A stretch of DNA of 64,000 nt. Origin: a virus. How positions within the stretch are numbered: position 1 is the first letter of the stretch; every line of letters begins with the position of its first letter. Below the pieces are notes generated by a model. The model saw only the letters and a program-made list of their open reading frames with translations. It was not told the DNA's origin and made no database searches. The stretch is from positions 25,684 through 89,683 of IMG/VR virus record IMGVR_UViG_3300040751_002893; one strand, 5' to 3'. The translations under genes and the position numbers were made by a program. Below, in pieces: positions 1 to 64,000 of the stretch.

Positions 1-779
1 TGACCAGATGTAAGGTCTCCATGCAACAAGTACACAGAACACTTTCTATCTTTGTATTCTCCGAGCATTTGCTTCATTCGCTTTTGAAGATGCTCCCAAT
101 CCATAACAGAGTTGGATGCAATATTGGTCTTGATAACAAGTCCAACCTCTTGATCGATAAACTCTTCAACAAACCACTTCAACATATTATCGAAGTTCTT
201 GCGAGGAGAGATTTGAGATACAGCAAGGAAGTTGAAATCATGCTTAAGTTCCAAGCCTTTGATCTCTTCAGGTTCGTGACGCTCTGTATTTTCCCATACA
301 ACATCAACAGGAACATTAATTTTATAAGGAACTTTCTCTCCAGTCTGTTGATTGATTGCTTCCGCTACTGTATCGACAAGCGATGTCTTTGCATGGTTAG
401 AAACAACCAATACTTTATCCATTTCATTACACTTTGGTAACCACTGAGGAGAACACTTGTGCGTCTCAATACCAGCAGTATAACCAATGTTGATTGGAGC
501 AATCTTTTGGAATTCATTTGGAATTGTTATTTGTAAAGACATGTCAACTTGAAGTTGCTTTCGTTGAATAAGAACTTGAGTTAATGTGATTCTCTCATCC
601 ATCCATGTTCTAAACTCCGACTGTTCCCATACCCAGCCGGTCTTTCCCCAAGCAATGGGGAGAATATAAATATCAAACTCATCTTCTTGAGATTTCAATG
701 CTCTCAAAGCAAAGCGAGCCTGTTCGCCATATCCTGATTGTGAAAGGACAGGGCCTCTTACTAAAATTTTCTTTTTCAT
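1..779 (-). CDS. Glycosyltransferase (GT4-like), truncated at the window edge
   Basis: Not in the ORF track. Manual translation from ATG at 779: MKKKILVRGPVLSQSGYGEQARF...FLAVSQISPRKNF, open to position 1. Adjacent to a GT4 gene. Confidence 0.75.
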   Translation of the reverse strand, partial: MKKKILVRGPVLSQSGYGEQARFALRALKSQEDEFDIYILPIAWGKTGWVWEQSEFRTWMDERITLTQVLIQRKQLQVDMSLQITIPNEFQKIAPINIGYTAGIETHKCSPQWLPKCNEMDKVLVVSNHAKTSLVDTVAEAINQQTGEKVPYKINVPVDVVWENTERHEPEEIKGLELKHDFNFLAVSQISPRKNFDNMLKWFVEEFIDQEVGLVIKTNIASNSVMDWEHLQKRMKQMLGEYKDRKCSVYLLHGDLTSG

Positions 780-2044
780 TACGCTACCTCCACAAATCGA
801 ACGCCATTGTAATTCTTTCTATTTTCCCATGAGCCTTCTTCTTCATGAATCTTATCCATAAAGTCAACCCACGTATTATTGAAAGTTTCGAAGTTATAAT
901 TCGTTTCAACATGCTTGCGGCCAGCCATACCCATCTTACGTCTTTCAACGGCTCCCATGTCGTAAATCTTCGACAATGCGGAAAGAAAATGGTCTTTGTT
1001 GAGACGGTCTTCGTAAATATAAGGAACATCTTGGGACCCGATGATAGACTTTGAGGAGGGGAGGAGGGGGACTCCAAACATTTCTGCTCCGGAGATAACC
1101 TGTTCTTGTAGACCGCCCGTCATGTTAACAATAATTGGGGTTCCGCAAGAGAGGGATTCAAGTGTTGCAAGACCAAAGCCTTCAGCATCTGAAATATTAA
1201 TAGTACAGTCAGCCATGTTATACATAGCAGCTAAATGTTCCGGGGGGAGCTTCTTGGTTGAAAGGAGTACTTGTCTATCATCAAGTCCCAGATGTTCGAT
1301 AATGTGTGTGAGATCTTGACCGTGAGGGTCTTTGGGGTCTGTGTGCATAAGGAGTTGTGCTTTGTCGTGGAGTCCACGTTTATCAAGCCACTCTTTAAAC
1401 CAGAATATCAAAGTACCAGATTGCTTTCTTCGGGCGTTTCTATTATTCCAGAAGAAAATAACCTTGTCTCGGTCAGACTCAGGTAAACTGTCTTTTCGTA
1501 TATTCTCAATCTGTTCTGGAGTGTAAGGCTTGAACACCTTCTCATTGACAGCATGAGGAATATATTTTCGTCTTACTTCAGGTGCTGCTTGTCTTACAAT
1601 ATCATCTGTTAGTTTTGAGATAGTTGCAACAGCATCGTTAGAAATATAGAATTTTCGGTTGAACATTGGCACAGGATAGTTATCCCATACATGATAATAA
1701 ACCATAGGCATGAGAGGGCGAATCTCATTTTCAATTTGCCATAACCAACCCCAGAAACGTGGATCAGTCATAAACCAGAGAATATCTGGTCTTTCGGTTC
1801 GGATAACGGAACGAATCATTTCTTGTGTTCCATATCCATCGACAGGAATAATTTTCCAGTCTTCTCCATAAGGTTCAACTTTCTTAGGAGAATAGTCGTT
1901 GTGTTTGATTGCGCCTCCTAGGGAGACGATAGAATAGCGACCGGTGTTGAGAAGAGCTTCGCACATATATTTTGTTTGAGTCCCAACACCGGACGGGGAC
2001 AGGGGATGGTCCGATAGTGTTAATACTTTAATTTTCTTTGTCAA
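779..2044 (-). CDS. GT4 (GT-B) glycosyltransferase
   Basis: SGVGTQ N-terminus, RNARRKQ and EGFGLATLESLSCGTPII (EX7E motif). Confidence 0.9.
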   Translation of the reverse strand: MTKKIKVLTLSDHPLSPSGVGTQTKYMCEALLNTGRYSIVSLGGAIKHNDYSPKKVEPYGEDWKIIPVDGYGTQEMIRSVIRTERPDILWFMTDPRFWGWLWQIENEIRPLMPMVYYHVWDNYPVPMFNRKFYISNDAVATISKLTDDIVRQAAPEVRRKYIPHAVNEKVFKPYTPEQIENIRKDSLPESDRDKVIFFWNNRNARRKQSGTLIFWFKEWLDKRGLHDKAQLLMHTDPKDPHGQDLTHIIEHLGLDDRQVLLSTKKLPPEHLAAMYNMADCTINISDAEGFGLATLESLSCGTPIIVNMTGGLQEQVISGAEMFGVPLLPSSKSIIGSQDVPYIYEDRLNKDHFLSALSKIYDMGAVERRKMGMAGRKHVETNYNFETFNNTWVDFMDKIHEEEGSWENRKNYNGVRFVEVA

Positions 2045-2072
2045 GGTATACCTCTTTGTATGTTATATTATT

Positions 2073-2101
2073 AGTATAACATGTCTATCGGATGTTGTCA
2101 A
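2073..2101 (-). promoter_or_regulatory. sigma70-type promoter
   Basis: TTGACA-N17-TATACT with extended TG, upstream of the GT genes. Confidence 0.75.
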
Positions 2102-2130
2102 GAAAAAAGTTAAACTTTTTTTATTTTTTT

Positions 2131-3654
2131 TTATTGTTGCTCGTACCAGTTGATTGAAACAGCGCCATCGATTTGTGAATTCGAAGTCTTGATGGCTATC
2201 AATAAATGATCACCAGGCCCGAAAGCAAAATTGTAGTCCAAAAGACTTTCTGATCTTCCAGACGCAGATCCGATAACCAACTCATAAAAAGGTAAACCAG
2301 ATGTGGTTATGGTCTGTGTACCTGGGTTTAGTTCGGCATAAGATACAATACTATTGTTTTCGTCGATATATTCAAAGTTAACATCCCCAGATACTTCTGC
2401 ATTTAAGAAAAAACCTATTGTTAGAGTCTTATTATTAACCTCATTTGAACCAGCGATTTTGAGTGGGTCAAATTCTCCGAAACAAGATTCTCCATTAAAA
2501 ACTCTATTCGCTTTCATCATAACAAATGGCTTATAAACTTGACTGGTATTTACATTTGTAAAGTTACGTGAATAAGCAAATTTAGGATCAAGTTTGTAAA
2601 GATCTCCTTCGACATAAGCAGCCATTGAAGCAGTTCTAAGCTCAACAGAAGTTGTGCCTCCAATATTAGCAGAGGTTGCAAGTACATTGATGTTTGGGTT
2701 TTTAAGAACGGGTGTTGTTCTTGCATTAGCATTTTTAATCTCGTGGAATTGTTGAGGGCCTCCGGTTTCCGGATTCTCTATATAAAACTTAGCATTACCA
2801 AACCCAAGATATTGAAAACCAATTTGAAACACATTTCCCATTTGTGGTTCAAATACCATTCTGCTTGGACCATTGCCATCAAGCGTATCAATATTGAAAG
2901 AGCCTGAAGGGATGAAAGTGTTGGTTTGTGCTTCACCGGCTTTTGTTTGAGAGAATGTCCCAACTATGCTATTTCCGGTAGCAGTGTATATGCCATCCAT
3001 TAAACCAGATCTTGCAGAGATAAAATAAACAGAATCTCCGATAGCATCGGCCAGCCAACCACCATTCCCAACATTAGAATAATCATATAAAGAAAGTTGA
3101 TAAGCGGTTTGAGAAGGGTCACTGGCACCGGTTACAGGTACGCTGATAGCACTGCTGTCTAGTGTAACTAAAACATCGCCTGTTCCTGCACCTGTTGTTA
3201 TTGTAAGTTTTCGAATCTCTCTTTGACCATCTTCTGAATGAAGGATTCCAAAATTATTTCCAAAGTATCCAATGAAATATCCACACTCTGATGAACCAAG
3301 TCCAATAAACTGTGCGTTTCCTGCCGATGGTGTATCAAATAAAGCAGTCGCCCTCATCATAGAGCCTTGTCCCGGCTTATATTTAAGTCCTCGTCTCAGT
3401 TGGACGACAGCAGAACCAGAAGGATCAGTTCCAGAATCAAGAACAGCCATACCATCAGATACTGTTAAAGTTCCACCAGCGAATTGTCTATCAGAGAAAA
3501 TTTGATTGTTGACGTTAAACACGAAGTCACCTTGAGCGACAGGTGTTAACTTTGCTGTTAGAATCTCACCAAATGTGCTTAATGGAGAGTCAATCGCAAC
3601 ACTCGTTGATCCATCCGCATTTGTTTTTTTCTTGCTTAAATCTGTAAAACCCAT
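2131..3654 (-). CDS. Putative virion structural protein (beta-rich)
   Basis: G/S/T-rich, 507 aa from MGFTDLS. The start overlaps the upstream stop (TAATG) and has an AGGAG RBS. Confidence 0.5.
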   Translation of the reverse strand: MGFTDLSKKKTNADGSTSVAIDSPLSTFGEILTAKLTPVAQGDFVFNVNNQIFSDRQFAGGTLTVSDGMAVLDSGTDPSGSAVVQLRRGLKYKPGQGSMMRATALFDTPSAGNAQFIGLGSSECGYFIGYFGNNFGILHSEDGQREIRKLTITTGAGTGDVLVTLDSSAISVPVTGASDPSQTAYQLSLYDYSNVGNGGWLADAIGDSVYFISARSGLMDGIYTATGNSIVGTFSQTKAGEAQTNTFIPSGSFNIDTLDGNGPSRMVFEPQMGNVFQIGFQYLGFGNAKFYIENPETGGPQQFHEIKNANARTTPVLKNPNINVLATSANIGGTTSVELRTASMAAYVEGDLYKLDPKFAYSRNFTNVNTSQVYKPFVMMKANRVFNGESCFGEFDPLKIAGSNEVNNKTLTIGFFLNAEVSGDVNFEYIDENNSIVSYAELNPGTQTITTSGLPFYELVIGSASGRSESLLDYNFAFGPGDHLLIAIKTSNSQIDGAVSINWYEQQ

Positions 3655-4067
3655 TATCCTACTCCTGCTGAACCAGACCAATTGTTTGGTAAGTGTGATG
3701 CTGCAATTCCTGTTAGTCCGGCAATAACAGAGGCAGAACATTCAAATGTAGTCGAATCACTCAATAAATAAACCTTTGTAACTTTGAATTCTGCTTCAAA
3801 GCTTTCGCTATTATTGAGTATGCCATAGTTGTTGTTTTCAGCACCGTTGATACCATTAACAGAGAACCCAAAACGCAATGGAACATTTGGCTCTGAGCTT
3901 GGTAATGTATTTGTTATAACAACAAAGCGAGACACTGAATCAAATGAAATCTCTAAAGGATCTGAACCTGTAACAGGCACATTTAGAGACGCTGTAAGAA
4001 AAGGTCTTGCGGATGTCTGAAATGATGGGACATGACCGAGACCATATGTATATTGAAAAGAAGACAC
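3654..4067 (-). CDS. Putative structural protein
   Basis: Likely GTG start at 4067 after a GAGGG RBS and a CTATTTA motif; beta-rich. Confidence 0.45.
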   Translation of the reverse strand: MSSFQYTYGLGHVPSFQTSARPFLTASLNVPVTGSDPLEISFDSVSRFVVITNTLPSSEPNVPLRFGFSVNGINGAENNNYGILNNSESFEAEFKVTKVYLLSDSTTFECSASVIAGLTGIAASHLPNNWSGSAGVG

Positions 4068-4113
4068 AAAAAAACCCTCGTAACTACTATTAAATAGAAA
4101 CGAGGGTGTTATT

Positions 4114-4872
4114 TTACTTACAATGTTCTGTTTTATAGAACTCACATCCTTGACATGATCTTCGGTCTTTAACGTGATTCTGTTTTGATATATGTATGAG
4201 AGCCGTTGTTAGTAACTTTGTTGCGTTCTCAACCTTACGAGGGCCAGATGTGACACGAAAGATCTCAACGTTGTCTTTCTTGGCTGTTCTCTTCAAGAGA
4301 GCAAAATGAGTCTCAACCAATTTAGGATCAATATCATATTTTTGACACCAGAATTTTTTATACAGAGTCAACTGATATGTGATATATTTATCAGATCGCT
4401 TTTTGGCATCCCAACCCCAAGAACATGTCTTCCAATCAATGATGTGAAATTTTCCATCAGATGTGCGAATTACAAGGTCAATAAAGCCTTTGAAGTTGTA
4501 ACCAGTGTCACTATCCTTTACTTCTTCGTAAAGCTGTTCTTCAACGGAAAATACCTCATATTCACCGAAAATTTTAGTAAGTTGAGGCATGATCTGAGGA
4601 GATATAAGTTTTGCTTGCTCTCGCATCTCTGTGATCAACTTATCTTCTTCCATTCCGATAGCTTCAAGTTCTTTCTCAAACGAAAGGTTAAAGAAATCTT
4701 CGGGATCTTCAACCTTATCATAAACGAGATTCTCACATAAAAAGTGAAGCGCTCTTCCGAACGCTGTGAATTGATTGCCTACAAATTTCTTTACACGGTC
4801 TTGGTAGGAAAGCTTTCGCTTGTATGGACATTCAGCCCACGTTTTAAGTTCAGAATAAGATATATGTTTCAT
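4114..4872 (-). CDS. PD-(D/E)XK exonuclease (RecB/Cas4-like)
   Basis: HISYS..WAECP, KGFIDLV..IIDWKT, QLTLY and C-terminal CQGCEF..C. Start at MKHISY. Confidence 0.85.
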   Translation of the reverse strand: MKHISYSELKTWAECPYKRKLSYQDRVKKFVGNQFTAFGRALHFLCENLVYDKVEDPEDFFNLSFEKELEAIGMEEDKLITEMREQAKLISPQIMPQLTKIFGEYEVFSVEEQLYEEVKDSDTGYNFKGFIDLVIRTSDGKFHIIDWKTCSWGWDAKKRSDKYITYQLTLYKKFWCQKYDIDPKLVETHFALLKRTAKKDNVEIFRVTSGPRKVENATKLLTTALIHISKQNHVKDRRSCQGCEFYKTEHCK

Positions 4873-5555
4873 TGGTCCTCCATTTTGTGTAATGATTTTA
4901 TCTTTGTAAAAAGAGCAGGGCACATTTGCGCTAACTCTTTTTTATTATCCATGCAATATTCTTCAAATCCACGAGCAAAATATTCTCGCATTGAAGTTGC
5001 TGCATAGGGCGATGGGAATAGTCCTCCAACAAAATGCCACATCGCATCATAAGTTACGTCTTGATAAAGATAGTCGTCTATCTTCTGGACAAACTCGGTT
5101 TTAAATTGTAATTCTTGTGGCGGTTCATAGTCATGATTCTTAAGATCTTGGAACAAACGCTTTCTTTTTCCTAAGAACTCTCTCTGTATTGCTCCATCAT
5201 CATAAATGTGATGGCCATAGAGTTCTTCAACAGAATGAGCAATCTCGTGAATGATATCGTCTATCATATCTTTATCATCATCTTGTTCATTTGTCAAGTA
5301 AATTGCACCATCTTGATAGATAGCGTTTGCATCTCGTTCTTCAAGGTGCTTAAACTTACCAACATAAATCATATCAACACCACGAAGCAAAGTATATGGA
5401 ACTCTCATCTTAATATATTTAAGTATAAAGTTCATATCAATATGCTCGGGCAATTGGTCTTTGATAAAAATTTCTATGTTGTGCAAGCTGTAGGTATCCT
5501 TCATTCGTTTAGATTTATTCATTGATTCATTTAACCACTTCATTGTGTTCTCCAT
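4869..5555 (-). CDS. Zincin-like metallopeptidase-family protein
   Basis: IIHEIAH (HEXXH) plus downstream REYFARGF. Confidence 0.55.
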   Translation of the reverse strand: MENTMKWLNESMNKSKRMKDTYSLHNIEIFIKDQLPEHIDMNFILKYIKMRVPYTLLRGVDMIYVGKFKHLEERDANAIYQDGAIYLTNEQDDDKDMIDDIIHEIAHSVEELYGHHIYDDGAIQREFLGKRKRLFQDLKNHDYEPPQELQFKTEFVQKIDDYLYQDVTYDAMWHFVGGLFPSPYAATSMREYFARGFEEYCMDNKKELAQMCPALFTKIKSLHKMEDQ

Positions 5556-5564
5556 TATATTATT

Positions 5565-5593
5565 ATAATAACATAGTAAGATAAAGTTGTCAA
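5565..5593 (-). promoter_or_regulatory. sigma70-type promoter
   Basis: TTGACA-N17-TATTAT. Confidence 0.6.
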
Positions 5594-5612
5594 GAAAAAA
5601 GATATAAATAGT

Positions 5613-6932
5613 TTACAGAACTTTGGATGCCAGTGTTGCGATCTTAGATCTTTCACCTTTTCTGAAAGTGATGTGTCCAGCCAAGTCAGCATGCTTGAAT
5701 TTCTCAATAGCATAAGTCAAGCCATTTGAGGTTTCGTTGGTATAGATGTTATCTATCTGCTCAATATCTCCGGTCAAGATAATCTTTGTGTTCTCACCAA
5801 CACGAGTAATAATTGTCTTGACCTCATGGGCTGTAAGGTTCTGGGCTTCATCAATAATGATAAAAGCGTTTGAAATTGAGCGACCACGAATATATGTGAT
5901 TGCCTCAACTTCGATTTGACCTTTCTCAAAATAAGACTTGATTTGATTCTTGTTTCCGAGAATGAACTCAAGGTTGTCATGAATAGGCATCAACCATGGA
6001 AGCATTTTCTCTTCCATTGTTCCAGGAAGGAAACCGATATCTTTACCCATAGGTTGGACAGGGCGAGACACAACAATCTTCTTGTATTTTCTCTCGCCAA
6101 ACCCAAGAGTTTGTTCAAGTCCAGCAGCAATAGCCATAAGAGTTTTACCAGAACCTGCACGTCCAATAAGAGATACTAGAGGTATGTCATCGTCAAATAG
6201 TAAATCATAGGCAAATGTCTGTTCTTTATTGCGAGGAGAGACTCCCCAAGACTTAGAGTAGTCTTTGACGTTGATTCGCTTCAAAGGCGTTTTATGGTCG
6301 GAGAATCTGCAAATAGCGGACTTTTTTGGGTTGCTTGATGAGATAAGAAGAAGGAACTGATTTGGATATAGCTTTTCTTTTGTCATTGTCTCATCAAGAA
6401 ACTTTTCTTCGCCACAATAAAACTGCTCAATAAACTCATCGTCAACAAGTATCTCGGCAAAACCTTCGTATACCTTGTCTTTGTCTTCGATAACAGAGTT
6501 GGTTTCATAGTCTTCTGATATAAGACCGAGAGAGTCTGCAATAACTCGCATATTGATATCACGAGAAACAACGATAACTTTACGCTTTTCATTGTCAAGA
6601 GACTCTTGAACAGCAACGGATAAGATTTGATGATCTGGGACATTGAAGTCAAGGTCTTTTGGGAGAGCAGTTGATGCTTTTGCAACTCTCAATATTCCAA
6701 GACCTTTTCCAATGCGGAGGCCCTTTGATAGAGACCCTTTCATTCGAAGGCCATCAAGGTGCTTAATGATAAGGCGAGCATTGAAACCAACAGAGTCTTG
6801 TCGCTTCTTGTGCTTATCAACCTCTTCCAATACTTTGATTGGAATAACAATATCGTTATTCTTGAAACGATACAATGCGTTTGCATCGCTTAGAAAGACG
6901 CTTGTGTCAATAACATATGTTTTTTTTGCCAT
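5613..6932 (-). CDS. phoH: PIN-PhoH family ATPase
   Basis: N-terminal PIN (VIDTSVFL), GRAGSGKT, IGFLPG, YIRGRS, IIDEAQN and TGDIEQID. Confidence 0.92.
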   Translation of the reverse strand: MAKKTYVIDTSVFLSDANALYRFKNNDIVIPIKVLEEVDKHKKRQDSVGFNARLIIKHLDGLRMKGSLSKGLRIGKGLGILRVAKASTALPKDLDFNVPDHQILSVAVQESLDNEKRKVIVVSRDINMRVIADSLGLISEDYETNSVIEDKDKVYEGFAEILVDDEFIEQFYCGEEKFLDETMTKEKLYPNQFLLLISSSNPKKSAICRFSDHKTPLKRINVKDYSKSWGVSPRNKEQTFAYDLLFDDDIPLVSLIGRAGSGKTLMAIAAGLEQTLGFGERKYKKIVVSRPVQPMGKDIGFLPGTMEEKMLPWLMPIHDNLEFILGNKNQIKSYFEKGQIEVEAITYIRGRSISNAFIIIDEAQNLTAHEVKTIITRVGENTKIILTGDIEQIDNIYTNETSNGLTYAIEKFKHADLAGHITFRKGERSKIATLASKVL

Positions 6933-9779
6933 TTATTTTCCTTTGTTTAGCATCTCACGAATGAGAGGTTTGAGTTTGGTTGCAATTTGTTCTTCAAATT
7001 TTCTGTTATATCTTACATAACCTTTTTTCTTTTTTGGTTCTTCATTGATGTATTCTTTTATACTCTTCAGTGTTTCATTATTTAGATAATCTATAATTTT
7101 ATTATACCTTCTAAGTTTATTTCCGAGATATGATGCTATTATTTTTTTTGAACCTTTATAATCTTTATATTCACTGAGATTTCCTAAAAACTGTTCGAAG
7201 TTTTTCATGCTATGAATATCGAAAGGGTCTTCTGCGTCTTTTATATCTTTTGCTCCCTCTATATTCTCAAGTGCCTTATTATTTTCTTCTGCAGTGGCTG
7301 TTTTTTGTTTTTGATTGACCATTTTTAAAGCAGCTAAATCGGCTACAAAAGGCATACCATCATTTGGCAAAGGTCCACGGCCTGGCCGTATACGGCCTAT
7401 ATTTTTATAATGTTTTCTAGTTGCTTCTTGGATCTGTTGAAAAAATCTTTCTTTTGCTTCTTCCAAATATTCTCCATCTATTAATTTGTATTCTTCTCTA
7501 GAAAGATATCTAGTATCCTCTGGATAAGGTGGGTATTCTTCACCATCTTCTTGGTCATCAAATGTTTCATAACCTTTTTCTCCGAAATTATCTGTCGAAA
7601 TATTCAGAAGATGTGGGAGAACGCCTGGTTTTTTAAGGATTGCAATAATTTGTTCTTGATTATCAGAAAATTGTCTTTTGATAACATCTTGTATATTGTC
7701 CGGAATAACAACAGCCTCATTTAGTTTTACAATCTTTTTTTCTTCCAAAGCAATCAACAATTGTATATATAGCTTCATTTCTTCAGATGTCATTTTTGCT
7801 TTTTGTTGAAGGTCGTCTAGATCATATTTTTCAACAAGGTCCGTAGCAGCTTCTTTTTCTTCAGGTTCAAGCTCTTCCTGTTTTTCAATATTGCTTTGAA
7901 TATCTCTTTTGTTTTTGCCTTTTGATATCAAAACACCTAAGAAAGACAAAACTTTATCTTTTAAAATATCCGCATATGACTTTTCTTTCTCTACTTGAGG
8001 TTGAGGTTCACCTTGAGCAGCGCGTTCATTTGGTTGAACAACGACATCATCAAATTTTGACTTAACATCAAATATGCTTTGTATTTGTCCAGAGAATTCT
8101 TTGAGAGCTTTGATAGCATTTGATGCCGTGCTTCTTCCGCCTTGCCCTTGAGATAGTTCCAATACATCACGAAGAACAGACTTAACATCTTTTATTGCTG
8201 CTCCATATTGTTCCGAATACTTCTTCATATCTTGAGAGGTTTTCTTTCCGAATGGGTTAACGCTTGGGAAGAAATGAGAAATGCTCATCAATGCATTATA
8301 AGCATCTCCGACATTTTTTTCCATATCAAAAGCTTCTTTTTCTTCGGAACCTGCTGCTATAATATTTGATAGAGCACGAGAGGCATCGTTATATCCTTTC
8401 TCAATAGCATCCCACTTCTTTTCAATCTCGGAAGTGTCTTTTGCTTCTTGAACAAGATTCAACTTTGATATATCTTGAACAAGGTCTCGGATGTTCTCTT
8501 GTAGTTGAGCCAACATTTCCATGAACTTCTTCTTGAGAGAAGAACCAATGACCTTGCCTTTGTCGCTTGCTTCATCAAATCTTTGCAATACCTCTTTTGA
8601 CCTTTTGGCAAGCTTTATAAATGACTTGAGGTCAACTTGGATATTTCTCAATGCATTTGGGCTTTGTTGTTGTTCTTGAACTTGTTCCCCTTCTTCTGGT
8701 TTAGGTTGAGGTCTTCTTTGGGCGGCTTTTTCAAGTTCTTCTTTCTCTGTTATTTTAACCAATTGGTCTAATACATTTCTAACCAACTTCCCTTGGTCTC
8801 TAAGCAAAGCCTTTTCATAGAACTCTTCAATGAATTCTTCAGAAACTCTAATCAGGTCTTGGAGGGCTTCGGGGTCAACGTCAAACTTTTCGGGGTCTTC
8901 ATTCTCCCCTGCTTCATCAGGTGTTGTTTCTTGGTCACCTGATAGTTCTTTAGCGGTTTCGGGTTCCGGAGTTGTTTCCGTAGGAGTCTGTGTTGGCTCT
9001 TCCTTTGCTTCGGGTTCTGTTTGAGGTTGGGGGGCTTCTAAGTCTAAAGCGTGTCTTATTATTTTTAACGCAGCTAATTTTTTATTTACATCATTAACGA
9101 TACCAACTAGTACCTGTTTTGTTTTATCATCAAGTGCGCCAATCGATTGCTTCAAAAGAACATCTTGTTCTTGAGGAACCAAATTTACAAAACCTTGTGT
9201 TAGTGTAGTGAAAGTATCTTCATTAACATTTTTCGGAAGGTTTTTGTTCAACTCAACGGTGAAAAGATAAAGTGCTTGTTTTTCTCTTCCGTCGAACGTT
9301 TTCATTTCATCTTTATAGGCGTTAACAAATTGTGTATACTCTTTATCATCTTGGGAGTCTTGGTCTAGTTGCCCTTCATTGTCTTCTGGATCTGTATCTG
9401 ATATTTTTTTCATAGTATTATCGACTTTTTTTTCTAGTTCTTCACCTTGTGCTTTAGTCTCAGGGCTTTGTTGCGCTAAAAGTGCTTTTATATATCCATC
9501 AACAATCTGTTTGTACATTTCTTGTTGCCGTTCCGGAAGTTGATCCAAACTACTATAAAACTTTTTTTGTTCATTGTATTTTTTTAAAAATTTCTCAGGA
9601 CCATTTTTTAGGTCACGCTCTACACCCATAAGAGCGGATGCCAAAGTTGGTTTTCCAGCAGCTTCTGTTATTTCTTCAACAATAAGATTTGCAATCACAC
9701 TATTCGGTATTGTTCTATCTTCCATAAGCTTTTTGATAAGCGGGTGCTTTGATGTTTTTAATGCAAGTTTCTTGTTCAT
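6933..9779 (-). CDS. Large acidic helical protein, possible internal virion protein
   Basis: 948 aa, E/K/Q-rich, many xxE motifs and C-terminal LKPLIREML. Confidence 0.55.
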   Translation of the reverse strand: MNKKLALKTSKHPLIKKLMEDRTIPNSVIANLIVEEITEAAGKPTLASALMGVERDLKNGPEKFLKKYNEQKKFYSSLDQLPERQQEMYKQIVDGYIKALLAQQSPETKAQGEELEKKVDNTMKKISDTDPEDNEGQLDQDSQDDKEYTQFVNAYKDEMKTFDGREKQALYLFTVELNKNLPKNVNEDTFTTLTQGFVNLVPQEQDVLLKQSIGALDDKTKQVLVGIVNDVNKKLAALKIIRHALDLEAPQPQTEPEAKEEPTQTPTETTPEPETAKELSGDQETTPDEAGENEDPEKFDVDPEALQDLIRVSEEFIEEFYEKALLRDQGKLVRNVLDQLVKITEKEELEKAAQRRPQPKPEEGEQVQEQQQSPNALRNIQVDLKSFIKLAKRSKEVLQRFDEASDKGKVIGSSLKKKFMEMLAQLQENIRDLVQDISKLNLVQEAKDTSEIEKKWDAIEKGYNDASRALSNIIAAGSEEKEAFDMEKNVGDAYNALMSISHFFPSVNPFGKKTSQDMKKYSEQYGAAIKDVKSVLRDVLELSQGQGGRSTASNAIKALKEFSGQIQSIFDVKSKFDDVVVQPNERAAQGEPQPQVEKEKSYADILKDKVLSFLGVLISKGKNKRDIQSNIEKQEELEPEEKEAATDLVEKYDLDDLQQKAKMTSEEMKLYIQLLIALEEKKIVKLNEAVVIPDNIQDVIKRQFSDNQEQIIAILKKPGVLPHLLNISTDNFGEKGYETFDDQEDGEEYPPYPEDTRYLSREEYKLIDGEYLEEAKERFFQQIQEATRKHYKNIGRIRPGRGPLPNDGMPFVADLAALKMVNQKQKTATAEENNKALENIEGAKDIKDAEDPFDIHSMKNFEQFLGNLSEYKDYKGSKKIIASYLGNKLRRYNKIIDYLNNETLKSIKEYINEEPKKKKGYVRYNRKFEEQIATKLKPLIREMLNKGK

Positions 9780-9958
9780 TATTTATTTCCCCTCACGGTA
9801 GCAATATATTGATTTATAATTGCTTGCTCTTCAGCAGAAAGTTTTTTCAATATATTGACGACTTCAGGCTCAAGTGTCTTTGAAGACATCTCTTCTTCAT
9901 TCATTCTATCAACTTCTTCTTTGATAATCTCTTTTATACGTGCTTCAGTGAGTTTCAT
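9779..9958 (-). CDS. 59-aa MKLT-motif protein
   Basis: Manual translation: MKLTEARIKEIIKEEVDRMNEEE...; GGAG RBS. Confidence 0.7.
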   Translation of the reverse strand: MKLTEARIKEIIKEEVDRMNEEEMSSKTLEPEVVNILKKLSAEEQAIINQYIATVRGNK

Positions 9959-9993
9959 TTATTGTCTCCAAACTTTTATATCATAAATAGCAA

Positions 9994-10018
9994 AATAGGT
10001 GGCTTTTTGCCACCTATT
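9994..10018 (-). terminator. Intrinsic terminator-like hairpin
   Basis: AATAGGTGGC-N5-GCCACCTATT perfect 10-bp stem right after a stop codon. Confidence 0.6.
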
Positions 10019-10024
10019 GATTTA

Positions 10025-10285
10025 TCAATTCCAAGTTTCATTATCAGATGGTGGAGTTAACCCCATCATATTATCAAGCAAACCTCTCAGTTCAGGACTT
10101 TGAGACAAGAACCATCCGGTTGTTGCCATTATTGAAAGTTCTTTCATTGTGAACCCTCGCTTCCCTGCTTCTTCGCAAACATCCATTATCTGTTGCATAA
10201 CTTCAGCCATCTTACCGGTGGGGTCTTGCTTGATCTTAGCTATGATCATATCTGTTACTTCTTTATCGAAAATACTATCTTTCAT
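10025..10285 (-). CDS. Hypothetical protein
   Basis: ORF from MKDSIF with AGGAG RBS. Confidence 0.6.
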   Translation of the reverse strand: MKDSIFDKEVTDMIIAKIKQDPTGKMAEVMQQIMDVCEEAGKRGFTMKELSIMATTGWFLSQSPELRGLLDNMMGLTPPSDNETWN

Positions 10286-10293
10286 TATTGCTC

Positions 10294-10767
10294 CTATATA
10301 AAATCTTTCCACTCATGTGGTATTTCTTTGTCTCGTAACAAAACATGAATGCTCCATTTTGGAATGGTTGGTTTTCTTATCAACGGCATTCTTGCTTCAT
10401 TTGGTGTCTTGTTTCCTTTCCTTGTGTTGCAACCTTTGCAGCATGCAACAATGTTTTCCCAAGACTTATCTCCACCACGAGACTTTGGTATTATGTGATC
10501 CATTGTTAGGTCATTATATTGAAATTTGTTTCCGCAATATTGACAGATATATTGGTCTCGCCATATAACATTTTTTCTGTTGCATGAATAACTTGTGAAG
10601 TCTTTTCGAATGTAGTCTCTCAAAACAATCACAGCAGGGAAGAAGTCATCGGAATATTTCAAGACCACGTTTGCCCTTCCTGTATAACACATGTTGAATC
10701 CTTTGAACCCATCGACAATATCAATAGGTTTCCAAGCAGCGTCAAGTTTGAGAGTATAGCGTTCCAC
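10294..10767 (-). CDS. HNH endonuclease (McrA-like)
   Basis: RDQYICQYCG..TMDHIIPKSRGG..WENIVACCKGCNTRKG. Confidence 0.9.
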   Translation of the reverse strand: MERYTLKLDAAWKPIDIVDGFKGFNMCYTGRANVVLKYSDDFFPAVIVLRDYIRKDFTSYSCNRKNVIWRDQYICQYCGNKFQYNDLTMDHIIPKSRGGDKSWENIVACCKGCNTRKGNKTPNEARMPLIRKPTIPKWSIHVLLRDKEIPHEWKDFI

Positions 10768-10775
10768 ATAAATAC

Positions 10776-11105
10776 TTAGTTTTTAGTTAACAGTTTTACC
10801 GCAGTTGAATCAAGAGGAAGTTTCTCTGATACTACATCTGCTAGTGAGAAGCTATCAACAAAAGCTTTTAGTTCTCCAAATGCTCTTTTATAGTCCGGCT
10901 CCATTATGATCTCGGTCTTACCTTGATGTCCGTGAATTGCTCTCACTTCACCAATGTTATCATATACTGTAACACTCGGATGCTCAGAAAGCCATGTAAC
11001 ACAAACCTTTCCATTATCAAAAATGAAACCTTGTGCCACACGGCCTGTTCCGGATATTCCAGATTCGTCTTCTGTTCTGTTTAAATAAAATATTTTCACA
11101 ACCAC
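10776..11105 (-). CDS. Hypothetical phage protein
   Basis: Tightly packed ORF; motif EDESGISGTGRVAQG. Confidence 0.6.
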   Translation of the reverse strand: MVVKIFYLNRTEDESGISGTGRVAQGFIFDNGKVCVTWLSEHPSVTVYDNIGEVRAIHGHQGKTEIIMEPDYKRAFGELKAFVDSFSLADVVSEKLPLDSTAVKLLTKN

Positions 11106-11473
11106 ATTTCCTCACTTGATTCTTCATCATCTTCTTCTGCTGGTTCTGTTGATATATCTTCTTGAGATATTTCGTCCATCATAGCAGATAGATGCTTGAC
11201 ATACCTAAATAGTGTGACAAGTGTATCGAAGAAACCTCGCTCTGCCAATGCCTTAACTTTGAGAGTCTTATTTTCTATTCTTATCTCGGCGACATCTTCA
11301 ATGATATCAGGGCCAACATATATGACATCGCCATCCATAGAACAATAATAGTGGTTCTTAACCAAGTAATCATAGAGCCCTTGAAATATAGTTTTTTCAT
11401 TATAGTTTTCAACGAAACTTAAGTCAAAACCATTTTTTACTGCTCTCCTGATTATGTCTTTTAAATCTCTCAT
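11096..11473 (-). CDS. Hypothetical protein with acidic tail
   Basis: Overlaps both neighbours. Confidence 0.6.
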   Translation of the reverse strand: MRDLKDIIRRAVKNGFDLSFVENYNEKTIFQGLYDYLVKNHYYCSMDGDVIYVGPDIIEDVAEIRIENKTLKVKALAERGFFDTLVTLFRYVKHLSAMMDEISQEDISTEPAEEDDEESSEEMWL

Positions 11474-12267
11474 AATTCACCAAGTTTTGGTATCAAAAGC
11501 TGTTCTAATATCTCTTTGGTATGTTGAGTCCCGTCAACCCAGAAAGAGCATTCTGGCTGTAATGCATCGAATATTTCCTTATCGTTTCCGTTATCTCCGC
11601 ACCTATCTCCGAGGAACCATATCTTGGAATCTGGGAAATGTTTGAGAGCATATGTTTTATCCCAACCTGTGGGGTAAATATCAAACGATGTTTCACCGCC
11701 GAGTTTAATGGTAACATCAATTCTTGCATTTTGAAATTCTTCTTTTACTTGTTCTAAAAGTGTTCTTCGAAATGAAGAGACACCAAATGACTTATCAAAC
11801 TCATGAAATCTTTCACGGTCATGAGACGTTGCATTTCTACCAATAGGGCACCAATTTATCATTGAGCCACGGTAAGAAATAAAATGGCCGGTCAGTGGTA
11901 TATCATAGTGAGATACAATATGATCTTGATAGTTGATAAGTTTTTTAAAGATTGTTCTGAGATCGTGTTCTCCAATCTCTTGTTTCATATCTTTCTTATG
12001 TATTAATTTATGTTCTTTTTCCCTATAAAGGGGGGGAGCATAATGCATAGTTCCATTGCACGGGAGGAGGTGTAGGCTTTGTTTAATTTCATCTTTTGTT
12101 GTCAGGAACCCACATTGCTGCATGATATATTCGTAATCACTACCGCTCACGATGCCAATCTCTGCATATCTGCAAAGCTTGGAAAGCGTGTTTACAAGAC
12201 CGTAATCTAAATGTTCTCTTGGAGGAGTTAGTGTTCCGTCCATATCAAATAAAACTATTTTACGCAT
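11470..12267 (-). CDS. Phosphomannomutase, HAD-IIB (PMM2/Sec53-type)
   Basis: LFDMDGTLT, RGSMINWCPIGR, GGETSFDIYPTGWDK and FLGD..GNDKEI. Confidence 0.85.
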   Translation of the reverse strand: MRKIVLFDMDGTLTPPREHLDYGLVNTLSKLCRYAEIGIVSGSDYEYIMQQCGFLTTKDEIKQSLHLLPCNGTMHYAPPLYREKEHKLIHKKDMKQEIGEHDLRTIFKKLINYQDHIVSHYDIPLTGHFISYRGSMINWCPIGRNATSHDRERFHEFDKSFGVSSFRRTLLEQVKEEFQNARIDVTIKLGGETSFDIYPTGWDKTYALKHFPDSKIWFLGDRCGDNGNDKEIFDALQPECSFWVDGTQHTKEILEQLLIPKLGEL

Positions 12268-12300
12268 TATGCTCCCTTGGGTTTGTTGTTGTGTATATAT

Positions 12301-12329
12301 AATATAACATACCCACGAGCATATGTCAA
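12301..12329 (-). promoter_or_regulatory. sigma70-type promoter
   Basis: TTGACA-N17-TATATT with extended TG. Confidence 0.65.
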
Positions 12330-12347
12330 GAAAAAAATATTATTTTT

Positions 12348-12929
12348 TTAGCTTGATGTTAAAACAATCTTACAAATGTGCTCTACACGCTCTATATGCT
12401 CAAAAGCATCCCATGGGTTTTTTGCAATTGCAGTTACGCCATGACACTCTTGACCTACAATATCGTATGCAATCTTTCCATCTTTTCCTAAAAACTTCTG
12501 ATAGGTTTGGTCTGCAAGTTCCTGAGATATTGCTTCAAGTCTCGGAACATTTGGTCCTGTTCTGGTGTAACGAAATACCTCTGGGAAGTCTTTAACAATA
12601 TCATTAAGTTGCCATCCTTTATACATAGCAGCAACACAATACGTGGGATGTAGATGAAGAACGGATGTAGTGCTGTTGGTATCCTTTAGTAGGTTCCAAT
12701 GCATCCATAGTTCTCCGGATGGTCGGAGAGAGGGATTGAAGTGAAGTTCATCATCTTTGATTTTTATTTTCACAACACTCTCTGGGTGAATGATGGTCTT
12801 CCTAACACCGGAAGGGGTGATATAGAGATATGGTCTGTTTCTCATACGAACAGAGCAATTCCCATCACGGGTTGTTATCCAGCCTCTTTTATAGGCTTCT
12901 CTCATTACATCACCAATAGCAGTTAGCAT
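12348..12929 (-). CDS. Class II aldolase/adducin family protein
   Basis: DGNCSVR, ITPSG, PSGELWMH, VLHLHP and HGV. Confidence 0.85.
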   Translation of the reverse strand: MLTAIGDVMREAYKRGWITTRDGNCSVRMRNRPYLYITPSGVRKTIIHPESVVKIKIKDDELHFNPSLRPSGELWMHWNLLKDTNSTTSVLHLHPTYCVAAMYKGWQLNDIVKDFPEVFRYTRTGPNVPRLEAISQELADQTYQKFLGKDGKIAYDIVGQECHGVTAIAKNPWDAFEHIERVEHICKIVLTSS

Positions 12930-13192
12930 TTTTTTATCTCCACGATTAAATTTGTGTCTCCCTTAATGACACGATGGTAAGTATAGCTTGGAATAAAATA
13001 TATCTTTCCTTCAACCATGATTTCAGGCAGCTTATTATCAAGTTGTAATTCCCAGCCTTTACCGGAAACTACTTTGACATAACGGTCTTCTCTATCCATA
13101 TGCCAAATGAGTTCATCGGAGACAACGTCTCTTTTGAACTCTCGCAAAAAAATTTTTTTTCCTATTTGTTTCTCAGTAAAAGGGAAGTCCAC
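12923..13192 (-). CDS. Small cupin-like protein
   Basis: WHMDREDR...YHRVIKG. Confidence 0.6.
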   Translation of the reverse strand: MDFPFTEKQIGKKIFLREFKRDVVSDELIWHMDREDRYVKVVSGKGWELQLDNKLPEIMVEGKIYFIPSYTYHRVIKGDTNLIVEIKKC

Positions 13193-14562
13193 TACCAGAA
13201 CCTTCCGGGAACATTTGTCCCGAAATCTTTGTGTGCTCTACAAGCCCAGTAACCAGCCTTTGTTCTATCTTTCTTGTCTTTACAGTTGTGACGAGAAGCA
13301 AATGATTTACGAGCCTCAGCATTGTTCCAGTTGCCTTTGAGACCACCTTTTGAGTCTCCATAGGAAATCTTTTTGATTTTACCAGTTTTAGGATTGCGAA
13401 CATAAACTTTATATTTCTTTCCTCCGCCTGTGTTCTTAGTGGGTTTTCCAATTGGAGGGTCTTTCTTCTTTTTCTTTTTGCGTTTCTTTTCATCAATCAA
13501 TTCATCTTCTTCTTGTTCCATAATCATTGGAAAGTCAAGAGGAACCATTTGTTCTCCAAACATCCCAAACTCTCCGAGATCAGATTCAATAATTTCTTTT
13601 TCTTCTTCGGAGTGAAGCTTGTATTTACCTTCTCGGAACAGTTGTCTAACTTCCCTAAAAACACCGAAGAATTCGGAACTTCCCGGTCTAAAAACGTTTC
13701 TCTCAACTCCAACCCCATGTCGTAGGTGATATTGAAGAGACTTGGAAATATTTTTGTTTTCTTCCAAATTTGCTTTGTCAAGTTTTGAGTAATATTCGGG
13801 ATCTTCAACCAAGTGATCAAGAGTAATCTCTTGAGCGATCAACTCTTCTTGAGCATGTTCCATTTCTTCTTCAACACCCATATCAAACTGTTGTTGAATT
13901 TGTTCTGCGGATACTCCATGTTCTTCTGCGATTGCTTGAATCATCTCTTCAACAGAAACTTGTCCATACTTTGATGACTCGCCACCTGGAATAAACTCTT
14001 CATCCAGAGATTCGTTTTTCTTTGACTTATTACCCCAGTTTGCTGCACCTACTTTGCGACACTTACTAAGAGCACCAGAAGCATATGCTGATGGCCATAC
14101 TTTGTATCGTCTTTTAACTTTGTAATAACACTTATCTTTCTTGCCACTCGTCTTCTTGGCTTTCTTTTTGTGTGCTCTACGCTTTCCTTTCTTCTCATCA
14201 AGAACATTTTGGAGTTCTTCTAAAATGATTGTTCTGATTTCTTCTGTTGTTAATTCCATTGATTCGTTCCTCTTTTTCTTTGATCCTTTTTTACCCCATG
14301 ATTTACCACGACCACGCTCTTTACAGGCACCAGGGGTTGGTCGACATGCAGGATACTTTTTACGCTTCTCACCTTCAGAGCGTCCACAGGATTTGTAACC
14401 ACCTTTTCCATCTGGAGCATTACAGTCAACCCATCCACCTTTTTTCCCTTTGGCTCCTTTGCGTTTAAACCAATCACGGAGAGAAGACTCTTTGGAAGAT
14501 TCAGTACCAGCTTTTTTACGTTTTTTCTTTTCATCAAGTTCAGACATTTCAAAATACCTCAA
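13192..14562 (-). CDS. Lys-rich multi-module phage protein
   Basis: Basic Cys/Trp modules (SLRDWF..GGWVDC; WPSAYASGAL; ARKSFASRHNC..AGYWAC) separated by acidic spacers; internal MELTTEEIRTIILEEL. Confidence 0.65.
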   Translation of the reverse strand: MRYFEMSELDEKKKRKKAGTESSKESSLRDWFKRKGAKGKKGGWVDCNAPDGKGGYKSCGRSEGEKRKKYPACRPTPGACKERGRGKSWGKKGSKKKRNESMELTTEEIRTIILEELQNVLDEKKGKRRAHKKKAKKTSGKKDKCYYKVKRRYKVWPSAYASGALSKCRKVGAANWGNKSKKNESLDEEFIPGGESSKYGQVSVEEMIQAIAEEHGVSAEQIQQQFDMGVEEEMEHAQEELIAQEITLDHLVEDPEYYSKLDKANLEENKNISKSLQYHLRHGVGVERNVFRPGSSEFFGVFREVRQLFREGKYKLHSEEEKEIIESDLGEFGMFGEQMVPLDFPMIMEQEEDELIDEKKRKKKKKKDPPIGKPTKNTGGGKKYKVYVRNPKTGKIKKISYGDSKGGLKGNWNNAEARKSFASRHNCKDKKDRTKAGYWACRAHKDFGTNVPGRFW

Positions 14563-14563
14563 C

Positions 14564-14941
14564 TTAATTAGTGTCTTCTGAGACTTCGTAGTTACATTCT
14601 TTGGGATCTATTTGGAATCTTTCAATTTCCTCTTTTAGCTGCCTCTCTGTAATACCCAAGACACCAGATGCATCTTTTGGGGTTCTTGTTGCTGAGAGAG
14701 CAAACTTAACAACAGCTTCTCTCACAATGAATTTTATTGACCTGATAATTGGAAATCCATATAACTTATGATTTACATGAGAAGCTGCAAGTTCTAATTT
14801 AAGAGCTATGATCTCTTCTAGTGTTAGAGAATTCAAGATTGTCTCAAAATTAGAATTAATCTTTTTTTCATAATTCAGTTTTTTTCTGATAGAGTAATTT
14901 TCAAACTTACCTTTATATTCTCTTAGTTTCTTTTTCCACAT
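14564..14941 (-). CDS. Fis-type HTH DNA-binding protein
   Basis: REAVVKFALSATRTPKDASGVLGITERQL resembles the Fis/HTH_8 pattern (AL...AA..LGI....L). Confidence 0.55.
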   Translation of the reverse strand: MWKKKLREYKGKFENYSIRKKLNYEKKINSNFETILNSLTLEEIIALKLELAASHVNHKLYGFPIIRSIKFIVREAVVKFALSATRTPKDASGVLGITERQLKEEIERFQIDPKECNYEVSEDTN

Positions 14942-15022
14942 ATTATTATCTTATATATAATATATTAATAATATAAATATTAATCTTATAATAATAGTAT
15001 ATAAAAAAGTTATAAATAATAT

Positions 15023-15051
15023 TTGACAATAAGAGTAATATATGTTATAAT
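15023..15051 (+). promoter_or_regulatory. Consensus sigma70 promoter, antisense to the genes
   Basis: TTGACA-N17-TATAAT with extended TG. Confidence 0.6.
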
Positions 15052-15067
15052 ATATATGTTGTTGTTT

Positions 15068-15916
15068 TTATGCTTCAGGAGATTCTGGTTCATCTACAGT
15101 ATTCTGAAGTTCAGATTCGAATTTATCGAAGTAAAGTTTTGTATTTGTCAGGAGGTAATCAATGAAAACTTCTTTATCCTTAAGGTTAGCTAGCATATCG
15201 AAAGCATCCAAGATATATTGGGAGATCTTTCTAAATGTAGTGTATGCCATGTTCCTACCGGTTTCATCCATACCTTCAAGTCCAGCACCGAAGTCTGATT
15301 TTTCATCTGGTTCTTCGTCTGGTTCAACGTTTAGTTTCTTTTCATCATCAGATTTATCTTGTGGATCTTCATCTGCATCTACAATATCAATTTCTGCTTC
15401 TTCAAGTGCTTCAAGTTCAGCATCCAAGTCACCTTGGGCTTCTGTTTCTTCAAAATCAACTTCTGCTTCATCTGCTACTTCTTCTTCACCTTCAAGGTTA
15501 GTAGGCTCAGAGAGTAATGTACCACCAGAACCATACTTAGCATTGTTCATAGAAGGCTTAACAGAGTCTTCCATTGCTTTCAAAATGTGGGCACGAAATG
15601 AATCTCTTTGGGCTTTATCAGTTGTAAGGCGTTTGTAGTCAGTACGAAGAGTGGGAATAGCTTTCTTAAGAACATCTTCAAGTGTATTGATAGCAGTAGA
15701 TCGATGAGGATGAACATCAGAGATATCACCTTCTCTAAGAAGAGAACGAATAATCTTACGAAGTTCATATTCTTTTTGTTCTTGTTCTCGGATAACTTTA
15801 GATATCTTCTTTCGGATATATTCTCGTAATACTTTTTCTTCTTCGTTCATTTCTTCTTCCTTTGCTAAATCTAAGAATTCTTGGAGACTGTTGATCTCAA
15901 CAATATTATCTTCCAC
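15068..15916 (-). CDS. Acidic hypothetical protein (scaffold/head-associated candidate)
   Basis: E/D-rich; LREYIRKKI and LRKIIRSLLRE helices. Confidence 0.6.
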   Translation of the reverse strand: MEDNIVEINSLQEFLDLAKEEEMNEEEKVLREYIRKKISKVIREQEQKEYELRKIIRSLLREGDISDVHPHRSTAINTLEDVLKKAIPTLRTDYKRLTTDKAQRDSFRAHILKAMEDSVKPSMNNAKYGSGGTLLSEPTNLEGEEEVADEAEVDFEETEAQGDLDAELEALEEAEIDIVDADEDPQDKSDDEKKLNVEPDEEPDEKSDFGAGLEGMDETGRNMAYTTFRKISQYILDAFDMLANLKDKEVFIDYLLTNTKLYFDKFESELQNTVDEPESPEA

Positions 15917-15918
15917 GT

Positions 15919-16737
15919 TTACTTCCTTTTCAATTCAGAAAGAATGAGTTTGCGAATAACACCACGAAGTTTTGATTCGGTCATGCCTTCTTTTTTTGCT
16001 TTTTTACCTTTACGCAAAGCAGCAAAGTCTTTCGCATCAGGCTTACCAGTATGTGGCTCTTCAACATCTAAAGGATGTTCTTTTGCCTCTTTGACATCAT
16101 CACATTTACAAGGAGCACTCTCACACTTTGGGCACTCTTCGCCTTCGTTAAGCTCTTCCTCATACATATCTTTTTTGCTTCCACAAGAAGCCTCATTCAA
16201 TTGGCTAAGATCCATCTTGAATCCAAACTTATGAGAAACGTTTTCCATAAGTTCATTGTTTTTCCATTTTTTAGTAGACATAGTTTTAATTCTCCATTCG
16301 TTATAAATAGTAGGTTTTGACTCTTTTAAGCCATCTTCCCAATCACGAAAACACATATTTCCTTTTAGATACGCTTCTTTCTCTGATTGTCTTAGATCTT
16401 TATTTTTTTGAGCATATCCTTCACCATGATACCCACTATCATTTAGCATACCGTTTTCGTTTTGCGTATGATGCACCAACTCATGAGCAAGTGAACGGAG
16501 AATATCTTTTGTGTGACGGTTATCTGTATAGATTGTAACAGCCATTCCTTGTGGGTCATAATATGCTGTCTTACCAAGAGGCTTCGAAGCATTCTCTCCA
16601 TCTGAGACCAAATGCAAAGTTGGAGGTCTCTTGAAACCAAAACGCTCTTGAGCAAATCCACCAAGGTCATGGAAGAGTTCTTCTGTTTGAGACAAGTCCA
16701 TACCGCATTTATTTTTAATTTTAAAAAAGTTTTTCAT
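15919..16737 (-). CDS. HEXXH metallopeptidase-like protein
   Basis: LRSLAHELVHHTQ...EKEAY. Confidence 0.6.
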   Translation of the reverse strand: MKNFFKIKNKCGMDLSQTEELFHDLGGFAQERFGFKRPPTLHLVSDGENASKPLGKTAYYDPQGMAVTIYTDNRHTKDILRSLAHELVHHTQNENGMLNDSGYHGEGYAQKNKDLRQSEKEAYLKGNMCFRDWEDGLKESKPTIYNEWRIKTMSTKKWKNNELMENVSHKFGFKMDLSQLNEASCGSKKDMYEEELNEGEECPKCESAPCKCDDVKEAKEHPLDVEEPHTGKPDAKDFAALRKGKKAKKEGMTESKLRGVIRKLILSELKRK

Positions 16738-16740
16738 ATC

Positions 16741-16998
16741 TTAAATAGTTCCTTTAGTTAGAAGGTGTAATGAAAGCTCCCTTGTTCTTGAAGAACCAAA
16801 AGGTAAAACCTCAGCTACCCATACAGATCTTTCGTTATATAAATTTTTTTTTATTTTGATATCGATGACCGCACCATAGTGCAAAACAGATGAGTAACCT
16901 AAATTTTCAATATAGTCCCATTCATTCCATTGAACGATATCGCCAACTTGAAATTCATCTTTATAACACTCCATAAATGGCTTGTCACTCGTCTTCAT
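16741..16998 (-). CDS. Small SH3/KOW-like protein
   Basis: FQVGDIVQW..GAVI..W pattern. Confidence 0.5.
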   Translation of the reverse strand: MKTSDKPFMECYKDEFQVGDIVQWNEWDYIENLGYSSVLHYGAVIDIKIKKNLYNERSVWVAEVLPFGSSRTRELSLHLLTKGTI

Positions 16999-17326
16999 TT
17001 CTTACAGTCTTTTTGCATTCATCGTTATACCAAATGTGTTCAACACAATTTCCATCCGGATCAAATGTATATACACCAATGGTTCCATCTCGGTGTTCTA
17101 CCCTCTCTCCAACTTGGGGTAAATCTTCCTTATTATCCACAAGAATTCCGATATGAGCATAGGGGTAACGATGTTTGCTTATGAGAGCTACCGTTGAGTT
17201 GTTGAAACGCATTCTACGATAAAAACTATCGGAAAATTCACAAATTGCATCAAGCTTTTCTTCATACCAAGCTTGTGCTGCGTCTAAATCATCTACTAAT
17301 AATGCTACGTGGTCAATTGTTTTCAT
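16985..17326 (-). CDS. VOC/glyoxalase family protein
   Basis: IDHVALLVDDL..WY; HIGI; YTFDPDGNCVE. Confidence 0.85.
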   Translation of the reverse strand: MKTIDHVALLVDDLDAAQAWYEEKLDAICEFSDSFYRRMRFNNSTVALISKHRYPYAHIGILVDNKEDLPQVGERVEHRDGTIGVYTFDPDGNCVEHIWYNDECKKTVRNEDE

Positions 17327-17353
17327 AGAACTATCCTAGTCCTGCCAATCAGG

Positions 17354-17767
17354 TCAGGTCTCCATTAAATAAGCGTCTTCGTCATCGATTTCATATGCTT
17401 CTTCACCGTTCATAACCATCATTGGTTCAGCATCCGGCAACATGCTTTGGATTTCTTCTTCAGAGTCTTCTGAATCTTCACAATCGTCTGGATCTTCCAT
17501 GTCAAGGCCCATTTCATACTCAAGATAATGCTTTACCTTTCCGAGATACTCAGAAGCAATTGTGATCTTACTTTGAACCCACGCTTCAAGCTGTGTTTCG
17601 TCTTCTAGGGCATCATGAAGCATCATAGCATACTTAGCCATCTTATAAAGTTGAGATTTGGCCATTCCACCTTCTTCATCGACATGATCCATATGCTTTT
17701 TATCATCAAGCATCATCATTTCTTCATTTATTATTTGTTTAAGTTTATTTTCGTTTAATTTCATCAA
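17354..17767 (-). CDS. MKLT-motif acidic protein
   Basis: MKLNENKLKQIINEEM; EGGMAKSQL..LEAWVQSKIT. Confidence 0.7.
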   Translation of the reverse strand: MMKLNENKLKQIINEEMMMLDDKKHMDHVDEEGGMAKSQLYKMAKYAMMLHDALEDETQLEAWVQSKITIASEYLGKVKHYLEYEMGLDMEDPDDCEDSEDSEEEIQSMLPDAEPMMVMNGEEAYEIDDEDAYLMET

Positions 17768-17899
17768 TCATTCCTATTATGGTCATGAGAGCCAAGAAAC
17801 AAAGGAATAACAAGGTTGCAATCATAAGTTCAGGGCCAATAAGCACGAATAATACCAAAAATATCATCAATGCTATAGATAAATAGATAAAAGAGTACA

Positions 17900-18214
17900 T
17901 TAGTTAAACCCCATATCTATAATTTCTTCTTTTGGAATAAGAAATACGTTGCCACTATTGAAATTGTATGGAGAATATACATAATATTGCCCTTTTTCTG
18001 TCTGTTGCCATGGAAGTAGATACATTTCTGCTCTTGGATGCAGCAATTCGAACTTTTTATTCATAAAAGACCAATAATATGTCTCTTTTTTACCCTTCAA
18101 ACGCACAGGTTGCAATAAATTACCATTTTTTGACTTCAAGAAAGCCTGCATCTTAAGGGCTAATTGCTCTGCATCGGGGTCCAAAGGACGCTCAAAATCA
18201 TCAAAATTCATCAT
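17900..18214 (-). CDS. Hypothetical protein
   Basis: Coupled to the upstream gene (ATGA overlap). Confidence 0.6.
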   Translation of the reverse strand: MMNFDDFERPLDPDAEQLALKMQAFLKSKNGNLLQPVRLKGKKETYYWSFMNKKFELLHPRAEMYLLPWQQTEKGQYYVYSPYNFNSGNVFLIPKEEIIDMGFN

Positions 18215-19248
18215 TTTTTCCTTATTTTTAGTGTTTTTTTGGGCTCTTTTCCTTCTCCAATTGCTCCAAAACCGGGAGGAGCGGACTTAGAACGGGTCAT
18301 TTTTGGTCTTTTATGACCTTTTCCACCGCCAAAATGCTTATTTTTGCCCAATCCAATGAGTTTTTTCTTCATATTACTGTGTTTTTTCTTCATTTTTAGC
18401 TGATAAACCTCAGTTTCAGCCAGTATTTCGTCTTGAACACTCAATTCATCGTATGCTTTACGTAGATTTGTGGTAGATTTGGCTAGTTTTCCTTCAATTT
18501 CATCCAATGTAAGCCACTTATAGTCAATATTTTCGACGTGATCTTGCAAATCAAGCCTAACATGGGGTGAAATATCGTCAATTCTGCTCAAAAACATGTG
18601 AATTTTGTGTGTGAGACCCTTATGATTGAAGTCATATACCATAAATTCCTTCAAAAAAGGCACCATTATGCCTGTTTCTTCGAAAACTTCACGTTCTGTA
18701 CCGTCATCTAGGCCCTGTTGACCCCTTGCAATCTCTATATTCTTGAGATGACCACCTGGTAAGTCCCATAAATGACCTTCATCTGACCTCTGGAGTATCA
18801 AAATACGCCCAGATTTATCATATATCACTGCTTTTCCGACTGTTTCACTGTCTTTGTAGTCGTCTAGAGGTTGAATTATCTCATATTTGGCTTCCAAAGC
18901 ATCAAAATGTTCCTCAATTGAGTCATCATAATGCTTTTCAACGCCTAAATTGTGTAAAATATCGACTTTTTTACCTCCAGCAGTGAAAATAACCCTGTCT
19001 GGCCAGAAATATTCCTTCAATCCGAGCTTTTCAAGGTGTTTTTCAACCGTTTGATCAGGAAAATACTGCTCATAGTCCTCTGTTCTTGCTGTGACGATGT
19101 AGATATCGTCTCCATTCTTGATATGTTTCTTAATTTTTTTGATAATCTTGTCATTATACGACTGAAACACAGGAACAGGCTTCTCTTGTATGTAGGTCAT
19201 GAAGCCCATTGCAATAGTATTATCAAAATCAAAGCTAATTTTTTTCAT
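18211..19248 (-). CDS. HAD-like phosphatase / NUDIX hydrolase fusion
   Basis: N-terminal SFDFDNT..VTAR..HYDD; C-terminal WDLPGGH..EREVFEETGI. Confidence 0.75.
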   Translation of the reverse strand: MKKISFDFDNTIAMGFMTYIQEKPVPVFQSYNDKIIKKIKKHIKNGDDIYIVTARTEDYEQYFPDQTVEKHLEKLGLKEYFWPDRVIFTAGGKKVDILHNLGVEKHYDDSIEEHFDALEAKYEIIQPLDDYKDSETVGKAVIYDKSGRILILQRSDEGHLWDLPGGHLKNIEIARGQQGLDDGTEREVFEETGIMVPFLKEFMVYDFNHKGLTHKIHMFLSRIDDISPHVRLDLQDHVENIDYKWLTLDEIEGKLAKSTTNLRKAYDELSVQDEILAETEVYQLKMKKKHSNMKKKLIGLGKNKHFGGGKGHKRPKMTRSKSAPPGFGAIGEGKEPKKTLKIRKK

Positions 19249-19255
19249 TTTTTAC

Positions 19256-19357
19256 TTGACATCCTTTAGTTTATATGTTATATTATATATATGAGTTATA
19301 TTATATAGTTTTTTTGTTGTGTATTAGTAATATAACATGTTTTAGGGGGTTTGTCAA
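19256..19357. promoter_or_regulatory. Face-to-face sigma70 promoters
   Basis: Plus strand TTGACA(19256)-N17-TATATT; minus strand TTGACA(19357)-N17-TATATT. Confidence 0.55.
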
Positions 19358-19369
19358 TGTTTTTTTCGT

Positions 19370-20467
19370 TTATTTTCGGAACATTCCGAGGTCTACTATT
19401 ACTATATCACCAGTTTGAGGGCGAATCATGACATTTTTGTCATGCATATCATATGCACCAAGACCAGTAATGTCTTTTAGGTCACTTATTGCCTTTTTGA
19501 TGCTTTCTATTTCTTTGAAAACTTTCCATTGCTCTTCAAACTCTGGTCCTTTATCTTCCCAGCCACTCCATCTGTCACCAGAGCCATCCTTAAGTCCAAC
19601 TGGGGAGTTTTTTCTAAACCACTCTATCCAATATGCAATTATATTCTCATGATATTGTGCAAAAAGCATTTTATTTTCATGTTGAAACAAAGCGTCTAAC
19701 TGTTCGATGATAAAGGTTAGCATCCATGGAGCACTTTGAAACATTTCTTTAGTTTTACCTGTTCTCCAGTTATTTATGTATGTTAATGCTGTATCAGATA
19801 ATGGAAGGATGTTTAAAAGCTGCAATGCTTTTTCGCTATATTCTTTATTGGAGACATATGAATCTAAATAAGTGAAAAATTTCTTCATAGGAGTCATTAA
19901 AAAGTCTAATTCTGGCCTCATATAGTTGTAAAACTGCTGTATAATAGAGTCTTGTGACTCTTTATCTTTAAACATCATATAGTATCTGTTTTCACGACTC
20001 CTGAAAGTTGAATCATAATCCGCAGCAACCTCTTTTTCATCCTCGGATGGTCTTAGTGCTGTGTTTAGACCGCCAAAAAGCATACTAATCATTTCATGTT
20101 GTAGTCCTTGCTCTACGCCTAGAATTTCCATTATGATTAATGTAATATCTGGGTGTGAATTTTCATCTATATAATAAACTTCAGGAAAATGTTTTTTGAT
20201 ATTTGGAGATTTACTTCTGGCATCGTTAACTATTCTATAGTTTTCTGCCTCTCTTTGAGTATTGTAATCAGAAGAATCTAAAATCTTAATAGCAACAGGG
20301 CCGTATTCGTCAGATATACCCTCTACTACTAAGCCATAACGCCCCTCTCCTAATTTTTTTCCGATGTCAATATTATATTTCGATGACAATATAGGAGATG
20401 CTTGCTGTTCTTTTGTGCTTTGTTGAGATACTGACTCTGATAGTAGTTTTTTAATCTTTATTTTCAT
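19370..20467 (-). CDS. Ser/Thr protein kinase-like protein
   Basis: LGEGRYGLV, VAIK, alphaC Glu, YDMHDKNVM and IVDLG. Confidence 0.75.
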   Translation of the reverse strand: MKIKIKKLLSESVSQQSTKEQQASPILSSKYNIDIGKKLGEGRYGLVVEGISDEYGPVAIKILDSSDYNTQREAENYRIVNDARSKSPNIKKHFPEVYYIDENSHPDITLIIMEILGVEQGLQHEMISMLFGGLNTALRPSEDEKEVAADYDSTFRSRENRYYMMFKDKESQDSIIQQFYNYMRPELDFLMTPMKKFFTYLDSYVSNKEYSEKALQLLNILPLSDTALTYINNWRTGKTKEMFQSAPWMLTFIIEQLDALFQHENKMLFAQYHENIIAYWIEWFRKNSPVGLKDGSGDRWSGWEDKGPEFEEQWKVFKEIESIKKAISDLKDITGLGAYDMHDKNVMIRPQTGDIVIVDLGMFRK

Positions 20468-20471
20468 TTAT

Positions 20472-20891
20472 TTATCCTTTTTGTTGATCTTGACTGCGAA
20501 AATATGGACTTGGTTTGAAGTTTTGAAGTCCTTGGCGTGTATATCTTATACGAACATAGCGTTTATGTCCTTCAGGAGAGCGTTCATGAGGTATTTGACC
20601 GCTTCCTGCACCCATCATAGCACCAGAAGTTGAATATAATTCATCAATTTTTTTGGAATGCTCTGTATCTTTGCACATTTCTTCTGCTTCTTTCTTTGAT
20701 AGACCTTCTGGTCGCTCATCTGCTGGCTTATCCATCATAGCACACATGTATTTTCTTTGCTTTTCGCTGGAAACTTCTTCCAGATCTTCTCTAGGAGCAC
20801 CAGCAACTGCACCAGCACCCATAGCAGACATTTCATCTAACTTTTTTTTCTTTATAATTCTTATTTTCACTTTAATTTTACCCCAGACCAC
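20472..20891 (-). CDS. Hypothetical protein
   Basis: LDEMSAMGAGAVAG; SEKQRKYMCA. Start uncertain. Confidence 0.55.
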   Translation of the reverse strand: MVWGKIKVKIRIIKKKKLDEMSAMGAGAVAGAPREDLEEVSSEKQRKYMCAMMDKPADERPEGLSKKEAEEMCKDTEHSKKIDELYSTSGAMMGAGSGQIPHERSPEGHKRYVRIRYTRQGLQNFKPSPYFRSQDQQKG

Positions 20892-21436
20892 AGTCTAAAA
20901 CTGACTTGCTCAAAAGAAGTGTTGAAAATTCTGTATGGTATCTCCCATTTCAGAGGCATTTCTTCTTTTGGTTTATGAAACCCACCTTCAAATACTGTTA
21001 TCTCTTGCTGTTTTATCCAATTTATCACTTTTTTGTTGGATATTTCGGCCGATGTTATGACTTGACCGTTCTTACCATAGAGAGTTTGAGACACCAATCC
21101 CTCTTCTTCGTTCAAGTGGAGAACAGTTCTTACATAATAATGGTTATTCTTGACAGAACACATCAACGGATCGTCATTGTAGTCACAATTATCTTTCTTA
21201 TATTTGATTGTGTCTTTGTTGTATACCAATGCATTACCAGAATCACCAATCATTTCCCAACCATATTGAGATTTGACTTTAGCAAATTTAACATGACGGG
21301 AAACATTGGCGAAAGGAAGCTCAGAGGAGGTCGAATTAACAACTCTTGTACCATTAGAGTATGTTTCTAAAGGAGATACATAAACGATGACCTCTTGAGC
21401 TATAACAAGGGAGAATAATGAAAGTAGTAGTAACAT
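20867..21436 (-). CDS. Secreted hypothetical protein
   Basis: Signal-peptide-like MLLLLSLFSLVIA. Confidence 0.55.
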   Translation of the reverse strand: MLLLLSLFSLVIAQEVIVYVSPLETYSNGTRVVNSTSSELPFANVSRHVKFAKVKSQYGWEMIGDSGNALVYNKDTIKYKKDNCDYNDDPLMCSVKNNHYYVRTVLHLNEEEGLVSQTLYGKNGQVITSAEISNKKVINWIKQQEITVFEGGFHKPKEEMPLKWEIPYRIFNTSFEQVSFRLWSGVKLK

Positions 21437-21443
21437 GCAATAA

Positions 21444-22376
21444 CTAGTAATAATATGCTATTTCAACCAATGACTCTTCGGGAGGAACAGTTAAAAAATA
21501 AACTCTGTTTTCTTGGACATTATATTCCCAATCTGGCCACAAAACTCCATCAACAAACACTGTAATGCTTGCTTGAACAGTTGGAGTCATGCTGAGATCA
21601 TACCATTCAGCCAATTGAAGTTGATTTGAAGCATCAGCAACACCCTGAGACCAGTCTTCCGAGCATATATCGATTATCTGTCCTGCATATAGGTTTGTCA
21701 AATCCATATATCTATTACCAACATTATGACTGTAAGTGTTGCAAAGACTATCATCGATTGCAACATTAACAATAGAAGAGATGTATACATGTTCTCGGTA
21801 AGAGTCAAGCCATAATGAGAACATATTTAACATTGGAAACATTGTGTTTGACTGTTCTTCTTCATCGGACACAAATACAATCAACAAAGAGGCATCATCT
21901 CTCATCCAATTCTGCGAGTCTGGATTATCAACGATATAATTATATACACTTTCGAAACCTTTCTCTTGGCTGCCTATAACATTATCTGAGAACATAACAA
22001 GAGCATCCATTGTTGTATCACCCGGTAACAAGGGGAATGAAGTTAAGATTTGACTATGAAATGGACTCATCGATATTATCATAAGCCTCCAACTTACATT
22101 AGGTAGATTGTTCATCATATCATCGATACCAATTAAGACCTTATCGTAGTCATCTTGCATTGACCCTGAGCCGTCAATAACCCATATAATGTCAACACCA
22201 TTTGATAGTTTTGGTTGAGAAAATGAATCGACCCATATTGGCTCTGCCTCCCCAGAGTCAACCTCCCCCGGAATATAGTTGTCTTGAATATAAACGTATT
22301 CGATTTGAGTATCCGCTTTCTCGTAAGTCAAGAAATGATCGGATAGACACCCCCATAGATATAATAATAACCACAT
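21444..22376 (-). CDS. VWA-domain lipoprotein
   Basis: Lipobox-like LWGC; MIDAS DGSGS; IVFVSDEEE. Confidence 0.7.
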   Translation of the reverse strand: MWLLLYLWGCLSDHFLTYEKADTQIEYVYIQDNYIPGEVDSGEAEPIWVDSFSQPKLSNGVDIIWVIDGSGSMQDDYDKVLIGIDDMMNNLPNVSWRLMIISMSPFHSQILTSFPLLPGDTTMDALVMFSDNVIGSQEKGFESVYNYIVDNPDSQNWMRDDASLLIVFVSDEEEQSNTMFPMLNMFSLWLDSYREHVYISSIVNVAIDDSLCNTYSHNVGNRYMDLTNLYAGQIIDICSEDWSQGVADASNQLQLAEWYDLSMTPTVQASITVFVDGVLWPDWEYNVQENRVYFLTVPPEESLVEIAYYY

Positions 22377-22454
22377 AACATAAAACCCTCCTATAGTAAC
22401 TAGGAAGGCATTTATCTAAGCGGAGCATCGCGCCCTAAATTTTTCTACTTTTAT

Positions 22455-22952
22455 CTAGTAATTAATTAAAAAATTAAAAAATCTTTCAAATTGTTCTTCA
22501 GTGCCGTATGTTAATAGAAATTTTTCCAAAGTCATCTCAGGTAAGACTTCACCACCAGCCCAAAATTCTAAAGGCTTTGAATTTGCTTTTTTTCTAATCC
22601 ATGGGGAATATTTTGTGCAAGACATCCACATCTCAATTAAACCATCGACTTGTTGCGGTTTTATAGCAGACCAGTCAGGGGCTTCTATCGTCATTAAATA
22701 AGCATTTGATACTTTAATCCAGCCATCAGGTGTCCAATCTAAACCTACACTTTCTAAATAATCCCCATGCGTATATGCAACATTTATTCTTTTTTGGTAT
22801 TCGGTCGCAAATGATTCTAAATCTATAAAGTTTCCTTCCAGATCTATAAAGCCGAGAGAGTGAACAGCGCAAGAATCTCTATCAACTTCTTTAAGGGCTT
22901 TGCGAAGTTCTTCTTTTATGATTTGTTTTATTTGTTTGTTCGTTAATTTCAT
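22455..22952 (-). CDS. MKLT-motif protein
   Basis: MKLTNKQIKQIIKEELRKALKE. Confidence 0.7.
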   Translation of the reverse strand: MKLTNKQIKQIIKEELRKALKEVDRDSCAVHSLGFIDLEGNFIDLESFATEYQKRINVAYTHGDYLESVGLDWTPDGWIKVSNAYLMTIEAPDWSAIKPQQVDGLIEMWMSCTKYSPWIRKKANSKPLEFWAGGEVLPEMTLEKFLLTYGTEEQFERFFNFLINY

Positions 22953-22974
22953 GGTATTTAATTTTTATTAATTT

Positions 22975-23346
22975 TTAAAAAGGAGGTTCTTCGTCGATCT
23001 CTTTTTGGTCATATCCTTGGTATTCAAACTTAATATCTTCGGCTATATTTATCAACCGCTCCAATCCGGACATTCCACGAGACTCTTGGTATTCATATAT
23101 AGCATCCGCCAACATGTCAACAAGTTGTTTTCTATGTGAGTCTTTGTGGTCTCCGAGGATTGACCTTTCATTATGTAATATAATAGCATTTTTTTTCATG
23201 GTGCTCATTATGGTTTGATAATTTGCAGTCATTGCAGCAGACAAGATATCATCAATAAAATCAAGCATAGGGTTACGAACTTCGTTAAGGACTTTGCGAA
23301 GTTCTTCGTTGATAATTTGTCTTAGTAAATTTTTGCTTATATTCAT
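22975..23346 (-). CDS. MKLT-motif protein
   Basis: MNISKNLLRQIINEELRKVLNE. Confidence 0.7.
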   Translation of the reverse strand: MNISKNLLRQIINEELRKVLNEVRNPMLDFIDDILSAAMTANYQTIMSTMKKNAIILHNERSILGDHKDSHRKQLVDMLADAIYEYQESRGMSGLERLINIAEDIKFEYQGYDQKEIDEEPPF

Positions 23347-23681
23347 CGATATCTCTTCCAAGAAAACGCTTTGCGACGCACGGGGTATGTTGGGTCCTGA
23401 TCGTTGGCGTAAGCCTCTTTTTCAAACGGAATATTGCGATATGCGCCATGAAATGACCTGAACTTCCATAGGCCAACAAGCCAATACCAGACATACAGTA
23501 AATAAAACCCAATCAACAATAATTCGCGTTGCTGATGAAGGTGGATTATCTCATGTGTTTTTGTGCGCTGATCCAATTCGCCTTTGCAAATGATAAACGG
23601 ATAGAGCGTTATCGCCCATATGTTTATAAACAGCGAAAGCGCTTGGGGTATGCGGCTATTTTCTATAATATAAAACTTCAT
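23343..23681 (-). CDS. HEXXH membrane-associated protein
   Basis: THEIIHLHQQ, a hydrophobic segment and NIPFEKEAY. Confidence 0.6.
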   Translation of the reverse strand: MKFYIIENSRIPQALSLFINIWAITLYPFIICKGELDQRTKTHEIIHLHQQRELLLIGFYLLYVWYWLVGLWKFRSFHGAYRNIPFEKEAYANDQDPTYPVRRKAFSWKRYR

Positions 23682-24095
23682 TTATTCTAAAGCTTTGCCG
23701 CTTTTAATGTTCGCAATGTATTCTTCTGTTTTTTCTATAGCATCTTGTATTTGCTTGTCATACATCAAACCTCTTTCTGAGTCTGGCATGTCTTCTTTTT
23801 GTTTACGAAGCTGTTGTAGGGTTTTTTCTGCATCTGCAAGATTCATTTTTCCTTTCTGTGAAGCTTCAGGGCGACCTGGGCTCATTCGTTCATCAGGAGG
23901 AAGCATGCCTCTACTTTTAAACTCATCTTCAATATCGCGCAACGTTCCAAATGATCTTGGGTCATCATCATAAGCATAGATATCATGTTGCTGCTTAAGT
24001 TCATCATCAGATAAGCCTTTAAGATTCATTTCTTTTAGAACAACTTGAAGCTCTTCCTTGATAAGTTGCTTAAGTGTTTGGTTTGTTAATTTCAT
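23682..24095 (-). CDS. MKLT-motif protein
   Basis: MKLTNQTLKQLIKEELQVVLKE. Confidence 0.7.
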   Translation of the reverse strand: MKLTNQTLKQLIKEELQVVLKEMNLKGLSDDELKQQHDIYAYDDDPRSFGTLRDIEDEFKSRGMLPPDERMSPGRPEASQKGKMNLADAEKTLQQLRKQKEDMPDSERGLMYDKQIQDAIEKTEEYIANIKSGKALE

Positions 24096-24169
24096 TTGTA
24101 TATCTCCTTGAAACTCGGAAATTTTTTCCCGATTTTTTTTTACACCTTAATTAGTCCTCCACTACATAA

Positions 24170-24330
24170 AGAGCCCACCCCCTTAAAAACCCAAATCTGG
24201 AAATTTTCTGTGTGTGGCGCGGGTGTATCTGGCCGCCGGCCGAAAAGCTAGGTTCTAAGCCACTTATTTCAAATCGGTATGCTCTAGGGGCAGGAGGAGG
24301 GGGACCCCCCCCTGCGCGAAAACGCGCTTT
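24170..24330. other. GC-rich non-coding boundary with hairpins
   Basis: GGCCGCCGGCCG, GCAGG..GGGGGACCCCCCCCTGC and GCGCGAAAACGCGC in an otherwise AT-rich sequence. Confidence 0.45.
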
Positions 24331-24336
24331 GAACCT

Positions 24337-24858
24337 TTATTTTTTTCGGCGGCCAAAAAGCGTTCTGTCTTTGGGTGCGATGAAAACGTCGTTACAAGCT
24401 ACGTTATCGTGGTTGCGGTATTGCACTTCACCGAAGAGCGCGCGATAGTGACGTAGATAGTGCTCATTCACCTTGACCGAATAGGTAGACACCCACTGCC
24501 AGTTCCTAGTAGCGTAGGACTTGAATAGGCCACGAAGAGCCATGCGGAGGTCATGGCGGATACGAGAAAACTTGTCACCCGCTGCGGCCATGGTCTCCTT
24601 ACGGGGCACGTAGGTAGGGTCGACGAGGAGAATGGAGGTCATAAGCCGACTTTCGATGGTCTCCCAATACTCGTCACAGGCAGCGTAGACGGTATCTAGG
24701 TCGGACTGTGCGTAGACTTTGTGCCTCAAACCTACATTTTGCCACACTTGATATGCGGTCATCTTGTGGAGGTTGCCGCTGTGCGCTGATACTGTGTGCG
24801 TGTGCTTGATGTATTGAACGGACTTGAGAGGGATAAAGAGAGGATTGATTGTTTTCAT
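24337..24858 (-). CDS. Hypothetical early-region protein
   Basis: 173-aa ORF. Confidence 0.55.
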   Translation of the reverse strand: MKTINPLFIPLKSVQYIKHTHTVSAHSGNLHKMTAYQVWQNVGLRHKVYAQSDLDTVYAACDEYWETIESRLMTSILLVDPTYVPRKETMAAAGDKFSRIRHDLRMALRGLFKSYATRNWQWVSTYSVKVNEHYLRHYRALFGEVQYRNHDNVACNDVFIAPKDRTLFGRRKK

Positions 24859-24911
24859 AGGTAGATCCTAGGTTATGGAGTAAGTAAGTGAAAAGGTAGG
24901 TTGGAAGCGGC

Positions 24912-25280
24912 TTATTGATCGAGATCGAAACCATCTTCCATGAGGTCAGCAAGAACATCTTCTGGGCAATCTTCAAAAAGCTCCTTTGTACTTGCCTTTT
25001 TGCTCTTGCGCTTTTTAGACTTAGAAGCTGGTTTATCGTAGGTTCCATCATCAATCTGGCGCATAGCGATTTCCATATTGAGTTCTTCGATACCCTCAGC
25101 AAGGTCGTTGTATCGCTGGTTGCTCGCATTGATACGTTCTACCTGTGTTTTCGAAAGACCGTTAAAGTCAGCGATCGTCCAGTCAGTGCGCATACGACGC
25201 GCATTGAACGGATCATTGTCATGAGGACAAACTTTGTCCAGTTGGAGGTGGCAAGAACAAGAAAAGTAACGAATAGACAT
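24912..25280 (-). CDS. Hypothetical early-region protein
   Basis: AGGAG RBS; N-terminal Cys/His cluster; acidic tail. Confidence 0.6.
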   Translation of the reverse strand: MSIRYFSCSCHLQLDKVCPHDNDPFNARRMRTDWTIADFNGLSKTQVERINASNQRYNDLAEGIEELNMEIAMRQIDDGTYDKPASKSKKRKSKKASTKELFEDCPEDVLADLMEDGFDLDQ

Positions 25281-25364
25281 ATTGTCTCCTATAGTGAATG
25301 TTACAGTATATAAACAGAAAAAAAGTGAAAAAAGGACAGGTTTTTGGTGAGAGTCTCGGACAGT

Positions 25365-25718
25365 TTATGACCGCACATTTTTTGGTCTCTCCATCTCAAA
25401 AGTCAGTTTGTCCATAACTGAAACAAGGTGGATTTGAGCGGTTGCAAGGTTCGCACAAGGGATACGAACCCATTGGGTTTTGTCGACGTCTACATCGATT
25501 TCCCAACCTTCGATAATGTAGTTACAACCTGTGTCTTTGATACGACCCCATACACGAGTGTGCTTTGAAGCACCGTTAGAGCGCATTGTGTTCACCCAAA
25601 CGCTGTGAGAAGGGCCAAAGCCGCGTGATTTGGTGATAGATGGGGTTGTAAGTGCGTTATTGGACATAGTGTCTCCTGTGTTGTTAGAAAGTGAGTTAGA
25701 AAGTGTATTTTGAGCCAT
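25365..25718 (-). CDS. Hypothetical early-region protein
   Basis: GGAGG RBS before MAQNTL; an alternative start at MSNNAL is possible. Confidence 0.5.
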   Translation of the reverse strand: MAQNTLSNSLSNNTGDTMSNNALTTPSITKSRGFGPSHSVWVNTMRSNGASKHTRVWGRIKDTGCNYIIEGWEIDVDVDKTQWVRIPCANLATAQIHLVSVMDKLTFEMERPKNVRS

Positions 25719-25989
25719 GTGGCCTCCAGTGTTGTTAGAGAGGTGGTTATTGAAAAGTACGAAGTGATCAAGTCTCATGTGATCTCCTGAAAAGGTAGGT
25801 TAAAGGTGGGTTTATTCAAAAAGAGAAAGGAAATAGAAGAGGCCGATTGAGCCGATAAAAGCAAGGAAAAAAGAAGTGATAGCAATAAGCATTTTTTGTC
25901 TCCGGGTTGTTTTGATTATACTATAATATAACATGGTGAAAAGGGTCAAGTCAAGGTCTCGGACAGTTTGTGACCGGACAGTTTGTGTC

Positions 25990-26190
25990 CTACCATACGA
26001 GCCAGTCATATTGGCGAACAAGCTCTTCAGTTTGGCACTGATCCAAATCATAGGATAAAACTACGTTTTCAAGGGATTGAGCGAACTCTGGTTCTGCGCT
26101 TTCTTCAAGCTCGGAAACCAAGGTTTCAAGTGCTTTTTCGATGAGATCCCACTCTTCGGTGGTGAAATAGTTGTTTATGTTCTGAAGCAT
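25990..26190 (-). CDS. Small acidic hypothetical protein
   Basis: MLQNINN.. after a GAGGA RBS and a promoter. Confidence 0.55.
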   Translation of the reverse strand: MLQNINNYFTTEEWDLIEKALETLVSELEESAEPEFAQSLENVVLSYDLDQCQTEELVRQYDWLVW

Positions 26191-26331
26191 AAATCCTCTG
26201 GGAAAGAAAAAAAAATTTTGAGTGTCGAACCATCCGACATCTATAATATGACCTGTTGGGAGGCTTTTGTCAATATGGGCGGACAACTTTTGACCGGACA
26301 CTTTTTGTCCGGGCTCCGGAGCCTTTAATTT

Positions 26332-26463
26332 GAGTTATGAAAAGTTTTTTTGGCACGCTTTTTGCAATAGAATCATTTTGAGTTATGACAAATAAAATTG
26401 GCACGGATCTTGCAAGGGATATATTTTGAGTTATGAAAAGTTTTTTTGGCACACTTCTTGCAA
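26332..26463 (+). promoter_or_regulatory. Three tandem sigma54 (-24/-12) consensus sites, 48-bp period
   Basis: TGGCACGCTTTTTGCA (26351), TGGCACGGATCTTGCA (26399) and TGGCACACTTCTTGCA (26447), each preceded by GAGTTATG. Confidence 0.8.
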
Positions 26464-26473
26464 GGCCGATTTT

Positions 26474-26492
26474 GAGAATGAGAATCAATATC
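26474..26492. promoter_or_regulatory. Fur-box-like site
   Basis: GAGAATGAGAATCAATATC matches GATAATGATAATCATTATC at 16/19. Confidence 0.55.
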
Positions 26493-26579
26493 AATAGGAT
26501 CTCCGGACAAAAAATGACCGCAAGGAGTTTTATCTCCCTACGGGAGCGACCTTTATTCAAGGCGCACGCAAGGCCGTTT

Positions 26580-26957
26580 TTAGAGCATGCGACGCATGGT
26601 CATTTCGACACTCTCAAAGCCTTTGAGCTTGAATGTGGTGTAGGTTGGATCATGCTGGATGATGGTGTAACCATCTTGATCTGTGAAGATTGCAAAGTCA
26701 TCCTCCGCGCTCAAGTGTGCCTCATTCTGTGCTACCTGTTGCTCACGTGTGAGGTTATTGTATTCCATACACAAGGCCATGAGCCGCTGGTGCTGGAAGT
26801 CGCTCACTGGGAGAGCCATATACACCTTTACGAAGTGCGCATTGGAGATAATGTTCTTATGGCCAATGAGAGAAGAGTCGAGAGTATAGAGAAAATCAGT
26901 AGTTGGGAGAGTAGAGTATTTCATAGTAGTCTCGTTGTTAGTGTTAGATGTAGTCAT
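26580..26957 (-). CDS. Hypothetical early-region protein
   Basis: Likely start MTTSNT after an AGGA RBS. Confidence 0.55.
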   Translation of the reverse strand: MTTSNTNNETTMKYSTLPTTDFLYTLDSSLIGHKNIISNAHFVKVYMALPVSDFQHQRLMALCMEYNNLTREQQVAQNEAHLSAEDDFAIFTDQDGYTIIQHDPTYTTFKLKGFESVEMTMRRML

Positions 26958-27027
26958 GTGTATATCCTGTGGAGGGGTGTAGGGTAGGGGGGTAGTAGTG
27001 TAGTATGTAGGGTGGTAGGCTAGTGGG

Positions 27028-27453
27028 CTACTTGTCGCTGGGGTGATCCATACGACCTGTGCTTGCATAGCCCCAGTTGTATCCGGTGTTTCCATCCGGT
27101 GCATAGCCATGCTCTCGGATACGCTTGTTGTCGGTGATCTCAATGCTTCGCACAATGAGGTTCCCATAGGGATCTTTTGCATAGCCTGTATTGAACTGCG
27201 CCATGAGCATGTTGAACTGGGCTGGGGTAAGCTCAATCTCTACGGAGGAAGCGTTCTTAAGGCAGATGGTGAGTGTGAGGTCACTCTTCTGAGAACGCAT
27301 TACATTGATGTTGTACTCCATGAGTACGGTATCGACTTGCTCTTGGGTGAGGCCATAAGTCTCTTGGACTTCTTCGATAGCGTTGGTTGCAAAGTCACCT
27401 CGGTTGATGAGCTTGGTGAGGAGGTTGAGAGAGTTAAAAATGATTGTGGACAT
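27028..27453 (-). CDS. Hypothetical early-region protein
   Basis: Likely start MSTIIF after GGAG. Confidence 0.55.
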   Translation of the reverse strand: MSTIIFNSLNLLTKLINRGDFATNAIEEVQETYGLTQEQVDTVLMEYNINVMRSQKSDLTLTICLKNASSVEIELTPAQFNMLMAQFNTGYAKDPYGNLIVRSIEITDNKRIREHGYAPDGNTGYNWGYASTGRMDHPSDK

Positions 27454-27599
27454 AGTGTCTCCGAATAAAGGTTTTAGGGGGTTTGGACTTCGGAATGATT
27501 CAGCAGTCTTGAAACTCATTATCTCATTCGTTTTCGTCATATATATAATATAAGCTGTTTTGTTGGTCTTGTCAAATGTGGTGGACAGTTTTTGTCCTA

Positions 27600-27911
27600 C
27601 TAGTGTTCTAAGGGGAATCTGTGGAGGTTTTGATACATGGTTCGGATCTCTCGTATCTGAGCTTTGTCAAGGCCATAGTAGTAAGCCTGAGTCAAGAGAG
27701 AACCATAGAAAGTATCGTCACCATAGTGAAGATCTTCTACAATGTTGTCAAAAGCTTCGATTGTAGCAGTCTCATAGAGGTCTTGCATACACTCCTTGTT
27801 GAAACAGTGCATACAAACTACCTTATCGTCATTGTTTCGGAAGTGTCCAATGTCATCCTCCGGAATGAAGGTAGAGCAATCTGAGCAGTGAATGAAAATA
27901 TTGTGAGCCAT
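27600..27911 (-). CDS. Hypothetical protein with CxxC..CxxC
   Basis: CSDC...CMHC; GGAGG RBS. Confidence 0.6.
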   Translation of the reverse strand: MAHNIFIHCSDCSTFIPEDDIGHFRNNDDKVVCMHCFNKECMQDLYETATIEAFDNIVEDLHYGDDTFYGSLLTQAYYYGLDKAQIREIRTMYQNLHRFPLEH

Positions 27912-28052
27912 GAGGCCTCCAAAAGAATGTTGTTGTCGGTCGTTGCCGATACTTATAGCTTATAGCATTGGAACGATTTTGTCAAATGTGGTGGTCAAAA
28001 TATGTCCGGTCTGGCTCTGAGCGTAGCTCAAACGGAGGTTGGGGTCGGATTT

Positions 28053-28413
28053 GAGTTATGTATATTTTTTTTGGCACACTTCTTGCAAACACGAAAAAAG
28101 TCTTGACACGTTTTTATCTCGCTCTGGGAGCAACCTAAACTCACGCTATCTGTATGGCCGTTTTTGGAGCTTTGAAAAGTCTTGACGCAAAGCTCATTTG
28201 AGTTATGGTAAGAAGTTTTGGCACACCTTTTGCAAGGGATCAAAATGAGAATGAGAATCAAAATCAAAAAGGATTGGGCGCATACGCAAAAAAGCTCTTA
28301 AAAAGAGCTTGGAAAAAATAGGCGATAATCGGAAAGTTTACGGAGTAAAAGGCGTTTTACATGTGGGAGCACTAGTTAGGTATAGGTGCGTGTGTTTTGG
28401 CATGGTTCTTGCT
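28053..28413 (+). promoter_or_regulatory. Second sigma54-site module with Fur-box-like site
   Basis: Sites at 28072, 28219 and 28398; GAGAATGAGAATCAAAATC (15/19 to the Fur box) at 28247-28265. Confidence 0.75.
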
Positions 28414-28514
28414 CTGATACGTCCACATATAAGGCACATTTTCAATACATCCATAACGCACATCCAACAAACATTTTCATAAAGTTTATTTCCTCCACCT
28501 TCTAGCCCATTCGT

Positions 28515-28739
28515 TTACTTGCGTTTGGGCTTTTTTGCACATAGCTTTCCACACGCTCTAGCGGGCTTGGGATTGGCTAGCTGACTATGCACAAGCTGAC
28601 GTTCTCTCATATCCATGAGGACACCAACAAGCTCAAGAGCTTCCAATAGCGTCATATCGCCTACGGCTTTATCAAGTCCGTTATCAATGATTGTGAGGGT
28701 TCTATCTATCAATGTGTCTAGTGTGTTCTGTGTATTCAT
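28515..28739 (-). CDS. Hypothetical protein
   Basis: ORF with AGGA RBS. Confidence 0.5.
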   Translation of the reverse strand: MNTQNTLDTLIDRTLTIIDNGLDKAVGDMTLLEALELVGVLMDMRERQLVHSQLANPKPARACGKLCAKKPKRK

Positions 28740-28762
28740 AGGAAGTTCCTTGGTTTTCGGTT

Positions 28763-28792
28763 GGGGGTAGGGTAGTAGGGTAGTAGGTTAGG
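28763..28792. repeat. 30-bp G-rich repeat, identical copy at 32201-32230
   Basis: GGGGGTAGGGTAGTAGGGTAGTAGGTTAGG; variants at about 26971-27027 and 45914-45952. Confidence 0.85.
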
Positions 28793-28802
28793 GGATAGGA
28801 TA

Positions 28803-28991
28803 CTAGCATGTGAAGTCAATCAGTTCCATGTCAAGATCAAACTCGTTCTGATAGTGATCGAACATATCTTGGTCTATTACTTCGTAACACTCATCTTCCT
28901 TGTTATGGATAAAGAAAGCAACGTAGTTGTAAGATACAGTGTCAAAGTAAAGAGCAGCGTTCTTATAAAAAGAGAAAGTTTTATTTTTCAT
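28803..28991 (-). CDS. Hypothetical acidic protein
   Basis: GGAG RBS. Confidence 0.55.
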   Translation of the reverse strand: MKNKTFSFYKNAALYFDTVSYNYVAFFIHNKEDECYEVIDQDMFDHYQNEFDLDMELIDFTC

Positions 28992-29078
28992 GTGTTCTCC
29001 GATTGTTCAGTTTGATGGTGAGATATGAGAAGGTGATAGATACGGTTAGTTGTATGAGGGTTAGCGTCAATAGAGGGT

Positions 29079-29366
29079 TCATTTCAGCACCTGCTTGCAG
29101 ATTAGAGGGATAGCGTATTCTTCATACGCATGTAGCATTTCTTGGAGGTTGCGATACGCTTGTCTCTTGCGTTGGATCTCTACAAGATCATTCACATAAG
29201 AACCATCGGGATTCTTTTGGTCTTGTAGCTCGTCAATCTCAATGTATAGGCAGTTCAAGTCTTTGTATAACTTTGAGAGGGTAGCTACTTCTGCGAAGTA
29301 TTCGTATCGGGTGTCCATAGTTCCGTTTCGGTATGCTTGTAGTGCAAGGTCAAGATAGTTTGTCAT
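29079..29366 (-). CDS. Hypothetical protein
   Basis: MTNYLD after GGAG and a promoter/palindrome unit. Confidence 0.6.
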   Translation of the reverse strand: MTNYLDLALQAYRNGTMDTRYEYFAEVATLSKLYKDLNCLYIEIDELQDQKNPDGSYVNDLVEIQRKRQAYRNLQEMLHAYEEYAIPLICKQVLK

Positions 29367-29445
29367 GTTGTCTCCAGTTGTTCGGTACATCTATAATATA
29401 ATCGGTTCTCAGCTATTGTCAAGTGTGGTGGACAAAATGTGTCCG

Positions 29446-29826
29446 TTAGTCCAGTTCCAGTTCGCATTGGTCATTGAGTTCATCACGTACAGTCTCGTAA
29501 CACTCATGGATGACTTCCCATCCTTGGACATAAACCCACATGTTGCAGACAGCCTCTGGAGAGGATAGGTCTGTGTGGACTTCTCCGAAGTTGTGTTGCT
29601 CATACTCTTGAACGTCACCGATCATATCGAAAGCAGAATCGCCCATCCATTGCTTAGCTTGGTAGTGACCAATGATGTAATAGTCTCGGTTAAAGATTTG
29701 GTCATGCAAGTCTGAAACATAAGCGTCTCGGAAGTCTTGGTTGTCCATGTATTCTGCGATCTCACGAAGTCGGTCAAGGCAAAAGTCTTTGATTTCTTTT
29801 TGGTTTTGTTGGTAAGTGAATGACAT
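29446..29826 (-). CDS. Acidic early protein, possibly Ocr-like
   Basis: D/E-rich, DLHDQIF; has its own promoter. Confidence 0.55.
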   Translation of the reverse strand: MSFTYQQNQKEIKDFCLDRLREIAEYMDNQDFRDAYVSDLHDQIFNRDYYIIGHYQAKQWMGDSAFDMIGDVQEYEQHNFGEVHTDLSSPEAVCNMWVYVQGWEVIHECYETVRDELNDQCELELD

Positions 29827-29901
29827 ATTGTCTCCGTTGGTTGGGTTATATTAGTAATGTATCTGATTGGGGTGGAAAAGTCAAGGACAGAAAATGTCCG
29901 T

Positions 29902-30063
29902 TTACACTGGTGTGGCTCTGAAGTCTTTTGCATTGCGTGGTGCTTTCTTGCGTGCCTTGCTGATAGCATCCTGTTTGGATGTGGCTTGCACTCGGATGAA
30001 TCCGTACTGCGCTCCAAAGTTTGCGCCTGTTGTATTGTATGTGTAGTCTACGAAATAAGTCAT
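29902..30063 (-). CDS. Hypothetical small protein
   Basis: MTYFVDY after GGAG. Confidence 0.55.
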   Translation of the reverse strand: MTYFVDYTYNTTGANFGAQYGFIRVQATSKQDAISKARKKAPRNAKDFRATPV

Positions 30064-30077
30064 GTTGTTCTCCGTTG

Positions 30078-30329
30078 TTAGCATGAATATGGTTGGTTGT
30101 TGTCTTGTTGTTTTCGTGGTGTGCAGTGACCGTTCTCTATAAGAGCGTCTGCTGTTCTATGGAACCATCCTTGTAGCTGATAGGCCATCCCAGTGTCGAT
30201 AAGCACTTGCCAAGCTTGGATGTATTGCTCTTGGCTCTCGGCTTGATAGACACCCTCAGCGATCATGATTGCATCAAAGGTGGGCATTTCTTCTTCAAAG
30301 GGTAGTTCAAGTTGTATCATTTTAGACAT
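30078..30329 (-). CDS. Hypothetical phage protein
   Basis: WQVLIDTGMAYQLQGWFHRTA; GGAG RBS. Confidence 0.6.
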   Translation of the reverse strand: MSKMIQLELPFEEEMPTFDAIMIAEGVYQAESQEQYIQAWQVLIDTGMAYQLQGWFHRTADALIENGHCTPRKQQDNNQPYSC

Positions 30330-30574
30330 ATTGTCTCCGTTGTTTGGGTTCTAGTTATTTGGTTTGAGTTGTACCATATCGGCTTTAACAAAAGGTTTCC
30401 ATCTGGTCGAATAACCTGCTACATTTGCTGTTCTTTTAGAACGTTTGTACCATCTGACACCTTCAAAATAGAAGTATGATCGTACTGGGATTTGACTGAA
30501 TGAAATATGTTTGTTGGTCATAGTGACTCCGTTGGTTGGTGATGTTTATAATGTATCTCGTTTGGTTGGAAAAG

Positions 30575-30781
30575 TCAAGGACACTTTTTGTCCTTTTCTA
30601 TAAAGTCCACAAGGTCAACGTCAACCTTGACAATGCGTGAACCTGTTTCGCAGTTAGGGAAATGCACAGTCAGTTCTGTGCTAGGGTAAAGCCACCCTGT
30701 GGATCTATAGTCCGTAACTACGCCTATTCCAAAGAACTTGTGCTGTTTTGTTTTTTTACGCTTTACTAGTTTACCAATCAT
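30575..30781 (-). CDS. SH3/KOW-like miniprotein
   Basis: MIGKLV..GIGVV; ends KKCP inside the palindrome. Confidence 0.6.
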   Translation of the reverse strand: MIGKLVKRKKTKQHKFFGIGVVTDYRSTGWLYPSTELTVHFPNCETGSRIVKVDVDLVDFIEKDKKCP

Positions 30782-30833
30782 TTTAACTCCGTTGTTGGTT
30801 GGTGATGTTTATAATGTATCTCGTTTGGTTGGT

Positions 30834-30989
30834 TTAGTCAAGGACATTTTTTGACCGTTTGTCTATTTTCCCTCTGCAAGCCATCTTGTTGGCCTGTTTT
30901 TTCTTGTCTCCATGAGATCCTGAGCCTGAGCCTTGACGTTTGATATGCTCAAGATGTGTGAGATTGCGAGGTTGTAACTTCTTTTTCAT
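30834..30989 (-). CDS. 51-aa basic peptide
   Basis: Manual translation: MKKKLQPRNLTHLEHIKRQGSGSGSHGDKKKQANKMACRG... Confidence 0.5.
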   Translation of the reverse strand: MKKKLQPRNLTHLEHIKRQGSGSGSHGDKKKQANKMACRGKIDKRSKNVLD

Positions 30990-31186
30990 GGTTCTTCCTA
31001 GTTTAAGTCGGTTGGATCAAAACAAGCTTTGATAAGCTCCATGAGAGCCTGTTCTGCTATCTCTCGGAGTTGTGGTGGGGTTCCATCTATATTCAAGGCT
31101 TGCAAAGCAAGATTGATGGATACAAAGGTTTCGTGGTCTTTTCCATCAAAGATGGAGGATAAAGGCATTTTGTTCATGGTTGTCTC

Positions 31187-31444
31187 CTATTGAAGAGGTT
31201 CTATTGTGTTGCTTATGTCGTTTAGGGTGTCGATAGACAAACCAGTAACGAATTCATATTCAGTACAGGTTCGGTAGCCACCCATACCGTTTGGGGTTTG
31301 TCTTGTGGTATGGGAAAGATAGACTACTGGCTTGCCATTTACGAGGATTAGATCGCCTTTCGTAAGGCTTTCAGCCCACATGTTCTTACCATGGTTTGGA
31401 TAGTGTTTGTGGAAGTTCTTTGCGAAGTTAAGCATGGTTCTCAT
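31187..31444 (-). CDS. Hypothetical protein
   Basis: GGAG RBS and its own promoter. Confidence 0.55.
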   Translation of the reverse strand: MRTMLNFAKNFHKHYPNHGKNMWAESLTKGDLILVNGKPVVYLSHTTRQTPNGMGGYRTCTEYEFVTGLSIDTLNDISNTIEPLQ

Positions 31445-31569
31445 TTTGTCTCCGTTTCAGTTGGTGATGTTAGTAATGTAACCCATTGAGAAAAAAAGTC
31501 AAATCGGGAGGACAGAATATGTCCGGCAAGGGTTCGTTCCCTTTAGGGAACGGATTGAGGAACTGGTTT

Positions 31570-31605
31570 GAGTTACGTAAACTTTTTTTGGCATAGATAT
31601 TGCAA
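31570..31605 (+). promoter_or_regulatory. sigma54 consensus site
   Basis: GAGTTACG-N11-TGGCATAGATATTGCA (31589). Confidence 0.65.
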
Positions 31606-31646
31606 GGGGTGTCTCTACTCTGAAACTGCCCCTCGCGCTATCTCAT

Positions 31647-31895
31647 TCACCGTTTGACTTTGATATGGTAGCTTGAACCTCGTTTATTGACATAGAGTGT
31701 CTCAATACCGTCCACATGCTCGTCACGTGCGATCGCATCAAGTAGGTGTTGCACGTCAAACTGTGTAACAGTTTCCTCGCTTATGACGTTCGCTACGAAG
31801 TCATGAAGATCTCCATCCCAATCACCCCAAAGGTTCTCTATGAAGTCAAGAGCCTCTTTCACTGCCTTGATGGTGACTGTTGTTTTATCCTTCAT
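31647..31895 (-). CDS. Hypothetical acidic protein
   Basis: Start MKDKTT after GGAGG. Confidence 0.55.
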   Translation of the reverse strand: MKDKTTVTIKAVKEALDFIENLWGDWDGDLHDFVANVISEETVTQFDVQHLLDAIARDEHVDGIETLYVNKRGSSYHIKVKR

Positions 31896-32015
31896 TTTTG
31901 CCTCCGTAGTGAAAGGTGTCGTACTTGGTTGTGCGCTTGATCTCCTTTGGAGACAGGACACGCACTTGTGTTCCCTTACGTGTGGTGATAATCACCTTGT
32001 CCATTGTGTATTTAC

Positions 32016-32569
32016 TCATGTATCCTCCTGTGGTTGTGTGAGTTGTGTGTAGTAGAAGCGCAGACTGCTCTCGCTTATGTGAGCAAAGCAATCGGGAGCG
32101 TCAATGTATCTGAGTGTGTAGAATCCATCTTTGACCGCAGTGCATACGCATATGCCGCTCTCGCTCTTCCATAGTGTGCCGACCATAGTTTCTCCTTGGT
32201 GGGGGTAGGGTAGTAGGGTAGTAGGTTAGGCTATCTTGGTCATGGATCTCTCTACGAAGAAATCACGAAGTGTCACATGACCTAGACTGGGTGTTGTAAA
32301 CACATAGTACAACGCCCCACCTGTTGTATAGTATTTGTCTTTGAGAATGTATATCTTGCCTTTTCGACATTTCCATAGTGTACCAATCATTCTTCTTCCG
32401 TTGGTGTTAAGGGTTCAAAGTATCTATCCAGTTCTCGTAGTCCTTTGACTACCCATGTGTCTCCGTTTGTTATACAAACCATGGTGAAGTAGGGTATGTG
32501 TGCATAGTCTATGCTTATGCAAGCGTATATGTGCTTACTGTGTCTTGATCTATACAACATCCCTATCAT
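32016..32569 (-). CDS. Three tandem miniproteins M(V/I)GxL(W/Y): 32016-32186, 32226-32390, 32387-32569
   Basis: Manual translations MVGTLWKSES.., MIGTLWKCRK.. and MIGMLYRSRH.. Confidence 0.6.
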
Positions 32570-32577
32570 GTTATCAC

Positions 32578-33816
32578 CTAGTCTATCGCTATGACACGTT
32601 CATTAGTTGTGAAGTAAGGGTTCTCCTTGCCTCGTTGGTCAGTCATCCACATGCGTTGGCACTTGCTGGCTATCGGCTTTGGAGCCTCCATATCTGTGAG
32701 GATGATGTGACCATCGAAACCGTTCTCATTGACGTATCGTGTCGGAGCGTCAAAGCATGTGCCGCCACACTTGACACGTTCCCATGTCTTGCGTTCACCT
32801 TTCTTCCAAGTGTAGACAAGACTCTCGTCCACTTCAGTATCAAAAGGCACAACGGTAAACTCTGCAAGGCTTGATAGGCTATTGAGTTCTGCGAAGAATG
32901 AGGCAAGCATTTCATCCGATACAGAACCAGACTGGTCAATGCTGATAGCAATCTTGGCTTGACGTGTAACCTTGCGACCGGCATGAATGTATGGAAACCT
33001 ACGGTTAAGTCTACGAACAGTCGAACGCTTATTGCTACGCTGTGAAGTCTTGATGAAGTATCTCAGAACCTTGCGCCAGTCAATCTTGGGAGTGATAGCA
33101 TCCATGATCTGCTTACGAACGTCTGCCGATACAGATCCCCAGCCTTGACCGCTTGAAGCATCCTTGGCGGCTTTCTCCATAGCATCTTTCAAACGCTCTT
33201 TGGCCATAGCCTTTGTCTCTTCGTCAACGTCACCCCAACCGCTATGGTCGTCAAGAACGTGGTCACCAAGAGAAGAGCCTTGGCCTTGGCCTTGTGATGG
33301 ATCGCCTTGGCCTTGACCGCCTTGACCGTCACCTTGGCCTTGACCATCGTCTTTCTTGAACTGCTCATCTTCTTCAATAATCTTAAGATAAGCCTCAGCA
33401 GATAAACCGACAGGATAGTCTGCGAAAGGTGTATCGGCTTTGCCGGGTATACAGCCACCATCGGGCAACATGTCAGCAATATGACTGTTGATTGCAAGGT
33501 CTGTCGCAACGTTCCACTTCATAGACATACCCTCAGCCGGAAGTCGTGTGGTGACATGCTCAAAGATGATGTGGTAAAACTCGTGCATTAGAACACCAAG
33601 CTTTTGCTTGTCTGTAAGGCTAGCCATGAACTCTGGATTGTAAAGCATCTCAAACTGTGCTGACTGTGGATTGATACGGACACCAGCAGTTGGAATGTGC
33701 TTGGATGGTGCTTTGTGAATACGTCTTGAAAGACTTGCGAAGAACGGTTCTTGTTGTAGCAAACGGAAAGTGTGCATGTTCAAGTCAAACTTTTCTGTTG
33801 TTTCGTTATCACTCAT
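32578..33816 (-). CDS. Metallopeptidase-VWA protein (DUF2201-like)
   Basis: LMHEFYH, WNVATDLAIN, a Q/G linker, IDQSGS, GGGT-like CGGT and ILTD. Confidence 0.85.
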   Translation of the reverse strand: MSDNETTEKFDLNMHTFRLLQQEPFFASLSRRIHKAPSKHIPTAGVRINPQSAQFEMLYNPEFMASLTDKQKLGVLMHEFYHIIFEHVTTRLPAEGMSMKWNVATDLAINSHIADMLPDGGCIPGKADTPFADYPVGLSAEAYLKIIEEDEQFKKDDGQGQGDGQGGQGQGDPSQGQGQGSSLGDHVLDDHSGWGDVDEETKAMAKERLKDAMEKAAKDASSGQGWGSVSADVRKQIMDAITPKIDWRKVLRYFIKTSQRSNKRSTVRRLNRRFPYIHAGRKVTRQAKIAISIDQSGSVSDEMLASFFAELNSLSSLAEFTVVPFDTEVDESLVYTWKKGERKTWERVKCGGTCFDAPTRYVNENGFDGHIILTDMEAPKPIASKCQRMWMTDQRGKENPYFTTNERVIAID

Positions 33817-34072
33817 TGGAATCTCCTTGTTGGGGTGATATAGATAACTTATCCGATTGGGATGGTTTTGTCAAACGTGGTGGACAAAAACTGTCCGGTA
33901 GTTTAGAAAGCTCTATTCTGTCTAGGTTGGTGTGCGCTTCCTCTATCTTTTGAGCTAGGGATTTGACTTCCAAAGGCTCCGACAGTTCTTCAAGCTCTGG
34001 TGGAAACTCAATCTTTTGTCTTTGTATTGCGTAATACGTTATATTGCTGTATTGTAGCTTTGGTCTACTCAT
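33809..34072 (-). CDS. Hypothetical protein
   Basis: GGAGG RBS; the 3' end contains a promoter/palindrome unit. Confidence 0.45.
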   Translation of the reverse strand: MSRPKLQYSNITYYAIQRQKIEFPPELEELSEPLEVKSLAQKIEEAHTNLDRIELSKLPDSFCPPRLTKPSQSDKLSISPQQGDSNE

Positions 34073-34289
34073 TGGTTCCTCCTGTCTTGAAACCCATAGG
34101 TGCTTTCTTCTTGGGCTTTTCTGCCTTGGGAAGTGCTTGTGGTGGCATAGCCATACCCATAAGGGCTTGCAAGGGTATTCCCATAGAGTTGCCTTGTGGT
34201 TGCATAGCCATGATTAGCTTGGATAATAGCTCGTCTGATATGTTCAGTGTAATATTAATCTCGTTATTGCTCATTGGTTTCTCCTGCAT
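34065..34289 (-). CDS. Hypothetical protein
   Basis: Overlapping-gene chain; start probably MSNNEI. Confidence 0.5.
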   Translation of the reverse strand: MQEKPMSNNEINITLNISDELLSKLIMAMQPQGNSMGIPLQALMGMAMPPQALPKAEKPKKKAPMGFKTGGTNE

Positions 34290-34617
34290 TGTCTACAATG
34301 CTTTTAAGTAGTTGTTGCTTGTGGGTTGGTAGTAAGGACTTTTGGTGGTTTAGGGTTTCCACGTCGGGCATTAGGAACAAAGACCAGTCTTTGAGAGTCT
34401 TGGATAGTTGCCTTGCCTGTTTCAATGTGATGTTGTGTCTGATGGAATAGCCTGTGGACATGTGTGATAATGTCCATGACTTTTCATCCTCTTTACGATG
34501 GACATAGAAAGGGAAGTCATTTCCGTAGGAACCATCACAATATGTCCAAACTGGATGATTATCTTCAAATGTTCGTATCTTGAATGTACCTTTGCGTATT
34601 CTCATAGGTGTCTCCAT
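34264..34617 (-). CDS. Hypothetical protein
   Basis: 117-aa ORF in an operon. Confidence 0.55.
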   Translation of the reverse strand: METPMRIRKGTFKIRTFEDNHPVWTYCDGSYGNDFPFYVHRKEDEKSWTLSHMSTGYSIRHNITLKQARQLSKTLKDWSLFLMPDVETLNHQKSLLPTHKQQLLKSIVDNAGETNEQ

Positions 34618-34679
34618 AGAAAGGGATTATAGTCTCCTTGTTTCAAGGCACAAGGAGCCAAAGCCAGCGAGGTGAAATG

Positions 34680-35741
34680 TTAGTTACCAGCGTTTAGGAT
34701 ACCGACAACATAGTCTTGGATGGAAGTGCCGTCTACTTCAATCGCCCAAAGTTTAGCGATATTGTAGGTTGATTCGTCAGTTTGAGCCATGGACTGCCAC
34801 AGAACCATGACGATCTCTGATGGAAGTTGCAAGAAATATTTTGCAAGGTTATCAAGACGAGTGTCTGATAGACGTTCTGCAAAGATGTTCTTTGCTTTCA
34901 TCTTTTCGACCATAGCATTGTGGTCATTGATCTTCCAACCTTTGATCTTGTCGAACTTACCATCATCTAGAAGATCTTCGATAGTGACTTGACGATCGTA
35001 CTTGTCAAGGAAGTCTTTGAAAGCTACTGCACCCTCAAAGCCGATGAAAGAGCAAGCGATATGGTAGGTTACAGATGAACCCTCAATCTCGTTACCCATT
35101 CCAGACAAAGTCTGAGACAATCGTTCCCAAGAACGTCTTGATGGGTAAACCTTGTTAGGCTCGTAGTCATCATTGTGTTCAAGATGGTTGTGGTTCTGAT
35201 TGATGAAGTCCCAGATCTCTTGTGCTACGTTACCCTTAGCCCAATCAAGCCAATCTTCTACCGTAGGTTCTACGTCAAAGACGGTATAGCGATCAAGCTC
35301 TGCTGGATCCATCTCACCTACTTGGTATTGAGAACCATGCTCTCCACCGTTTACACAAGCAAAGATAAGGGTTTCGGGATGCAGACTGCGACCGGCAATC
35401 TTGCGGCTATCACAAAGCTCAAAGATACCTTGGCGGACTTCAAGCGTAGCTCGGTCTACTTCGTCAAGGAAGAGGACGACAGGAGTATCACAAGCAGTCT
35501 TGAACCACTTTGGTGGACACCACTCAGTTACATCATTGTCTGATTGCTTTGGCAAGCCAAGCAAGTCACCCTCAGTCATTTGGCTAGCACGTCTTTCGAC
35601 AACAGGCAAACCGAGTTCTTTGGCTTTTTGGTATACGATGGTAGATTTACCGATACCATGCCGACCACGAACGAGGACAGGAAACTTTGCGTTAAGGATA
35701 GGGTTGATTACGTTAGAGAATGTTTTGAAGTCAATAGCCAT
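34680..35741 (-). CDS. MoxR-type AAA+ ATPase
   Basis: GRHGIGKS, DLLGLP, LFLDEVDRA, MDPAELDRY and PSRRSW. Confidence 0.88.
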   Translation of the reverse strand: MAIDFKTFSNVINPILNAKFPVLVRGRHGIGKSTIVYQKAKELGLPVVERRASQMTEGDLLGLPKQSDNDVTEWCPPKWFKTACDTPVVLFLDEVDRATLEVRQGIFELCDSRKIAGRSLHPETLIFACVNGGEHGSQYQVGEMDPAELDRYTVFDVEPTVEDWLDWAKGNVAQEIWDFINQNHNHLEHNDDYEPNKVYPSRRSWERLSQTLSGMGNEIEGSSVTYHIACSFIGFEGAVAFKDFLDKYDRQVTIEDLLDDGKFDKIKGWKINDHNAMVEKMKAKNIFAERLSDTRLDNLAKYFLQLPSEIVMVLWQSMAQTDESTYNIAKLWAIEVDGTSIQDYVVGILNAGN

Positions 35742-36139
35742 GGGAGGCCTCCGTTTGTTTTGTTGTTAGTTCTTCGTTATGAAGATGTTTATATTATAAC
35801 TAGGTTAGGGTTTGTTGTCAAGGACATTTTTTGTCCGAAGTTTATTTTTTTTCTTGTTGGTGGGTTCTCGTTTACATTTTTGTCTCCGTCAGTTGCTGAT
35901 GTTTATAATGTATCCTGTTCACTTCGATTCGTCAAGGACATTTTTTGTCCGCTCATCTTTTTTTCTTTTGGGCTGGCTATAGGTTGCCCACTGATCAAGC
36001 AGAAATGCAGTCATAAGGACTATCCCTGTGTTTATAAGGAACATGTAAAAAGCATTGTGATGAATCATGTTGTTCTCCGTTGTTGATGTTTATAATCTAT
36101 CCGATTGAGTTCAAAAAGTCAAGGACATTTTTTGTCCGT

Positions 36140-36394
36140 TTATCCAATATGGTACTTGCGTAGTATTGGGAGGTCGTTTTCTTCTATCTCTTGTGCATAA
36201 TATAACCGAAAACCACGATGGGTATATGGCGATATGTACACTCTGAGATCTTCGTCATAAGCAAGATCTTCTTGTCCAGACCATGCTTTTAGCACTTCAT
36301 GTTCATTTGATGTGTCTTTCATGTAGATAATAGCTTTATCCCAATACTCATGATCTCCGTCATAGATCGTTATGGTTAGTAAATGATATTTCAT
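36140..36394 (-). CDS. Hypothetical protein
   Basis: MKYHLL after GGAGG; own promoter and palindrome. Confidence 0.6.
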   Translation of the reverse strand: MKYHLLTITIYDGDHEYWDKAIIYMKDTSNEHEVLKAWSGQEDLAYDEDLRVYISPYTHRGFRLYYAQEIEENDLPILRKYHIG

Positions 36395-36619
36395 GTTTCC
36401 TCCGTTGTTGGATATTAGTAATGTATTGTGTTTTATCTCAATTGTCAAGGACATTTTTTGTCCACATTCTATCAAACTCTTTCTTAGTGAATATGAGATA
36501 GCGATCTTGTACTTTCACATGAACAAAATACTCATGTACAAGATGCTCTACAAGCTTGACTATGATACAAGATACGTTTGGGTTATCTTGTCTTGTGTAT
36601 ATTTCTCCGACTTCCATGT

Positions 36620-36808
36620 CTATTCCTCCTTATTTACTTTTTGTAGCATACCCCTAGGGAACGTGAATATGCGATTGTCTTGGAAGATGTGTATGTCATA
36701 CACACCCTCACGCCTTTCACACACAACCACGCCTATTATGTTCTCCAACCCATACATGTGTATAAGGTCGCCCACCAGTAGGGTACCAGTACGCATGTTT
36801 ATTTCCAT
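36620..36808 (-). CDS. SH3/KOW-like miniprotein
   Basis: VGDLI..IGVVV..LQKV. Confidence 0.55.
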   Translation of the reverse strand: MEINMRTGTLLVGDLIHMYGLENIIGVVVCERREGVYDIHIFQDNRIFTFPRGMLQKVNKEE

Positions 36809-37725
36809 GCGTTAATGTGGACTACAAGGTTTGCAGGTCGCCAATCGGACTTCATACCGTTTTGTAATTGCTCATAGGTTCTCTTCTTGACAAGAGTTCC
36901 AAAGGATTCTTTGTAGGAAGTAATCCACTCTTGGGGTAGGGGAGTAGGGGAGTTGGTGATTACAGACACCAATGAACAAGCTGGTGCACCATTCCAAAAG
37001 GAATGTATTCTACCGTTCTCTCCGACAGTGTTAAACTTCGCATGAAGATTATCAAGTCGTCTTGTCTCTCCATCTACCAACACACAAACTTCTATCGGAG
37101 AATGAGCGTCATTATGGTTCTTGCTCATACCAGAGAATACATTTACAGTATTCCAGTTTATCTTGGTGATGATACCAGTGCTTTTTACTGTTTCTCTATT
37201 GTTCCAGCTACCCTTTTCATAAGTGACTTGAACACAAGCACCAACAGATAGACCACCATCCAGTACAAGGTCTTTGTAGGCCGCGTGTCGCCAGTTCTCA
37301 TTGGCTTTGTAACAGTCTTTGAGAAACTGTTCCATGGTCGGACAAGTGCGTCTTGTATGGTCTTTGCCACCACAAAAGCCACATGTTCTATTGACTGCCT
37401 TGCGTTTGACTTTGTGTTCAAAGTTGAATCCACGTTCTTTCTGAACCTTGTATGCTTTGCGACAGTTACGGAACCATGCCGCAAGAGCATTGTTGGCTAC
37501 ATCATCAATAAGAGGATCAAAAGCCGCAGTGTGCCATGTAGCATAGTTGTAGCCACGTCTGATAAGATTACCATCTTTGTCTTTGGGAATCTCCAGTCTT
37601 GATAAGAAGTTCTCCCAATCACCTTTGACGTGTGGGCATTGGTATTGGTTGTGTCCTGTTTCTCGGCAATAGCCACATGTTGCTTTACTTCTGTTTGATG
37701 TGTTCTTATTTTCATGAATATTCAT
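36799..37725 (-). CDS. Protein with two CCHC zinc knuckles
   Basis: CGYCRETGHNQYQC and CGFCGGKDHTRRTC (CX2CX4HX4C); start MNIHEN. Confidence 0.7.
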   Translation of the reverse strand: MNIHENKNTSNRSKATCGYCRETGHNQYQCPHVKGDWENFLSRLEIPKDKDGNLIRRGYNYATWHTAAFDPLIDDVANNALAAWFRNCRKAYKVQKERGFNFEHKVKRKAVNRTCGFCGGKDHTRRTCPTMEQFLKDCYKANENWRHAAYKDLVLDGGLSVGACVQVTYEKGSWNNRETVKSTGIITKINWNTVNVFSGMSKNHNDAHSPIEVCVLVDGETRRLDNLHAKFNTVGENGRIHSFWNGAPACSLVSVITNSPTPLPQEWITSYKESFGTLVKKRTYEQLQNGMKSDWRPANLVVHINAWK

Positions 37726-37818
37726 GTTGTCTCCAATGAAATGTTGTTGATTGTTCGTTGTGAACATATTATTAACTTATTGTGTTTGGTTGAAAAAGTC
37801 AAGGACAGAAAATGTCCT

Positions 37819-38118
37819 TTATGGTTTAAGTGTGTGTTCAGACATGTCTATCTCCATTTCTATGCTCCAAAGAAGTTCTTGGCATTTGTCGAACATAGTT
37901 TCCAGTTCTTTTATTTTGAGCGTGTGTTCTGGGTTGTAGAGGGTTTCAAGGTTCTTTTCTGCCCATGTTAAATCCTCATCATTTTGATCAAAAACACCTA
38001 AGAGAAGCTCCAAGCTCTCAGAGCAAGCCACTTGCAAAGCACCTTTTCGTGTCATGTGGATACTGACTGCTTCTCTACCATCCCATGGTCTTGTTATTGT
38101 AACTTCGTATACGTTCAT
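37819..38118 (-). CDS. Hypothetical protein
   Basis: Likely start MNVYEV after GAGGTG. Confidence 0.5.
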   Translation of the reverse strand: MNVYEVTITRPWDGREAVSIHMTRKGALQVACSESLELLLGVFDQNDEDLTWAEKNLETLYNPEHTLKIKELETMFDKCQELLWSIEMEIDMSEHTLKP

Positions 38119-38287
38119 TGTTTCACCTCTTTGAGTTCTGTTGGGTTGTAATGATGTGTTTTGCCTGTTTTCAAGTTTGTTCCAGTGATATACACTCCAT
38201 GTGTATACCCTGTTATCACCACTAAATCTCCAAGCTGTGATGGAAAATGACTTGCTATTGCAACCACTTCGCATAGTGTTCCTATCT

Positions 38288-38923
38288 TCATACTCTTTCC
38301 TCTCCAGTGAGTTGTTTGATTGGTAGTAGATCCTTTTCGGGAATGAAGTCATACATGCCTATACAAGTTCCAGTCAAGTATACGACCATAATGTGGCTCT
38401 TTCCATAGCGACCAAACTTCTTGATATAACCAAGTTCATTGAGTCCACGCTCATTATACACTCTTACTAAATCACCTATTTGCATGCTATCACCTCCAGT
38501 TGGTATCCATTGATACCATAAACTTCTCCACTAGCCCAGTGAATGAGCCACCTATCTGCGACACCTATCTGTCGAATGACGATACCAATGTCTCCAAAAG
38601 GGTTTTCTACTACACTACCTGTTTTCATTTTATCTCCGTTGTTCGGTGTGATGTTTATAATGTATCCGATTGAGGCAAAAAAGTCAAGGACAAAAAGTGT
38701 CCGGCTTTGATTGTTGAGGTTTTAACTTCTTTATCTCGTATCTTTTGAACCAAACTCTCTTGTTGTGTACGCTTCTACCCTCGCAAAACCACTGTATCCC
38801 AAAGTCATAGTACCCTTTGGCCGGATAAACCTCCAATATGATACCAAAACCCTCGTAATACCTGTGGTTGTGCTTTAACTTCGCACCTTTGGCCGATAAC
38901 ACAACAAGATCGCCTATTTTCAT
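38288..38923 (-). CDS. Three MKxGDLV-family miniproteins: 38288-38485, 38476-38628, 38684-38923
   Basis: MQIGDLVRV; MKTGSVVE..GIV..LEVI (manual); MKIGDLVVL. Confidence 0.7.
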
Positions 38924-39168
38924 TCTCTATGTCTCTCCAAGATGTGCTTGATGAATCCATCTGGACACCAAACATGCACTACCCTCCAACCCTCAAACGG
39001 TGTTGGGATGGTCTTGCACACCTCTGCGCCTGTCTCTGTACGCTCCACATACACACACAGGTATGAGCCACTATCGTCACCCTCCTGCTTGACTATGAAC
39101 GCACTGTCAGTATGGTCAGGCATTATTTTCATAAGGTTTTGTATTGCTTGTTCTCTTTCTGTTTTCAT
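38920..39168 (-). CDS. Hypothetical protein
   Basis: AGGAG RBS. Confidence 0.55.
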   Translation of the reverse strand: MKTEREQAIQNLMKIMPDHTDSAFIVKQEGDDSGSYLCVYVERTETGAEVCKTIPTPFEGWRVVHVWCPDGFIKHILERHRE

Positions 39169-39182
39169 GGTTGTCTCCTTTG

Positions 39183-40103
39183 TTAAATAGTTTTTCCTAA
39201 TAGTTCTCGCATCTTGAATAGACCAAGCTCTTTGTGCTTACATTCAAGCATCACATCCACATCATGTCCGTATGTATCCACTGGTAGCCAGTACGAATCT
39301 GAGTGTGCATGTGCCTTGATGGACGTGTCATCATACTCTGTGGCGCGGGACTGGGAGTAGTGCACCACCGGGGTAGTATCCCCCCACGTAGACACCGCAA
39401 GGGCAAGGGCATCGGGGTTGGATAGGCCACCAGTGCAGAACGTGTGGTGGTGTAGGTCATGCACGATAGGTATACCAGTACGCTTGTAGACTTCCATAAG
39501 GTCTAGGGTAGAGTAGAGGGAGGCACGATCATCATTCTCCACAGTCAAGCGAGAACGCACTGCATCTGATAGCCTGTCCACGTTGCGACAGAAGTTGTCG
39601 ATAGCTTTGGGCTTGTCACCATAGGAAGCACCGACATGTATATTGAGCTTTGCATAGTGAGTACGAGGGAGGCATAGCAAGTCAAATAGCTCGCCATGGA
39701 TCTCCAAGTCTCGGATAGAGTTGCGAACAACATCTTCGTTGGGCGAGGCAAGTTTGACGAAGTGATCGGGATGTGATGTGACACGCATACCATGCTCTTC
39801 GATGAATAGACCACACTCAAAGAGAACCTCTTCGATCTGATCGTAGTCCGGTAAGTCAGTGAGTTGATACTCGGTAGCCCACGATACAATCTGCGAGGAC
39901 AGACGGAAGAACTTGATGTTGTGTTGCTCGTTCCATTGGAGTATCTTAAGCAAGTCTTTACTGTTCTGCAAGAAGATAGCAGAGGCATGGGGCAAACCTT
40001 TCTCTTCAAAGGTAGCCTTGCGAAATGTGCGATTGGTTGTGATACGGTTTTTGATGGACTGCTCCGAAAGTCCTTTGTTGATACATGCGTAACCTAGTTT
40101 CAT
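39183..40103 (-). CDS. uvsE: UV-damage endonuclease
   Basis: LGYACIN, FFRLSS, HPDHF, NIHVG, LTVENDD, DLHHH, HAHSD and MLECKHKE. Confidence 0.92.
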   Translation of the reverse strand: MKLGYACINKGLSEQSIKNRITTNRTFRKATFEEKGLPHASAIFLQNSKDLLKILQWNEQHNIKFFRLSSQIVSWATEYQLTDLPDYDQIEEVLFECGLFIEEHGMRVTSHPDHFVKLASPNEDVVRNSIRDLEIHGELFDLLCLPRTHYAKLNIHVGASYGDKPKAIDNFCRNVDRLSDAVRSRLTVENDDRASLYSTLDLMEVYKRTGIPIVHDLHHHTFCTGGLSNPDALALAVSTWGDTTPVVHYSQSRATEYDDTSIKAHAHSDSYWLPVDTYGHDVDVMLECKHKELGLFKMRELLGKTI

Positions 40104-40155
40104 GTTGTCTCCTGTTGTTGAATACCTATATAATATAACCTATTGTCTCAGAAAG

Positions 40156-41095
40156 TCAAGGACATTTTTTGACCATGATTTCTTTTCTTACCCAAGAGCG
40201 TTCTCCGTCCATCCAGAACACCTCATACTCAAAGGTATCCATCGCCACAATAATACCCCAACACCAAGAGTTGATGTGGTGTTCTGCTAAATCACCTATT
40301 TTCATCTAGCACCTCTTTTCTTGACCATGGATCGCTTTGAGATCCATGAGCGATCACCATCATTCCAAAATATCTCATACTCATGAGTATTGACTGCTAC
40401 AATAATCCCCCAAAGACGAGATACAGAATAATGTTCTGCTAAATCACCTACTTTCATTGATCGCTCCTATTACAACGAACACGCTGGTAAACTGGTCGTC
40501 AGCCACCGGATCTGCTTTCAAGATCCATTTAACCTTTGTATATCCGTCTTTGCCCACTCTCTTGACGATACCTATGTTTCGCCACATGCGCCATTTCTCC
40601 GTTACTAAATCACCTTTCTTCATGCTAGCACCTTAAGTTGTTCTCTCGCCACACCTATCTCGTATGTGGTGTTTGGGATCTTCACTGCGTAGCTATCGAC
40701 AAATCCGGGTCGTCTGCAAACGTATATAACAATCCCAATCTTTCCACTGTACTTACCAAAGCCTTGTATCTGTACTAAACTTCCTACTTTTATTTTCATG
40801 GTGTCTCCTACTGTTTAATCTCTTTCCACTGTCGGCCATGCCCATCTTCATCTTGAACCCAGCCAAACACTTTTTCCACCTCTTTGTGTATCACCTCTAA
40901 ACATCCAGTGCCCAAAGAGTTACGACCACCAGTGTGAACGTTTAATAGGTCTGCTACGAAGCCATATGCGTCTACAAAACCCCTTACACGAAGAACCTTA
41001 TAGAATCCTAGTATTTCCTCTCCATACTTATGAATAACCAAGTCGCCTGTCTTAAAACCAGACAAATATTCTTTTCCTTTACTTCCGAAACTCAT
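40156..41095 (-). CDS. Five MKxGDL-family miniproteins: 40156-40305, 40302-40457, 40444-40623, 40620-40799, 40808-41095
   Basis: Manual translations: MKIGDLAEHH, MKVGDLAEHY, MKKGDLVTEK, MKIKVGSLVQIQGFGKYSGKIGIV (KOW-like) and ..FKTGDLVIH. Confidence 0.75.
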
Positions 41096-41311
41096 ATTTC
41101 CTCCTATATAGCCAGTTGGCCTTTGTAAAAGAACACGTTCTTGTGCCCTTGTCTCTCTAAACTATCTGCAAACCGTAAAGCTTGATACATAGTCATTGGT
41201 TTACTCTCATGCAGTTTATCACTGCTCACATAATAACATTTCTCTATTGTATCTAACATGTTGTCTCCTGTTGTTGAATACCTATATAATATAACTGATT
41301 GACCGAAATAG

Positions 41312-41833
41312 TCAAGGACATTTTTTGTCCTCTAATAAAAGCTTCCTCAGATGATCTTTATCCTCTTTTACTCGTTGCTCCATCTTACCTTTCAAGTCAA
41401 GCATCGCTTTCTTTATTGTATGATTATTCTCACCTTGTTTTATTGCAGAAACTATTTTGTTTGGTAGCTCTGCATAAGTGCATCTGTACTTCTTAAACTT
41501 CTTGCTCTTTGTTTCTCCAAGACCGACACATACAAAGGGGTTCGGTGTGTGTTGTCCTTGTTTCTCTAAGGCTATTTTAACTATATCATCCGGTGGTATC
41601 ACAATCCATATATCTTCTTTTGGATCATATCCCACACCTACTAGATACTTATACGGTCTAGTTTGGTTCCACGTTTTCTTTTTTGATTCTCCATAATACT
41701 CTGTATTCCCAATCGTAACTATGAAATCTCCTTTTGCTTTCCCTTTCGCTGACTTGTCTCCATTATCATCTATGAAAGGGCTTGAAGCTATTATCTTTTC
41801 CTCTGTTGTTTTGCCGCTATTTGTTATTCCCAT
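41312..41833 (-). CDS. Putative PD-(D/E)XK-fold nuclease
   Basis: G..TEEK..GDFIV..YGESK pattern; start MGITNS after AGGAG. Confidence 0.4.
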   Translation of the reverse strand: MGITNSGKTTEEKIIASSPFIDDNGDKSAKGKAKGDFIVTIGNTEYYGESKKKTWNQTRPYKYLVGVGYDPKEDIWIVIPPDDIVKIALEKQGQHTPNPFVCVGLGETKSKKFKKYRCTYAELPNKIVSAIKQGENNHTIKKAMLDLKGKMEQRVKEDKDHLRKLLLEDKKCP

Positions 41834-41852
41834 TTTACATCTCCTGTTGTCT

Positions 41853-42401
41853 CTATTCAATGTAACCGTTCTCTGCCTGTTCGTCAAGCAGAAACATATA
41901 TTCTTTCAGTTGTAAAGTTTCATACTTACTTTTCAGCCATTTCACTTTACACTTTGTCTTGTCAAGATCCTCGGTGACTATACCAAAGCCGATCTTGTCA
42001 AATACTTTTTTGTCTTTATGCCTTGCCAGTATCTTCTTCATGTTTCACCTCCCTTAATAATGTTATGTATGGGGTTGACCATAGGCCACCTTTCATTCTC
42101 GGATCTGTATCTTTCTCGAGTTGAGCAAAATAATGTACTATGTAGTATCCTGTGTCGCATATTTTTGTGATACATCCTATTGCAGTGAACCCTTTGTTGG
42201 ACACCTTTACTAAATCACCTATCTTCATCTTATCACCTCTAATCTATCTTCTTTCCATAATAATGTCTTTCCATCTATGAACACAAGCCATACGGTGTCT
42301 GTGCCTGTTGCTTTGCGCCTTAATACACCTATTTTGCCTAGGTATTTCTGGTGTTCCCAAGAATAGACACTGTTTATCCTAACTAAATCACCTATCTTCA
42401 T
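41853..42401 (-). CDS. Three SH3/KOW-like miniproteins: 41853-42041, 42016-42228, 42225-42401
   Basis: MKKILARHK..GFGIV; MKIGDLVKV; MKIGDLVRI..GKIGV..LEVIR (manual). Confidence 0.7.
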
Positions 42402-42741
42402 TGATCATTCTCCTAACCCATTCGTTACCATGCTCTTTCGCATACTCTGCAACATAGTCACTCTTGAACGTGAGCATTTTCTCATTCTTGATAACTACGT
42501 TTTCAAGCTGATAGCCAGCGATAAGGAATGTTTCATCCACATTTACTGATGGATCGAATGAGAGAATCACACGACACACTGCGAAAGGCATAGACTTTTG
42601 TTTCTTAACCATTTTGCCTGTCTTTGAGTCTTTGTATGGTTTTGCCCAATACTTTCTAAATGCAATCTTGTCTATGACTGCTGTTATTGCTTTGCCACCA
42701 TTGGCGAAGAACACATTCATTTTTGGTTTGATATAAGCCAT
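42388..42741 (-). CDS. Hypothetical protein
   Basis: GGAGG RBS and its own promoter. Confidence 0.6.
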   Translation of the reverse strand: MAYIKPKMNVFFANGGKAITAVIDKIAFRKYWAKPYKDSKTGKMVKKQKSMPFAVCRVILSFDPSVNVDETFLIAGYQLENVVIKNEKMLTFKSDYVAEYAKEHGNEWVRRMINEDR

Positions 42742-42793
42742 GCTTACCTCCGTTGTTGTTTACCTATATAATATAACTGATTGTCCGAAATAG

Positions 42794-43306
42794 TCAAGGA
42801 CATTTTTTGACCGGTGTTAAGATTGAAACGCTATGTGCATCAACAACCCCATTGTGTGCCCACCTAACTCTAACAACAGTGTCATAAGGACTTACCCATT
42901 CCACTATTCCTATCCAGTTCTTACCGTACTTGAACACTCTCATTACTAAATCACCTACTTTCATACTTCCACCTTTTGCACATATGTTTTTCTAACCTGT
43001 ATTATCTGTCCATCTGCTGGACAATACACGCGTATCCAGCCAGTCCATAAGCCTATTCCCATGTAAATCATAGGTGTCTTATCTAAATCTTTACTGACTG
43101 GTACAACGACATCACCTTTCTTCATCTAACACCTCCAAGGAATAAAAAGGAACCCACAGTGTCTTGTGTCCTACTTGTACTTTGTATTGCCCAAACTGAT
43201 TGATTGGGGCTAGAACTATACCTATGTATCCATGAACATCACCATGGATGGACATACCTTTGTTGTATCTGAATAGATCGCCTTTCTTAAAATCACTTCT
43301 TTGCAT
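42794..43306 (-). CDS. Three MKxGDL-family miniproteins: 42794-42964, 42961-43125, 43112-43306
   Basis: MKVGDLVMRV..KKCP; MKKGDVVVPV; MQRSDFKKGDLF..LEVL. Confidence 0.7.
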
Positions 43307-44036
43307 CTTTCACCGCCTTTGTTCTACACTTCTTAAGGAACTTCTCCACAACAATATACACTTTTGTGTCTCCGATAGGAAGAACACGATACAAGCGTGA
43401 ACCACCTTGTTTCTCTTTGTGAGAATAAGTACTGGCATAGGTCTTACCACCCAACGGTGGACTTTCGCCCAACACCATCATGGTCTTTTTACTAAGTTTC
43501 TGGATTGTATGAGGGTTGGCTCCATAGTAGTTTGTTCCACCGCTATGCTTATGTTCTTGAAGAACTGCATCTACACCGATGTTGGAACGGAACTGCACAA
43601 TCGCACCAATATCAAAGATTGGATCTTTCACATAACTCTCAAAGACATTGAAGTTCTCTTTGCGAAACATGCTTATGAAGAAAGCCATAATCTCTTGTGT
43701 AAGCTTGCCAGTTGCATGCAAGTCCTTTATCTCATCGACACGAGTATTGTACCATCTTTTGCGATCTTCCATCATATCCATGACATGGTTCATCTTCTTC
43801 TCCGAAGATAAAAACTTCTTTGCCAAAGACTTGTTGCGAAGATAGTCTTGACCAAAGGATGACCATAGCCACATAGCTTTCCATTGTGCGTTGGAGTATT
43901 CTTCTTTTTGGTACTCATACTCAAACAGGTATGTATTATACCATGCTCTATTGTTTTCCGACATCCATTCTTTTTCTTCTTCTGTGAGCTTGTTTATTCT
44001 TCCTAATAGGATCTCTTTTGTCTTTTCTATATTCAT
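43293..44036 (-). CDS. Hypothetical protein
   Basis: Start MNIEKT; leader nearly identical to that of 36799-37725. Confidence 0.65.
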   Translation of the reverse strand: MNIEKTKEILLGRINKLTEEEKEWMSENNRAWYNTYLFEYEYQKEEYSNAQWKAMWLWSSFGQDYLRNKSLAKKFLSSEKKMNHVMDMMEDRKRWYNTRVDEIKDLHATGKLTQEIMAFFISMFRKENFNVFESYVKDPIFDIGAIVQFRSNIGVDAVLQEHKHSGGTNYYGANPHTIQKLSKKTMMVLGESPPLGGKTYASTYSHKEKQGGSRLYRVLPIGDTKVYIVVEKFLKKCRTKAVKDAKK

Positions 44037-44109
44037 TTTGTCTCCAATGAAATGTTGTTGGTTGTTCGTTGTGAACATATTATTATCTTATTGTGTTGTG
44101 TCTATTTTG

Positions 44110-44944
44110 TCAAGGACATTTTTTGACCGATACGGATCTACTATCGTGCAAAAGGCTTATTCGATCCCAACAGTCTGTAAAGCCTGTATCTATTATAGAG
44201 ATTTGTATCGCGGCACTATCATTATCAATGTGTGTTATAACAAACATTCTATTCTTGTAATACCATCCAACATCTGCGTTGAATACTCTTAAATCACCTA
44301 CTTTCATACTAACACCTCCAGTTTTTCCTTGGCAAGACGAGGGTACCAACTACTATTTGAGCCGATAATGTAAACATCTGCGCTCCATGTTCCGTTGTTC
44401 ATAACAACACCTAGTTTGCCCAAGTATCTTTTATCTTCTGTTTCTTTAATCTTTACTAATGTTCCTACTTTCATTTTATCACCTCCAATGAACGAGCTAA
44501 ATCAAAACATATTCTATCGTATTTCAAAGAATATAGTTTTACGAACGCACTATCATTATATGGGTGCAGTGCTTCCATAACAATGTATAGCCCATGATGT
44601 TCGTTGTTTCTTATTTGCACCAACGTACCTTTATTCATAATTTCTCCACTCCATCTAAATCGCACCACAACCAATCCGATACTTCTTTCTTATTTTGAAA
44701 ATAAGCTCTGAACTGGCTATACCTACCTTTGTGTCTTATCTCTAAGACAATACCTATACCAATATAAGGCATCTTTATTAAATCACCTACTTTCATTTAT
44801 CACCTCTAAGTAATGTAAAAGAAAGCTTTCTGTATGACCACCTATAAACACATGGTAGCGAAAGTTTCCTCTGCGTGTTATTTCTCTGCGTAACACTATT
44901 CCTATTTCATTTGTATATTTGCAACGCACTAGTTTGCCTATCAT
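44110..44944 (-). CDS. Five MKxGDL-family miniproteins: 44110-44307, 44304-44474, 44471-44638, 44635-44796, 44783-44944
   Basis: MKVGDLRV, MKVGTLVKI..LEVLV, MNKGTLVQI..LEVIK, MKVGDLIKM and MIGKLVRC..LEVI. Confidence 0.75.
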
Positions 44945-45141
44945 AATGTCTCCATGTTTCATGATTACCTATATAATATAACATGTTGGTCGGAGTTGTA
45001 AAGGTCATTTTTTGTCCGTTTGTTAAAAAAGTTTATAAAGTTTGACAAATTATATGAAGTTTGTTAAAATTTTATGTAACTTCTTGATGAAGTTGAGAGA
45101 ACCGGCTATTGGCGGCTTACAGCGCAGATTCGGATGATTCT

Positions 45142-45348
45142 GTTATGTAAATAAAAATTGGCACAGTTCTTGCAAGGTCATTTTAACAAATTTGTTATAT
45201 TTTGTGAAAGTTACATAAAAATGACTCAAAGTTATGTAAATATTTTTTGGCACGATTCTTGCAATAGCGAAAAAGTGGCCTTGCAGACTATTTATTGTAG
45301 GTTTTGTGTTCTGAGTTATGTAAATCATTTTTGGCACAGTTCTTGCAA
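45142..45348 (+). promoter_or_regulatory. Third sigma54-site module (three sites)
   Basis: TGGCACAGTTCTTGCA (45159), TGGCACGATTCTTGCA (45248) and TGGCACAGTTCTTGCA (45332), each with GTTATG 17 nt upstream. Confidence 0.8.
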
Positions 45349-45381
45349 GGCGAAGTTTTTTAAGAAAGTTACATAAAATGC

Positions 45382-45410
45382 TTGACAAGTTTTAACAAAT
45401 TTGCTATAAT
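45382..45410 (+). promoter_or_regulatory. Consensus sigma70 promoter, antisense
   Basis: TTGACA-N17-TATAAT with extended TG. Confidence 0.6.
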
Positions 45411-45431
45411 ATATGAAACTTAGATAAAAAG

Positions 45432-45626
45432 TTATGTAAAGTTTTCTGCCAGAGTCAACTCGGACTCATAAGCCAAGATGGTATAGGCAGTTGAGATACA
45501 ATAGATGACATATATAACCCTTGTATCTCCTCCATAACCACAGACTCCATCAGCAAGGACAACCGACAGATACCTTTGACCATCAAGGTCATCGAAGTAT
45601 ACAAGATCACCAGTCCCAAAATGCAT
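45432..45626 (-). CDS. SH3/KOW-like miniprotein
   Basis: FGTGDLVYF..ESEL. Confidence 0.55.
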   Translation of the reverse strand: MHFGTGDLVYFDDLDGQRYLSVVLADGVCGYGGDTRVIYVIYCISTAYTILAYESELTLAENFT

Positions 45627-45870
45627 CGTGTTGCCTCAGTTCCATCATATCTTCTTCAGATAGGTGCACACGTATACGTGCGAGTATACATTCATAGAAA
45701 TCCATCTCGGCAAATATGATGGCAAATATCTTTGCTGTTGATGGGATATATTTCAAGTTAGTATGAATAACATATTCACTCCATATATCATTTATCCTTT
45801 GATTGACCAATATGTAAAGCTTTATAAGCTGATCGGGATCTTCCGGAAGTTTTACATCAGAAACTCTCAT
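45607..45870 (-). CDS. Hypothetical protein
   Basis: 87-aa ORF. Confidence 0.5.
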   Translation of the reverse strand: MRVSDVKLPEDPDQLIKLYILVNQRINDIWSEYVIHTNLKYIPSTAKIFAIIFAEMDFYECILARIRVHLSEEDMMELRQHDAFWDW

Positions 45871-45952
45871 AGGGGGGCACCCCCGTAGTAGGGTAGGTCT
45901 CTAATCAAGAAGAGGGGGGAGGGGGGTAGTAGGGTAGTAGGGTGGTAGAAGG

Positions 45953-46165
45953 TCATAATATCTTTATGTCTCCTTTCTCAATCAGTCTATGAAGAGTTGA
46001 CTCTCCAAGTATAGATACAGTACCATCAGCATAGTATATCTCGTAGTTGTTTCTCCACTTAATCAGATCGTTATCAACTTCCAAAGTACCACTTGTTAAT
46101 ACTTTGGAGATGACTCCCATCTTACCCATATCTTCTATAAGCGTCCCTACTTTGAGCTTTTCCAT
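45953..46165 (-). CDS. SH3/KOW-like miniprotein
   Basis: LKVGTLI..GKMGVI. Confidence 0.55.
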   Translation of the reverse strand: MEKLKVGTLIEDMGKMGVISKVLTSGTLEVDNDLIKWRNNYEIYYADGTVSILGESTLHRLIEKGDIKIL

Positions 46166-46863
46166 TTCACAAGCAACTCCTCTAATTTGTAGCGGTCGTA
46201 TAGTGTTAGACGATTTACATATACAAGAGTTCCATGGAGTTGTGGAAAAGGACCAAGGCCATGATAGCCAACCTTTATCGCGCTTAATACTCCAACAGCC
46301 ATTCCCTTGCTGTCAAACACTATCGAACCAGACGCACCGGGGAGAGCAAAGGATTGCATCATAAAAGAAAGCGGTGTGCATGTAGCAACTGTACCATTGA
46401 ACACTGACTTGTTTAGATCAGCAGGATATCCAGCATAGACCATTGTGTCTCCTGTGATATCAAGTTTCTTGTTTGTTCTATAGTTTATTGCTTTTGCAGA
46501 ATGCAATTCGTGTCTCGGCATAAGAAACGCTATATCGTTCTCGGCATCAACAGCAACAATATCAAGTTGAACCAAAGTCTTATAGTCTTCAACATACAGT
46601 GTTTCTTTCTCTCCTAAAACATGAGCAGCCGTTACAACAAACTTGTGACTGCCTATTCTAAAATAGTTACCAGAAGCATGTCCTTGTTCTATACCATTTA
46701 TGTGAGACACTATCCTAACAGAAGAAGCAATTGCTTTGTCATAGTTGAAATAATGGGCTGACTTGGTCTGTTCAAAAGACAAGACACCTCCCTTGTCATC
46801 GAACTCAAAACCTAAAGTACAGGCCAGTATTGTCAACAGTAACATAATAAAAAACCCCCTCAT
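46147..46863 (-). CDS. Trypsin-like serine protease, exported
   Basis: Signal/lipobox ILAC; VTAAHV, DIAFL and PGASGS. Confidence 0.85.
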   Translation of the reverse strand: MRGFFIMLLLTILACTLGFEFDDKGGVLSFEQTKSAHYFNYDKAIASSVRIVSHINGIEQGHASGNYFRIGSHKFVVTAAHVLGEKETLYVEDYKTLVQLDIVAVDAENDIAFLMPRHELHSAKAINYRTNKKLDITGDTMVYAGYPADLNKSVFNGTVATCTPLSFMMQSFALPGASGSIVFDSKGMAVGVLSAIKVGYHGLGPFPQLHGTLVYVNRLTLYDRYKLEELLVKWKSSK

Positions 46864-46906
46864 CCCCTATAGTAACTAGGAACGAGAGGGCTCAAACGCC
46901 GATTGG

Positions 46907-47293
46907 CTATGCTCTTTTATAGTCGTCTTCAAGTCTCACAACATCATCGATCTCAGGTGTTGAAACTTCAATCAATGTAACAGGTGAATCATCAGGGGCA
47001 CAGAAGCGATGGATCACACCCGGAAGTATACGAAATCTTTCCCCATATCCAAGAATTTTGCGCTCAAAACTGCTTACGTCAGGTGAGCCTAGCTCCAGTA
47101 TAAGGGTGCCGTGTTGAACGAAAATTGTCTCGTCTTTTAGCTCATGATATTGTCTAGAAAGTCTGTGGCCTTTTTTGATATAAAGGATCTTTCCAAGGTA
47201 TTTATCATTCTGTGCGAAACGAATCTCGTGTCCCCATGGACGAGGGTCAATGAATTCTTCCATTCCTTTTGTTATTTTACTTCCATCAGCCAT
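46907..47293 (-). CDS. Cupin, mannose-6-phosphate isomerase (type II C-terminal)-like
   Basis: RPWG, LSRQYHELKDET, IHRF and IEVSTPEIDDVVRLEDDY. Confidence 0.8.
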   Translation of the reverse strand: MADGSKITKGMEEFIDPRPWGHEIRFAQNDKYLGKILYIKKGHRLSRQYHELKDETIFVQHGTLILELGSPDVSSFERKILGYGERFRILPGVIHRFCAPDDSPVTLIEVSTPEIDDVVRLEDDYKRA

Positions 47294-47981
47294 TGTTATC
47301 TCCTATTATTTTATTTGACTTACGTATATTCTTCACTGCGTCCAGTGGCCTTAGATTGATTAGAGCCCAGCATTTTTGAAACCCTTCGTCATCCATTGAC
47401 TCATACTCAAATGTACTCTGCGGTATAATGTGATCTATATTCCACACAGGGTTGTCTTTAGTATATTTTCGTATTGGGCCCCAATTATCCCAGTTCATCC
47501 AAGGCTCAAATTGTTTCTCCAAGTGTTGCTTTAGTTCTTCTACCGTATAGGGCAACTTTTCAAAACAAGAGCGTTCTTTGTTTTCCCTCAATGAGTTTGT
47601 AATAGATACGCTGATATTCTTTCTTAATTTCCATACTGGGTCTGTTTTTCTTTTCTGTCTGTACTTTGCTCTATATTTTTCACTAGTAGCATAAGAGTGG
47701 GACTTGCTTTTTCTACATTCTTTGCAGATAGACCTGAACCCTGTTTTATTCTTATTGTGCTTATGAAAATACTCTGAGGTACAGGGCTTTTCTATCTTGC
47801 AGTGATTGCATATTTTGCTCTCAGGAGTGCAATAAGAAAGATTTTCAATTCTTTTTTTTCTGTGTTCTTTATCACAGTCTCTACAATGAGAGGCTAATCC
47901 TGATTTCTTATTGACTTCTTTTGGAAAGTAAGTCAAATTATATTGCTTCGTAATGAAGCATCTGCTACATTCTTTATTCAT
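47286..47981 (-). CDS. HNH homing-endonuclease-like protein with CxxC repeats
   Basis: Two Zn-finger-like CxxC units; LKQHLEKQF..WNIDHIIP..NLRPL..NIRKSNK. Start MNKECS after AGGAG. Confidence 0.8.
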   Translation of the reverse strand: MNKECSRCFITKQYNLTYFPKEVNKKSGLASHCRDCDKEHRKKRIENLSYCTPESKICNHCKIEKPCTSEYFHKHNKNKTGFRSICKECRKSKSHSYATSEKYRAKYRQKRKTDPVWKLRKNISVSITNSLRENKERSCFEKLPYTVEELKQHLEKQFEPWMNWDNWGPIRKYTKDNPVWNIDHIIPQSTFEYESMDDEGFQKCWALINLRPLDAVKNIRKSNKIIGDNNG

Positions 47982-48004
47982 TTTATTTCTCCTATTTAGA
48001 AAAT

Positions 48005-48072
48005 GTAATGATAGGAGTAATCCTAGAAATAGGCAAGGAAACACTGGCCGGTGCTGTCCTCACTACCATTAC
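48005..48072 (-). ncRNA. Putative structured leader RNA upstream of the HNH gene
   Basis: GTAATGGTAG/CTATCATTAC closing stem enclosing two hairpins. Confidence 0.4.
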
Positions 48073-48108
48073 TATAAATAGTTTAGAAAAAGATAAAACG
48101 AAAATCAT

Positions 48109-48321
48109 CTAACTTTTCCATATTATCTCCGGTTCTTTAATACAGTCTTTCTCGTTCGGATCAAGAAAGAGAAGTGCGTTCTTTGTCATTATGTGCTGAG
48201 TATGTTTGTGAGACTTTGGGCTAATCCATCTTACTAAGACTTTGTATCCATGGTCTTCAAGTACCACACCAAAACCCAATATTTCAAAGAACTTTTGTTG
48301 TTTATGTCTCACTAGTGTCAT
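48109..48321 (-). CDS. SH3-like miniprotein
   Basis: LVRHK..LGFGVV..VRW, similar to 41853-42041. Confidence 0.55.
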   Translation of the reverse strand: MTLVRHKQQKFFEILGFGVVLEDHGYKVLVRWISPKSHKHTQHIMTKNALLFLDPNEKDCIKEPEIIWKS

Positions 48322-48565
48322 CAGTCACCTCTTTGGCTAGATGAGCAATGGTATCGTCACAACCACCAACAAGAATCTCTTTGTTATCTATAATTGTAAC
48401 AACAGGAATAGTTGGGTGGCTGTACATCTTCTTGATCTCTTCAAGTTTTTCTGGATTTTCATCAAGCATTTCAACATAAAAGCATTTGCCTTTTCTGATT
48501 AGCTTGTTGACTACCTTGATGCAGTAAGGACATGTTGACCTTCCATAAACTATGTATTTTTTCAT
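48302..48565 (-). CDS. Glutaredoxin
   Basis: CPYC, TIP and VGGCDD. Confidence 0.9.
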   Translation of the reverse strand: MKKYIVYGRSTCPYCIKVVNKLIRKGKCFYVEMLDENPEKLEEIKKMYSHPTIPVVTIIDNKEILVGGCDDTIAHLAKEVTDDTSET

Positions 48566-48618
48566 TGTTCCTCCGTTTTCTAATTGTTTTAGTTGAAAAA
48601 TAATTGTTTTAGACAGAA

Positions 48619-48912
48619 CTAATCTCTCAGTAACTGTTTAAAACTTTGCTTTTGTATCTTTGTCTCAATCAAACCAGGGTCTCCAACAACTGTAACATTG
48701 GAAACATAAGAAGAGAAATTCATTCTAATGTCCGTGAATGTTGTGAAGTTCTGATTAAGTCCCAGACCTATCTTCCCTTCTTGCAGTTGCTGTTTAATCT
48801 GTCGGTTCTCTTGCATGAATACAATTTGATTAGGGTTTACATATATCGTATTCAACATGTAATTTCCTTTTGAGTCTTTCTTGATCTCCACCAATTCTAC
48901 TAATGTGCTCAT
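48619..48912 (-). CDS. Hypothetical protein
   Basis: Operon-coupled ORF; IYVNPNQIV. Confidence 0.6.
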   Translation of the reverse strand: MSTLVELVEIKKDSKGNYMLNTIYVNPNQIVFMQENRQIKQQLQEGKIGLGLNQNFTTFTDIRMNFSSYVSNVTVVGDPGLIETKIQKQSFKQLLRD

Positions 48913-49124
48913 TACGCTACTCCTACATATCTAACATCTTTTGTGTCTACTCTCCAGTAGTTCTCATTGATAAACAACAATGCTTGTCTACCAACATACT
49001 TGATAAAAATACCAAGCGTTGGCTTTTGAAGATATGTGTATTTATCAATGAGGTGAAGTTCCGACTGTGTTTGTGTTAAACAACTGTTAGCCGGAACCCT
49101 TACGAGATCACCCTTCGCTAGCAT
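48912..49124 (-). CDS. SH3/KOW-like miniprotein
   Basis: KGDLVRV..LGIF. Confidence 0.55.
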   Translation of the reverse strand: MLAKGDLVRVPANSCLTQTQSELHLIDKYTYLQKPTLGIFIKYVGRQALLFINENYWRVDTKDVRYVGVA

Positions 49125-49425
49125 CGGGAACCTCCGGTTGTTGTATTTGTTGTGGCTGTTCTTGTTGCTCTTTGGCTCCGAAGTAGCCTTGAAGAATCAT
49201 CTCGTTGTCTGCAAGGATAGCATCAAACTTTGCTAACTCTTGTCTACATGAGTCAATTCTAGATTTAACTTGCCAACCGATAGCACGGCCATCTTCAAGT
49301 TGATCGATAAGGTTCTCCATAGTTGTAGTAACCTCATCTAGATGTTGCCTTGCTTCTTCAAGCATACGCGCACATTCACTCGGCACATCATCTAGATCTA
49401 CCGAATAACTAATTCTTACTCTCAT
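49108..49425 (-). CDS. Hypothetical coiled-coil protein
   Basis: GGAGG RBS; promoter TTGACA-N17-TATAAT at 49447-49475. Confidence 0.6.
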   Translation of the reverse strand: MRVRISYSVDLDDVPSECARMLEEARQHLDEVTTTMENLIDQLEDGRAIGWQVKSRIDSCRQELAKFDAILADNEMILQGYFGAKEQQEQPQQIQQPEVPDASEG

Positions 49426-49471
49426 ATTACCTCCAAGTATATTAATATTATAACATGTTTTAGAGCATTTG

Positions 49472-49738
49472 TCAAGTAGTAATTATCATTTTATATGCTG
49501 TGGTCATAATAAGACCAAAGATACTTGAGATAACAAACCATTGAATTTTAGACTGGTTTTCTTTCCACTGTTCCAAAGCTCTAAGGCGAGCATACAACCC
49601 TTCATCTGGATTATATACCGCCTCTTTAATTTTCTTTACATCCTCAACCATTTCTTCTTGGCGTTCGGACATTCTTTCAATCTGACCTTTTAGCTCCATA
49701 ATGGCTTGGGTCAAGTGCGTTATGTCACTATTAGTCAT
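49472..49738 (-). CDS. Coiled-coil protein with C-terminal TM helix (holin/XhlA-like candidate)
   Basis: Start MTNSDI; TM segment IQWFVISSIFGLIM. Confidence 0.5.
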   Translation of the reverse strand: MTNSDITHLTQAIMELKGQIERMSERQEEMVEDVKKIKEAVYNPDEGLYARLRALEQWKENQSKIQWFVISSIFGLIMTTAYKMIITT

Positions 49739-49764
49739 AGCATGTTCCTCCACTATAAATAGTC

Positions 49765-51339
49765 TCAGGAACTTACAATAGCGTGGCTCGTAGTGATAAT
49801 AGTTGAGGATACAGACACCGCATTTTGCAGTGCACACTTTGTAACCTTAACCGGATCAATAACTCCTGAGTCTAGGAGATTAACTATATCGCCAGTTAAA
49901 AAGTTCATACCATGATTGAATGTTGTGGTATCACGAACCTGCTGAACAACAAGGTCAGGTGATAAGCCAGCGTTCTTTGCCATTTGACGAATAGGCTCTT
50001 CAACTGCTTCGATAACAATCTTAGCGCCCAAGGCTTGTTCATCGTTGTCTGCTTGAATCTGGATATCAGATACAGATTTTAGCAATGAAACACCGCCACC
50101 GGGAACGATACCTTCTTCTTGTGCTGAACGAACTGCTTCCAAAGCATCATCGATACGATGCTTCTTCTCAATCATTTCAACTTCAGTTGCAGCACCGACC
50201 TTTATGACGGCCACTCCGGATGCCAATCTAGTGATTCGCTCTTGATGACGCTCACAGACTCGCAAATCTTCTTCTTCAGATATGAGGGCCTTAACCGCCT
50301 CAATACGCTTTTCAATCTCTTCCTCATCGCCTTTGCCTCCTACGATAGTCGTCCATGCTTTTGATACTGTTATTTTCTTTGCTTGACCGAAGTGAGTTAA
50401 CTTGACATCTCGGAGGGTCAAACTATTCTCTCTTGTTACAAAAGTCGCACCAACAGAAGCGCAAAGGTCTTTGAGGATGTTACGTCTTTCTTCTCCGTAT
50501 CTCGGAGCCTTGACAGCAGCAACTTTCATTGTGCCACGGACAGCATTTGCAATTACAGCAGCAAGTGCTTGACCTTCCATTTCACCAGCAACAATAATGA
50601 GAGGACGAGACTCTCTCGCAGCTAGTTCTAGAGTAGGTAAAATTTGCTCTATAGTCTCAACTTTTTCATCTGTAACGAGCAGTAGAGGACTATCGTAGTC
50701 TACGGTGCCGGCACGTTCGTTCGTGATAAATGTAGGCGAAATATAGCCACTATCGAAACGAAATCCTTCGATGAGATCAAGTGATGTGTTAACAGAGCGA
50801 GCCTCTTCAACAAGGACAGTTCCATCTTTACCTGCTGCATCGATAGCCTTGGAGATTAATGTTCCAATAGACTTGTCGTTGTTAGCAGAGATAGTTGCAA
50901 TATGATAGATATCTTGTTCTGTCTGAATAGGTCTCGCATGCTCTGCAAGTTTCTCACAGATAACTTCACATGCCTTATCCATACCACGTTTAAGTTCAAT
51001 AGGAGAAACACCAGAGGTCAGATACTTCTGAGCCTTGTTGATAATTCCTCTCGTTAAGACGGTGGTGGTTGTGGTTCCATCACCAGCCTTGTTTGCGGAT
51101 TGCTCTGCCGCTTGCTTAAGAATCTGAACACCAACGTTTTCAAACGGGTCATCAAGTTCCACAAACTTTGCGATGGTTACACCATCTTTTGTGATCACAG
51201 GAATGTTTTGCTTCTTATCATAAAGAATTACATTGCGTCCCTTTGGGCCAAGGGTTGTTCCCACGTTATCCGCAAGAACATTCATACCCTTTAAGATCTT
51301 CTCGTTGAGAGAAGAACCGTTGTTATATTGTTTTGACAT
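49765..51339 (-). CDS. groEL: Chaperonin GroEL
   Basis: TLGPKGRNV, ITKDGVT, AGDGTTT, GIVPGGG and GVIDPVKV; no GGM tail. Confidence 0.95.
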   Translation of the reverse strand: MSKQYNNGSSLNEKILKGMNVLADNVGTTLGPKGRNVILYDKKQNIPVITKDGVTIAKFVELDDPFENVGVQILKQAAEQSANKAGDGTTTTTVLTRGIINKAQKYLTSGVSPIELKRGMDKACEVICEKLAEHARPIQTEQDIYHIATISANNDKSIGTLISKAIDAAGKDGTVLVEEARSVNTSLDLIEGFRFDSGYISPTFITNERAGTVDYDSPLLLVTDEKVETIEQILPTLELAARESRPLIIVAGEMEGQALAAVIANAVRGTMKVAAVKAPRYGEERRNILKDLCASVGATFVTRENSLTLRDVKLTHFGQAKKITVSKAWTTIVGGKGDEEEIEKRIEAVKALISEEEDLRVCERHQERITRLASGVAVIKVGAATEVEMIEKKHRIDDALEAVRSAQEEGIVPGGGVSLLKSVSDIQIQADNDEQALGAKIVIEAVEEPIRQMAKNAGLSPDLVVQQVRDTTTFNHGMNFLTGDIVNLLDSGVIDPVKVTKCALQNAVSVSSTIITTSHAIVSS

Positions 51340-51353
51340 TGAACCTCCAAATG

Positions 51354-52925
51354 TTATTTGTTCATATTATATAATATAACACGCTCAATGAGTTTGTCAA
51401 GGTCTTTTAGTGATTTTTTTTGATTTTTTTTGTTTTCTTCTAAAGTCGTGCCATCTAAGCCCTTTTTAATTTGCCCTTTATAAACGAAATCAAAAATTGA
51501 AGATATTTTTTCTAGACCTTGCTCCATTTGCATCATTGCTCTTAGAGCCTCATTGCCTGAATTATCTTCTCCTGTTGACATAAAAGACTTTAGTTTTTCA
51601 TCTGCTACATATGAAAAACTAGAGATCTGATTGTATGCCTGAAGTGCGGCCTTGTGTTGACCTTTTTTGTCATTTAGTTTGTTAGAAATATCCCCCAACA
51701 ATTGTTGTCTTAACGACTTAGAAGTTTTAGTTTCTTTTTCAACATAAAGTGTGATGGGATTAACCATTGTTTCTTCTCCACCTAAATAAACATAACTTTT
51801 TGCTTGTCGATAAATTAAATCTCCTGCAGGGTTTCTTATAACAAAATCTTTTCCATTGGGAGTTATAACAGTCAAAAGATAAATATCAATAGCGGCTATT
51901 TCACGAGGTGCTGATGTACCAGTGCTGATCGCAGTTGATGCTGAGTCTGATTTTTTATGTGCGACAATATAAATATAAGGAACATTTAAGTCAAAACCGC
52001 CTGGTGCTTGCTTTATTGAGGTGTAGTCCACTTTTCCATAGTATTTAGCGGAACCATTCACTCCTTTGTTGGTAATAAAATCAGTCGCTGCCATTTTTCC
52101 AGAAGCAGTGGTTTGTTTCCCAGTTACCCTACCTCCAGACAAAAGGGCCAGCATTGACTCAAATTCATATGCTGCTGCACCAGCATCTATTTCCTTTACA
52201 ACTGTTGTGACATAATCTAGAAACAAGACAGTCGCCAACAAATCAGATTCTTTTTTAAAAGTATTTTGAATTTCTTCTGCGTTTCCTTTCCATCCTTTAC
52301 CTGGGGTCGCCTTATATACTAACTCTGTAAGTTTCGAAATTTTCTCTATTCTTTCACTAAAATTATTTATTCCCTCAAACACAACGTTAACAGAGGTAGC
52401 CAAACCCTCCGGAAAACTACCTAATCTTGTGGCTTCATTTGCAGGGTCTGCTGAAATGGTTTGAAGTTTTTTAAAGGCCATTGATTTTATATCATCTGCT
52501 GATACTATTTTAGTGGGTTTGTTTGGGTCAAACGCATCTATGTCTTTAACTGCTTTTACATCTCCAGATTTAACAGCGTCTGCTGTGTCTTTTGCTCTAC
52601 TTGCGGCATTTTTATAAGCAGTTTTGCCTTTTAAAAATTTTTCTGCGTCATCATAAGTTTTACCGTCATCATCTAAAAAAGCCTTATATAAATCAGTGGG
52701 AGTAAAGTTTTTAGGACTACCATCCTCAGCACTTAAATCTTCAAATTCATCTTTGGTTATTTTAGATACACTAGATCCAAATTCTTTATAAAAACCGTCA
52801 GCATCTGTATTAACTGTTTTTTTGTCTTTTCTAGAAAGACCCGGTAATTTGATATTAATTTCCTTTTCACTCAACACCTGCTCAATTAATAAATCAAGTT
52901 TGTCTTTCGTTAATTTATTTGCCAT
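51354..52925 (-). CDS. Large hypothetical protein with MKLT-like termini
   Basis: MANKLTKDKLDLLIEQVLSE; YEFESMLALLSGG..TDF..SAK. Confidence 0.6.
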   Translation of the reverse strand: MANKLTKDKLDLLIEQVLSEKEINIKLPGLSRKDKKTVNTDADGFYKEFGSSVSKITKDEFEDLSAEDGSPKNFTPTDLYKAFLDDDGKTYDDAEKFLKGKTAYKNAASRAKDTADAVKSGDVKAVKDIDAFDPNKPTKIVSADDIKSMAFKKLQTISADPANEATRLGSFPEGLATSVNVVFEGINNFSERIEKISKLTELVYKATPGKGWKGNAEEIQNTFKKESDLLATVLFLDYVTTVVKEIDAGAAAYEFESMLALLSGGRVTGKQTTASGKMAATDFITNKGVNGSAKYYGKVDYTSIKQAPGGFDLNVPYIYIVAHKKSDSASTAISTGTSAPREIAAIDIYLLTVITPNGKDFVIRNPAGDLIYRQAKSYVYLGGEETMVNPITLYVEKETKTSKSLRQQLLGDISNKLNDKKGQHKAALQAYNQISSFSYVADEKLKSFMSTGEDNSGNEALRAMMQMEQGLEKISSIFDFVYKGQIKKGLDGTTLEENKKNQKKSLKDLDKLIERVILYNMNK

Positions 52926-53805
52926 TTTTGATATCCTCCACAATACTTTTAAGGTCTAAGCCAGCACAGTCAATTTTGTTCTTCACAACATTAAAATGGT
53001 GAACGAACCCTTTATACTTTCCGGAAGCAACTTCTCTGACAACGGTATCTCCTTCGGGTGCTTCCAAAGGAATACCAAGAGCATTGTGCACTGCTTCCAT
53101 AAGTGCCTTCAATGCTTCTTTCTGAACGGGATAGAAGTCCATGAATGGTTCCATCTTCTTTCCGTGAACAGTTGCGTCTGTTATCATTGGTCTCTCACCA
53201 AAGCCGTTCTTCTTGTACCAGTTTTGATACTTCGGATAATAAGCATTGGAGATCTCCACACCAACAGACTTCTTATTTACCATTTGCTTAGATGCATGCC
53301 AAGCAATATGGTTCATGTCAAGGAACTGATAGATAGTTCCGTCATTATCAATAGCAAAGTGTATTGATGCTGAACGGCTTGTCTTATTCAGAACCCTGAA
53401 GCATGACTTGCTATTAAGACAAACATCCCAATGAGCCACGAACATGGACACTTGACGCTTGCGTTTCATATGCTTATACCCATTGTCGTGTTCCATTCCA
53501 CCCGGATCTGAAGGGAGAACAACCTTGTCCCATTTGATTGGAAACTTCTTTCCTTTGTAGAGAATAGCCTTCTCTCCTTCTTGAATCTCAACATGATTAT
53601 CATATTCTTCTTGAGCCTCACGATGAGCCACGAGTCTACGATATGTTCCAGGCCCAAGAAGCCCATCAGGTTTAAGCCCGTTCTCTCGTTGAAAAGCACG
53701 AATCTTTCTAATCAAAGCATTGTCGAAACCTCTTGCTCCAAGCCATGAAGGGTCCCAGCCCAATGATTGGGCCGAGGACTCATTGTAAAATATCTTGTCT
53801 ACCAT
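52915..53805 (-). CDS. N-acetylmuramoyl-L-alanine amidase with PG-binding domain (endolysin)
   Basis: FQRENGLKPDGLLGPGT; SIHFAIDNDGTIYQ..AWHA; SVGVEI. Confidence 0.88.
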   Translation of the reverse strand: MVDKIFYNESSAQSLGWDPSWLGARGFDNALIRKIRAFQRENGLKPDGLLGPGTYRRLVAHREAQEEYDNHVEIQEGEKAILYKGKKFPIKWDKVVLPSDPGGMEHDNGYKHMKRKRQVSMFVAHWDVCLNSKSCFRVLNKTSRSASIHFAIDNDGTIYQFLDMNHIAWHASKQMVNKKSVGVEISNAYYPKYQNWYKKNGFGERPMITDATVHGKKMEPFMDFYPVQKEALKALMEAVHNALGIPLEAPEGDTVVREVASGKYKGFVHHFNVVKNKIDCAGLDLKSIVEDIKNGK

Positions 53806-53814
53806 AAATAACCT

Positions 53815-54522
53815 CTAAATAATAATATCTGCTAATCCATACTCAACTGCTTCTTCTGCTGTCAAATATACATTAACTCTCTCATTAAGTAGTGATTTAA
53901 GCTTTCTTTTTGACAAATTTGTGCAAGAAGCCATAGCAGTAATATATTGATCTTGAAGTTTTTGAATAGCATCAAGTTCAGTTGTCATGTTGAATAGAGG
54001 ACCGAATGCACCAGCAGAAACTTGATGTAGCATAACGCGACAGTTTTTAGAAATTTTGCGCTTTCCTTTCGTACCGGCAGCAAGTATAAGGGTGCCTGCT
54101 GACATAACCTTTCCGAGCCCAACTGTTTCAATTACGCATGATTTTTTACACATTTCCATGATATCATAGATAGCAAACATTTCATCTGCTGAACCACCAT
54201 AAGTTGACACATACATTGTGATTGGATCATAAGGCATCTCGCCTTTTTGAAGGTTTTTCTTTGGTGCCTTGAGGTGCGCAAGAGCCAAGAAGCCTGAGAT
54301 AATCTCTCCTGCTTTCTCTTCATTTACTTCACCTTGCAGAAGCATTGTTCTGCTTTCCATCTCTTCTGCCATACCAGACAACAATGCTTGAACATCAATC
54401 GCTGGCTGGGCTTGTTCGGAGGTTTCTTCTGTAACTTCCTGTTCGGTTTCTTCAACCTTTGCTTTCTTTTTTGTCTTTTTCTCTTTTGCGAACCTTACGA
54501 TTCTTTCTATAATGTGTTTCAT
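53815..54522 (-). CDS. clpP: ClpP-like protease subunit
   Basis: STYGGS, GKVMSAG, MLHQ and LTAEEAVEYGLAD; start MKHIIE. Confidence 0.85.
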   Translation of the reverse strand: MKHIIERIVRFAKEKKTKKKAKVEETEQEVTEETSEQAQPAIDVQALLSGMAEEMESRTMLLQGEVNEEKAGEIISGFLALAHLKAPKKNLQKGEMPYDPITMYVSTYGGSADEMFAIYDIMEMCKKSCVIETVGLGKVMSAGTLILAAGTKGKRKISKNCRVMLHQVSAGAFGPLFNMTTELDAIQKLQDQYITAMASCTNLSKRKLKSLLNERVNVYLTAEEAVEYGLADIII

Positions 54523-54575
54523 ATATAACCTCCTAAGTAAAAAAAAGACCGAGGATTTCTGCCCCCAGTCTTTAT

Positions 54576-54604
54576 AATATAACACAATTTTATGTAACTG
54601 TCAA
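54576..54604 (-). promoter_or_regulatory. sigma70-type promoter
   Basis: TTGACA-N17-TATATT. Confidence 0.6.
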
Positions 54605-54611
54605 GAAATAT

Positions 54612-55130
54612 TTATCGTTTGCGACCAAGAGCCTCGTTCATACGCTTGTGAGCACGTTTTGCTTCAACGATACGCTTTGCAACACGACGAGCAACTTCAT
54701 TGACGATTTGCTCTTGCATTTCTTCTTCCTCTTCAGGTGTTGGCTCAACATCAACATCTTCAAGTTCAGCGTCCATATCCATGTCCATGTCAGGCTCTTC
54801 TTCATCACCCATATCCATTTCAGGCTCTTCTTCTGCGCCCATAGCACCAGAAAGAGCAGATACAAGATCTTGAAGTGCTTCTAAACCTTCTTCCGCTTTA
54901 GCAATCTTTTCGTCTTCAATCTCAACATCGGCATCGTCCATTTCTGGAGCTTCTGGAGCTTCATCTTCGACTTCAACGTCAAGCTCAGCTTCCATTTCAG
55001 CAGGCTCTTCCATTGCTTCTTCTTCTGTAAGTGCTTCTTCGTCCATACCATAGGACTCGTTAATATTTTTGATACCAGCAAGGCCCATGAAGCGACGGAC
55101 TTGTGATTCAGATAAAAGTTTCTTTTTCAT
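54612..55130 (-). CDS. Very acidic protein (scaffold-like)
   Basis: LLSESQVRRFMGLAGI; E/D/M-rich core. Confidence 0.65.
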   Translation of the reverse strand: MKKKLLSESQVRRFMGLAGIKNINESYGMDEEALTEEEAMEEPAEMEAELDVEVEDEAPEAPEMDDADVEIEDEKIAKAEEGLEALQDLVSALSGAMGAEEEPEMDMGDEEEPDMDMDMDAELEDVDVEPTPEEEEEMQEQIVNEVARRVAKRIVEAKRAHKRMNEALGRKR

Positions 55131-55204
55131 TGTTTAAATCTCCTTAATAACACAATTTATAATAAATAGAACATTAAAAGCAAAAAATGCCTTTATTTAA
55201 GTTT

Positions 55205-55492
55205 TTATACTTGAAACTCAAATACATATGTGCCATCATCTTGCATCTCTGGGGCATAGTGATCAATGTTGGCTTTTTCATCGTATTCTTCATAAGTTTT
55301 TTCTGATACATTCTTCACATATATCAAAGCAAGATTACGATTTTGGGCGGCGGTGGAACTTACCTCTGATTCTATCTCAGACATACTCATACCTGATCCG
55401 TCAATATACTCTTTATTGCTAGATTCTTGCTCTGTCATTCTGCTTAGTTCTTCACGAATAAGTTTTTTCAAGCGTTCTGTTGTTAATTTCAT
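55205..55492 (-). CDS. MKLT-motif protein
   Basis: MKLTTERLKKLIREEL. Confidence 0.7.
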   Translation of the reverse strand: MKLTTERLKKLIREELSRMTEQESSNKEYIDGSGMSMSEIESEVSSTAAQNRNLALIYVKNVSEKTYEEYDEKANIDHYAPEMQDDGTYVFEFQV

Positions 55493-55531
55493 AATATATT
55501 CTCCAATGTTGCTATAAATAGTTAGTTTTTG

Positions 55532-55858
55532 CTATAAATCCGGAAACTCTTCTTCAATAAGATCAAATATATTTTCCAATTCTTCATCCGCAATTCCGAA
55601 CTTATTCAATAGATCTTCAGATTTCTCTATATCTTTTTTTCTATACTTTATATTTCGCTTTGAATCTTTACCATTGGCCATTCTATAGTCTTCAAAGAAT
55701 TCCAACAGTCTTTGATCTTTAGCTAAATATCCATCAATCAAACAACGAAAGAATTCGGCTTGCGTCATACTATCGTATTGCAGCCGAACCTTAAGTTGTG
55801 CGTGTTTGTGAGTTGAACTCTCAAAAACAATTCTCTTTGTTTTGTCTTTCTTATCCAT
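55532..55858 (-). CDS. Hypothetical protein (ribbon-helix-helix-like N-terminus)
   Basis: KRIVFE..HAQLK..MTQAEFFR. Confidence 0.5.
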   Translation of the reverse strand: MDKKDKTKRIVFESSTHKHAQLKVRLQYDSMTQAEFFRCLIDGYLAKDQRLLEFFEDYRMANGKDSKRNIKYRKKDIEKSEDLLNKFGIADEELENIFDLIEEEFPDL

Positions 55859-55865
55859 AACTTAA

Positions 55866-56282
55866 TTAGTTTCCGGTTGAACCAAATCCACCAAGACCAC
55901 GATCAGAATCTGGTAGGTTGGCGACCTGAACGAATTGAATAGATGGAATTGGAACAAGCATAAGTTGGCCAACTCTATCACCGACTTCATATTCTTTGTC
56001 TCCGCTCTTATCAAACTTTAACATAATCTCACCACGATAACCACTGTCGATAACACCAACAGCATTACACAAGCGAAGATTGGTCTTTGATACAGATGAC
56101 CTTGGGAACAAAAGACCGACATGGTTATCGGGTATTTCCATAGCAAGACCGGTTCCGTAGCAAGTGTTACCATGATCATCTTCCCATTTACGGACAGACA
56201 CCAAGTCAACAGCAGCATCTCCGAAGTTTGCATACTTTGGCAATACAGCATCAGGATGCACTTTTTTAACTCTTATTCTCAT
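55866..56282 (-). CDS. dut: dUTPase
   Basis: DAAVDL, PRSS, GVIDSGYRGEI and RGLGGFGSTG. Confidence 0.95.
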   Translation of the reverse strand: MRIRVKKVHPDAVLPKYANFGDAAVDLVSVRKWEDDHGNTCYGTGLAMEIPDNHVGLLFPRSSVSKTNLRLCNAVGVIDSGYRGEIMLKFDKSGDKEYEVGDRVGQLMLVPIPSIQFVQVANLPDSDRGLGGFGSTGN

Positions 56283-56538
56283 TCATTTCCTCCTTTGTTT
56301 CTTTAATGAAGTTTCTCGCCCAATCCATACAAGGTGGGCAATATAAGTTTACCTTGTTCTCTTGTTCGCGAACAACAACCGTCCAAGTCATAGCCATTTT
56401 CTTTGACTTCTTGTCGTATGGTTTGTCGCAGTTGGTGCATTTATCGGGAAGTTTATCAAAAAGCCCAATCTTTTTATCAAGATCAGGCTTCTTTTTTATT
56501 CCCAACTTTCTTCGTTGGGCTCTATTCATCGCCACCAT
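56266..56538 (-). CDS. Zn-ribbon protein
   Basis: MNRAQRR; CTNC..YCPPC. Confidence 0.6.
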   Translation of the reverse strand: MVAMNRAQRRKLGIKKKPDLDKKIGLFDKLPDKCTNCDKPYDKKSKKMAMTWTVVVREQENKVNLYCPPCMDWARNFIKETKEEMNENKS

Positions 56539-56933
56539 CCATAATCATCGTTATAGTCGTCTAGATAATCATCGTCATCATAAGGGTCATCATATGACCA
56601 ATCATCATCGTCATCATAAAAATATGAATAAGAAGGGTTGTTTTGACTACGAGCTTCATATTTTCGCTCTAGAGCTTCATAATTATAGGTCGCAACCCAG
56701 CCGTCAAGAACAACATATTTAACACTGAGACCTGAATCGAGCCGGTCTTCTTTTGTAATGTTCATTACTATTCTACCGTCTGGCATTTCGCACCACTCTT
56801 TTTTGTGCCGCTCTTTTAAAGATTGAAGAAATTCTTGTTGGTTTTTCCAACCATTTTCTTTTATGTTTTCAAAAATGCCACACTCTTGGAATGCAGCAAC
56901 ATGAAAAGCTAACTCTTTAACTCTCATCTTCAT
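56526..56933 (-). CDS. Hypothetical protein with D/Y-rich tail
   Basis: Operon-coupled ORF. Confidence 0.55.
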   Translation of the reverse strand: MKMRVKELAFHVAAFQECGIFENIKENGWKNQQEFLQSLKERHKKEWCEMPDGRIVMNITKEDRLDSGLSVKYVVLDGWVATYNYEALERKYEARSQNNPSYSYFYDDDDDWSYDDPYDDDDYLDDYNDDYGWWR

Positions 56934-57225
56934 CCTCCTTCTTGACTCCGTGTTTGCGTCTCAGAGTGATATACATATCCATCAGTTGTGGAATGTCAAT
57001 GTCCTCTTTGAGAAGACGAAGAGCACGAACAGAGAGAGAAATGTCTTCTTTGGAAAGCCATTGCTTCTCAAGATATTCTTTCTTGAGATCTCGCTTCTGT
57101 TCTTTGTAAGGCTCCATCGCTTCTTCGATAGCAACAAGGCTCTCAATGTAATCAGCGATGTGCTCTTCTTTAGACTTTGTGTCTCGGTAATCTTTGTTTA
57201 CCACAATTTTAATATCATTCGTCAT
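56917..57225 (-). CDS. GapR/T4 DsbA-like DNA-binding protein
   Basis: YIESLVAIEE..KEQKRDLKKEY..SVRALRL helical pattern. Confidence 0.5.
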   Translation of the reverse strand: MTNDIKIVVNKDYRDTKSKEEHIADYIESLVAIEEAMEPYKEQKRDLKKEYLEKQWLSKEDISLSVRALRLLKEDIDIPQLMDMYITLRRKHGVKKEDEDES

Positions 57226-57330
57226 GTTTACCTCCTATCTTGTAACGAATCCATACTCCAAGTATGGGCATTGATGAAGCGAATGCAAATAACGCGTTCC
57301 ACTCACCATGACAATTTGTTAAATGTTCCA

Positions 57331-57603
57331 TTAGTTCTCCTTCATAACTCTAAAACAATATTCAAGACCACGAAAATACTTGCGGTCAATCTTAAAGATA
57401 ACACCATCATTTGTTGATGTTATTCTCGCTTCTTTGATAGCCGGCCAGCAACGATCAGCAATCTTTGCGGCAACAGAAGCCATAGCGAACATTTCGATTA
57501 CATCCTCTTCTTTACTATCAATGATAGAAGACTCTGTATCAGGTGGTCCACCTTTACCTTTGAATTTCTTAATAATTTTTTGTTGTAATTTTTTATCTAA
57601 CAT
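57331..57603 (-). CDS. Hypothetical protein
   Basis: AGGAGG RBS; promoter TTGACA-N17-TATAAT at 57624-57652. Confidence 0.6.
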   Translation of the reverse strand: MLDKKLQQKIIKKFKGKGGPPDTESSIIDSKEEDVIEMFAMASVAAKIADRCWPAIKEARITSTNDGVIFKIDRKYFRGLEYCFRVMKEN

Positions 57604-57631
57604 GGTTTCCTCCTTACATTTATATTATAAC

Positions 57632-57937
57632 CTATTTCTTTAGATATGTCAAGTCATTTTCTTCATCTTTTCTATAAAAAAGATCTACACCCCAATGAAA
57701 ACATGTAGATCCATCAAAATATTTGACGAGATAATATTGCTCAAATGACTTGCTCTCTTCTACTATAAATCCTGCTTTGAGTTTGTTGTCGTATTCTATT
57801 ATCTCGTCTCCTGTATTATGGTCGTAACCAATGTTTCTTATAACTTTGGCAAAGACCAGCATTGTTGGATACCCATCGGCTCCAACCTTTTCCATCTCAT
57901 CCATTATTCCTCCTTGTTTGTTGTCATACGTTTCCAT
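57632..57937 (-). CDS. Hypothetical protein
   Basis: Probable start MDEMEK after GGAGG. Confidence 0.5.
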   Translation of the reverse strand: METYDNKQGGIMDEMEKVGADGYPTMLVFAKVIRNIGYDHNTGDEIIEYDNKLKAGFIVEESKSFEQYYLVKYFDGSTCFHWGVDLFYRKDEENDLTYLKK

Positions 57938-60900
57938 GTTCTATCAACATGACCTCTCGTTGAGAATCCCCAACCATCAGAATATTGCGGCTTGATAATG
58001 TAAACTTCGTTCAAGAGAATCTCGTCTCGGATTGTGTCTTTGTTCACACCCCAATACCGAAGCTTGGTAAGTTTACTGTTTGAATCGATCAGATCAATAA
58101 CAGCAAACCACTTGCCATTCTTTGACTTGCGAAGATTGACATTACGAGGTATACCCCAACATGCACCAAGAGCAGCATCAAACTCAGAGATAGGTGGAAC
58201 GCAGAACTTAGCTAGAGACTCTTGGACTTCTTCCGGAGCAACAAGATTCATAGGAAAAATACCCGTCAATTCCGTAAGAAATTCAACTCTATCGTCTTTT
58301 GAGAAGTCACCGGCCTCCTTATATGCCTCAATATTTTCAGCGAGTTTTTTGAGGTTTTTTGGACGATCTTGGCAACAAGCAGCCCAGAAGTGTTGAGCAC
58401 CTGTGAACCTATCATCAATGAGGGAATCCAAAGCACCACCGCGACAAAGAGCATCCAAAGACTTCTTGTTGAGTTTACGATAGATAACGTTCTCATTGAA
58501 TAGCAATTCCTCAACAGTCTCAAAAGGACGGTTCGCAACAATCTCTTCGATAGCCTTGTCTCCAAGACCTTTGATAGTTGTGAGCGGCGCAACTAACTCG
58601 TGGTCAGAAGCAGCCTCCCAAGAGTCGCCAGAAAGATTGATATCAATAGGACGGATAGAGTAACCATGAGACTTAGCAATATTAATTGCTTGCTCTTTCT
58701 TAGTGTCGGGCTCACGATCCAAGAAACTACACATCCACTCAGTAGGAAAATAGTTATAAAGGTAAGCACACTGATAAGATATGATGGAGTATGATACAGC
58801 ATGAGACTTATTGAAGCCGTAACCAGAGAAATATTCAAAAGTGGCCCATAGCTTTTCAGCGTCCTCTTTTCTGATCTCCTTCTTCTCGCACCCAGCAAGA
58901 AACTTCTCCTTGATCGCCTCTTTAACCTCATGTCCTTTACCCGTACCCTTCTTAGTAAGTACTTTGCGGAGGAGGTTAGCTTCATCCATAGAGATATTTT
59001 CTCCAAGTTTATAAGCCAACATAGCAATCTGTTCTTGGAAAATCAAGAAGCCGTAGGTCTCTTTGGTAACTTCTTCTACAAGAGGGTGAAGATACTCAAT
59101 CGATAGAGTGTCATTAATAGCAGCAACATACTGCTTATCAACACCAGCCGATAAAGGCCCAGGGCGATAGATTGACGTAATAGCTGCGATATCAATAATG
59201 GACTTCGGCTGGGCACGGACAGCAAATGACTGTGCGCCTTTCTCTGTGAACTGAAAGATACCAGCCCATTTACCTTCGTGAAAAATGTTTTCATAAATAT
59301 CCTGATTGTCAAAATCAATAACGTCCGGATGGAGGTTCTGATCATAAAATGCTTTGATCTGAGCAAACGTTGGTTGTTCAGTTCCATTGTTAACTAGAAT
59401 ACGTCTAATGCAATCTTCAATCATTCTGAGAGTTGATAGTCCAAGAATATCGAACTTGATAAAACCAAGAGGCTCAAGCTGACGAACGTTCTGCCCCTCA
59501 GACCATGGAGTTTGTCTAACGCCTTTAGACGAGATCAAAGGCATATATTTATTTAATTGTTCTCCAACCACCACACCGCCAGCATGACGAGAGCATGAAC
59601 GATAAGAACCATAAAGAGCCATGACGTGATCTGCTACATGTGGATACTTGTTAAGAAACCCACGAAGACTGTCGGAGAACTCAATGGTCTCTTCAAAGGT
59701 TGGAGTATATACACCAGCCTTAATACCATGCTTTCGCTTGGCCGCAGGTGTGGCTTCTTTCATCATAACGTTTGTAACAGCATTCACTTCATTGAATGGA
59801 ATCTCGTAGAACTTTGAGATATCTTTGAGGAGAGAACGAAGCTGAAGTGTATTCCAGTTTGAGATAGGAACAACAACATCATCGCCCCACTCTTCGATAA
59901 GCATATCTTTGAGAACCATGGGATCAGATACATCATAGTCGATGTCCGGATAGTCTGTTGCATCAGAACGCAAGAAACGAGAAAACAGAAGTCCATACTC
60001 AATAGGATCAACCTGTGTGATTCCGAGAGCATAGGCTACCAATGAACCAGCAGCAGAACCACGACCTGGACCAGCCAACTGAACTTCATTTGTTTTGTCT
60101 GATATGGCTTTCATTGTTAAGAAATACTTTGAGAAACCACGATCAGCAATAACGCTGAGTTCATGATTGATTCTGGAAATATATTCTGGGCTGTTCTTTC
60201 TCAAGTGACTTAGGCCACCAAGTGATAGATCACGTAGGTAGTCATCTTCATCACGACCCGCAGGTACAACAAAATCAGGAAGACGAACAGTAGTGTCTGG
60301 AACAAACTGTTCAATGCGTTCGAAAGCAATGGTGTGACTTTCCTCAATGCTTCTAAATACGAGTTCTTCATCATAATCATATTCCTCCGAGTATTTCTTG
60401 AAGTCTTCCCACATTTGTTCTCCATTCTTTGGATAGAGTTCATAATCCATATCTTGAACAGAACCGGGAAGAGTCATGTCCAACCATTCAGGCGCACCAC
60501 GTCCCAACCAACCGAGCCGCTTGTATAGCTCACGGTCTTTCCAAGCAGTTGGTGTAGGATAGTGAGAGTCAGCAGTTGAAACCAACTTGATACCAAACTC
60601 TTTGTGCATCTGGATGATGTATTTATTTAGAGCATGCTGCTCAGGTACAGCATTCCACTGTAACTCACCATACCAGCGATCACCAAAGATATCAACCATA
60701 GTACGGGTTGTTTCGCGCATGCAGTCAAGAACAGCCTCTTCACCGTTCTCAATGTTTTCCCAATAGCACCCAGCGTAAACACCACCAAGACAAGCAGACA
60801 TAGCAATAACACCATCGCTGTATTTGCGAAGGAGACTATAATCCATGCGAGGCTTGCGATAAAAGTATTTCTCACTGTAACTTTCCGATACTAATTTAAA

Positions 60901-61329
60901 TATATTGTTAAGACCGTTTTGGTTCATTGCGAGAAGAACTAAATGACGAGAACGGTTAATGGAACGACCTTTTGACTTGGTCGCACCTTCTTCCTCTACG
61001 TTTACACCTGATTGCTTATCAGATAGTTCTTTGGCTTTCTTCTTATCTGCCTTGTGTTCTTCATACTGTTTTCTCCAGTCTTCGACATCTTCAATGAAGT
61101 ATGCTTCCACACCAAAGATTGGTTTGAAGTCTTTACCTTCTTTTGCCATCTTGTTTGCGTGCAGAATCTGATATGCGAAACCATTCATGTTTCCATGATC
61201 GGTTAATGCTAGAGCCTGTCCTCCATTCTCGTAGCAAAAGTTCATGTGGTCTTGCGGGTAGCCGAAGCCATCAAAGGGTGAGCCAACACCCGAATGAGCG
61301 TGAAGCCCAACAAATTTTATATTATTCAT
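57904..61329 (-). CDS. dnaE: DNA polymerase III alpha subunit
   Basis: PHP domain (LHAHS, LTDHG), GPGRGSAAGSLV, PDIDYD, HAGGVV, KFDILGL and YGFNKSHA. Confidence 0.96.
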   Translation of the reverse strand: MNNIKFVGLHAHSGVGSPFDGFGYPQDHMNFCYENGGQALALTDHGNMNGFAYQILHANKMAKEGKDFKPIFGVEAYFIEDVEDWRKQYEEHKADKKKAKELSDKQSGVNVEEEGATKSKGRSINRSRHLVLLAMNQNGLNNIFKLVSESYSEKYFYRKPRMDYSLLRKYSDGVIAMSACLGGVYAGCYWENIENGEEAVLDCMRETTRTMVDIFGDRWYGELQWNAVPEQHALNKYIIQMHKEFGIKLVSTADSHYPTPTAWKDRELYKRLGWLGRGAPEWLDMTLPGSVQDMDYELYPKNGEQMWEDFKKYSEEYDYDEELVFRSIEESHTIAFERIEQFVPDTTVRLPDFVVPAGRDEDDYLRDLSLGGLSHLRKNSPEYISRINHELSVIADRGFSKYFLTMKAISDKTNEVQLAGPGRGSAAGSLVAYALGITQVDPIEYGLLFSRFLRSDATDYPDIDYDVSDPMVLKDMLIEEWGDDVVVPISNWNTLQLRSLLKDISKFYEIPFNEVNAVTNVMMKEATPAAKRKHGIKAGVYTPTFEETIEFSDSLRGFLNKYPHVADHVMALYGSYRSCSRHAGGVVVGEQLNKYMPLISSKGVRQTPWSEGQNVRQLEPLGFIKFDILGLSTLRMIEDCIRRILVNNGTEQPTFAQIKAFYDQNLHPDVIDFDNQDIYENIFHEGKWAGIFQFTEKGAQSFAVRAQPKSIIDIAAITSIYRPGPLSAGVDKQYVAAINDTLSIEYLHPLVEEVTKETYGFLIFQEQIAMLAYKLGENISMDEANLLRKVLTKKGTGKGHEVKEAIKEKFLAGCEKKEIRKEDAEKLWATFEYFSGYGFNKSHAVSYSIISYQCAYLYNYFPTEWMCSFLDREPDTKKEQAINIAKSHGYSIRPIDINLSGDSWEAASDHELVAPLTTIKGLGDKAIEEIVANRPFETVEELLFNENVIYRKLNKKSLDALCRGGALDSLIDDRFTGAQHFWAACCQDRPKNLKKLAENIEAYKEAGDFSKDDRVEFLTELTGIFPMNLVAPEEVQESLAKFCVPPISEFDAALGACWGIPRNVNLRKSKNGKWFAVIDLIDSNSKLTKLRYWGVNKDTIRDEILLNEVYIIKPQYSDGWGFSTRGHVDRTWKRMTTNKEE

Positions 61330-61352
61330 ATTACCTCCTCAAGTATATTAAT

Positions 61353-61381
61353 ATTATATCACATTACGGCATATTTGTCAA
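61353..61381 (-). promoter_or_regulatory. sigma70 promoter of dnaE
   Basis: TTGACA-N17-TATAAT. Confidence 0.75.
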
Positions 61382-62206
61382 GTATTTTTCTAAACTTATT
61401 ATCAATTCATTCTTTGAAATACTTGGATTTCCGGCTGTGTCGTATTTTGCAGAATTGTAACCCCAATCTAGCTTTCTTATTGCATCTGCAATATTGTCTT
61501 CACAATTTATATAAAAATGACTTGGCGCAGACATTGATCGATTTGATTTAGAAATTTCGTATAGATCTCCTGCCGCAGCGCCAACTCTTCTAAAAGCATA
61601 TTTTGCTTGTTTTATATTACTTTCAAAGTTTATAAAGCGTGAAGTAGATCTAGACTCTACCTTTACTCTTTTTTCTTCTGTTTTATCCCAAACTTGAAAA
61701 ACACAGGGAACATCATATTCAGAGGTTAGTGTCGGGCTGTTGGGGTCCATTACTAAAAAGCTGTTTTTTGGCAATATAAGTTCTTTCGATAAAGAAAAAT
61801 CAAAAGACAATCGATTGGTAACACTTATCTTACGAAAAGTCCTAGGAACAATGAACGCTATAGTGTCAGAAAAAATACTACAACCGTTAAAAAAGTCGAT
61901 AGCCATCCCAGAACTGGTTCCAAATGGTGGATTTCCAATTGACAGATATTTTTTTTCCTTATTTTTTTCTAACTCTAAAAGCTTTATGACTTTCTCAATA
62001 CTATAAAAATCCAGTTCTATTACATCTGCTATATCTGGGGATATGTCTATGCCCTTAGAATTTTTTTTAGGTAGTTTATTTAAAAACGACCCACAGCCGG
62101 CTGATGGTTCTATTATCAAATCATATTTTTTTAGATCTATTAAACCCAAACACAAATCAACAGTTTCAGGTTTTGTAAAGTATTTATCGTTAACTGCATT
62201 ACCCAT
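61364..62206 (-). CDS. N6-adenine DNA methyltransferase
   Basis: YFT, EPSAGCGSF (motif I) and IGNPPFG (motif IV). Confidence 0.85.
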   Translation of the reverse strand: MGNAVNDKYFTKPETVDLCLGLIDLKKYDLIIEPSAGCGSFLNKLPKKNSKGIDISPDIADVIELDFYSIEKVIKLLELEKNKEKKYLSIGNPPFGTSSGMAIDFFNGCSIFSDTIAFIVPRTFRKISVTNRLSFDFSLSKELILPKNSFLVMDPNSPTLTSEYDVPCVFQVWDKTEEKRVKVESRSTSRFINFESNIKQAKYAFRRVGAAAGDLYEISKSNRSMSAPSHFYINCEDNIADAIRKLDWGYNSAKYDTAGNPSISKNELIISLEKYLTNMP

Positions 62207-62648
62207 TGAAAAACTCCTCTCTAGAGCCTTTATTGATCTTACAGGTGGGAAACCTCTTTACAAGTTCAGATCCCTTTTCAAATCTCACTCTAACTTTTGG
62301 AAAATCTACAATGTCACAGCATATGTAAATTAAATCATTTGCTTTTTCATAAGCTATGCTTTCATTAAATTTTCTACCTGCTCCAAGTTGATTAGAAGGC
62401 ATAAATTTCAAACCATATTTTGTAAAGTTTTTAGCATCATATTTCACACCATCTTTGTCGATATGGTCATGATCTTTGTCTCCCTTAACACGGGATAAAT
62501 CTGGGAACCACTTTACTAGTTGCGGCTCCATAAACCACGAACAGCATCGTCCGTCCTTAAAGTTTTCTATCAACTCTTCTCTTGGAATATCTCCAAAAGA
62601 GAATTCCTTTACTTCGAAATGATAAGTTTTACTGTGTTCTATTTTCAT
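62199..62648 (-). CDS. Putative PD-(D/E)XK endonuclease
   Basis: E..DHDHID..KYDAK; overlaps the MTase gene. Confidence 0.4.
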   Translation of the reverse strand: MKIEHSKTYHFEVKEFSFGDIPREELIENFKDGRCCSWFMEPQLVKWFPDLSRVKGDKDHDHIDKDGVKYDAKNFTKYGLKFMPSNQLGAGRKFNESIAYEKANDLIYICCDIVDFPKVRVRFEKGSELVKRFPTCKINKGSREEFFNG

Positions 62649-62674
62649 GTTTCCTCCTCATTGAACATGTATAT

Positions 62675-62703
62675 ATTATATCACGGTATGTTGTGTTTGT
62701 CAA
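62675..62703 (-). promoter_or_regulatory. sigma70 promoter
   Basis: TTGACA-N17-TATAAT. Confidence 0.7.
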
Positions 62704-62714
62704 GTATTTTATAT

Positions 62715-62775
62715 AAAAAAAAAGGCATCCTAACGAGAGGAGCCCTTATCACTGATTCTTCAGTAGGATGCCTTT
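62715..62775 (-). terminator. Terminator-like stem with U-run
   Basis: AAAGGCATCCTA..TAGGATGCCTTT followed by a T-run on the minus strand. Confidence 0.55.
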
Positions 62776-62804
62776 AAAGCTATTCTACGTGGCCTGTTCC
62801 AAAG

Positions 62805-63329
62805 TTATAAATAATCTGGACCTAGATTATCAGGTGAATAAACTTTATGTGGTCCTTGAAATGATTCACCAGAATGCTTTCTATGAAAGTCAGTCTGTAC
62901 AGAAGCAGTATTGTCAATGTCACCTACTGGTTCTCCTGTTATAGCGCTTAATTCATCTAATTTTTTATTGAGTTTTGCTACTAAAGGTCTCCAAACATCC
63001 GAGGTGTTGTTCCAAAGAGCCGCTCTTGCTTTCAATTGTAAATCAACAATTTCATTTTTCAACTGCATTATATTTTTCGGATCATCAGGCATCACTTCTA
63101 AATTCTCTTGTGAACCCAAACCTTTTGCGAGTTCTCTAGCCATTTTAGGATCTTCTTTCTCTAGATCTTCAATTTTCTTAAGAAACATTGCATCAATCCC
63201 AGCATCGTCACGGCGAATTTTTTTTAGAAATTCAGGATCAGGGTGTCCACCAGGATATCTCATTTCTTTGAGAACGCTGTCTAGTTCTTGTTTGATAATT
63301 CTTCTTATTGCTTCATTTGTTAATTTCAT
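62805..63329 (-). CDS. MKLT-motif protein
   Basis: MKLTNEAIRRIIKQELDSVLKE. Confidence 0.7.
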   Translation of the reverse strand: MKLTNEAIRRIIKQELDSVLKEMRYPGGHPDPEFLKKIRRDDAGIDAMFLKKIEDLEKEDPKMARELAKGLGSQENLEVMPDDPKNIMQLKNEIVDLQLKARAALWNNTSDVWRPLVAKLNKKLDELSAITGEPVGDIDNTASVQTDFHRKHSGESFQGPHKVYSPDNLGPDYL

Positions 63330-63370
63330 ATGAAATCTCTCCAACTTTACAATAAATAGTTTGTTTTTAT

Positions 63371-64000
63371 CTATTCAATGTGTCCTGTTCCAATAACTTC
63401 CCAAATCATATGCGAGTCAATGTAACCGTTAAACTCTGGTGCTATCTGTCTTCCTATTCTGTGTCGAATAAGATGCACAGCAGCTAGAGACCACATCGGA
63501 TATGACTGAAAGTATGCACCGGGAACAAACATATATCCTGTGTCTGTCTCCATACAACTAACCGCTCCGAGAAGTTGAGAACCATCGGGCGAATAAACCG
63601 CAATAAGAATCTCAAAGTAATCAAGAGGCAGAACAGGGAACCATGTAAAAGTTGTTCCATTCTTGGAAATTACGGCATCAAAAGCGTAAGAAGGATCGAC
63701 CCATAGTAAGGTATAGGGTTGAATGTCGTCAAAGCCTTCTATGGTCGTAAATGCGTCAACTATCGTGCCGTTTTCAGTAACAATTGTATGAGGTGTCTGT
63801 CTCTGTATTTGATACTCGTAGAGATAGTTGTTTGTCCACTGTCCTTGACCTGATGGGTTAAGTTGAATACTATTGAACATAGCTGGCTGTGTTGCTTGAA
63901 CCGGTTGAGAACTTACATAAGTTTCAATCATTTGTGTAGTGCATGTTCCAACAGGAGTCATATATTCAAAATAGTCTCCGGATGTTGGTTGGTGCATCTT
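63371..64000 (-). CDS. Hypothetical protein, 5' end outside the window
   Basis: ORF open to the window edge. Confidence 0.55.
   Translation of the reverse strand, partial: KMHQPTSGDYFEYMTPVGTCTTQMIETYVSSQPVQATQPAMFNSIQLNPSGQGQWTNNYLYEYQIQRQTPHTIVTENGTIVDAFTTIEGFDDIQPYTLLWVDPSYAFDAVISKNGTTFTWFPVLPLDYFEILIAVYSPDGSQLLGAVSCMETDTGYMFVPGAYFQSYPMWSLAAVHLIRHRIGRQIAPEFNGYIDSHMIWEVIGTGHIE

Follow-up and report, generated by a model that had tools for sequence, protein, structure and literature searches.

The window, a 64,000-nt stretch of DNA from an uncultured marine phage, carries ten sites of the sigma-54 type, all on the plus strand. They begin at positions 26351, 26399, 26447, 28072, 28219, 28398, 31589, 45159, 45248, and 45332, and a pattern search recovered all ten TGGCAY-R-N4-TTGCW matches where the first-pass annotation had placed them. 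Shuffling gives an expectation of 0.06 such sites in the window, and none of 100 shuffles reached ten. Extending the search to the other 25.7 kb of the contig (89,683 bp in all) left the count at ten forward and zero reverse sites, and a reversed-pattern control gave zero in either direction. Allowing up to two mismatches revealed no extra sites above chance (19 found vs. 16.2 expected). In all ten window sites the GG and GC dinucleotides of TGGCAC-N5-TTGCW lie ten bases apart, and the proposed match to the -24/-12 consensus of RpoN promoters is exact. Nine of the ten are copies of one 36-bp composite, in which AGTTAYGTAAA is followed by seven A/T-rich bases, with almost no C and little G, and then by TTGGCAC-N5-TTGCAAG. 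The GTTAYG box reported 17 nt upstream starts at precisely that distance in these nine. The exception, at 28398..28413 (+, TGGCATGGTTCTTGCT), is boxless, departs from the strict consensus at two positions, has no counterpart in the relative G001, and is probably degenerate or a chance match.

The leftmost array comprises composite 1 (26333..26368, with the box AGTTATG.. plus TGGCACGCTTTTTGCA), composite 2 (26381..26416), and composite 3 (26429..26464), all on the plus strand. Its exact 48-bp period was borne out by TRF, which reports 26329-26465 with 2.9 copies of period 48. A Fur-like box (26474..26492, 16/19 to the consensus) follows 11 nt past the -12 element of composite 3, and a population variant of this box is nearer to the Fur consensus. 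Two adjoining GGACA-N5-TG(A/T)CC palindromes (26281..26310) lie between the array and a minus-strand sigma-70 promoter (26273-26245). A terminator-like hairpin (26518..26543, minus strand) ends gene 26580-26957 (-) and, read along the gene strand, comes just before the array. Further along, composite 4 (28054..28089, +) has a palindrome at 27993..28007, exactly 79 bp upstream of site 28072. Composite 5 (28201..28236, +) is followed, 12 nt past its -12 element, by a second Fur-like box (28247..28265, 15/19), which adjoins a terminator-like hairpin of the gene strand (28292..28310, -). The single composite 6 (31571..31606, +), with a palindrome at 31510..31524 exactly 79 bp upstream of site 31589, faces the conserved gene 31647-31961 (-) at its 3′ end, a pairing also present in G001 and G003.

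Clusters had been described near both ends of an early island, and this agrees with a palindrome-marked island spanning 25225-45003. At its right-hand boundary, 45.0-45.45 kb, is a gene-free stretch of about 400 bp that is dense in repeats. A sigma-70-type promoter (45042..45070, 11/12, with TG) reads on the strand of the composites, and composite 7 (45141..45176, +) opens the boundary cluster, followed by composite 8 (45230..45265, +) and composite 9 (45314..45349, +). A consensus sigma-70 promoter (45382..45410, +, 12/12, with TG) lies 35 nt past composite 9, is kept in relatives, and points at the 3′ end of gene 45432-45626 (-). Near these two promoters, plus-strand box cores (TTAYRTAA) occur without a sigma-54 site at 45072, 45211, 45369, and 45432 (within 45072..45440).

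All ten sites fall outside conserved ORFs, in keeping with the non-coding gaps first described. The minus-strand ORFs adjoining them are intact in G001, with no stops, whereas the plus-strand ORFs overlapping them carry one to five stops there, and one lacks any counterpart. Thus, as the first-pass annotation had held, no credible plus-strand gene lies downstream. In the window and at 15 of 15 family loci, the strand opposite the sites has more ORF content than their own, and the intact versus broken frames confirm which strand carries the genes. The composites sit in terminator-to-promoter gaps between early transcription units, and in two of the four gaps the sites come directly past a gene-strand hairpin of terminator type.

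Related IMG/VR phage contigs also carry the composite: among 54 distinct sites, 52 have the box at the same spacing. Since these sites were chosen by TGGCAY-N5-TTGCW, the T, GG, and C at -24 and the TTGC at -12 are fixed by construction; GG, GC, and box are all invariant, but of the three it is the box alone that the pattern does not fix. The T directly before TGGCA, which the pattern leaves unspecified, is also invariant (52/52). The order of clusters in G001 matches that in the window, the flanks of the composites are unconserved, and a sister clade (DnaE 61% identical) has no composite. Among 185,579 bacterial species genomes, the whole composite gave seven single matches, which resemble coding DNA (a GC-rich spacer, no TAAA, flanks not AT-rich) and are probably due to chance. 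Array units recombine in the population, with joints 26329>26378, 26367>28200, and 28187>26445 (run X10). Clade-specific operators diverge, with GGACA-N5-TGTCC in G000 and CTAC-N6-GTAG in other clades, while the composite stays constant; this suggests that whatever reads it is conserved, for instance a host factor. The composite sites are under selection.

Four strong Fur-like boxes, scored against the Fur consensus, occur in 229 kb of family DNA, and three of the four lie 11-12 nt past a -12 element. In a Fur-repressed promoter the box overlaps the promoter or the start point, and by sequence this arrangement is present in three modules, where boxes of 15-17/19 lie over the predicted start point. 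As these modules are paralogous or orthologous, the three cases may represent one evolutionary event. The palindromes claimed upstream of two loci are both exact (GGWCA-N5-TGWCC at 27993 and 31510). The 79-bp distance is found in three modules whose spacers cannot be aligned, and distances of 55, 70, 125, and 156 bp are also found. G001 and G003 each have exactly one such palindrome, 79 or 125 bp upstream of the leftmost array.

No enhancer-binding ATPase (Sigma54_activat) above the cut-off was found in any of five family contigs, unlike the situation at RpoN promoters, and no sigma-54 gene (Sigma54_DBD) was found in the phage contigs searched. The sole AAA+ protein found, encoded in the island at 34680-35741, was rejected as an enhancer-binding protein, with a Sigma54_activat score of 15.1 bits against a cut-off of 20.2 and no GAFTGA loop in its translation. 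It is MoxR/CbbQ-like, its best solved relatives are midasin and CbbQ/NorQ, and its neighbor is a VWA/DUF2201 protein.

Sigma-54 promoters are the only bacterial promoter class known to hold the polymerase silent until an ATPase fires it. The modules share with bacterial RpoN promoters such as glnAp2 and pspA the exact TGGCAC-N5-TTGCA core with its invariant GG and GC, and the enhancer-distance palindrome and start-point operator are paralleled in some modules. They differ in being phage-borne, arrayed, directed against genes, and without a product gene. No sigma-54 promoter is known to have an added box fixed just upstream (about -45 to -34). The T4 MotA box together with AsiA is a case of sigma appropriation that redirects sigma-70, not sigma-54; by this likeness, the constant spacing between phage box and host sigma element could flag promoters for a phage co-factor, and no MotA/AsiA-like protein was recognized among the island ORFs. 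T4 anti-late RNA, early transcripts running against later genes, is a long-known observation.

Literature searches agreed with the earlier remark that no equivalent has been described, and the only published phage use of sigma-54 they gave was the dependence of Pseudomonas phage YuA. YuA is reported to need host sigma-54 for its development (Ceyssens et al. 2008, as cited in PMC5053324 and bioRxiv 10.1101/2023.10.13.562163), and in the preprint one sigma-54-like promoter region was confirmed by mapping of transcription start sites. YuA is thus a precedent for phage use of the host sigma-54 polymerase, but as described there its promoter serves YuA genes, while arrays, antisense orientation, and a fused box are features of the present phage. 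In E. coli, sites without an adjacent gene are reported to be conserved where sigma-54 reads, and antisense regulation is discussed (PMC4591121). Those sites are single, intragenic, and sense-biased (68%), whereas the phage sites are intergenic, clustered, all antisense, and accompanied by a partner box. The antisense layout of the composites looks like a set of regulated counter-promoters, for which the searches gave no published equivalent.

We lean, at a probability of roughly 0.4, toward the reading that the modules are true sites for host sigma-54 and work as promoters, gated and either antisense or non-coding. From the sequence we infer that host sigma-54 RNA polymerase would settle on the modules and stay silent, and that firing would need both an activator, perhaps a host enhancer-binding ATPase, and a Fur-like operator left unoccupied over the start point. 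Factors bound at the box and at the palindrome, which lies some 105 bp ahead of the start, could help or replace the ATPase. Non-coding RNA would then be made antisense to early genes at their 3′ ends, and at the 45-kb boundary firing would also oppose the neighboring gene block, jointly with the two co-directional sigma-70 promoters. The outcome may be that early expression is tuned or ended by time or by the iron and nutrient state of the host. Regulated promoters are suggested by the operator-like Fur box at +1, by a palindrome at an enhancer-like distance, and by the strong co-directional sigma-70 promoters at 45 kb. The excess of sites over shuffles, the box kept in family sites, the constancy of the composite between clades with divergent operators, the opposite-strand ORF content, the lone palindrome by the leftmost array of G001 and G003, the 79-bp distance kept across unalignable spacers, the shared cluster order in G001, and the YuA precedent also favor this reading. 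The common strand of the sites could, on the other hand, be plain inheritance from duplication. Several observations count against gated promoters. One RNA run gave contigs of relatives only, mainly over coding parts, the fold of the putative transcript is no more stable than those of shuffled sequences (z -0.32), and no Rfam family or tRNA was found. Conservation does not extend past the -12 element, palindrome distances other than 79 bp occur, neither an activator nor a sigma-54 gene was found in the contigs searched, and with a minimum unit spacing of 48 bp neighbors would block one another on firing.

The missing activator gene, the lack of a conserved product, and the 48-bp packing lean instead to binding only, the main alternative, though a tentative and somewhat doubtful one, in which the modules would hold sigma-54 holoenzyme in a stable closed complex that does not fire and that a box protein would lock. 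They might then serve as a sponge, lowering host sigma-54-dependent transcription after phage DNA amplification, or as an anchor for phage DNA. Binding alone would fit the lack of a downstream gene, and in E. coli most sites are reported to be bound by inactive holoenzyme (PMC4591121), which also argues against gated firing. Tandem and mirror-image sigma-54-type arrays occur in many unrelated phage contigs, often boxless, with other periods, and sometimes co-directional with genes, as in the 11.8-kb ITR phage L072. Tandem sites are present in at least 120 IMG/VR stretches vs. 3 for the reversed control, in 65 DNA-level families with GC contents of 0.27-0.68, and many of these arrays cannot all fire (periods of 24-29 bp, face-to-face pairs). 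No activator gene is present in the five family contigs or in 48 other array-bearing phage contigs, eight of them at least 90% complete. However, a sponge requires no fixed orientation, no operator at the start point, and no palindrome kept at a distance, nine sites per genome are few unless copy number is high, the gain to the phage is unexplained, and literature searches gave no natural sigma-factor DNA sponge. That arrays in many phage lineages form a DNA trap, catching host sigma-54 polymerase in a silent closed complex, is graded as rather doubtful; if so, this family would use a phage protein bound to the fused box to lock the polymerase in place, and multiplication of phage DNA would shut host sigma-54 programs or tether the host polymerase.

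It is unlikely that the 36-bp unit is instead an iteron or operator of a phage protein (an origin, partition, or recombination site) with a fortuitous likeness to the consensus. The phage-specific box half, with bacterial matches probably due to chance, the solitary box cores near sigma-70 promoters, the gene-free and repeat-dense boundary, and the recombination among units would suit such a role. Yet eleven specified bases fit the sigma-54 consensus at the right spacing in every copy, the composite varies only where sigma-54 does not read, and the half-motif turns up in dozens of phages that are unrelated and differ widely in GC content, which suggests a universal host reader. Iterons at an origin or partition site are direct repeats near a rep or par gene, often in helical phase and with a sequence specific to the element; this reading was rejected, as no rep or par family was recognized among 68 island ORFs, helical phasing between units is absent (resultant 0.21), and the unit is invariant between clades whose own operators diverge. 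An entry motor, in which polymerases starting from the plus-strand promoters would pull the genome into the cell much as the tandem A1-A3 promoters of T7 drive entry, appears very improbable. Tandem promoter-like units and two strong sigma-70 promoters do point in one direction, and arrays of other phages often flank terminase genes, suggesting genome ends (the 101 ORFs flanking such arrays gave 12-13 matches to terminase families, in which Terminase_6N and 6C may have hit the same proteins). In this phage family, though, the role that had been suggested in DNA entry is unsupported: over 70 kb separates the terminase gene from the arrays, which are scattered over 19 kb within the genome, activator dependence is ill suited to the first seconds of infection, and the contig, being 49% complete, does not place the genome ends. 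A polar roadblock or insulator, also among the earlier suggestions, is quite unlikely. Closed complexes would face gene-strand polymerases, reinforce terminators, and set apart the early units or the boundary of the island, and the sites do face oncoming transcription at every locus, directly past a terminator-like hairpin in two of the four gaps. The terminators are already in place, however, the box, Fur-like box, and palindrome are left unexplained, and the idea is weakened by E. coli data, where overexpression or deletion of rpoN reportedly left expression of genes with intragenic sites unchanged (PMC4591121).

This phage clade, abundant in estuarine and marine settings, holds its sigma-54-type sites more strictly than its own operators, couples them to a second box, and aims them at its own genes beside Fur-like boxes, Fur being the host iron sensor. 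The spread of tandem arrays over IMG/VR relative to the control motif suggests a general, undescribed phage strategy. If the modules stay silent, they would soak up a host sigma factor as a virus-encoded sponge made of DNA, a form of host takeover not yet described. If they fire, they would constitute a phage circuit that senses host physiology and gates early genes via antisense transcription.

The 64-kb window contains ten copies of the pattern TGGCAYR-N4-TTGCW, all of them on the plus strand (26351, 26399, 26447, 28072, 28219, 28398, 31589, 45159, 45248 and 45332), as against 0.06 occurrences expected from shuffled sequence. The window spans bases 25684-89683 of its source contig, and the remaining 25.7 kb of this contig (89,683 bp, rated 49% complete) contains no further site, nor does it contain the reversed control pattern, and allowing up to two mismatches brings no gain over chance (19 found, 16.2 expected). 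Comparison of the flanks reveals a common unit in nine of the ten sites: a box, AGTTAYGTAAA, a 7-base spacer with hardly any C and little G, and a core, TTGGCAC-N5-TTGCAAG, of the sigma-54 (-24/-12) type. Units 1-3 form a 48-bp tandem array at 26329-26465 (2.9 copies by TRF). The ten plus-strand sites, the 48-bp period of the first three and the GTTAYG box as a fixed partner in nine, all proposed in the first-pass annotation, are thus borne out. The exception, 28398, lacks the box and departs from the strict core at two positions, and the homologous stretch of G001, a related phage contig, has no site; it is therefore regarded as degenerate or a chance match. In two of the four gaps, a terminator-like hairpin of the gene strand stands immediately before the sites. 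Simpler identities for the composite were rejected. Inspected by eye for a sigma-70 promoter, both strands show hexamers 20-22 nt apart or lack a -10 element, and a promoter scan flagged just three of the sites, with 9-10 of 12 matches; read as coding sequence, the composite would run from the ATG of the box into a TAA in most copies; and it lacks the self-complementarity of an RNA hairpin. The segment TGTAAA-N6-TTGGCA bears a possible resemblance to a TyrR/PhhR box.

Nearly all open reading frames of at least 150 aa lie on the minus strand, among them genes for a DnaE-type polymerase, GroEL, PhoH, UvdE, an amidase and a ClpP-like protease, and the minus-strand genes carry sigma-70-type promoters and Shine-Dalgarno sequences. 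The first-pass annotation had placed the sites on a gene-less strand, and comparison with G001 agrees: the minus-strand frames adjoining the sites are open there, with no stops (identity 58-87%, in one case 30%), while the overlapping plus-strand frames hold one to five stops each or, in one case, were not found. A near-identity search with 26000-32000 matched no cultured phage, and the best tblastn identities to cultured phages (27-32% for DnaE, about 44% for GroEL and 27-32% for a structural protein) are low enough to indicate that the phage has no close cultured relative. Its DNA is present in estuary, seawater, plankton and mollusc metagenomes, 14 studies in all; Fur-like boxes, the sigma-70 consensus and Shine-Dalgarno use suggest that the host may be a proteobacterium of estuaries and the coastal sea. 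Searches of PHROGs and Pfam with the ten frames adjoining the sites returned no family, and ESM Atlas gave no usable match for the gene facing site 31589. Among 68 frames of the early island, Pfam recognized only a glutaredoxin, a cupin/mannose-6-P isomerase and DUFs, with no DNA-binding or transcription family. Several local features were also recorded. Between 24000 and 36000, GC content is 0.42-0.46 with positive GC skew, and it is 0.35-0.41 with negative skew in the rest of the window, the gene strand being unchanged. A 12-codon mini-ORF at 28442-28480 (minus strand) follows a GGAGG (MKMFVGCALWMY), and its length and C-terminus are kept in G001 (MKVLFCGVLWMY). At 27538-27575 (minus strand), TTGACA-17-TATATT has an ATG 6 nt past its -10 hexamer, and the gene at 27028-27540 may be expressed from it as a leaderless mRNA.

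The search of related phage contigs for the composite that the first-pass annotation had proposed yielded 22 stretches in IMG/VR. Of these, 15 come from phages that share the AT-rich unit, mostly as clusters of two to five, and the other seven are single look-alikes within genes. The closest comparison is G001 (141 kb, 78% complete, DnaE 94% identical), whose 12 boxed sites all lie opposite its genes and in the order seen in the window: arrays adjoin the homologues of the 26.6-kb and 28.4-kb genes, a single site opposes the same conserved gene as 31589, and a triple with spacings of 88 and 85 bp corresponds to 45159-45332. Three further related contigs, G002 (DnaE 80%), G003 and G004, carry 3, 7 and 3 sites, respectively, on one strand throughout. 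Across the window and 14 family loci, the box stands at the same distance in 52 of 54 distinct core sites. Because the core pattern served to select these 54 sites, agreement in its letters was predetermined. The box and the T immediately preceding TGGCA played no part in the selection and show little or no variation. The N positions are variable, and conservation ends directly after TTGCAAG. In each of the 15 family loci tested, as in the window, the strand opposite the sites is richer in frames than the strand that carries them. No composite site was found in the sister clade (DnaE identity 61%), including a 151-kb contig, and in the 40 kb of this clade (G006) examined, the region adjoining GroEL is packed with genes and has no comparable array. 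At 2809-8750 of its locus L059, in the dense block beside GroEL, nine genes have a conserved 46-nt stretch in common at the 5' end, giving them the same N-terminal leader. Among 185,579 bacterial species genomes, the composite gave only seven single matches, all reading like coding DNA, which indicates that the box half is a phage invention and not a feature of a host regulon.

The core has a wider distribution than the composite. At least 120 IMG/VR stretches contain two TGGCAC-N5-TTGC elements separated by 25-55 nt, as against three for the reversed pattern, and 118 of the array loci listed fall into 65 DNA-level families with GC contents of 0.27-0.68. A few of these listed loci are repeats inside genes; among the matches listed, periods range from 24 bp up and many arrays alternate strands. 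Among 101 array-flanking frames, terminase large-subunit families are the commonest (5, 4, 3 and 1 members); in the window phage's family the terminase gene lies more than 70 kb from the arrays. The idea that arrays in other phages are generally followed by a sigma-70 promoter was rejected (4 of 51 families, versus 2-4 at three control positions). The contig L072 (11,783 bp, completeness rated at 100%) belongs to a small linear phage family of 20 loci and has inverted terminal repeats (1-320 and the other end), each of which carries two or three sigma-54-type units pointing inward with the genes; array orientation thus differs among lineages. Two TGTTTCACGTGGAACA palindromes that resemble chromosomal parS lie beside these units, and the first 35 bases look like sequencing adapter. 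L112, an unrelated phage contig of higher GC, brings together at 2480-3020 five sites of the sigma-54 type and a GAGAATCATTCTC palindrome; a 28-bp dyad is present there in three copies, alongside a same-strand sigma-70 promoter, and the whole set lies against the adjacent genes.

Several features around the sites resemble control elements. The palindrome GGWCA-N5-TGWCC has 28 copies in the contig, nearly all within 25225-45017 of the window, and precedes many of the minus-strand early sigma-70 promoters. Those at 27993 and 31510 each lie exactly 79 bp before a site, as the first-pass annotation had observed, and the same 79 bp recurs in G001; likeness among the three spacers is no better than that of shuffled sequence. 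Other palindrome-to-site distances are 55 and 70 bp (26281/26296) and 156 bp (45003). The T of TGGCA falls at about -26, which would put a palindrome 79 bp upstream near -105, an enhancer-like position. G002 has no copy. The palindrome has been lost from the early promoters of G001 and G003, each of which keeps a single copy just upstream of a sigma-54 array (G001:C1:104469-104483 and G003:C1:14044-14058), 79 or 125 bp before the leftmost array. Operators differ by clade, being GGACA-N5-TGTCC in the window phage, CTAC-N6-GTAG in G002, G003 and the loci L018 (350, 557), L023 (943) and L027 (5227), and A-rich repeats in place of palindromes in G001. CTAC-N6-GTAG is found as well in L035 (2450, 2472) and L036 (reverse strand, about 4036, 4386 and 4413); in the more distant relatives it lies upstream of early promoters and just past the plus-strand sigma-70 promoter of the boundary cluster. 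The composite is unchanged across these clades, as would be expected of a unit read by conserved host machinery.

Scoring 229 kb of family DNA against a 19-bp Fur consensus located four places that agree with it at 15 or more positions, three of them 11-12 nt past the -12 element of an array's last unit (26474 and 28247 in the window and one in G001), where the start point would be expected. A population variant in sequencing run X10 has a still better box at the 26474 place. Two strong plus-strand sigma-70 promoters are interleaved with the 45-kb cluster, at 45042-45070 (11/12) and 45382-45410 (12/12), the latter kept in relatives and aimed at the 3' end of a conserved minus-strand gene; transcription against the genes is thus built in there, independently of sigma-54. 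Since box cores lacking a sigma-54 site adjoin these promoters, the box is probably bound by a regulator of its own. Over 26329-28284, population contigs from run X10 join composite unit to unit, with skips of 48 and 1832 bp and one back-jump of 1743 bp. These joints, to be read with caution as they come from contigs at 90% likeness, make the units seem to act as recombination points for copy-number change and shuffling of the gene cassette between units.

Neither a dedicated activator nor a product was recovered. No Sigma54_DBD was found in five family contigs, where the sole Sigma54_activat signal (15 bits, sub-threshold) fell on a MoxR/CbbQ-like AAA+ ATPase encoded on the minus strand of the early island beside a VWA/DUF2201 metallopeptidase-like protein (32578-35741, about 860 bp apart with small frames between). 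This ATPase was rejected as an activator on account of that sub-threshold score, the lack of a GAFTGA loop and its solved relatives, midasin and CbbQ. Among array-bearing contigs at large, Sigma54_activat was absent from 48, eight of them at least 90% complete, and Sigma54_DBD from 49. Rfam gave no match at the gathering threshold in the window and seven relatives' loci, no tRNA or tmRNA was found in the window and eight loci, and comparison of the family sites shows no conserved sequence downstream of the units. A structured RNA downstream of the first array was discarded, as the sequence folds like its shuffles (z -0.32). The only RNA run found, X20 (share 0.06), yielded 86 pieces of contigs from relatives, which cover mainly coding parts and carry neither strand nor 5'-end information; that cover is low over 27128-28455 does not show this stretch to be silent.

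Taken together, the exact core, the conservation pattern and the recurrence across phages of very different composition make sigma-54 a much more likely reader than a private phage protein, and this part of the first-pass RpoN reading stands; the same three observations leave an iteron bound by a phage protein improbable. Judged from sequence, it is plausible that the modules are gated antisense or non-coding promoters used by host sigma-54 polymerase, a tentative reading to which we assign a probability of about 0.4. The Fur-like operator at the predicted start point, the kept upstream palindrome and the same-direction sigma-70 promoters favor firing, as does phage YuA, which is reported to depend on sigma-54 (as cited in PMC5053324 and bioRxiv 10.1101/2023.10.13.562163). 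An alternative possibility is that the sites only bind, serving as a sponge or anchor for sigma-54 holoenzyme. The lack of an activator gene in the five family contigs, the lack of a product and the packing of units at 48 bp all point this way, and most E. coli sigma-54 sites are reported to be occupied yet silent (PMC4591121); set against the indications of firing, this alternative is somewhat less likely. The same study reports no effect of sigma-54 on E. coli genes carrying intragenic sites, which weakens the simple roadblock also put forward in the first-pass annotation and leaves it decidedly unlikely, and a motor for DNA entry appears least probable.

YuA was the sole precedent for phage dependence on sigma-54 that the literature search returned; the search turned up no account of arrays or decoys of sigma-54 sites in phages, of antisense sigma-54 modules or of sigma-factor DNA sponges. 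What is known is the sigma-54 promoter itself, and the phage arrays are a variant on it. Should the sites never fire, there would be a real chance that they represent a categorically new finding.

Follow-up and report, generated by a model that had tools for sequence, protein, structure and literature searches.

The window, a 64,000-nucleotide stretch of DNA from an IMG/VR virus record (IMGVR_UViG_3300040751_002893, positions 25,684 to 89,683), carries a family of 20 paralogous ORFs of 49-79 aa, all of them minus-strand and spread over 30575-48321. The family was delimited with an iterated HMM that was seeded with 15 ORFs, searched all 874 ORFs of the complete record (89.7 kb) and converged. 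In leave-one-out runs, all 15 seeds were recovered at rank 7 or better among the 874 ORFs, with E-values of 4e-8 to 0.11 (E ≤ 0.01 for 11 of the 15). Four further ORFs (38115-38291, 40808-41095, 44110-44307 and 44471-44638; HMM E 0.04-0.6) are probable members. With 20 firm and four probable members found by building and running an HMM, the original prediction of many divergent paralogous small ORFs was borne out, and members were present in every one of the five clusters it had named (38288-38923, 40156-41095, 41853-42401, 42794-43306 and 44110-44944). It had also run the family on to 48912-49124, and this end of the range was not supported (hhalign probability 15%). A trio of ORFs at 32016, 32226 and 32387 (32016-32569) was likewise rejected as lacking sequence support (hhalign probability 8.5%).

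Several members are solitary or carry extensions. The member at 30575-30781 (68 aa, found on HMM iteration) has an orthologue at another position in L010, the closest of the related virus records; it is the last gene of its unit and ends in KKCP, reading into a stem-loop. The member at 36620-36808 (62 aa, N-terminal extension) was found by the HMM and as a row of the AlphaFold alignment, 45953-46165 (70 aa) stands alone by the HMM, and 48109-48321 (70 aa; HMM and blastp) is a paralogue of 41853-42041. The others are arranged as follows. At 38288-38923 lie three members (38288-38485, 38476-38628 and 38684-38923; HMM, leave-one-out), the first of them ATGA-coupled to the probable member 38115-38291 (58 aa, HMM E 0.05-0.15, junction present). 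The chain at 40156-40799 has four members (40156-40305, 40302-40457, 40444-40623 and 40620-40799; HMM) with overlaps of 4, 14 and 4 nt. Next to it is the probable member 40808-41095 (95 aa, HMM E 0.06-0.6), which is extended at both termini and whose position is occupied by a different member in L010. Three members form the chain at 41853-42401, namely the divergent 41853-42041, 42016-42228 and 42225-42401 (HMM; the first and last also modelled with AlphaFold), and three more the chain at 42794-43306 (42794-42964, 42961-43125 and 43112-43306; HMM, leave-one-out). The chain at 44110-44962 has five genes by the HMM, of which 44304-44474, 44635-44796 and 44783-44944 are firm and 44110-44307 and 44471-44638 probable. 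For the last gene of this chain, the true start is likely the ATG at 44944 and not that at 44962; a reading of 44783-44962 as a deletion fusion was rejected because the MKHGDIM extension is leader sequence, which is present before the first gene of L009 too.

The members are highly divergent. Median pairwise identity is 22.6%, only two of 190 pairs exceed 40%, and blastp was significant for three pairs only (40156/40302, 42225/44304 and 41853/48109). Conserved residues are glycines and hydrophobic positions that match predicted strands and turns, and all other positions vary. The pair 40156-40305/40302-40457, which had been described as a recent duplication, is indeed a pair of paralogues (31 of 47 residues identical, 66%; nucleotide identity ~71%); "recent" was overstated, since each gene has its own orthologue in L010 and the duplication is therefore older than the split of these phages.

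Two of the ~24 members were modelled with AlphaFold, family alignments being the input for both, and both models are five-stranded SH3/KOW-like barrels of order b1-short helix-b2-b3-b4-b5 (pLDDT 96.3 for 42225-42401 and 87.9 for the divergent 41853-42041). For these two members, the models support the small β-barrel that had been proposed for the family. VIA-align superposed the fold on the DSIF KOW6-7 domain, PetP and the NusG KOW domain with Z 9.1 (rmsd 1.3-1.8 over 50-57 residues), and 12 PDB chains reached a structural Z ≥ 8; PetP, NdhS, PsaE, YorP, Mind bomb and Tudor domains matched about as well as KOW (Z 8-9). The KOW domains of NusG, Spt5 and ribosomal proteins, PetP, NdhS, PsaE and the SPbeta prophage protein YorP (PDB 2xhc, 5ohq, 7r0w, 6hum and 2heq) have the same five-stranded barrel (Z 8.4-9.1, rmsd 1.3-1.9 over 50-57 residues), and the family shares the KOW-like pattern G-D..V and G.IG.V. 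In contrast to that set, the family members gave no significant sequence match to these proteins, are stand-alone, and occur in 20-35 divergent copies per genome. Foldseek returned nothing from the PDB at E ≤ 1e-3 with either model and five BFVD matches at that threshold, all uncharacterised phage proteins.

Sequence searches placed the family outside existing catalogues. When 23 members were scanned against Pfam, PHROG and NCBIfam, no model was significant for any of them, no Pfam or NCBIfam family was common to more than one, and a PHROG match was listed for one only (phrog_21012, E 8e-4). None of the 23 matched PF00467 (KOW), YorP (PF09629), DUF1918, DUF4314 or PsaE at E ≤ 0.1, and the family profile found nothing significant among PDB sequences (best E 0.14). 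The best Pfam KOW scores were 13.8 bits for KOW6_SPT5 (E 0.057) and 12.4 bits for KOW4_SPT5 (E 0.15), against a cut-off of 27; the latter is the best score of 40620-40799, so that the "textbook KOW motif" attributed to this ORF was an overstatement. Members are stand-alone ORFs, neither linked to an NGN domain nor inside a ribosomal protein, the setting expected of the KOW family. At E ≤ 1e-3 the family profile matched 415 database representatives, a figure that is an upper bound. Among the best 150 of these, 133 are ≤ 100 aa, and the N-terminal motif starts 125 of those 133. The long matches include eukaryotic Tudor/Agenet arrays, KOW arrays, one TIR protein and tandem DUF1918/PsaE-like repeats, which indicates that the profile cross-matches the wider SH3 superfamily. 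For DUF1918 and PsaE, the matches are confined to distant fused proteins of the database (P0033 and P0096), and DUF4314 appeared only as a language-model neighbour.

Each gene chain is preceded by a cassette consisting of a 5-bp stem-loop (GGACA, 5 nt, TGTCC) that adjoins a sigma70-type promoter (TTGAC, 17 nt, a TAYAWT-type -10 box), followed by a leader that carries a ribosome-binding site. Fourteen such cassettes lie on the minus strand at 29880-45017 (14 matches vs 0.06 expected); the low-coordinate ends of the 20-nt match are 29880, 30574, 30837, 35817, 35931, 36118, 36444, 37798, 38683, 40155, 41311, 42793, 44109 and 44998, and the window has no match outside this interval. In repeat families D1-D3, the -10 box stands 17 nt past TTGAC. 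A generic promoter scan showed no overall enrichment (54 sites vs 47.2 expected). With its stem of only 5 bp, the hairpin would make a weak terminator, and an operator is an alternative.

Within chains, neighbouring genes overlap by 4, 10 or 14 nt, and the overlaps share a coding junction. The codons of the LEV tail (YTN GAG GTN), which encode the last strand of the upstream protein, are also the Shine-Dalgarno sequence of the next gene, which opens with the nucleotide-conserved ATGAAR.TAGGTGATTTAGT. A full example lies at 44780-44806 on the minus strand, where LEV codons containing the Shine-Dalgarno GAGGTGAT precede the ATG of the next gene, and the upstream TGA stop falls inside the GGT GAT codons of that gene, giving a 14-nt overlap and an upstream tail ending in INESR. 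The overlap of LEV and Shine-Dalgarno supports the proposal that the junction is at once protein tail, ribosome-binding site, stop/start overlap and next N-terminus. The strict junction (GAGGTG, spacer, ATGAAR.TAGGTGAYYT) occurs at four sites vs 0 expected, and the start motif ATGAARNTAGGTGATTTAG with at most one mismatch at nine sites vs 0 expected, all on the minus strand. A conserved junction is therefore real, as originally claimed, but its full form is found only at a minority of gene boundaries. The C-terminal motif follows coupling: of 116 coupled members, 70 carry [LIMV]E[VIL] within their final 12 aa, compared with 6 of the 35 members that are not coupled (odds ratio 7.4, p 6e-6).

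Codons 4-7 were compared for nucleotide conservation in 81 of 151 members, with the whole-gene background and codons 2-8 of non-family genes as controls. GGT was used in 75% of cases in the family (38% in the whole-gene background and 44% at non-family 5' codons), GAT in 93% (60% and 62%) and TTA in 67% (15% and 39%). Unrelated genes show much of the synonymous bias (GTA, AAA and part of TTA) at their own 5' ends, and in the 14-nt overlap class GGT is forced (24 of 24 cases). Because AT-rich 5' codon use and the overlapping stop thus account for part of the junction's conservation, we infer recombination there rather than observe it.

The family was also found in five related virus records, with 22, 28, 28, 21 and 25 matches; a copy number of 21-28 per record gives no direction to the "expanding" library originally proposed. 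The 151 members from six regions form 102 clusters at 50% identity, 70 of which are confined to one region, and frames, starts and coupling are intact across all six regions. Gene content of the relatives differs by whole genes, with breaks at the junction or in cassettes. In two phages whose neighbouring genes are 90-98% identical, several members are present in one phage and absent from the other. Comparison of the window with L010 gave 14 indel or replacement gaps. An edge lies -15 to +22 nt from a member start codon in nine of the 14, although this pattern is no proof of recombination at the junction, because chain genes share their first 20 nt and any whole-gene indel would break there. 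Two of the 14 lie in cassettes, and one replacement runs from a member start to the leader just beyond the next cassette. Junction repeats of 4, 10, 17, 20 and 30 nt border five whole-gene indels. Of the proposed shuffling through junction microhomology, the breaks at the junction are thus observed, and recombination there is what we infer. Orthologues retained between relatives are under purifying selection (dN/dS 0-0.53 at dS 0.06-1.6; pooled dN/dS 0.25 for 17 family pairs vs 0.13 for 21 other pairs); given this conservation, rapid point substitution of the interiors was rejected as a reading.

The locus is probably a hyperplastic region of accessory genes in an uncultured T4-type phage from the sea, where lineage-specific SH3/KOW-like miniproteins are chained and whole genes are exchanged at the junction or at cassettes. 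A Gp23-type capsid protein is encoded by two relatives (G001 and G003, E 1e-62); the record that contains the window is 49% complete and yielded none. The replication polymerase of this phage is DnaE-type, and that of T4 itself is not. All tblastn matches of this DnaE are below 32% identity and therefore point to no cultured relative or host. Among GenBank phages, no match was obtained with 38001-46000 (blastn) or with member 42225-42401 (tblastn, E ≤ 0.1), and no tRNA was found across the window. A literature search, limited to papers outside paywalls, found no paper on this family or its junction.

We class the array architecture as a variant of PeSL-type modular shuffling. PeSL (promoter-early stem-loop) cassettes are associated with modular shuffling in the hyperplastic regions of T4-type phages, as described by Arbiol et al. 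2010 (PMC2839356) and Comeau et al. 2014 (PMC4122927). As in those accounts, a stem-loop here is joined to a near-consensus sigma70 promoter and repeated between small non-essential ORFs, the cassettes occur only in a variable part of the genome, the relatives of the phage having a T4-type capsid, and close relatives differ by insertions, deletions and replacements whose ends fall in repeated regulatory sequence. Unlike the PeSL elements so described, the present cassettes flank one protein family rather than unrelated ORFans, and nine of 14 break points lie not in intergenic cassettes but inside operons, in a coding junction made of tail, ribosome-binding site, start and first seven codons. 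The stem, GGACA/TGTCC, also differs, and the likeness is one read from sequence. In gene-family accordions and tandem paralogue arrays of large viruses, copy number shifts by recombination between repeats, presumably in host-virus conflict; unlike these, the present family consists of old, strongly diverged copies rather than new amplifications of a single gene, and only the junction is alike.

Under the exchange reading, the chains would be transcribed early by host RNA polymerase and their genes translated by coupling, and homologous or short-homology recombination at the repeated junction and cassettes may delete, insert or replace whole genes and leave the operon intact. The predicted barrels may be diversified small binders with an early role in host takeover or counter-defence. 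We suggest only tentatively that selection has made the junction a gene-cassette system without an integrase, in which ~30 nt would double as tail, ribosome site, stop, start and site of recombination. T4-type marine phages would thereby build shifting repertoires, one operon at a time, from an open pool of SH3-like binders of variable host targets in defence or takeover. It is rather doubtful that the junction is instead conserved for translation only, as a strong Shine-Dalgarno in the upstream tail, AT-rich codons free of structure past the start and a stop inside GGTGA, with ordinary illegitimate events or unequal crossing-over generating indels and selection keeping those that preserve coupling. 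The association of LEV with coupling, the 24 of 24 GGT codons that supply the stop in the 14-nt class, and the TTA (39%) and GTA (47%) already used at codons 2-8 of 202 non-family genes all agree with that explanation. However, GGT also occurs in 29 of 41 cases of the 4-nt class and, like GAT, exceeds its 5' control, five indels have flanking junction repeats of 4-30 nt, and recombination between short regulatory repeats has been demonstrated experimentally for the PeSLs of T4-type phages (PMC2839356).

Two further explanations concern the products. That the proteins are stand-alone KOW mimics is improbable; on this view they would reprogramme host transcription and translation by competing for RNA polymerase, Rho, S10 or rRNA against NusG, Spt5-like factors or ribosomal KOW proteins. 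The best structural matches do include NusG and DSIF KOW domains, SPT5-KOW models and sequences are matched weakly in Pfam and the PDB (E 0.06-0.3), and 12 of the 20 window members have a pI > 9, but the six other SH3-like folds score equally, none of 23 members reaches a KOW-model cut-off, and the many divergent copies, whose net charge spans -12 to +12 and thus suggests no single ligand type, are unlike proteins with one conserved target. There is equally little reason to regard the arrays as largely neutral or selfish amplifications, in which a recombination-prone unit spreads by unequal crossing-over and its products are of little fitness value. High turnover, seen in the single-region clusters and in the members unique to one of two close phages, would fit such arrays, and loss of a cyanophage ORFan region raised laboratory fitness (PMC4503421). 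The retained orthologues are nevertheless constrained, reading frames, starts and coupling persist in all six regions, and fold-determining positions are kept over 150 members.

If the junction is the exchange point, as in the cassette reading, the chains would be a natural cassette system inside operons with no dedicated recombinase, and the PeSL idea, which concerns regulatory repeats between genes, would be extended to a joint that is itself coding. Phages usually keep genes for host takeover and counter-defence in such regions. The family is large, with up to several hundred representatives at 50% identity in metagenomes, and is in none of Pfam, PHROGs and NCBIfam; such a location and an uncatalogued family of this size make it reasonable ground in which to search for new small inhibitors, the predicted SH3-like barrel being a compact natural binder scaffold. 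The LEV tail illustrates how the ribosome-binding site that a following gene requires can mould a protein's C-terminal motif, and care is needed before conserved termini of small-protein families are taken as functional.

The SH3/KOW-like mini-genes of the window (49-79 aa, minus strand) encode one protein family and are arranged in coupled chains that lie behind promoter cassettes and are linked by a dual-coding joint. Pairwise blastp connected just three member pairs, and the median pairwise identity of members within the window was 22.6%. When profiles were built from 15 seeds with one left out each time, every left-out seed was regained at rank 7 or better among the 874 ORFs of the record, with E values from 4e-8 to 0.11 (E ≤ 0.01 for 11 of the 15 seeds). 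Iterating the profile led to a stable set of 20 members, all of them minus-strand ORFs within 30575-48321. Four probable extra members (38115, 40808, 44110 and 44471, named by low coordinate) carry the motifs and are located in chains, with E values of only 0.04-0.6. With 20 firm and 4 probable members, the original prediction of more than 20 was about right; its last ORF, 48912-49124, was not supported as a member (profile-profile probability 15%). The MIGTLW trio at 32016-32569 was likewise unsupported, with a profile-profile probability of 8.5%. In Pfam none of 23 members attained any cut-off, PHROG gave a weak match for 1 of the 23, an NCBIfam scan of the members returned only scattered matches at chance level, and the family profile reached a best E value of 0.14 against PDB sequences. 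In the databases, the relatives of the family are without exception unnamed proteins from metagenomes, several of which derive from Tara Oceans, and a literature search found no description of this family or joint.

AlphaFold models were built with the paralogues as the alignment. The model of 42225-42401 had a pLDDT of 96.3, that of 41853-42041, a member without the GDLV start, had a pLDDT of 87.9, and the order of elements was identical in both: a strand, a short helix and then four strands. In VIA-align comparisons, DSIF KOW6-7, PetP and NusG KOW each scored Z 9.1, and scores of Z 8.0-9.0 were obtained with Mind bomb repeats, NdhS, the Hpy99I N-domain, YorP and PsaE. Foldseek ranked the same structures top, yet none at E ≤ 1e-3. 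The predicted fold of the members is thus an SH3-like small barrel, common to both modelled members. Of the label KOW/SH3-like proposed earlier, the SH3-like part agrees with the two models, whereas KOW is one among several equally good labels; beyond the common fold, we found no specific support for the idea of NusG or ribosome mimics. Alignment of 150 members to the HMM gave the conserved positions M-K-[VI]-G-D-L-V, I-G-[IV]-[VI], G27, V34, W36, [DN]-G, W43 and L-E-V-[IL], with which the predicted strands and turns coincide. In this alignment, information is near zero at most surface positions and in the segment linking strands 1 and 2. The 150 members differ in net charge, from -12 to +12, and their pI quartiles are 5.2, 7.9 and 9.4. 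Natural fused forms, with tandem barrel domains within a single polypeptide, were also seen in two database proteins matching the family profile, P0033 (370 aa, five profile stretches) and P0096 (301 aa, four), both of which weakly match Pfam DUF1918 and PsaE.

The cassettes comprise 14 minus-strand copies of a composite element, all within 29880-45017, with none elsewhere in the window (expected 0.06). In every copy GGACA-N5-TGTCC abuts TTGAC; in repeat families D1-D3, a TAYAWT box lies 17 nt past TTGAC and is followed by a common leader. These stem-loop/promoter cassettes fit the definition of the PeSL, the promoter-early stem-loop of T4-type phages, in PMC2839356 and PMC4122927, and the host polymerase would transcribe the chains early. 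Chain-terminal members have ..KKCP ends because their last codons traverse the stem-loop and their stop is the TGA of TTGAC. The stem is just 5 bp in all 14 cassettes and the -35 box follows directly, which makes an operator possible; the palindrome could be a repressor operator, instead of or besides a terminator. Only 114 nt separate two cassettes in 35817-35950 (minus strand), and our own gene calls place no ORF of at least 38 aa between them; this interval may be an empty slot. A 90-nt repeat (37718-37807 and 44029-44118, 88% identical) spans promoter, leader and first codons and precedes a pair of larger paralogues, 36799-37767 and 43293-44078 (blastp E 2e-6), for which Pfam gave no match.

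Across six related regions, 116 members are closely trailed by another gene, most commonly with overlaps of 4 nt (45), 14 nt (28) or 10 nt (14). The upstream tail LEV is encoded by YTN GAG GTN and contains GAGGTG, the Shine-Dalgarno sequence of the next gene. [LIMV]E[VIL] occurred within the last 12 residues of 70 of these 116 coupled members versus 6 of 35 uncoupled ones (odds ratio 7.4, p 6e-6), which is evidence that the LEV tail is dual coding. Where the overlap is 14 nt, the GGT GAT of the next gene supplies the TGA that stops the upstream gene, hence the recurrent ..INESR tail. The best 150 database representatives include 133 short proteins; ESR is the C-terminus of 61 of these and KCP that of 5, with a query profile that favors hits with such ends. 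The same joints are therefore widespread in metagenomes. Furthermore, the synonymous sites of the first seven codons are uniform beyond what the encoded residues call for (81 of 151 members). Compared with the whole-gene background and with codons 2-8 of 202 non-family genes, respectively, family codons 4-7 used GGT at 75% (38% and 44%), GAT at 93% (60% and 62%), TTA at 67% (15% and 39%) and GTA at 54% (20% and 47%). The non-family figures indicate that the excess is partly a general 5'-end bias, and members of the 14-nt overlap class have no choice but GGT (24 of 24); beyond these effects, GGT, GAT and TTA still show some extra conservation. The Gly-Asp codons GGT GAT at positions 4-5 of most members (e.g. 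44783-44788) spell GGTGAT, a sequence complementary to the 16S rRNA 3' end, so that each joint would hold a second Shine-Dalgarno-like site just past the start codon.

Two related records (L009 and L010) were found via a neighboring protein and three more via a 25-nt junction string. The family profile matched 22, 28, 28, 21 and 25 times in five records, which include a complete genome of 191.7 kb. In our own gene calls, 151 members are distributed over six regions; they fall into 102 clusters at 50% identity, 70 of them confined to one region. The window and L010, its closest relative, are collinear at 73-95% nucleotide identity, with 97-98% protein identity in neighboring enzymes. Their breaks were scored as 14 gaps between chained alignments. 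In 9 of them an edge falls from -15 to +22 nt relative to the start codon of a member, and 2 more are located in cassettes; the remaining 3 comprise the insertion of an HNH-like gene, an 11-nt RBS-leader repeat and one member's C-terminal edge. Junction repeats, 4, 10, 17, 20 and 30 nt long, flank five indels of whole members. In one replacement, the exchanged stretch starts at codon 7 of a member and continues across the next cassette as far as the following leader; in a different member the interior alone is replaced. In addition, the orthologue of 30575-30781 is displaced in L010, with the orthologues of 38684 and 38476 on either side. Retained orthologues had a median identity of 89.5% (18 family pairs) versus 88.5% (24 other pairs) and a pooled dN/dS of 0.25 (17 family pairs) versus 0.13 (21 other pairs); they are not fast-evolving, and this dN/dS argues that members are real genes. 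Collectively, whole genes turn over at the joint while those retained are under purifying selection.

Such turnover is probably driven by recombination at the joint and cassettes. Alternatively, it may reflect selection for indels that preserve coupling, and the break-point pattern by itself is compatible with both. Among described systems, PeSL-mediated modular shuffling comes nearest; the window differs from it in that its putative main exchange points are coding joints within operons and its cargo is a single protein family. The proteins may serve as diversified small binders for host takeover or counter-defence.

An ORF of 231 aa (47286-47981, minus strand), whose product has an HNH-like ..DHIIP.. 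motif, lies in an 861-nt segment that is missing from L010 and L009, which have 12 nt instead, beside a cupin gene. The segment resembles a mobile homing-endonuclease insertion; a Pfam search with the ORF gave no match at E ≤ 1e-3. The window covers bases 25684-89683 of an 89.7 kb IMG/VR virus record (completeness 49%, CheckV), and its minus strand carries every sizeable ORF. Neighboring genes encode a DnaE-type polymerase, UvdE endonuclease, DUF2201 metallopeptidase/VWA protein, AAA ATPase and trypsin-like protease, as well as PhoH-PIN, ClpP and an amidase; ORF 49765-51339 resembles GroEL. Blastn against GenBank phages gave no match and DnaE is <32% identical to any GenBank phage protein, so there is no near cultured phage. 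The related records G001 and G003 encode a Gp23-type major capsid protein (E 1e-62), and the lineage is therefore T4-type in capsid. Two further repeat families were observed. D8 has five copies of a 36-nt unit, located in 45142-45350 (plus strand) and at 31572-31607; its copies are on the gene-free strand, and its TGGCAC-N5-TTGCA resembles a sigma54 -24/-12 site. D10 (32198-32233 and 45914-45949) is G-rich, with GGGTAGTAGG units on the plus strand, and C-rich on the coding strand, and its copies lie immediately upstream of minus-strand genes.
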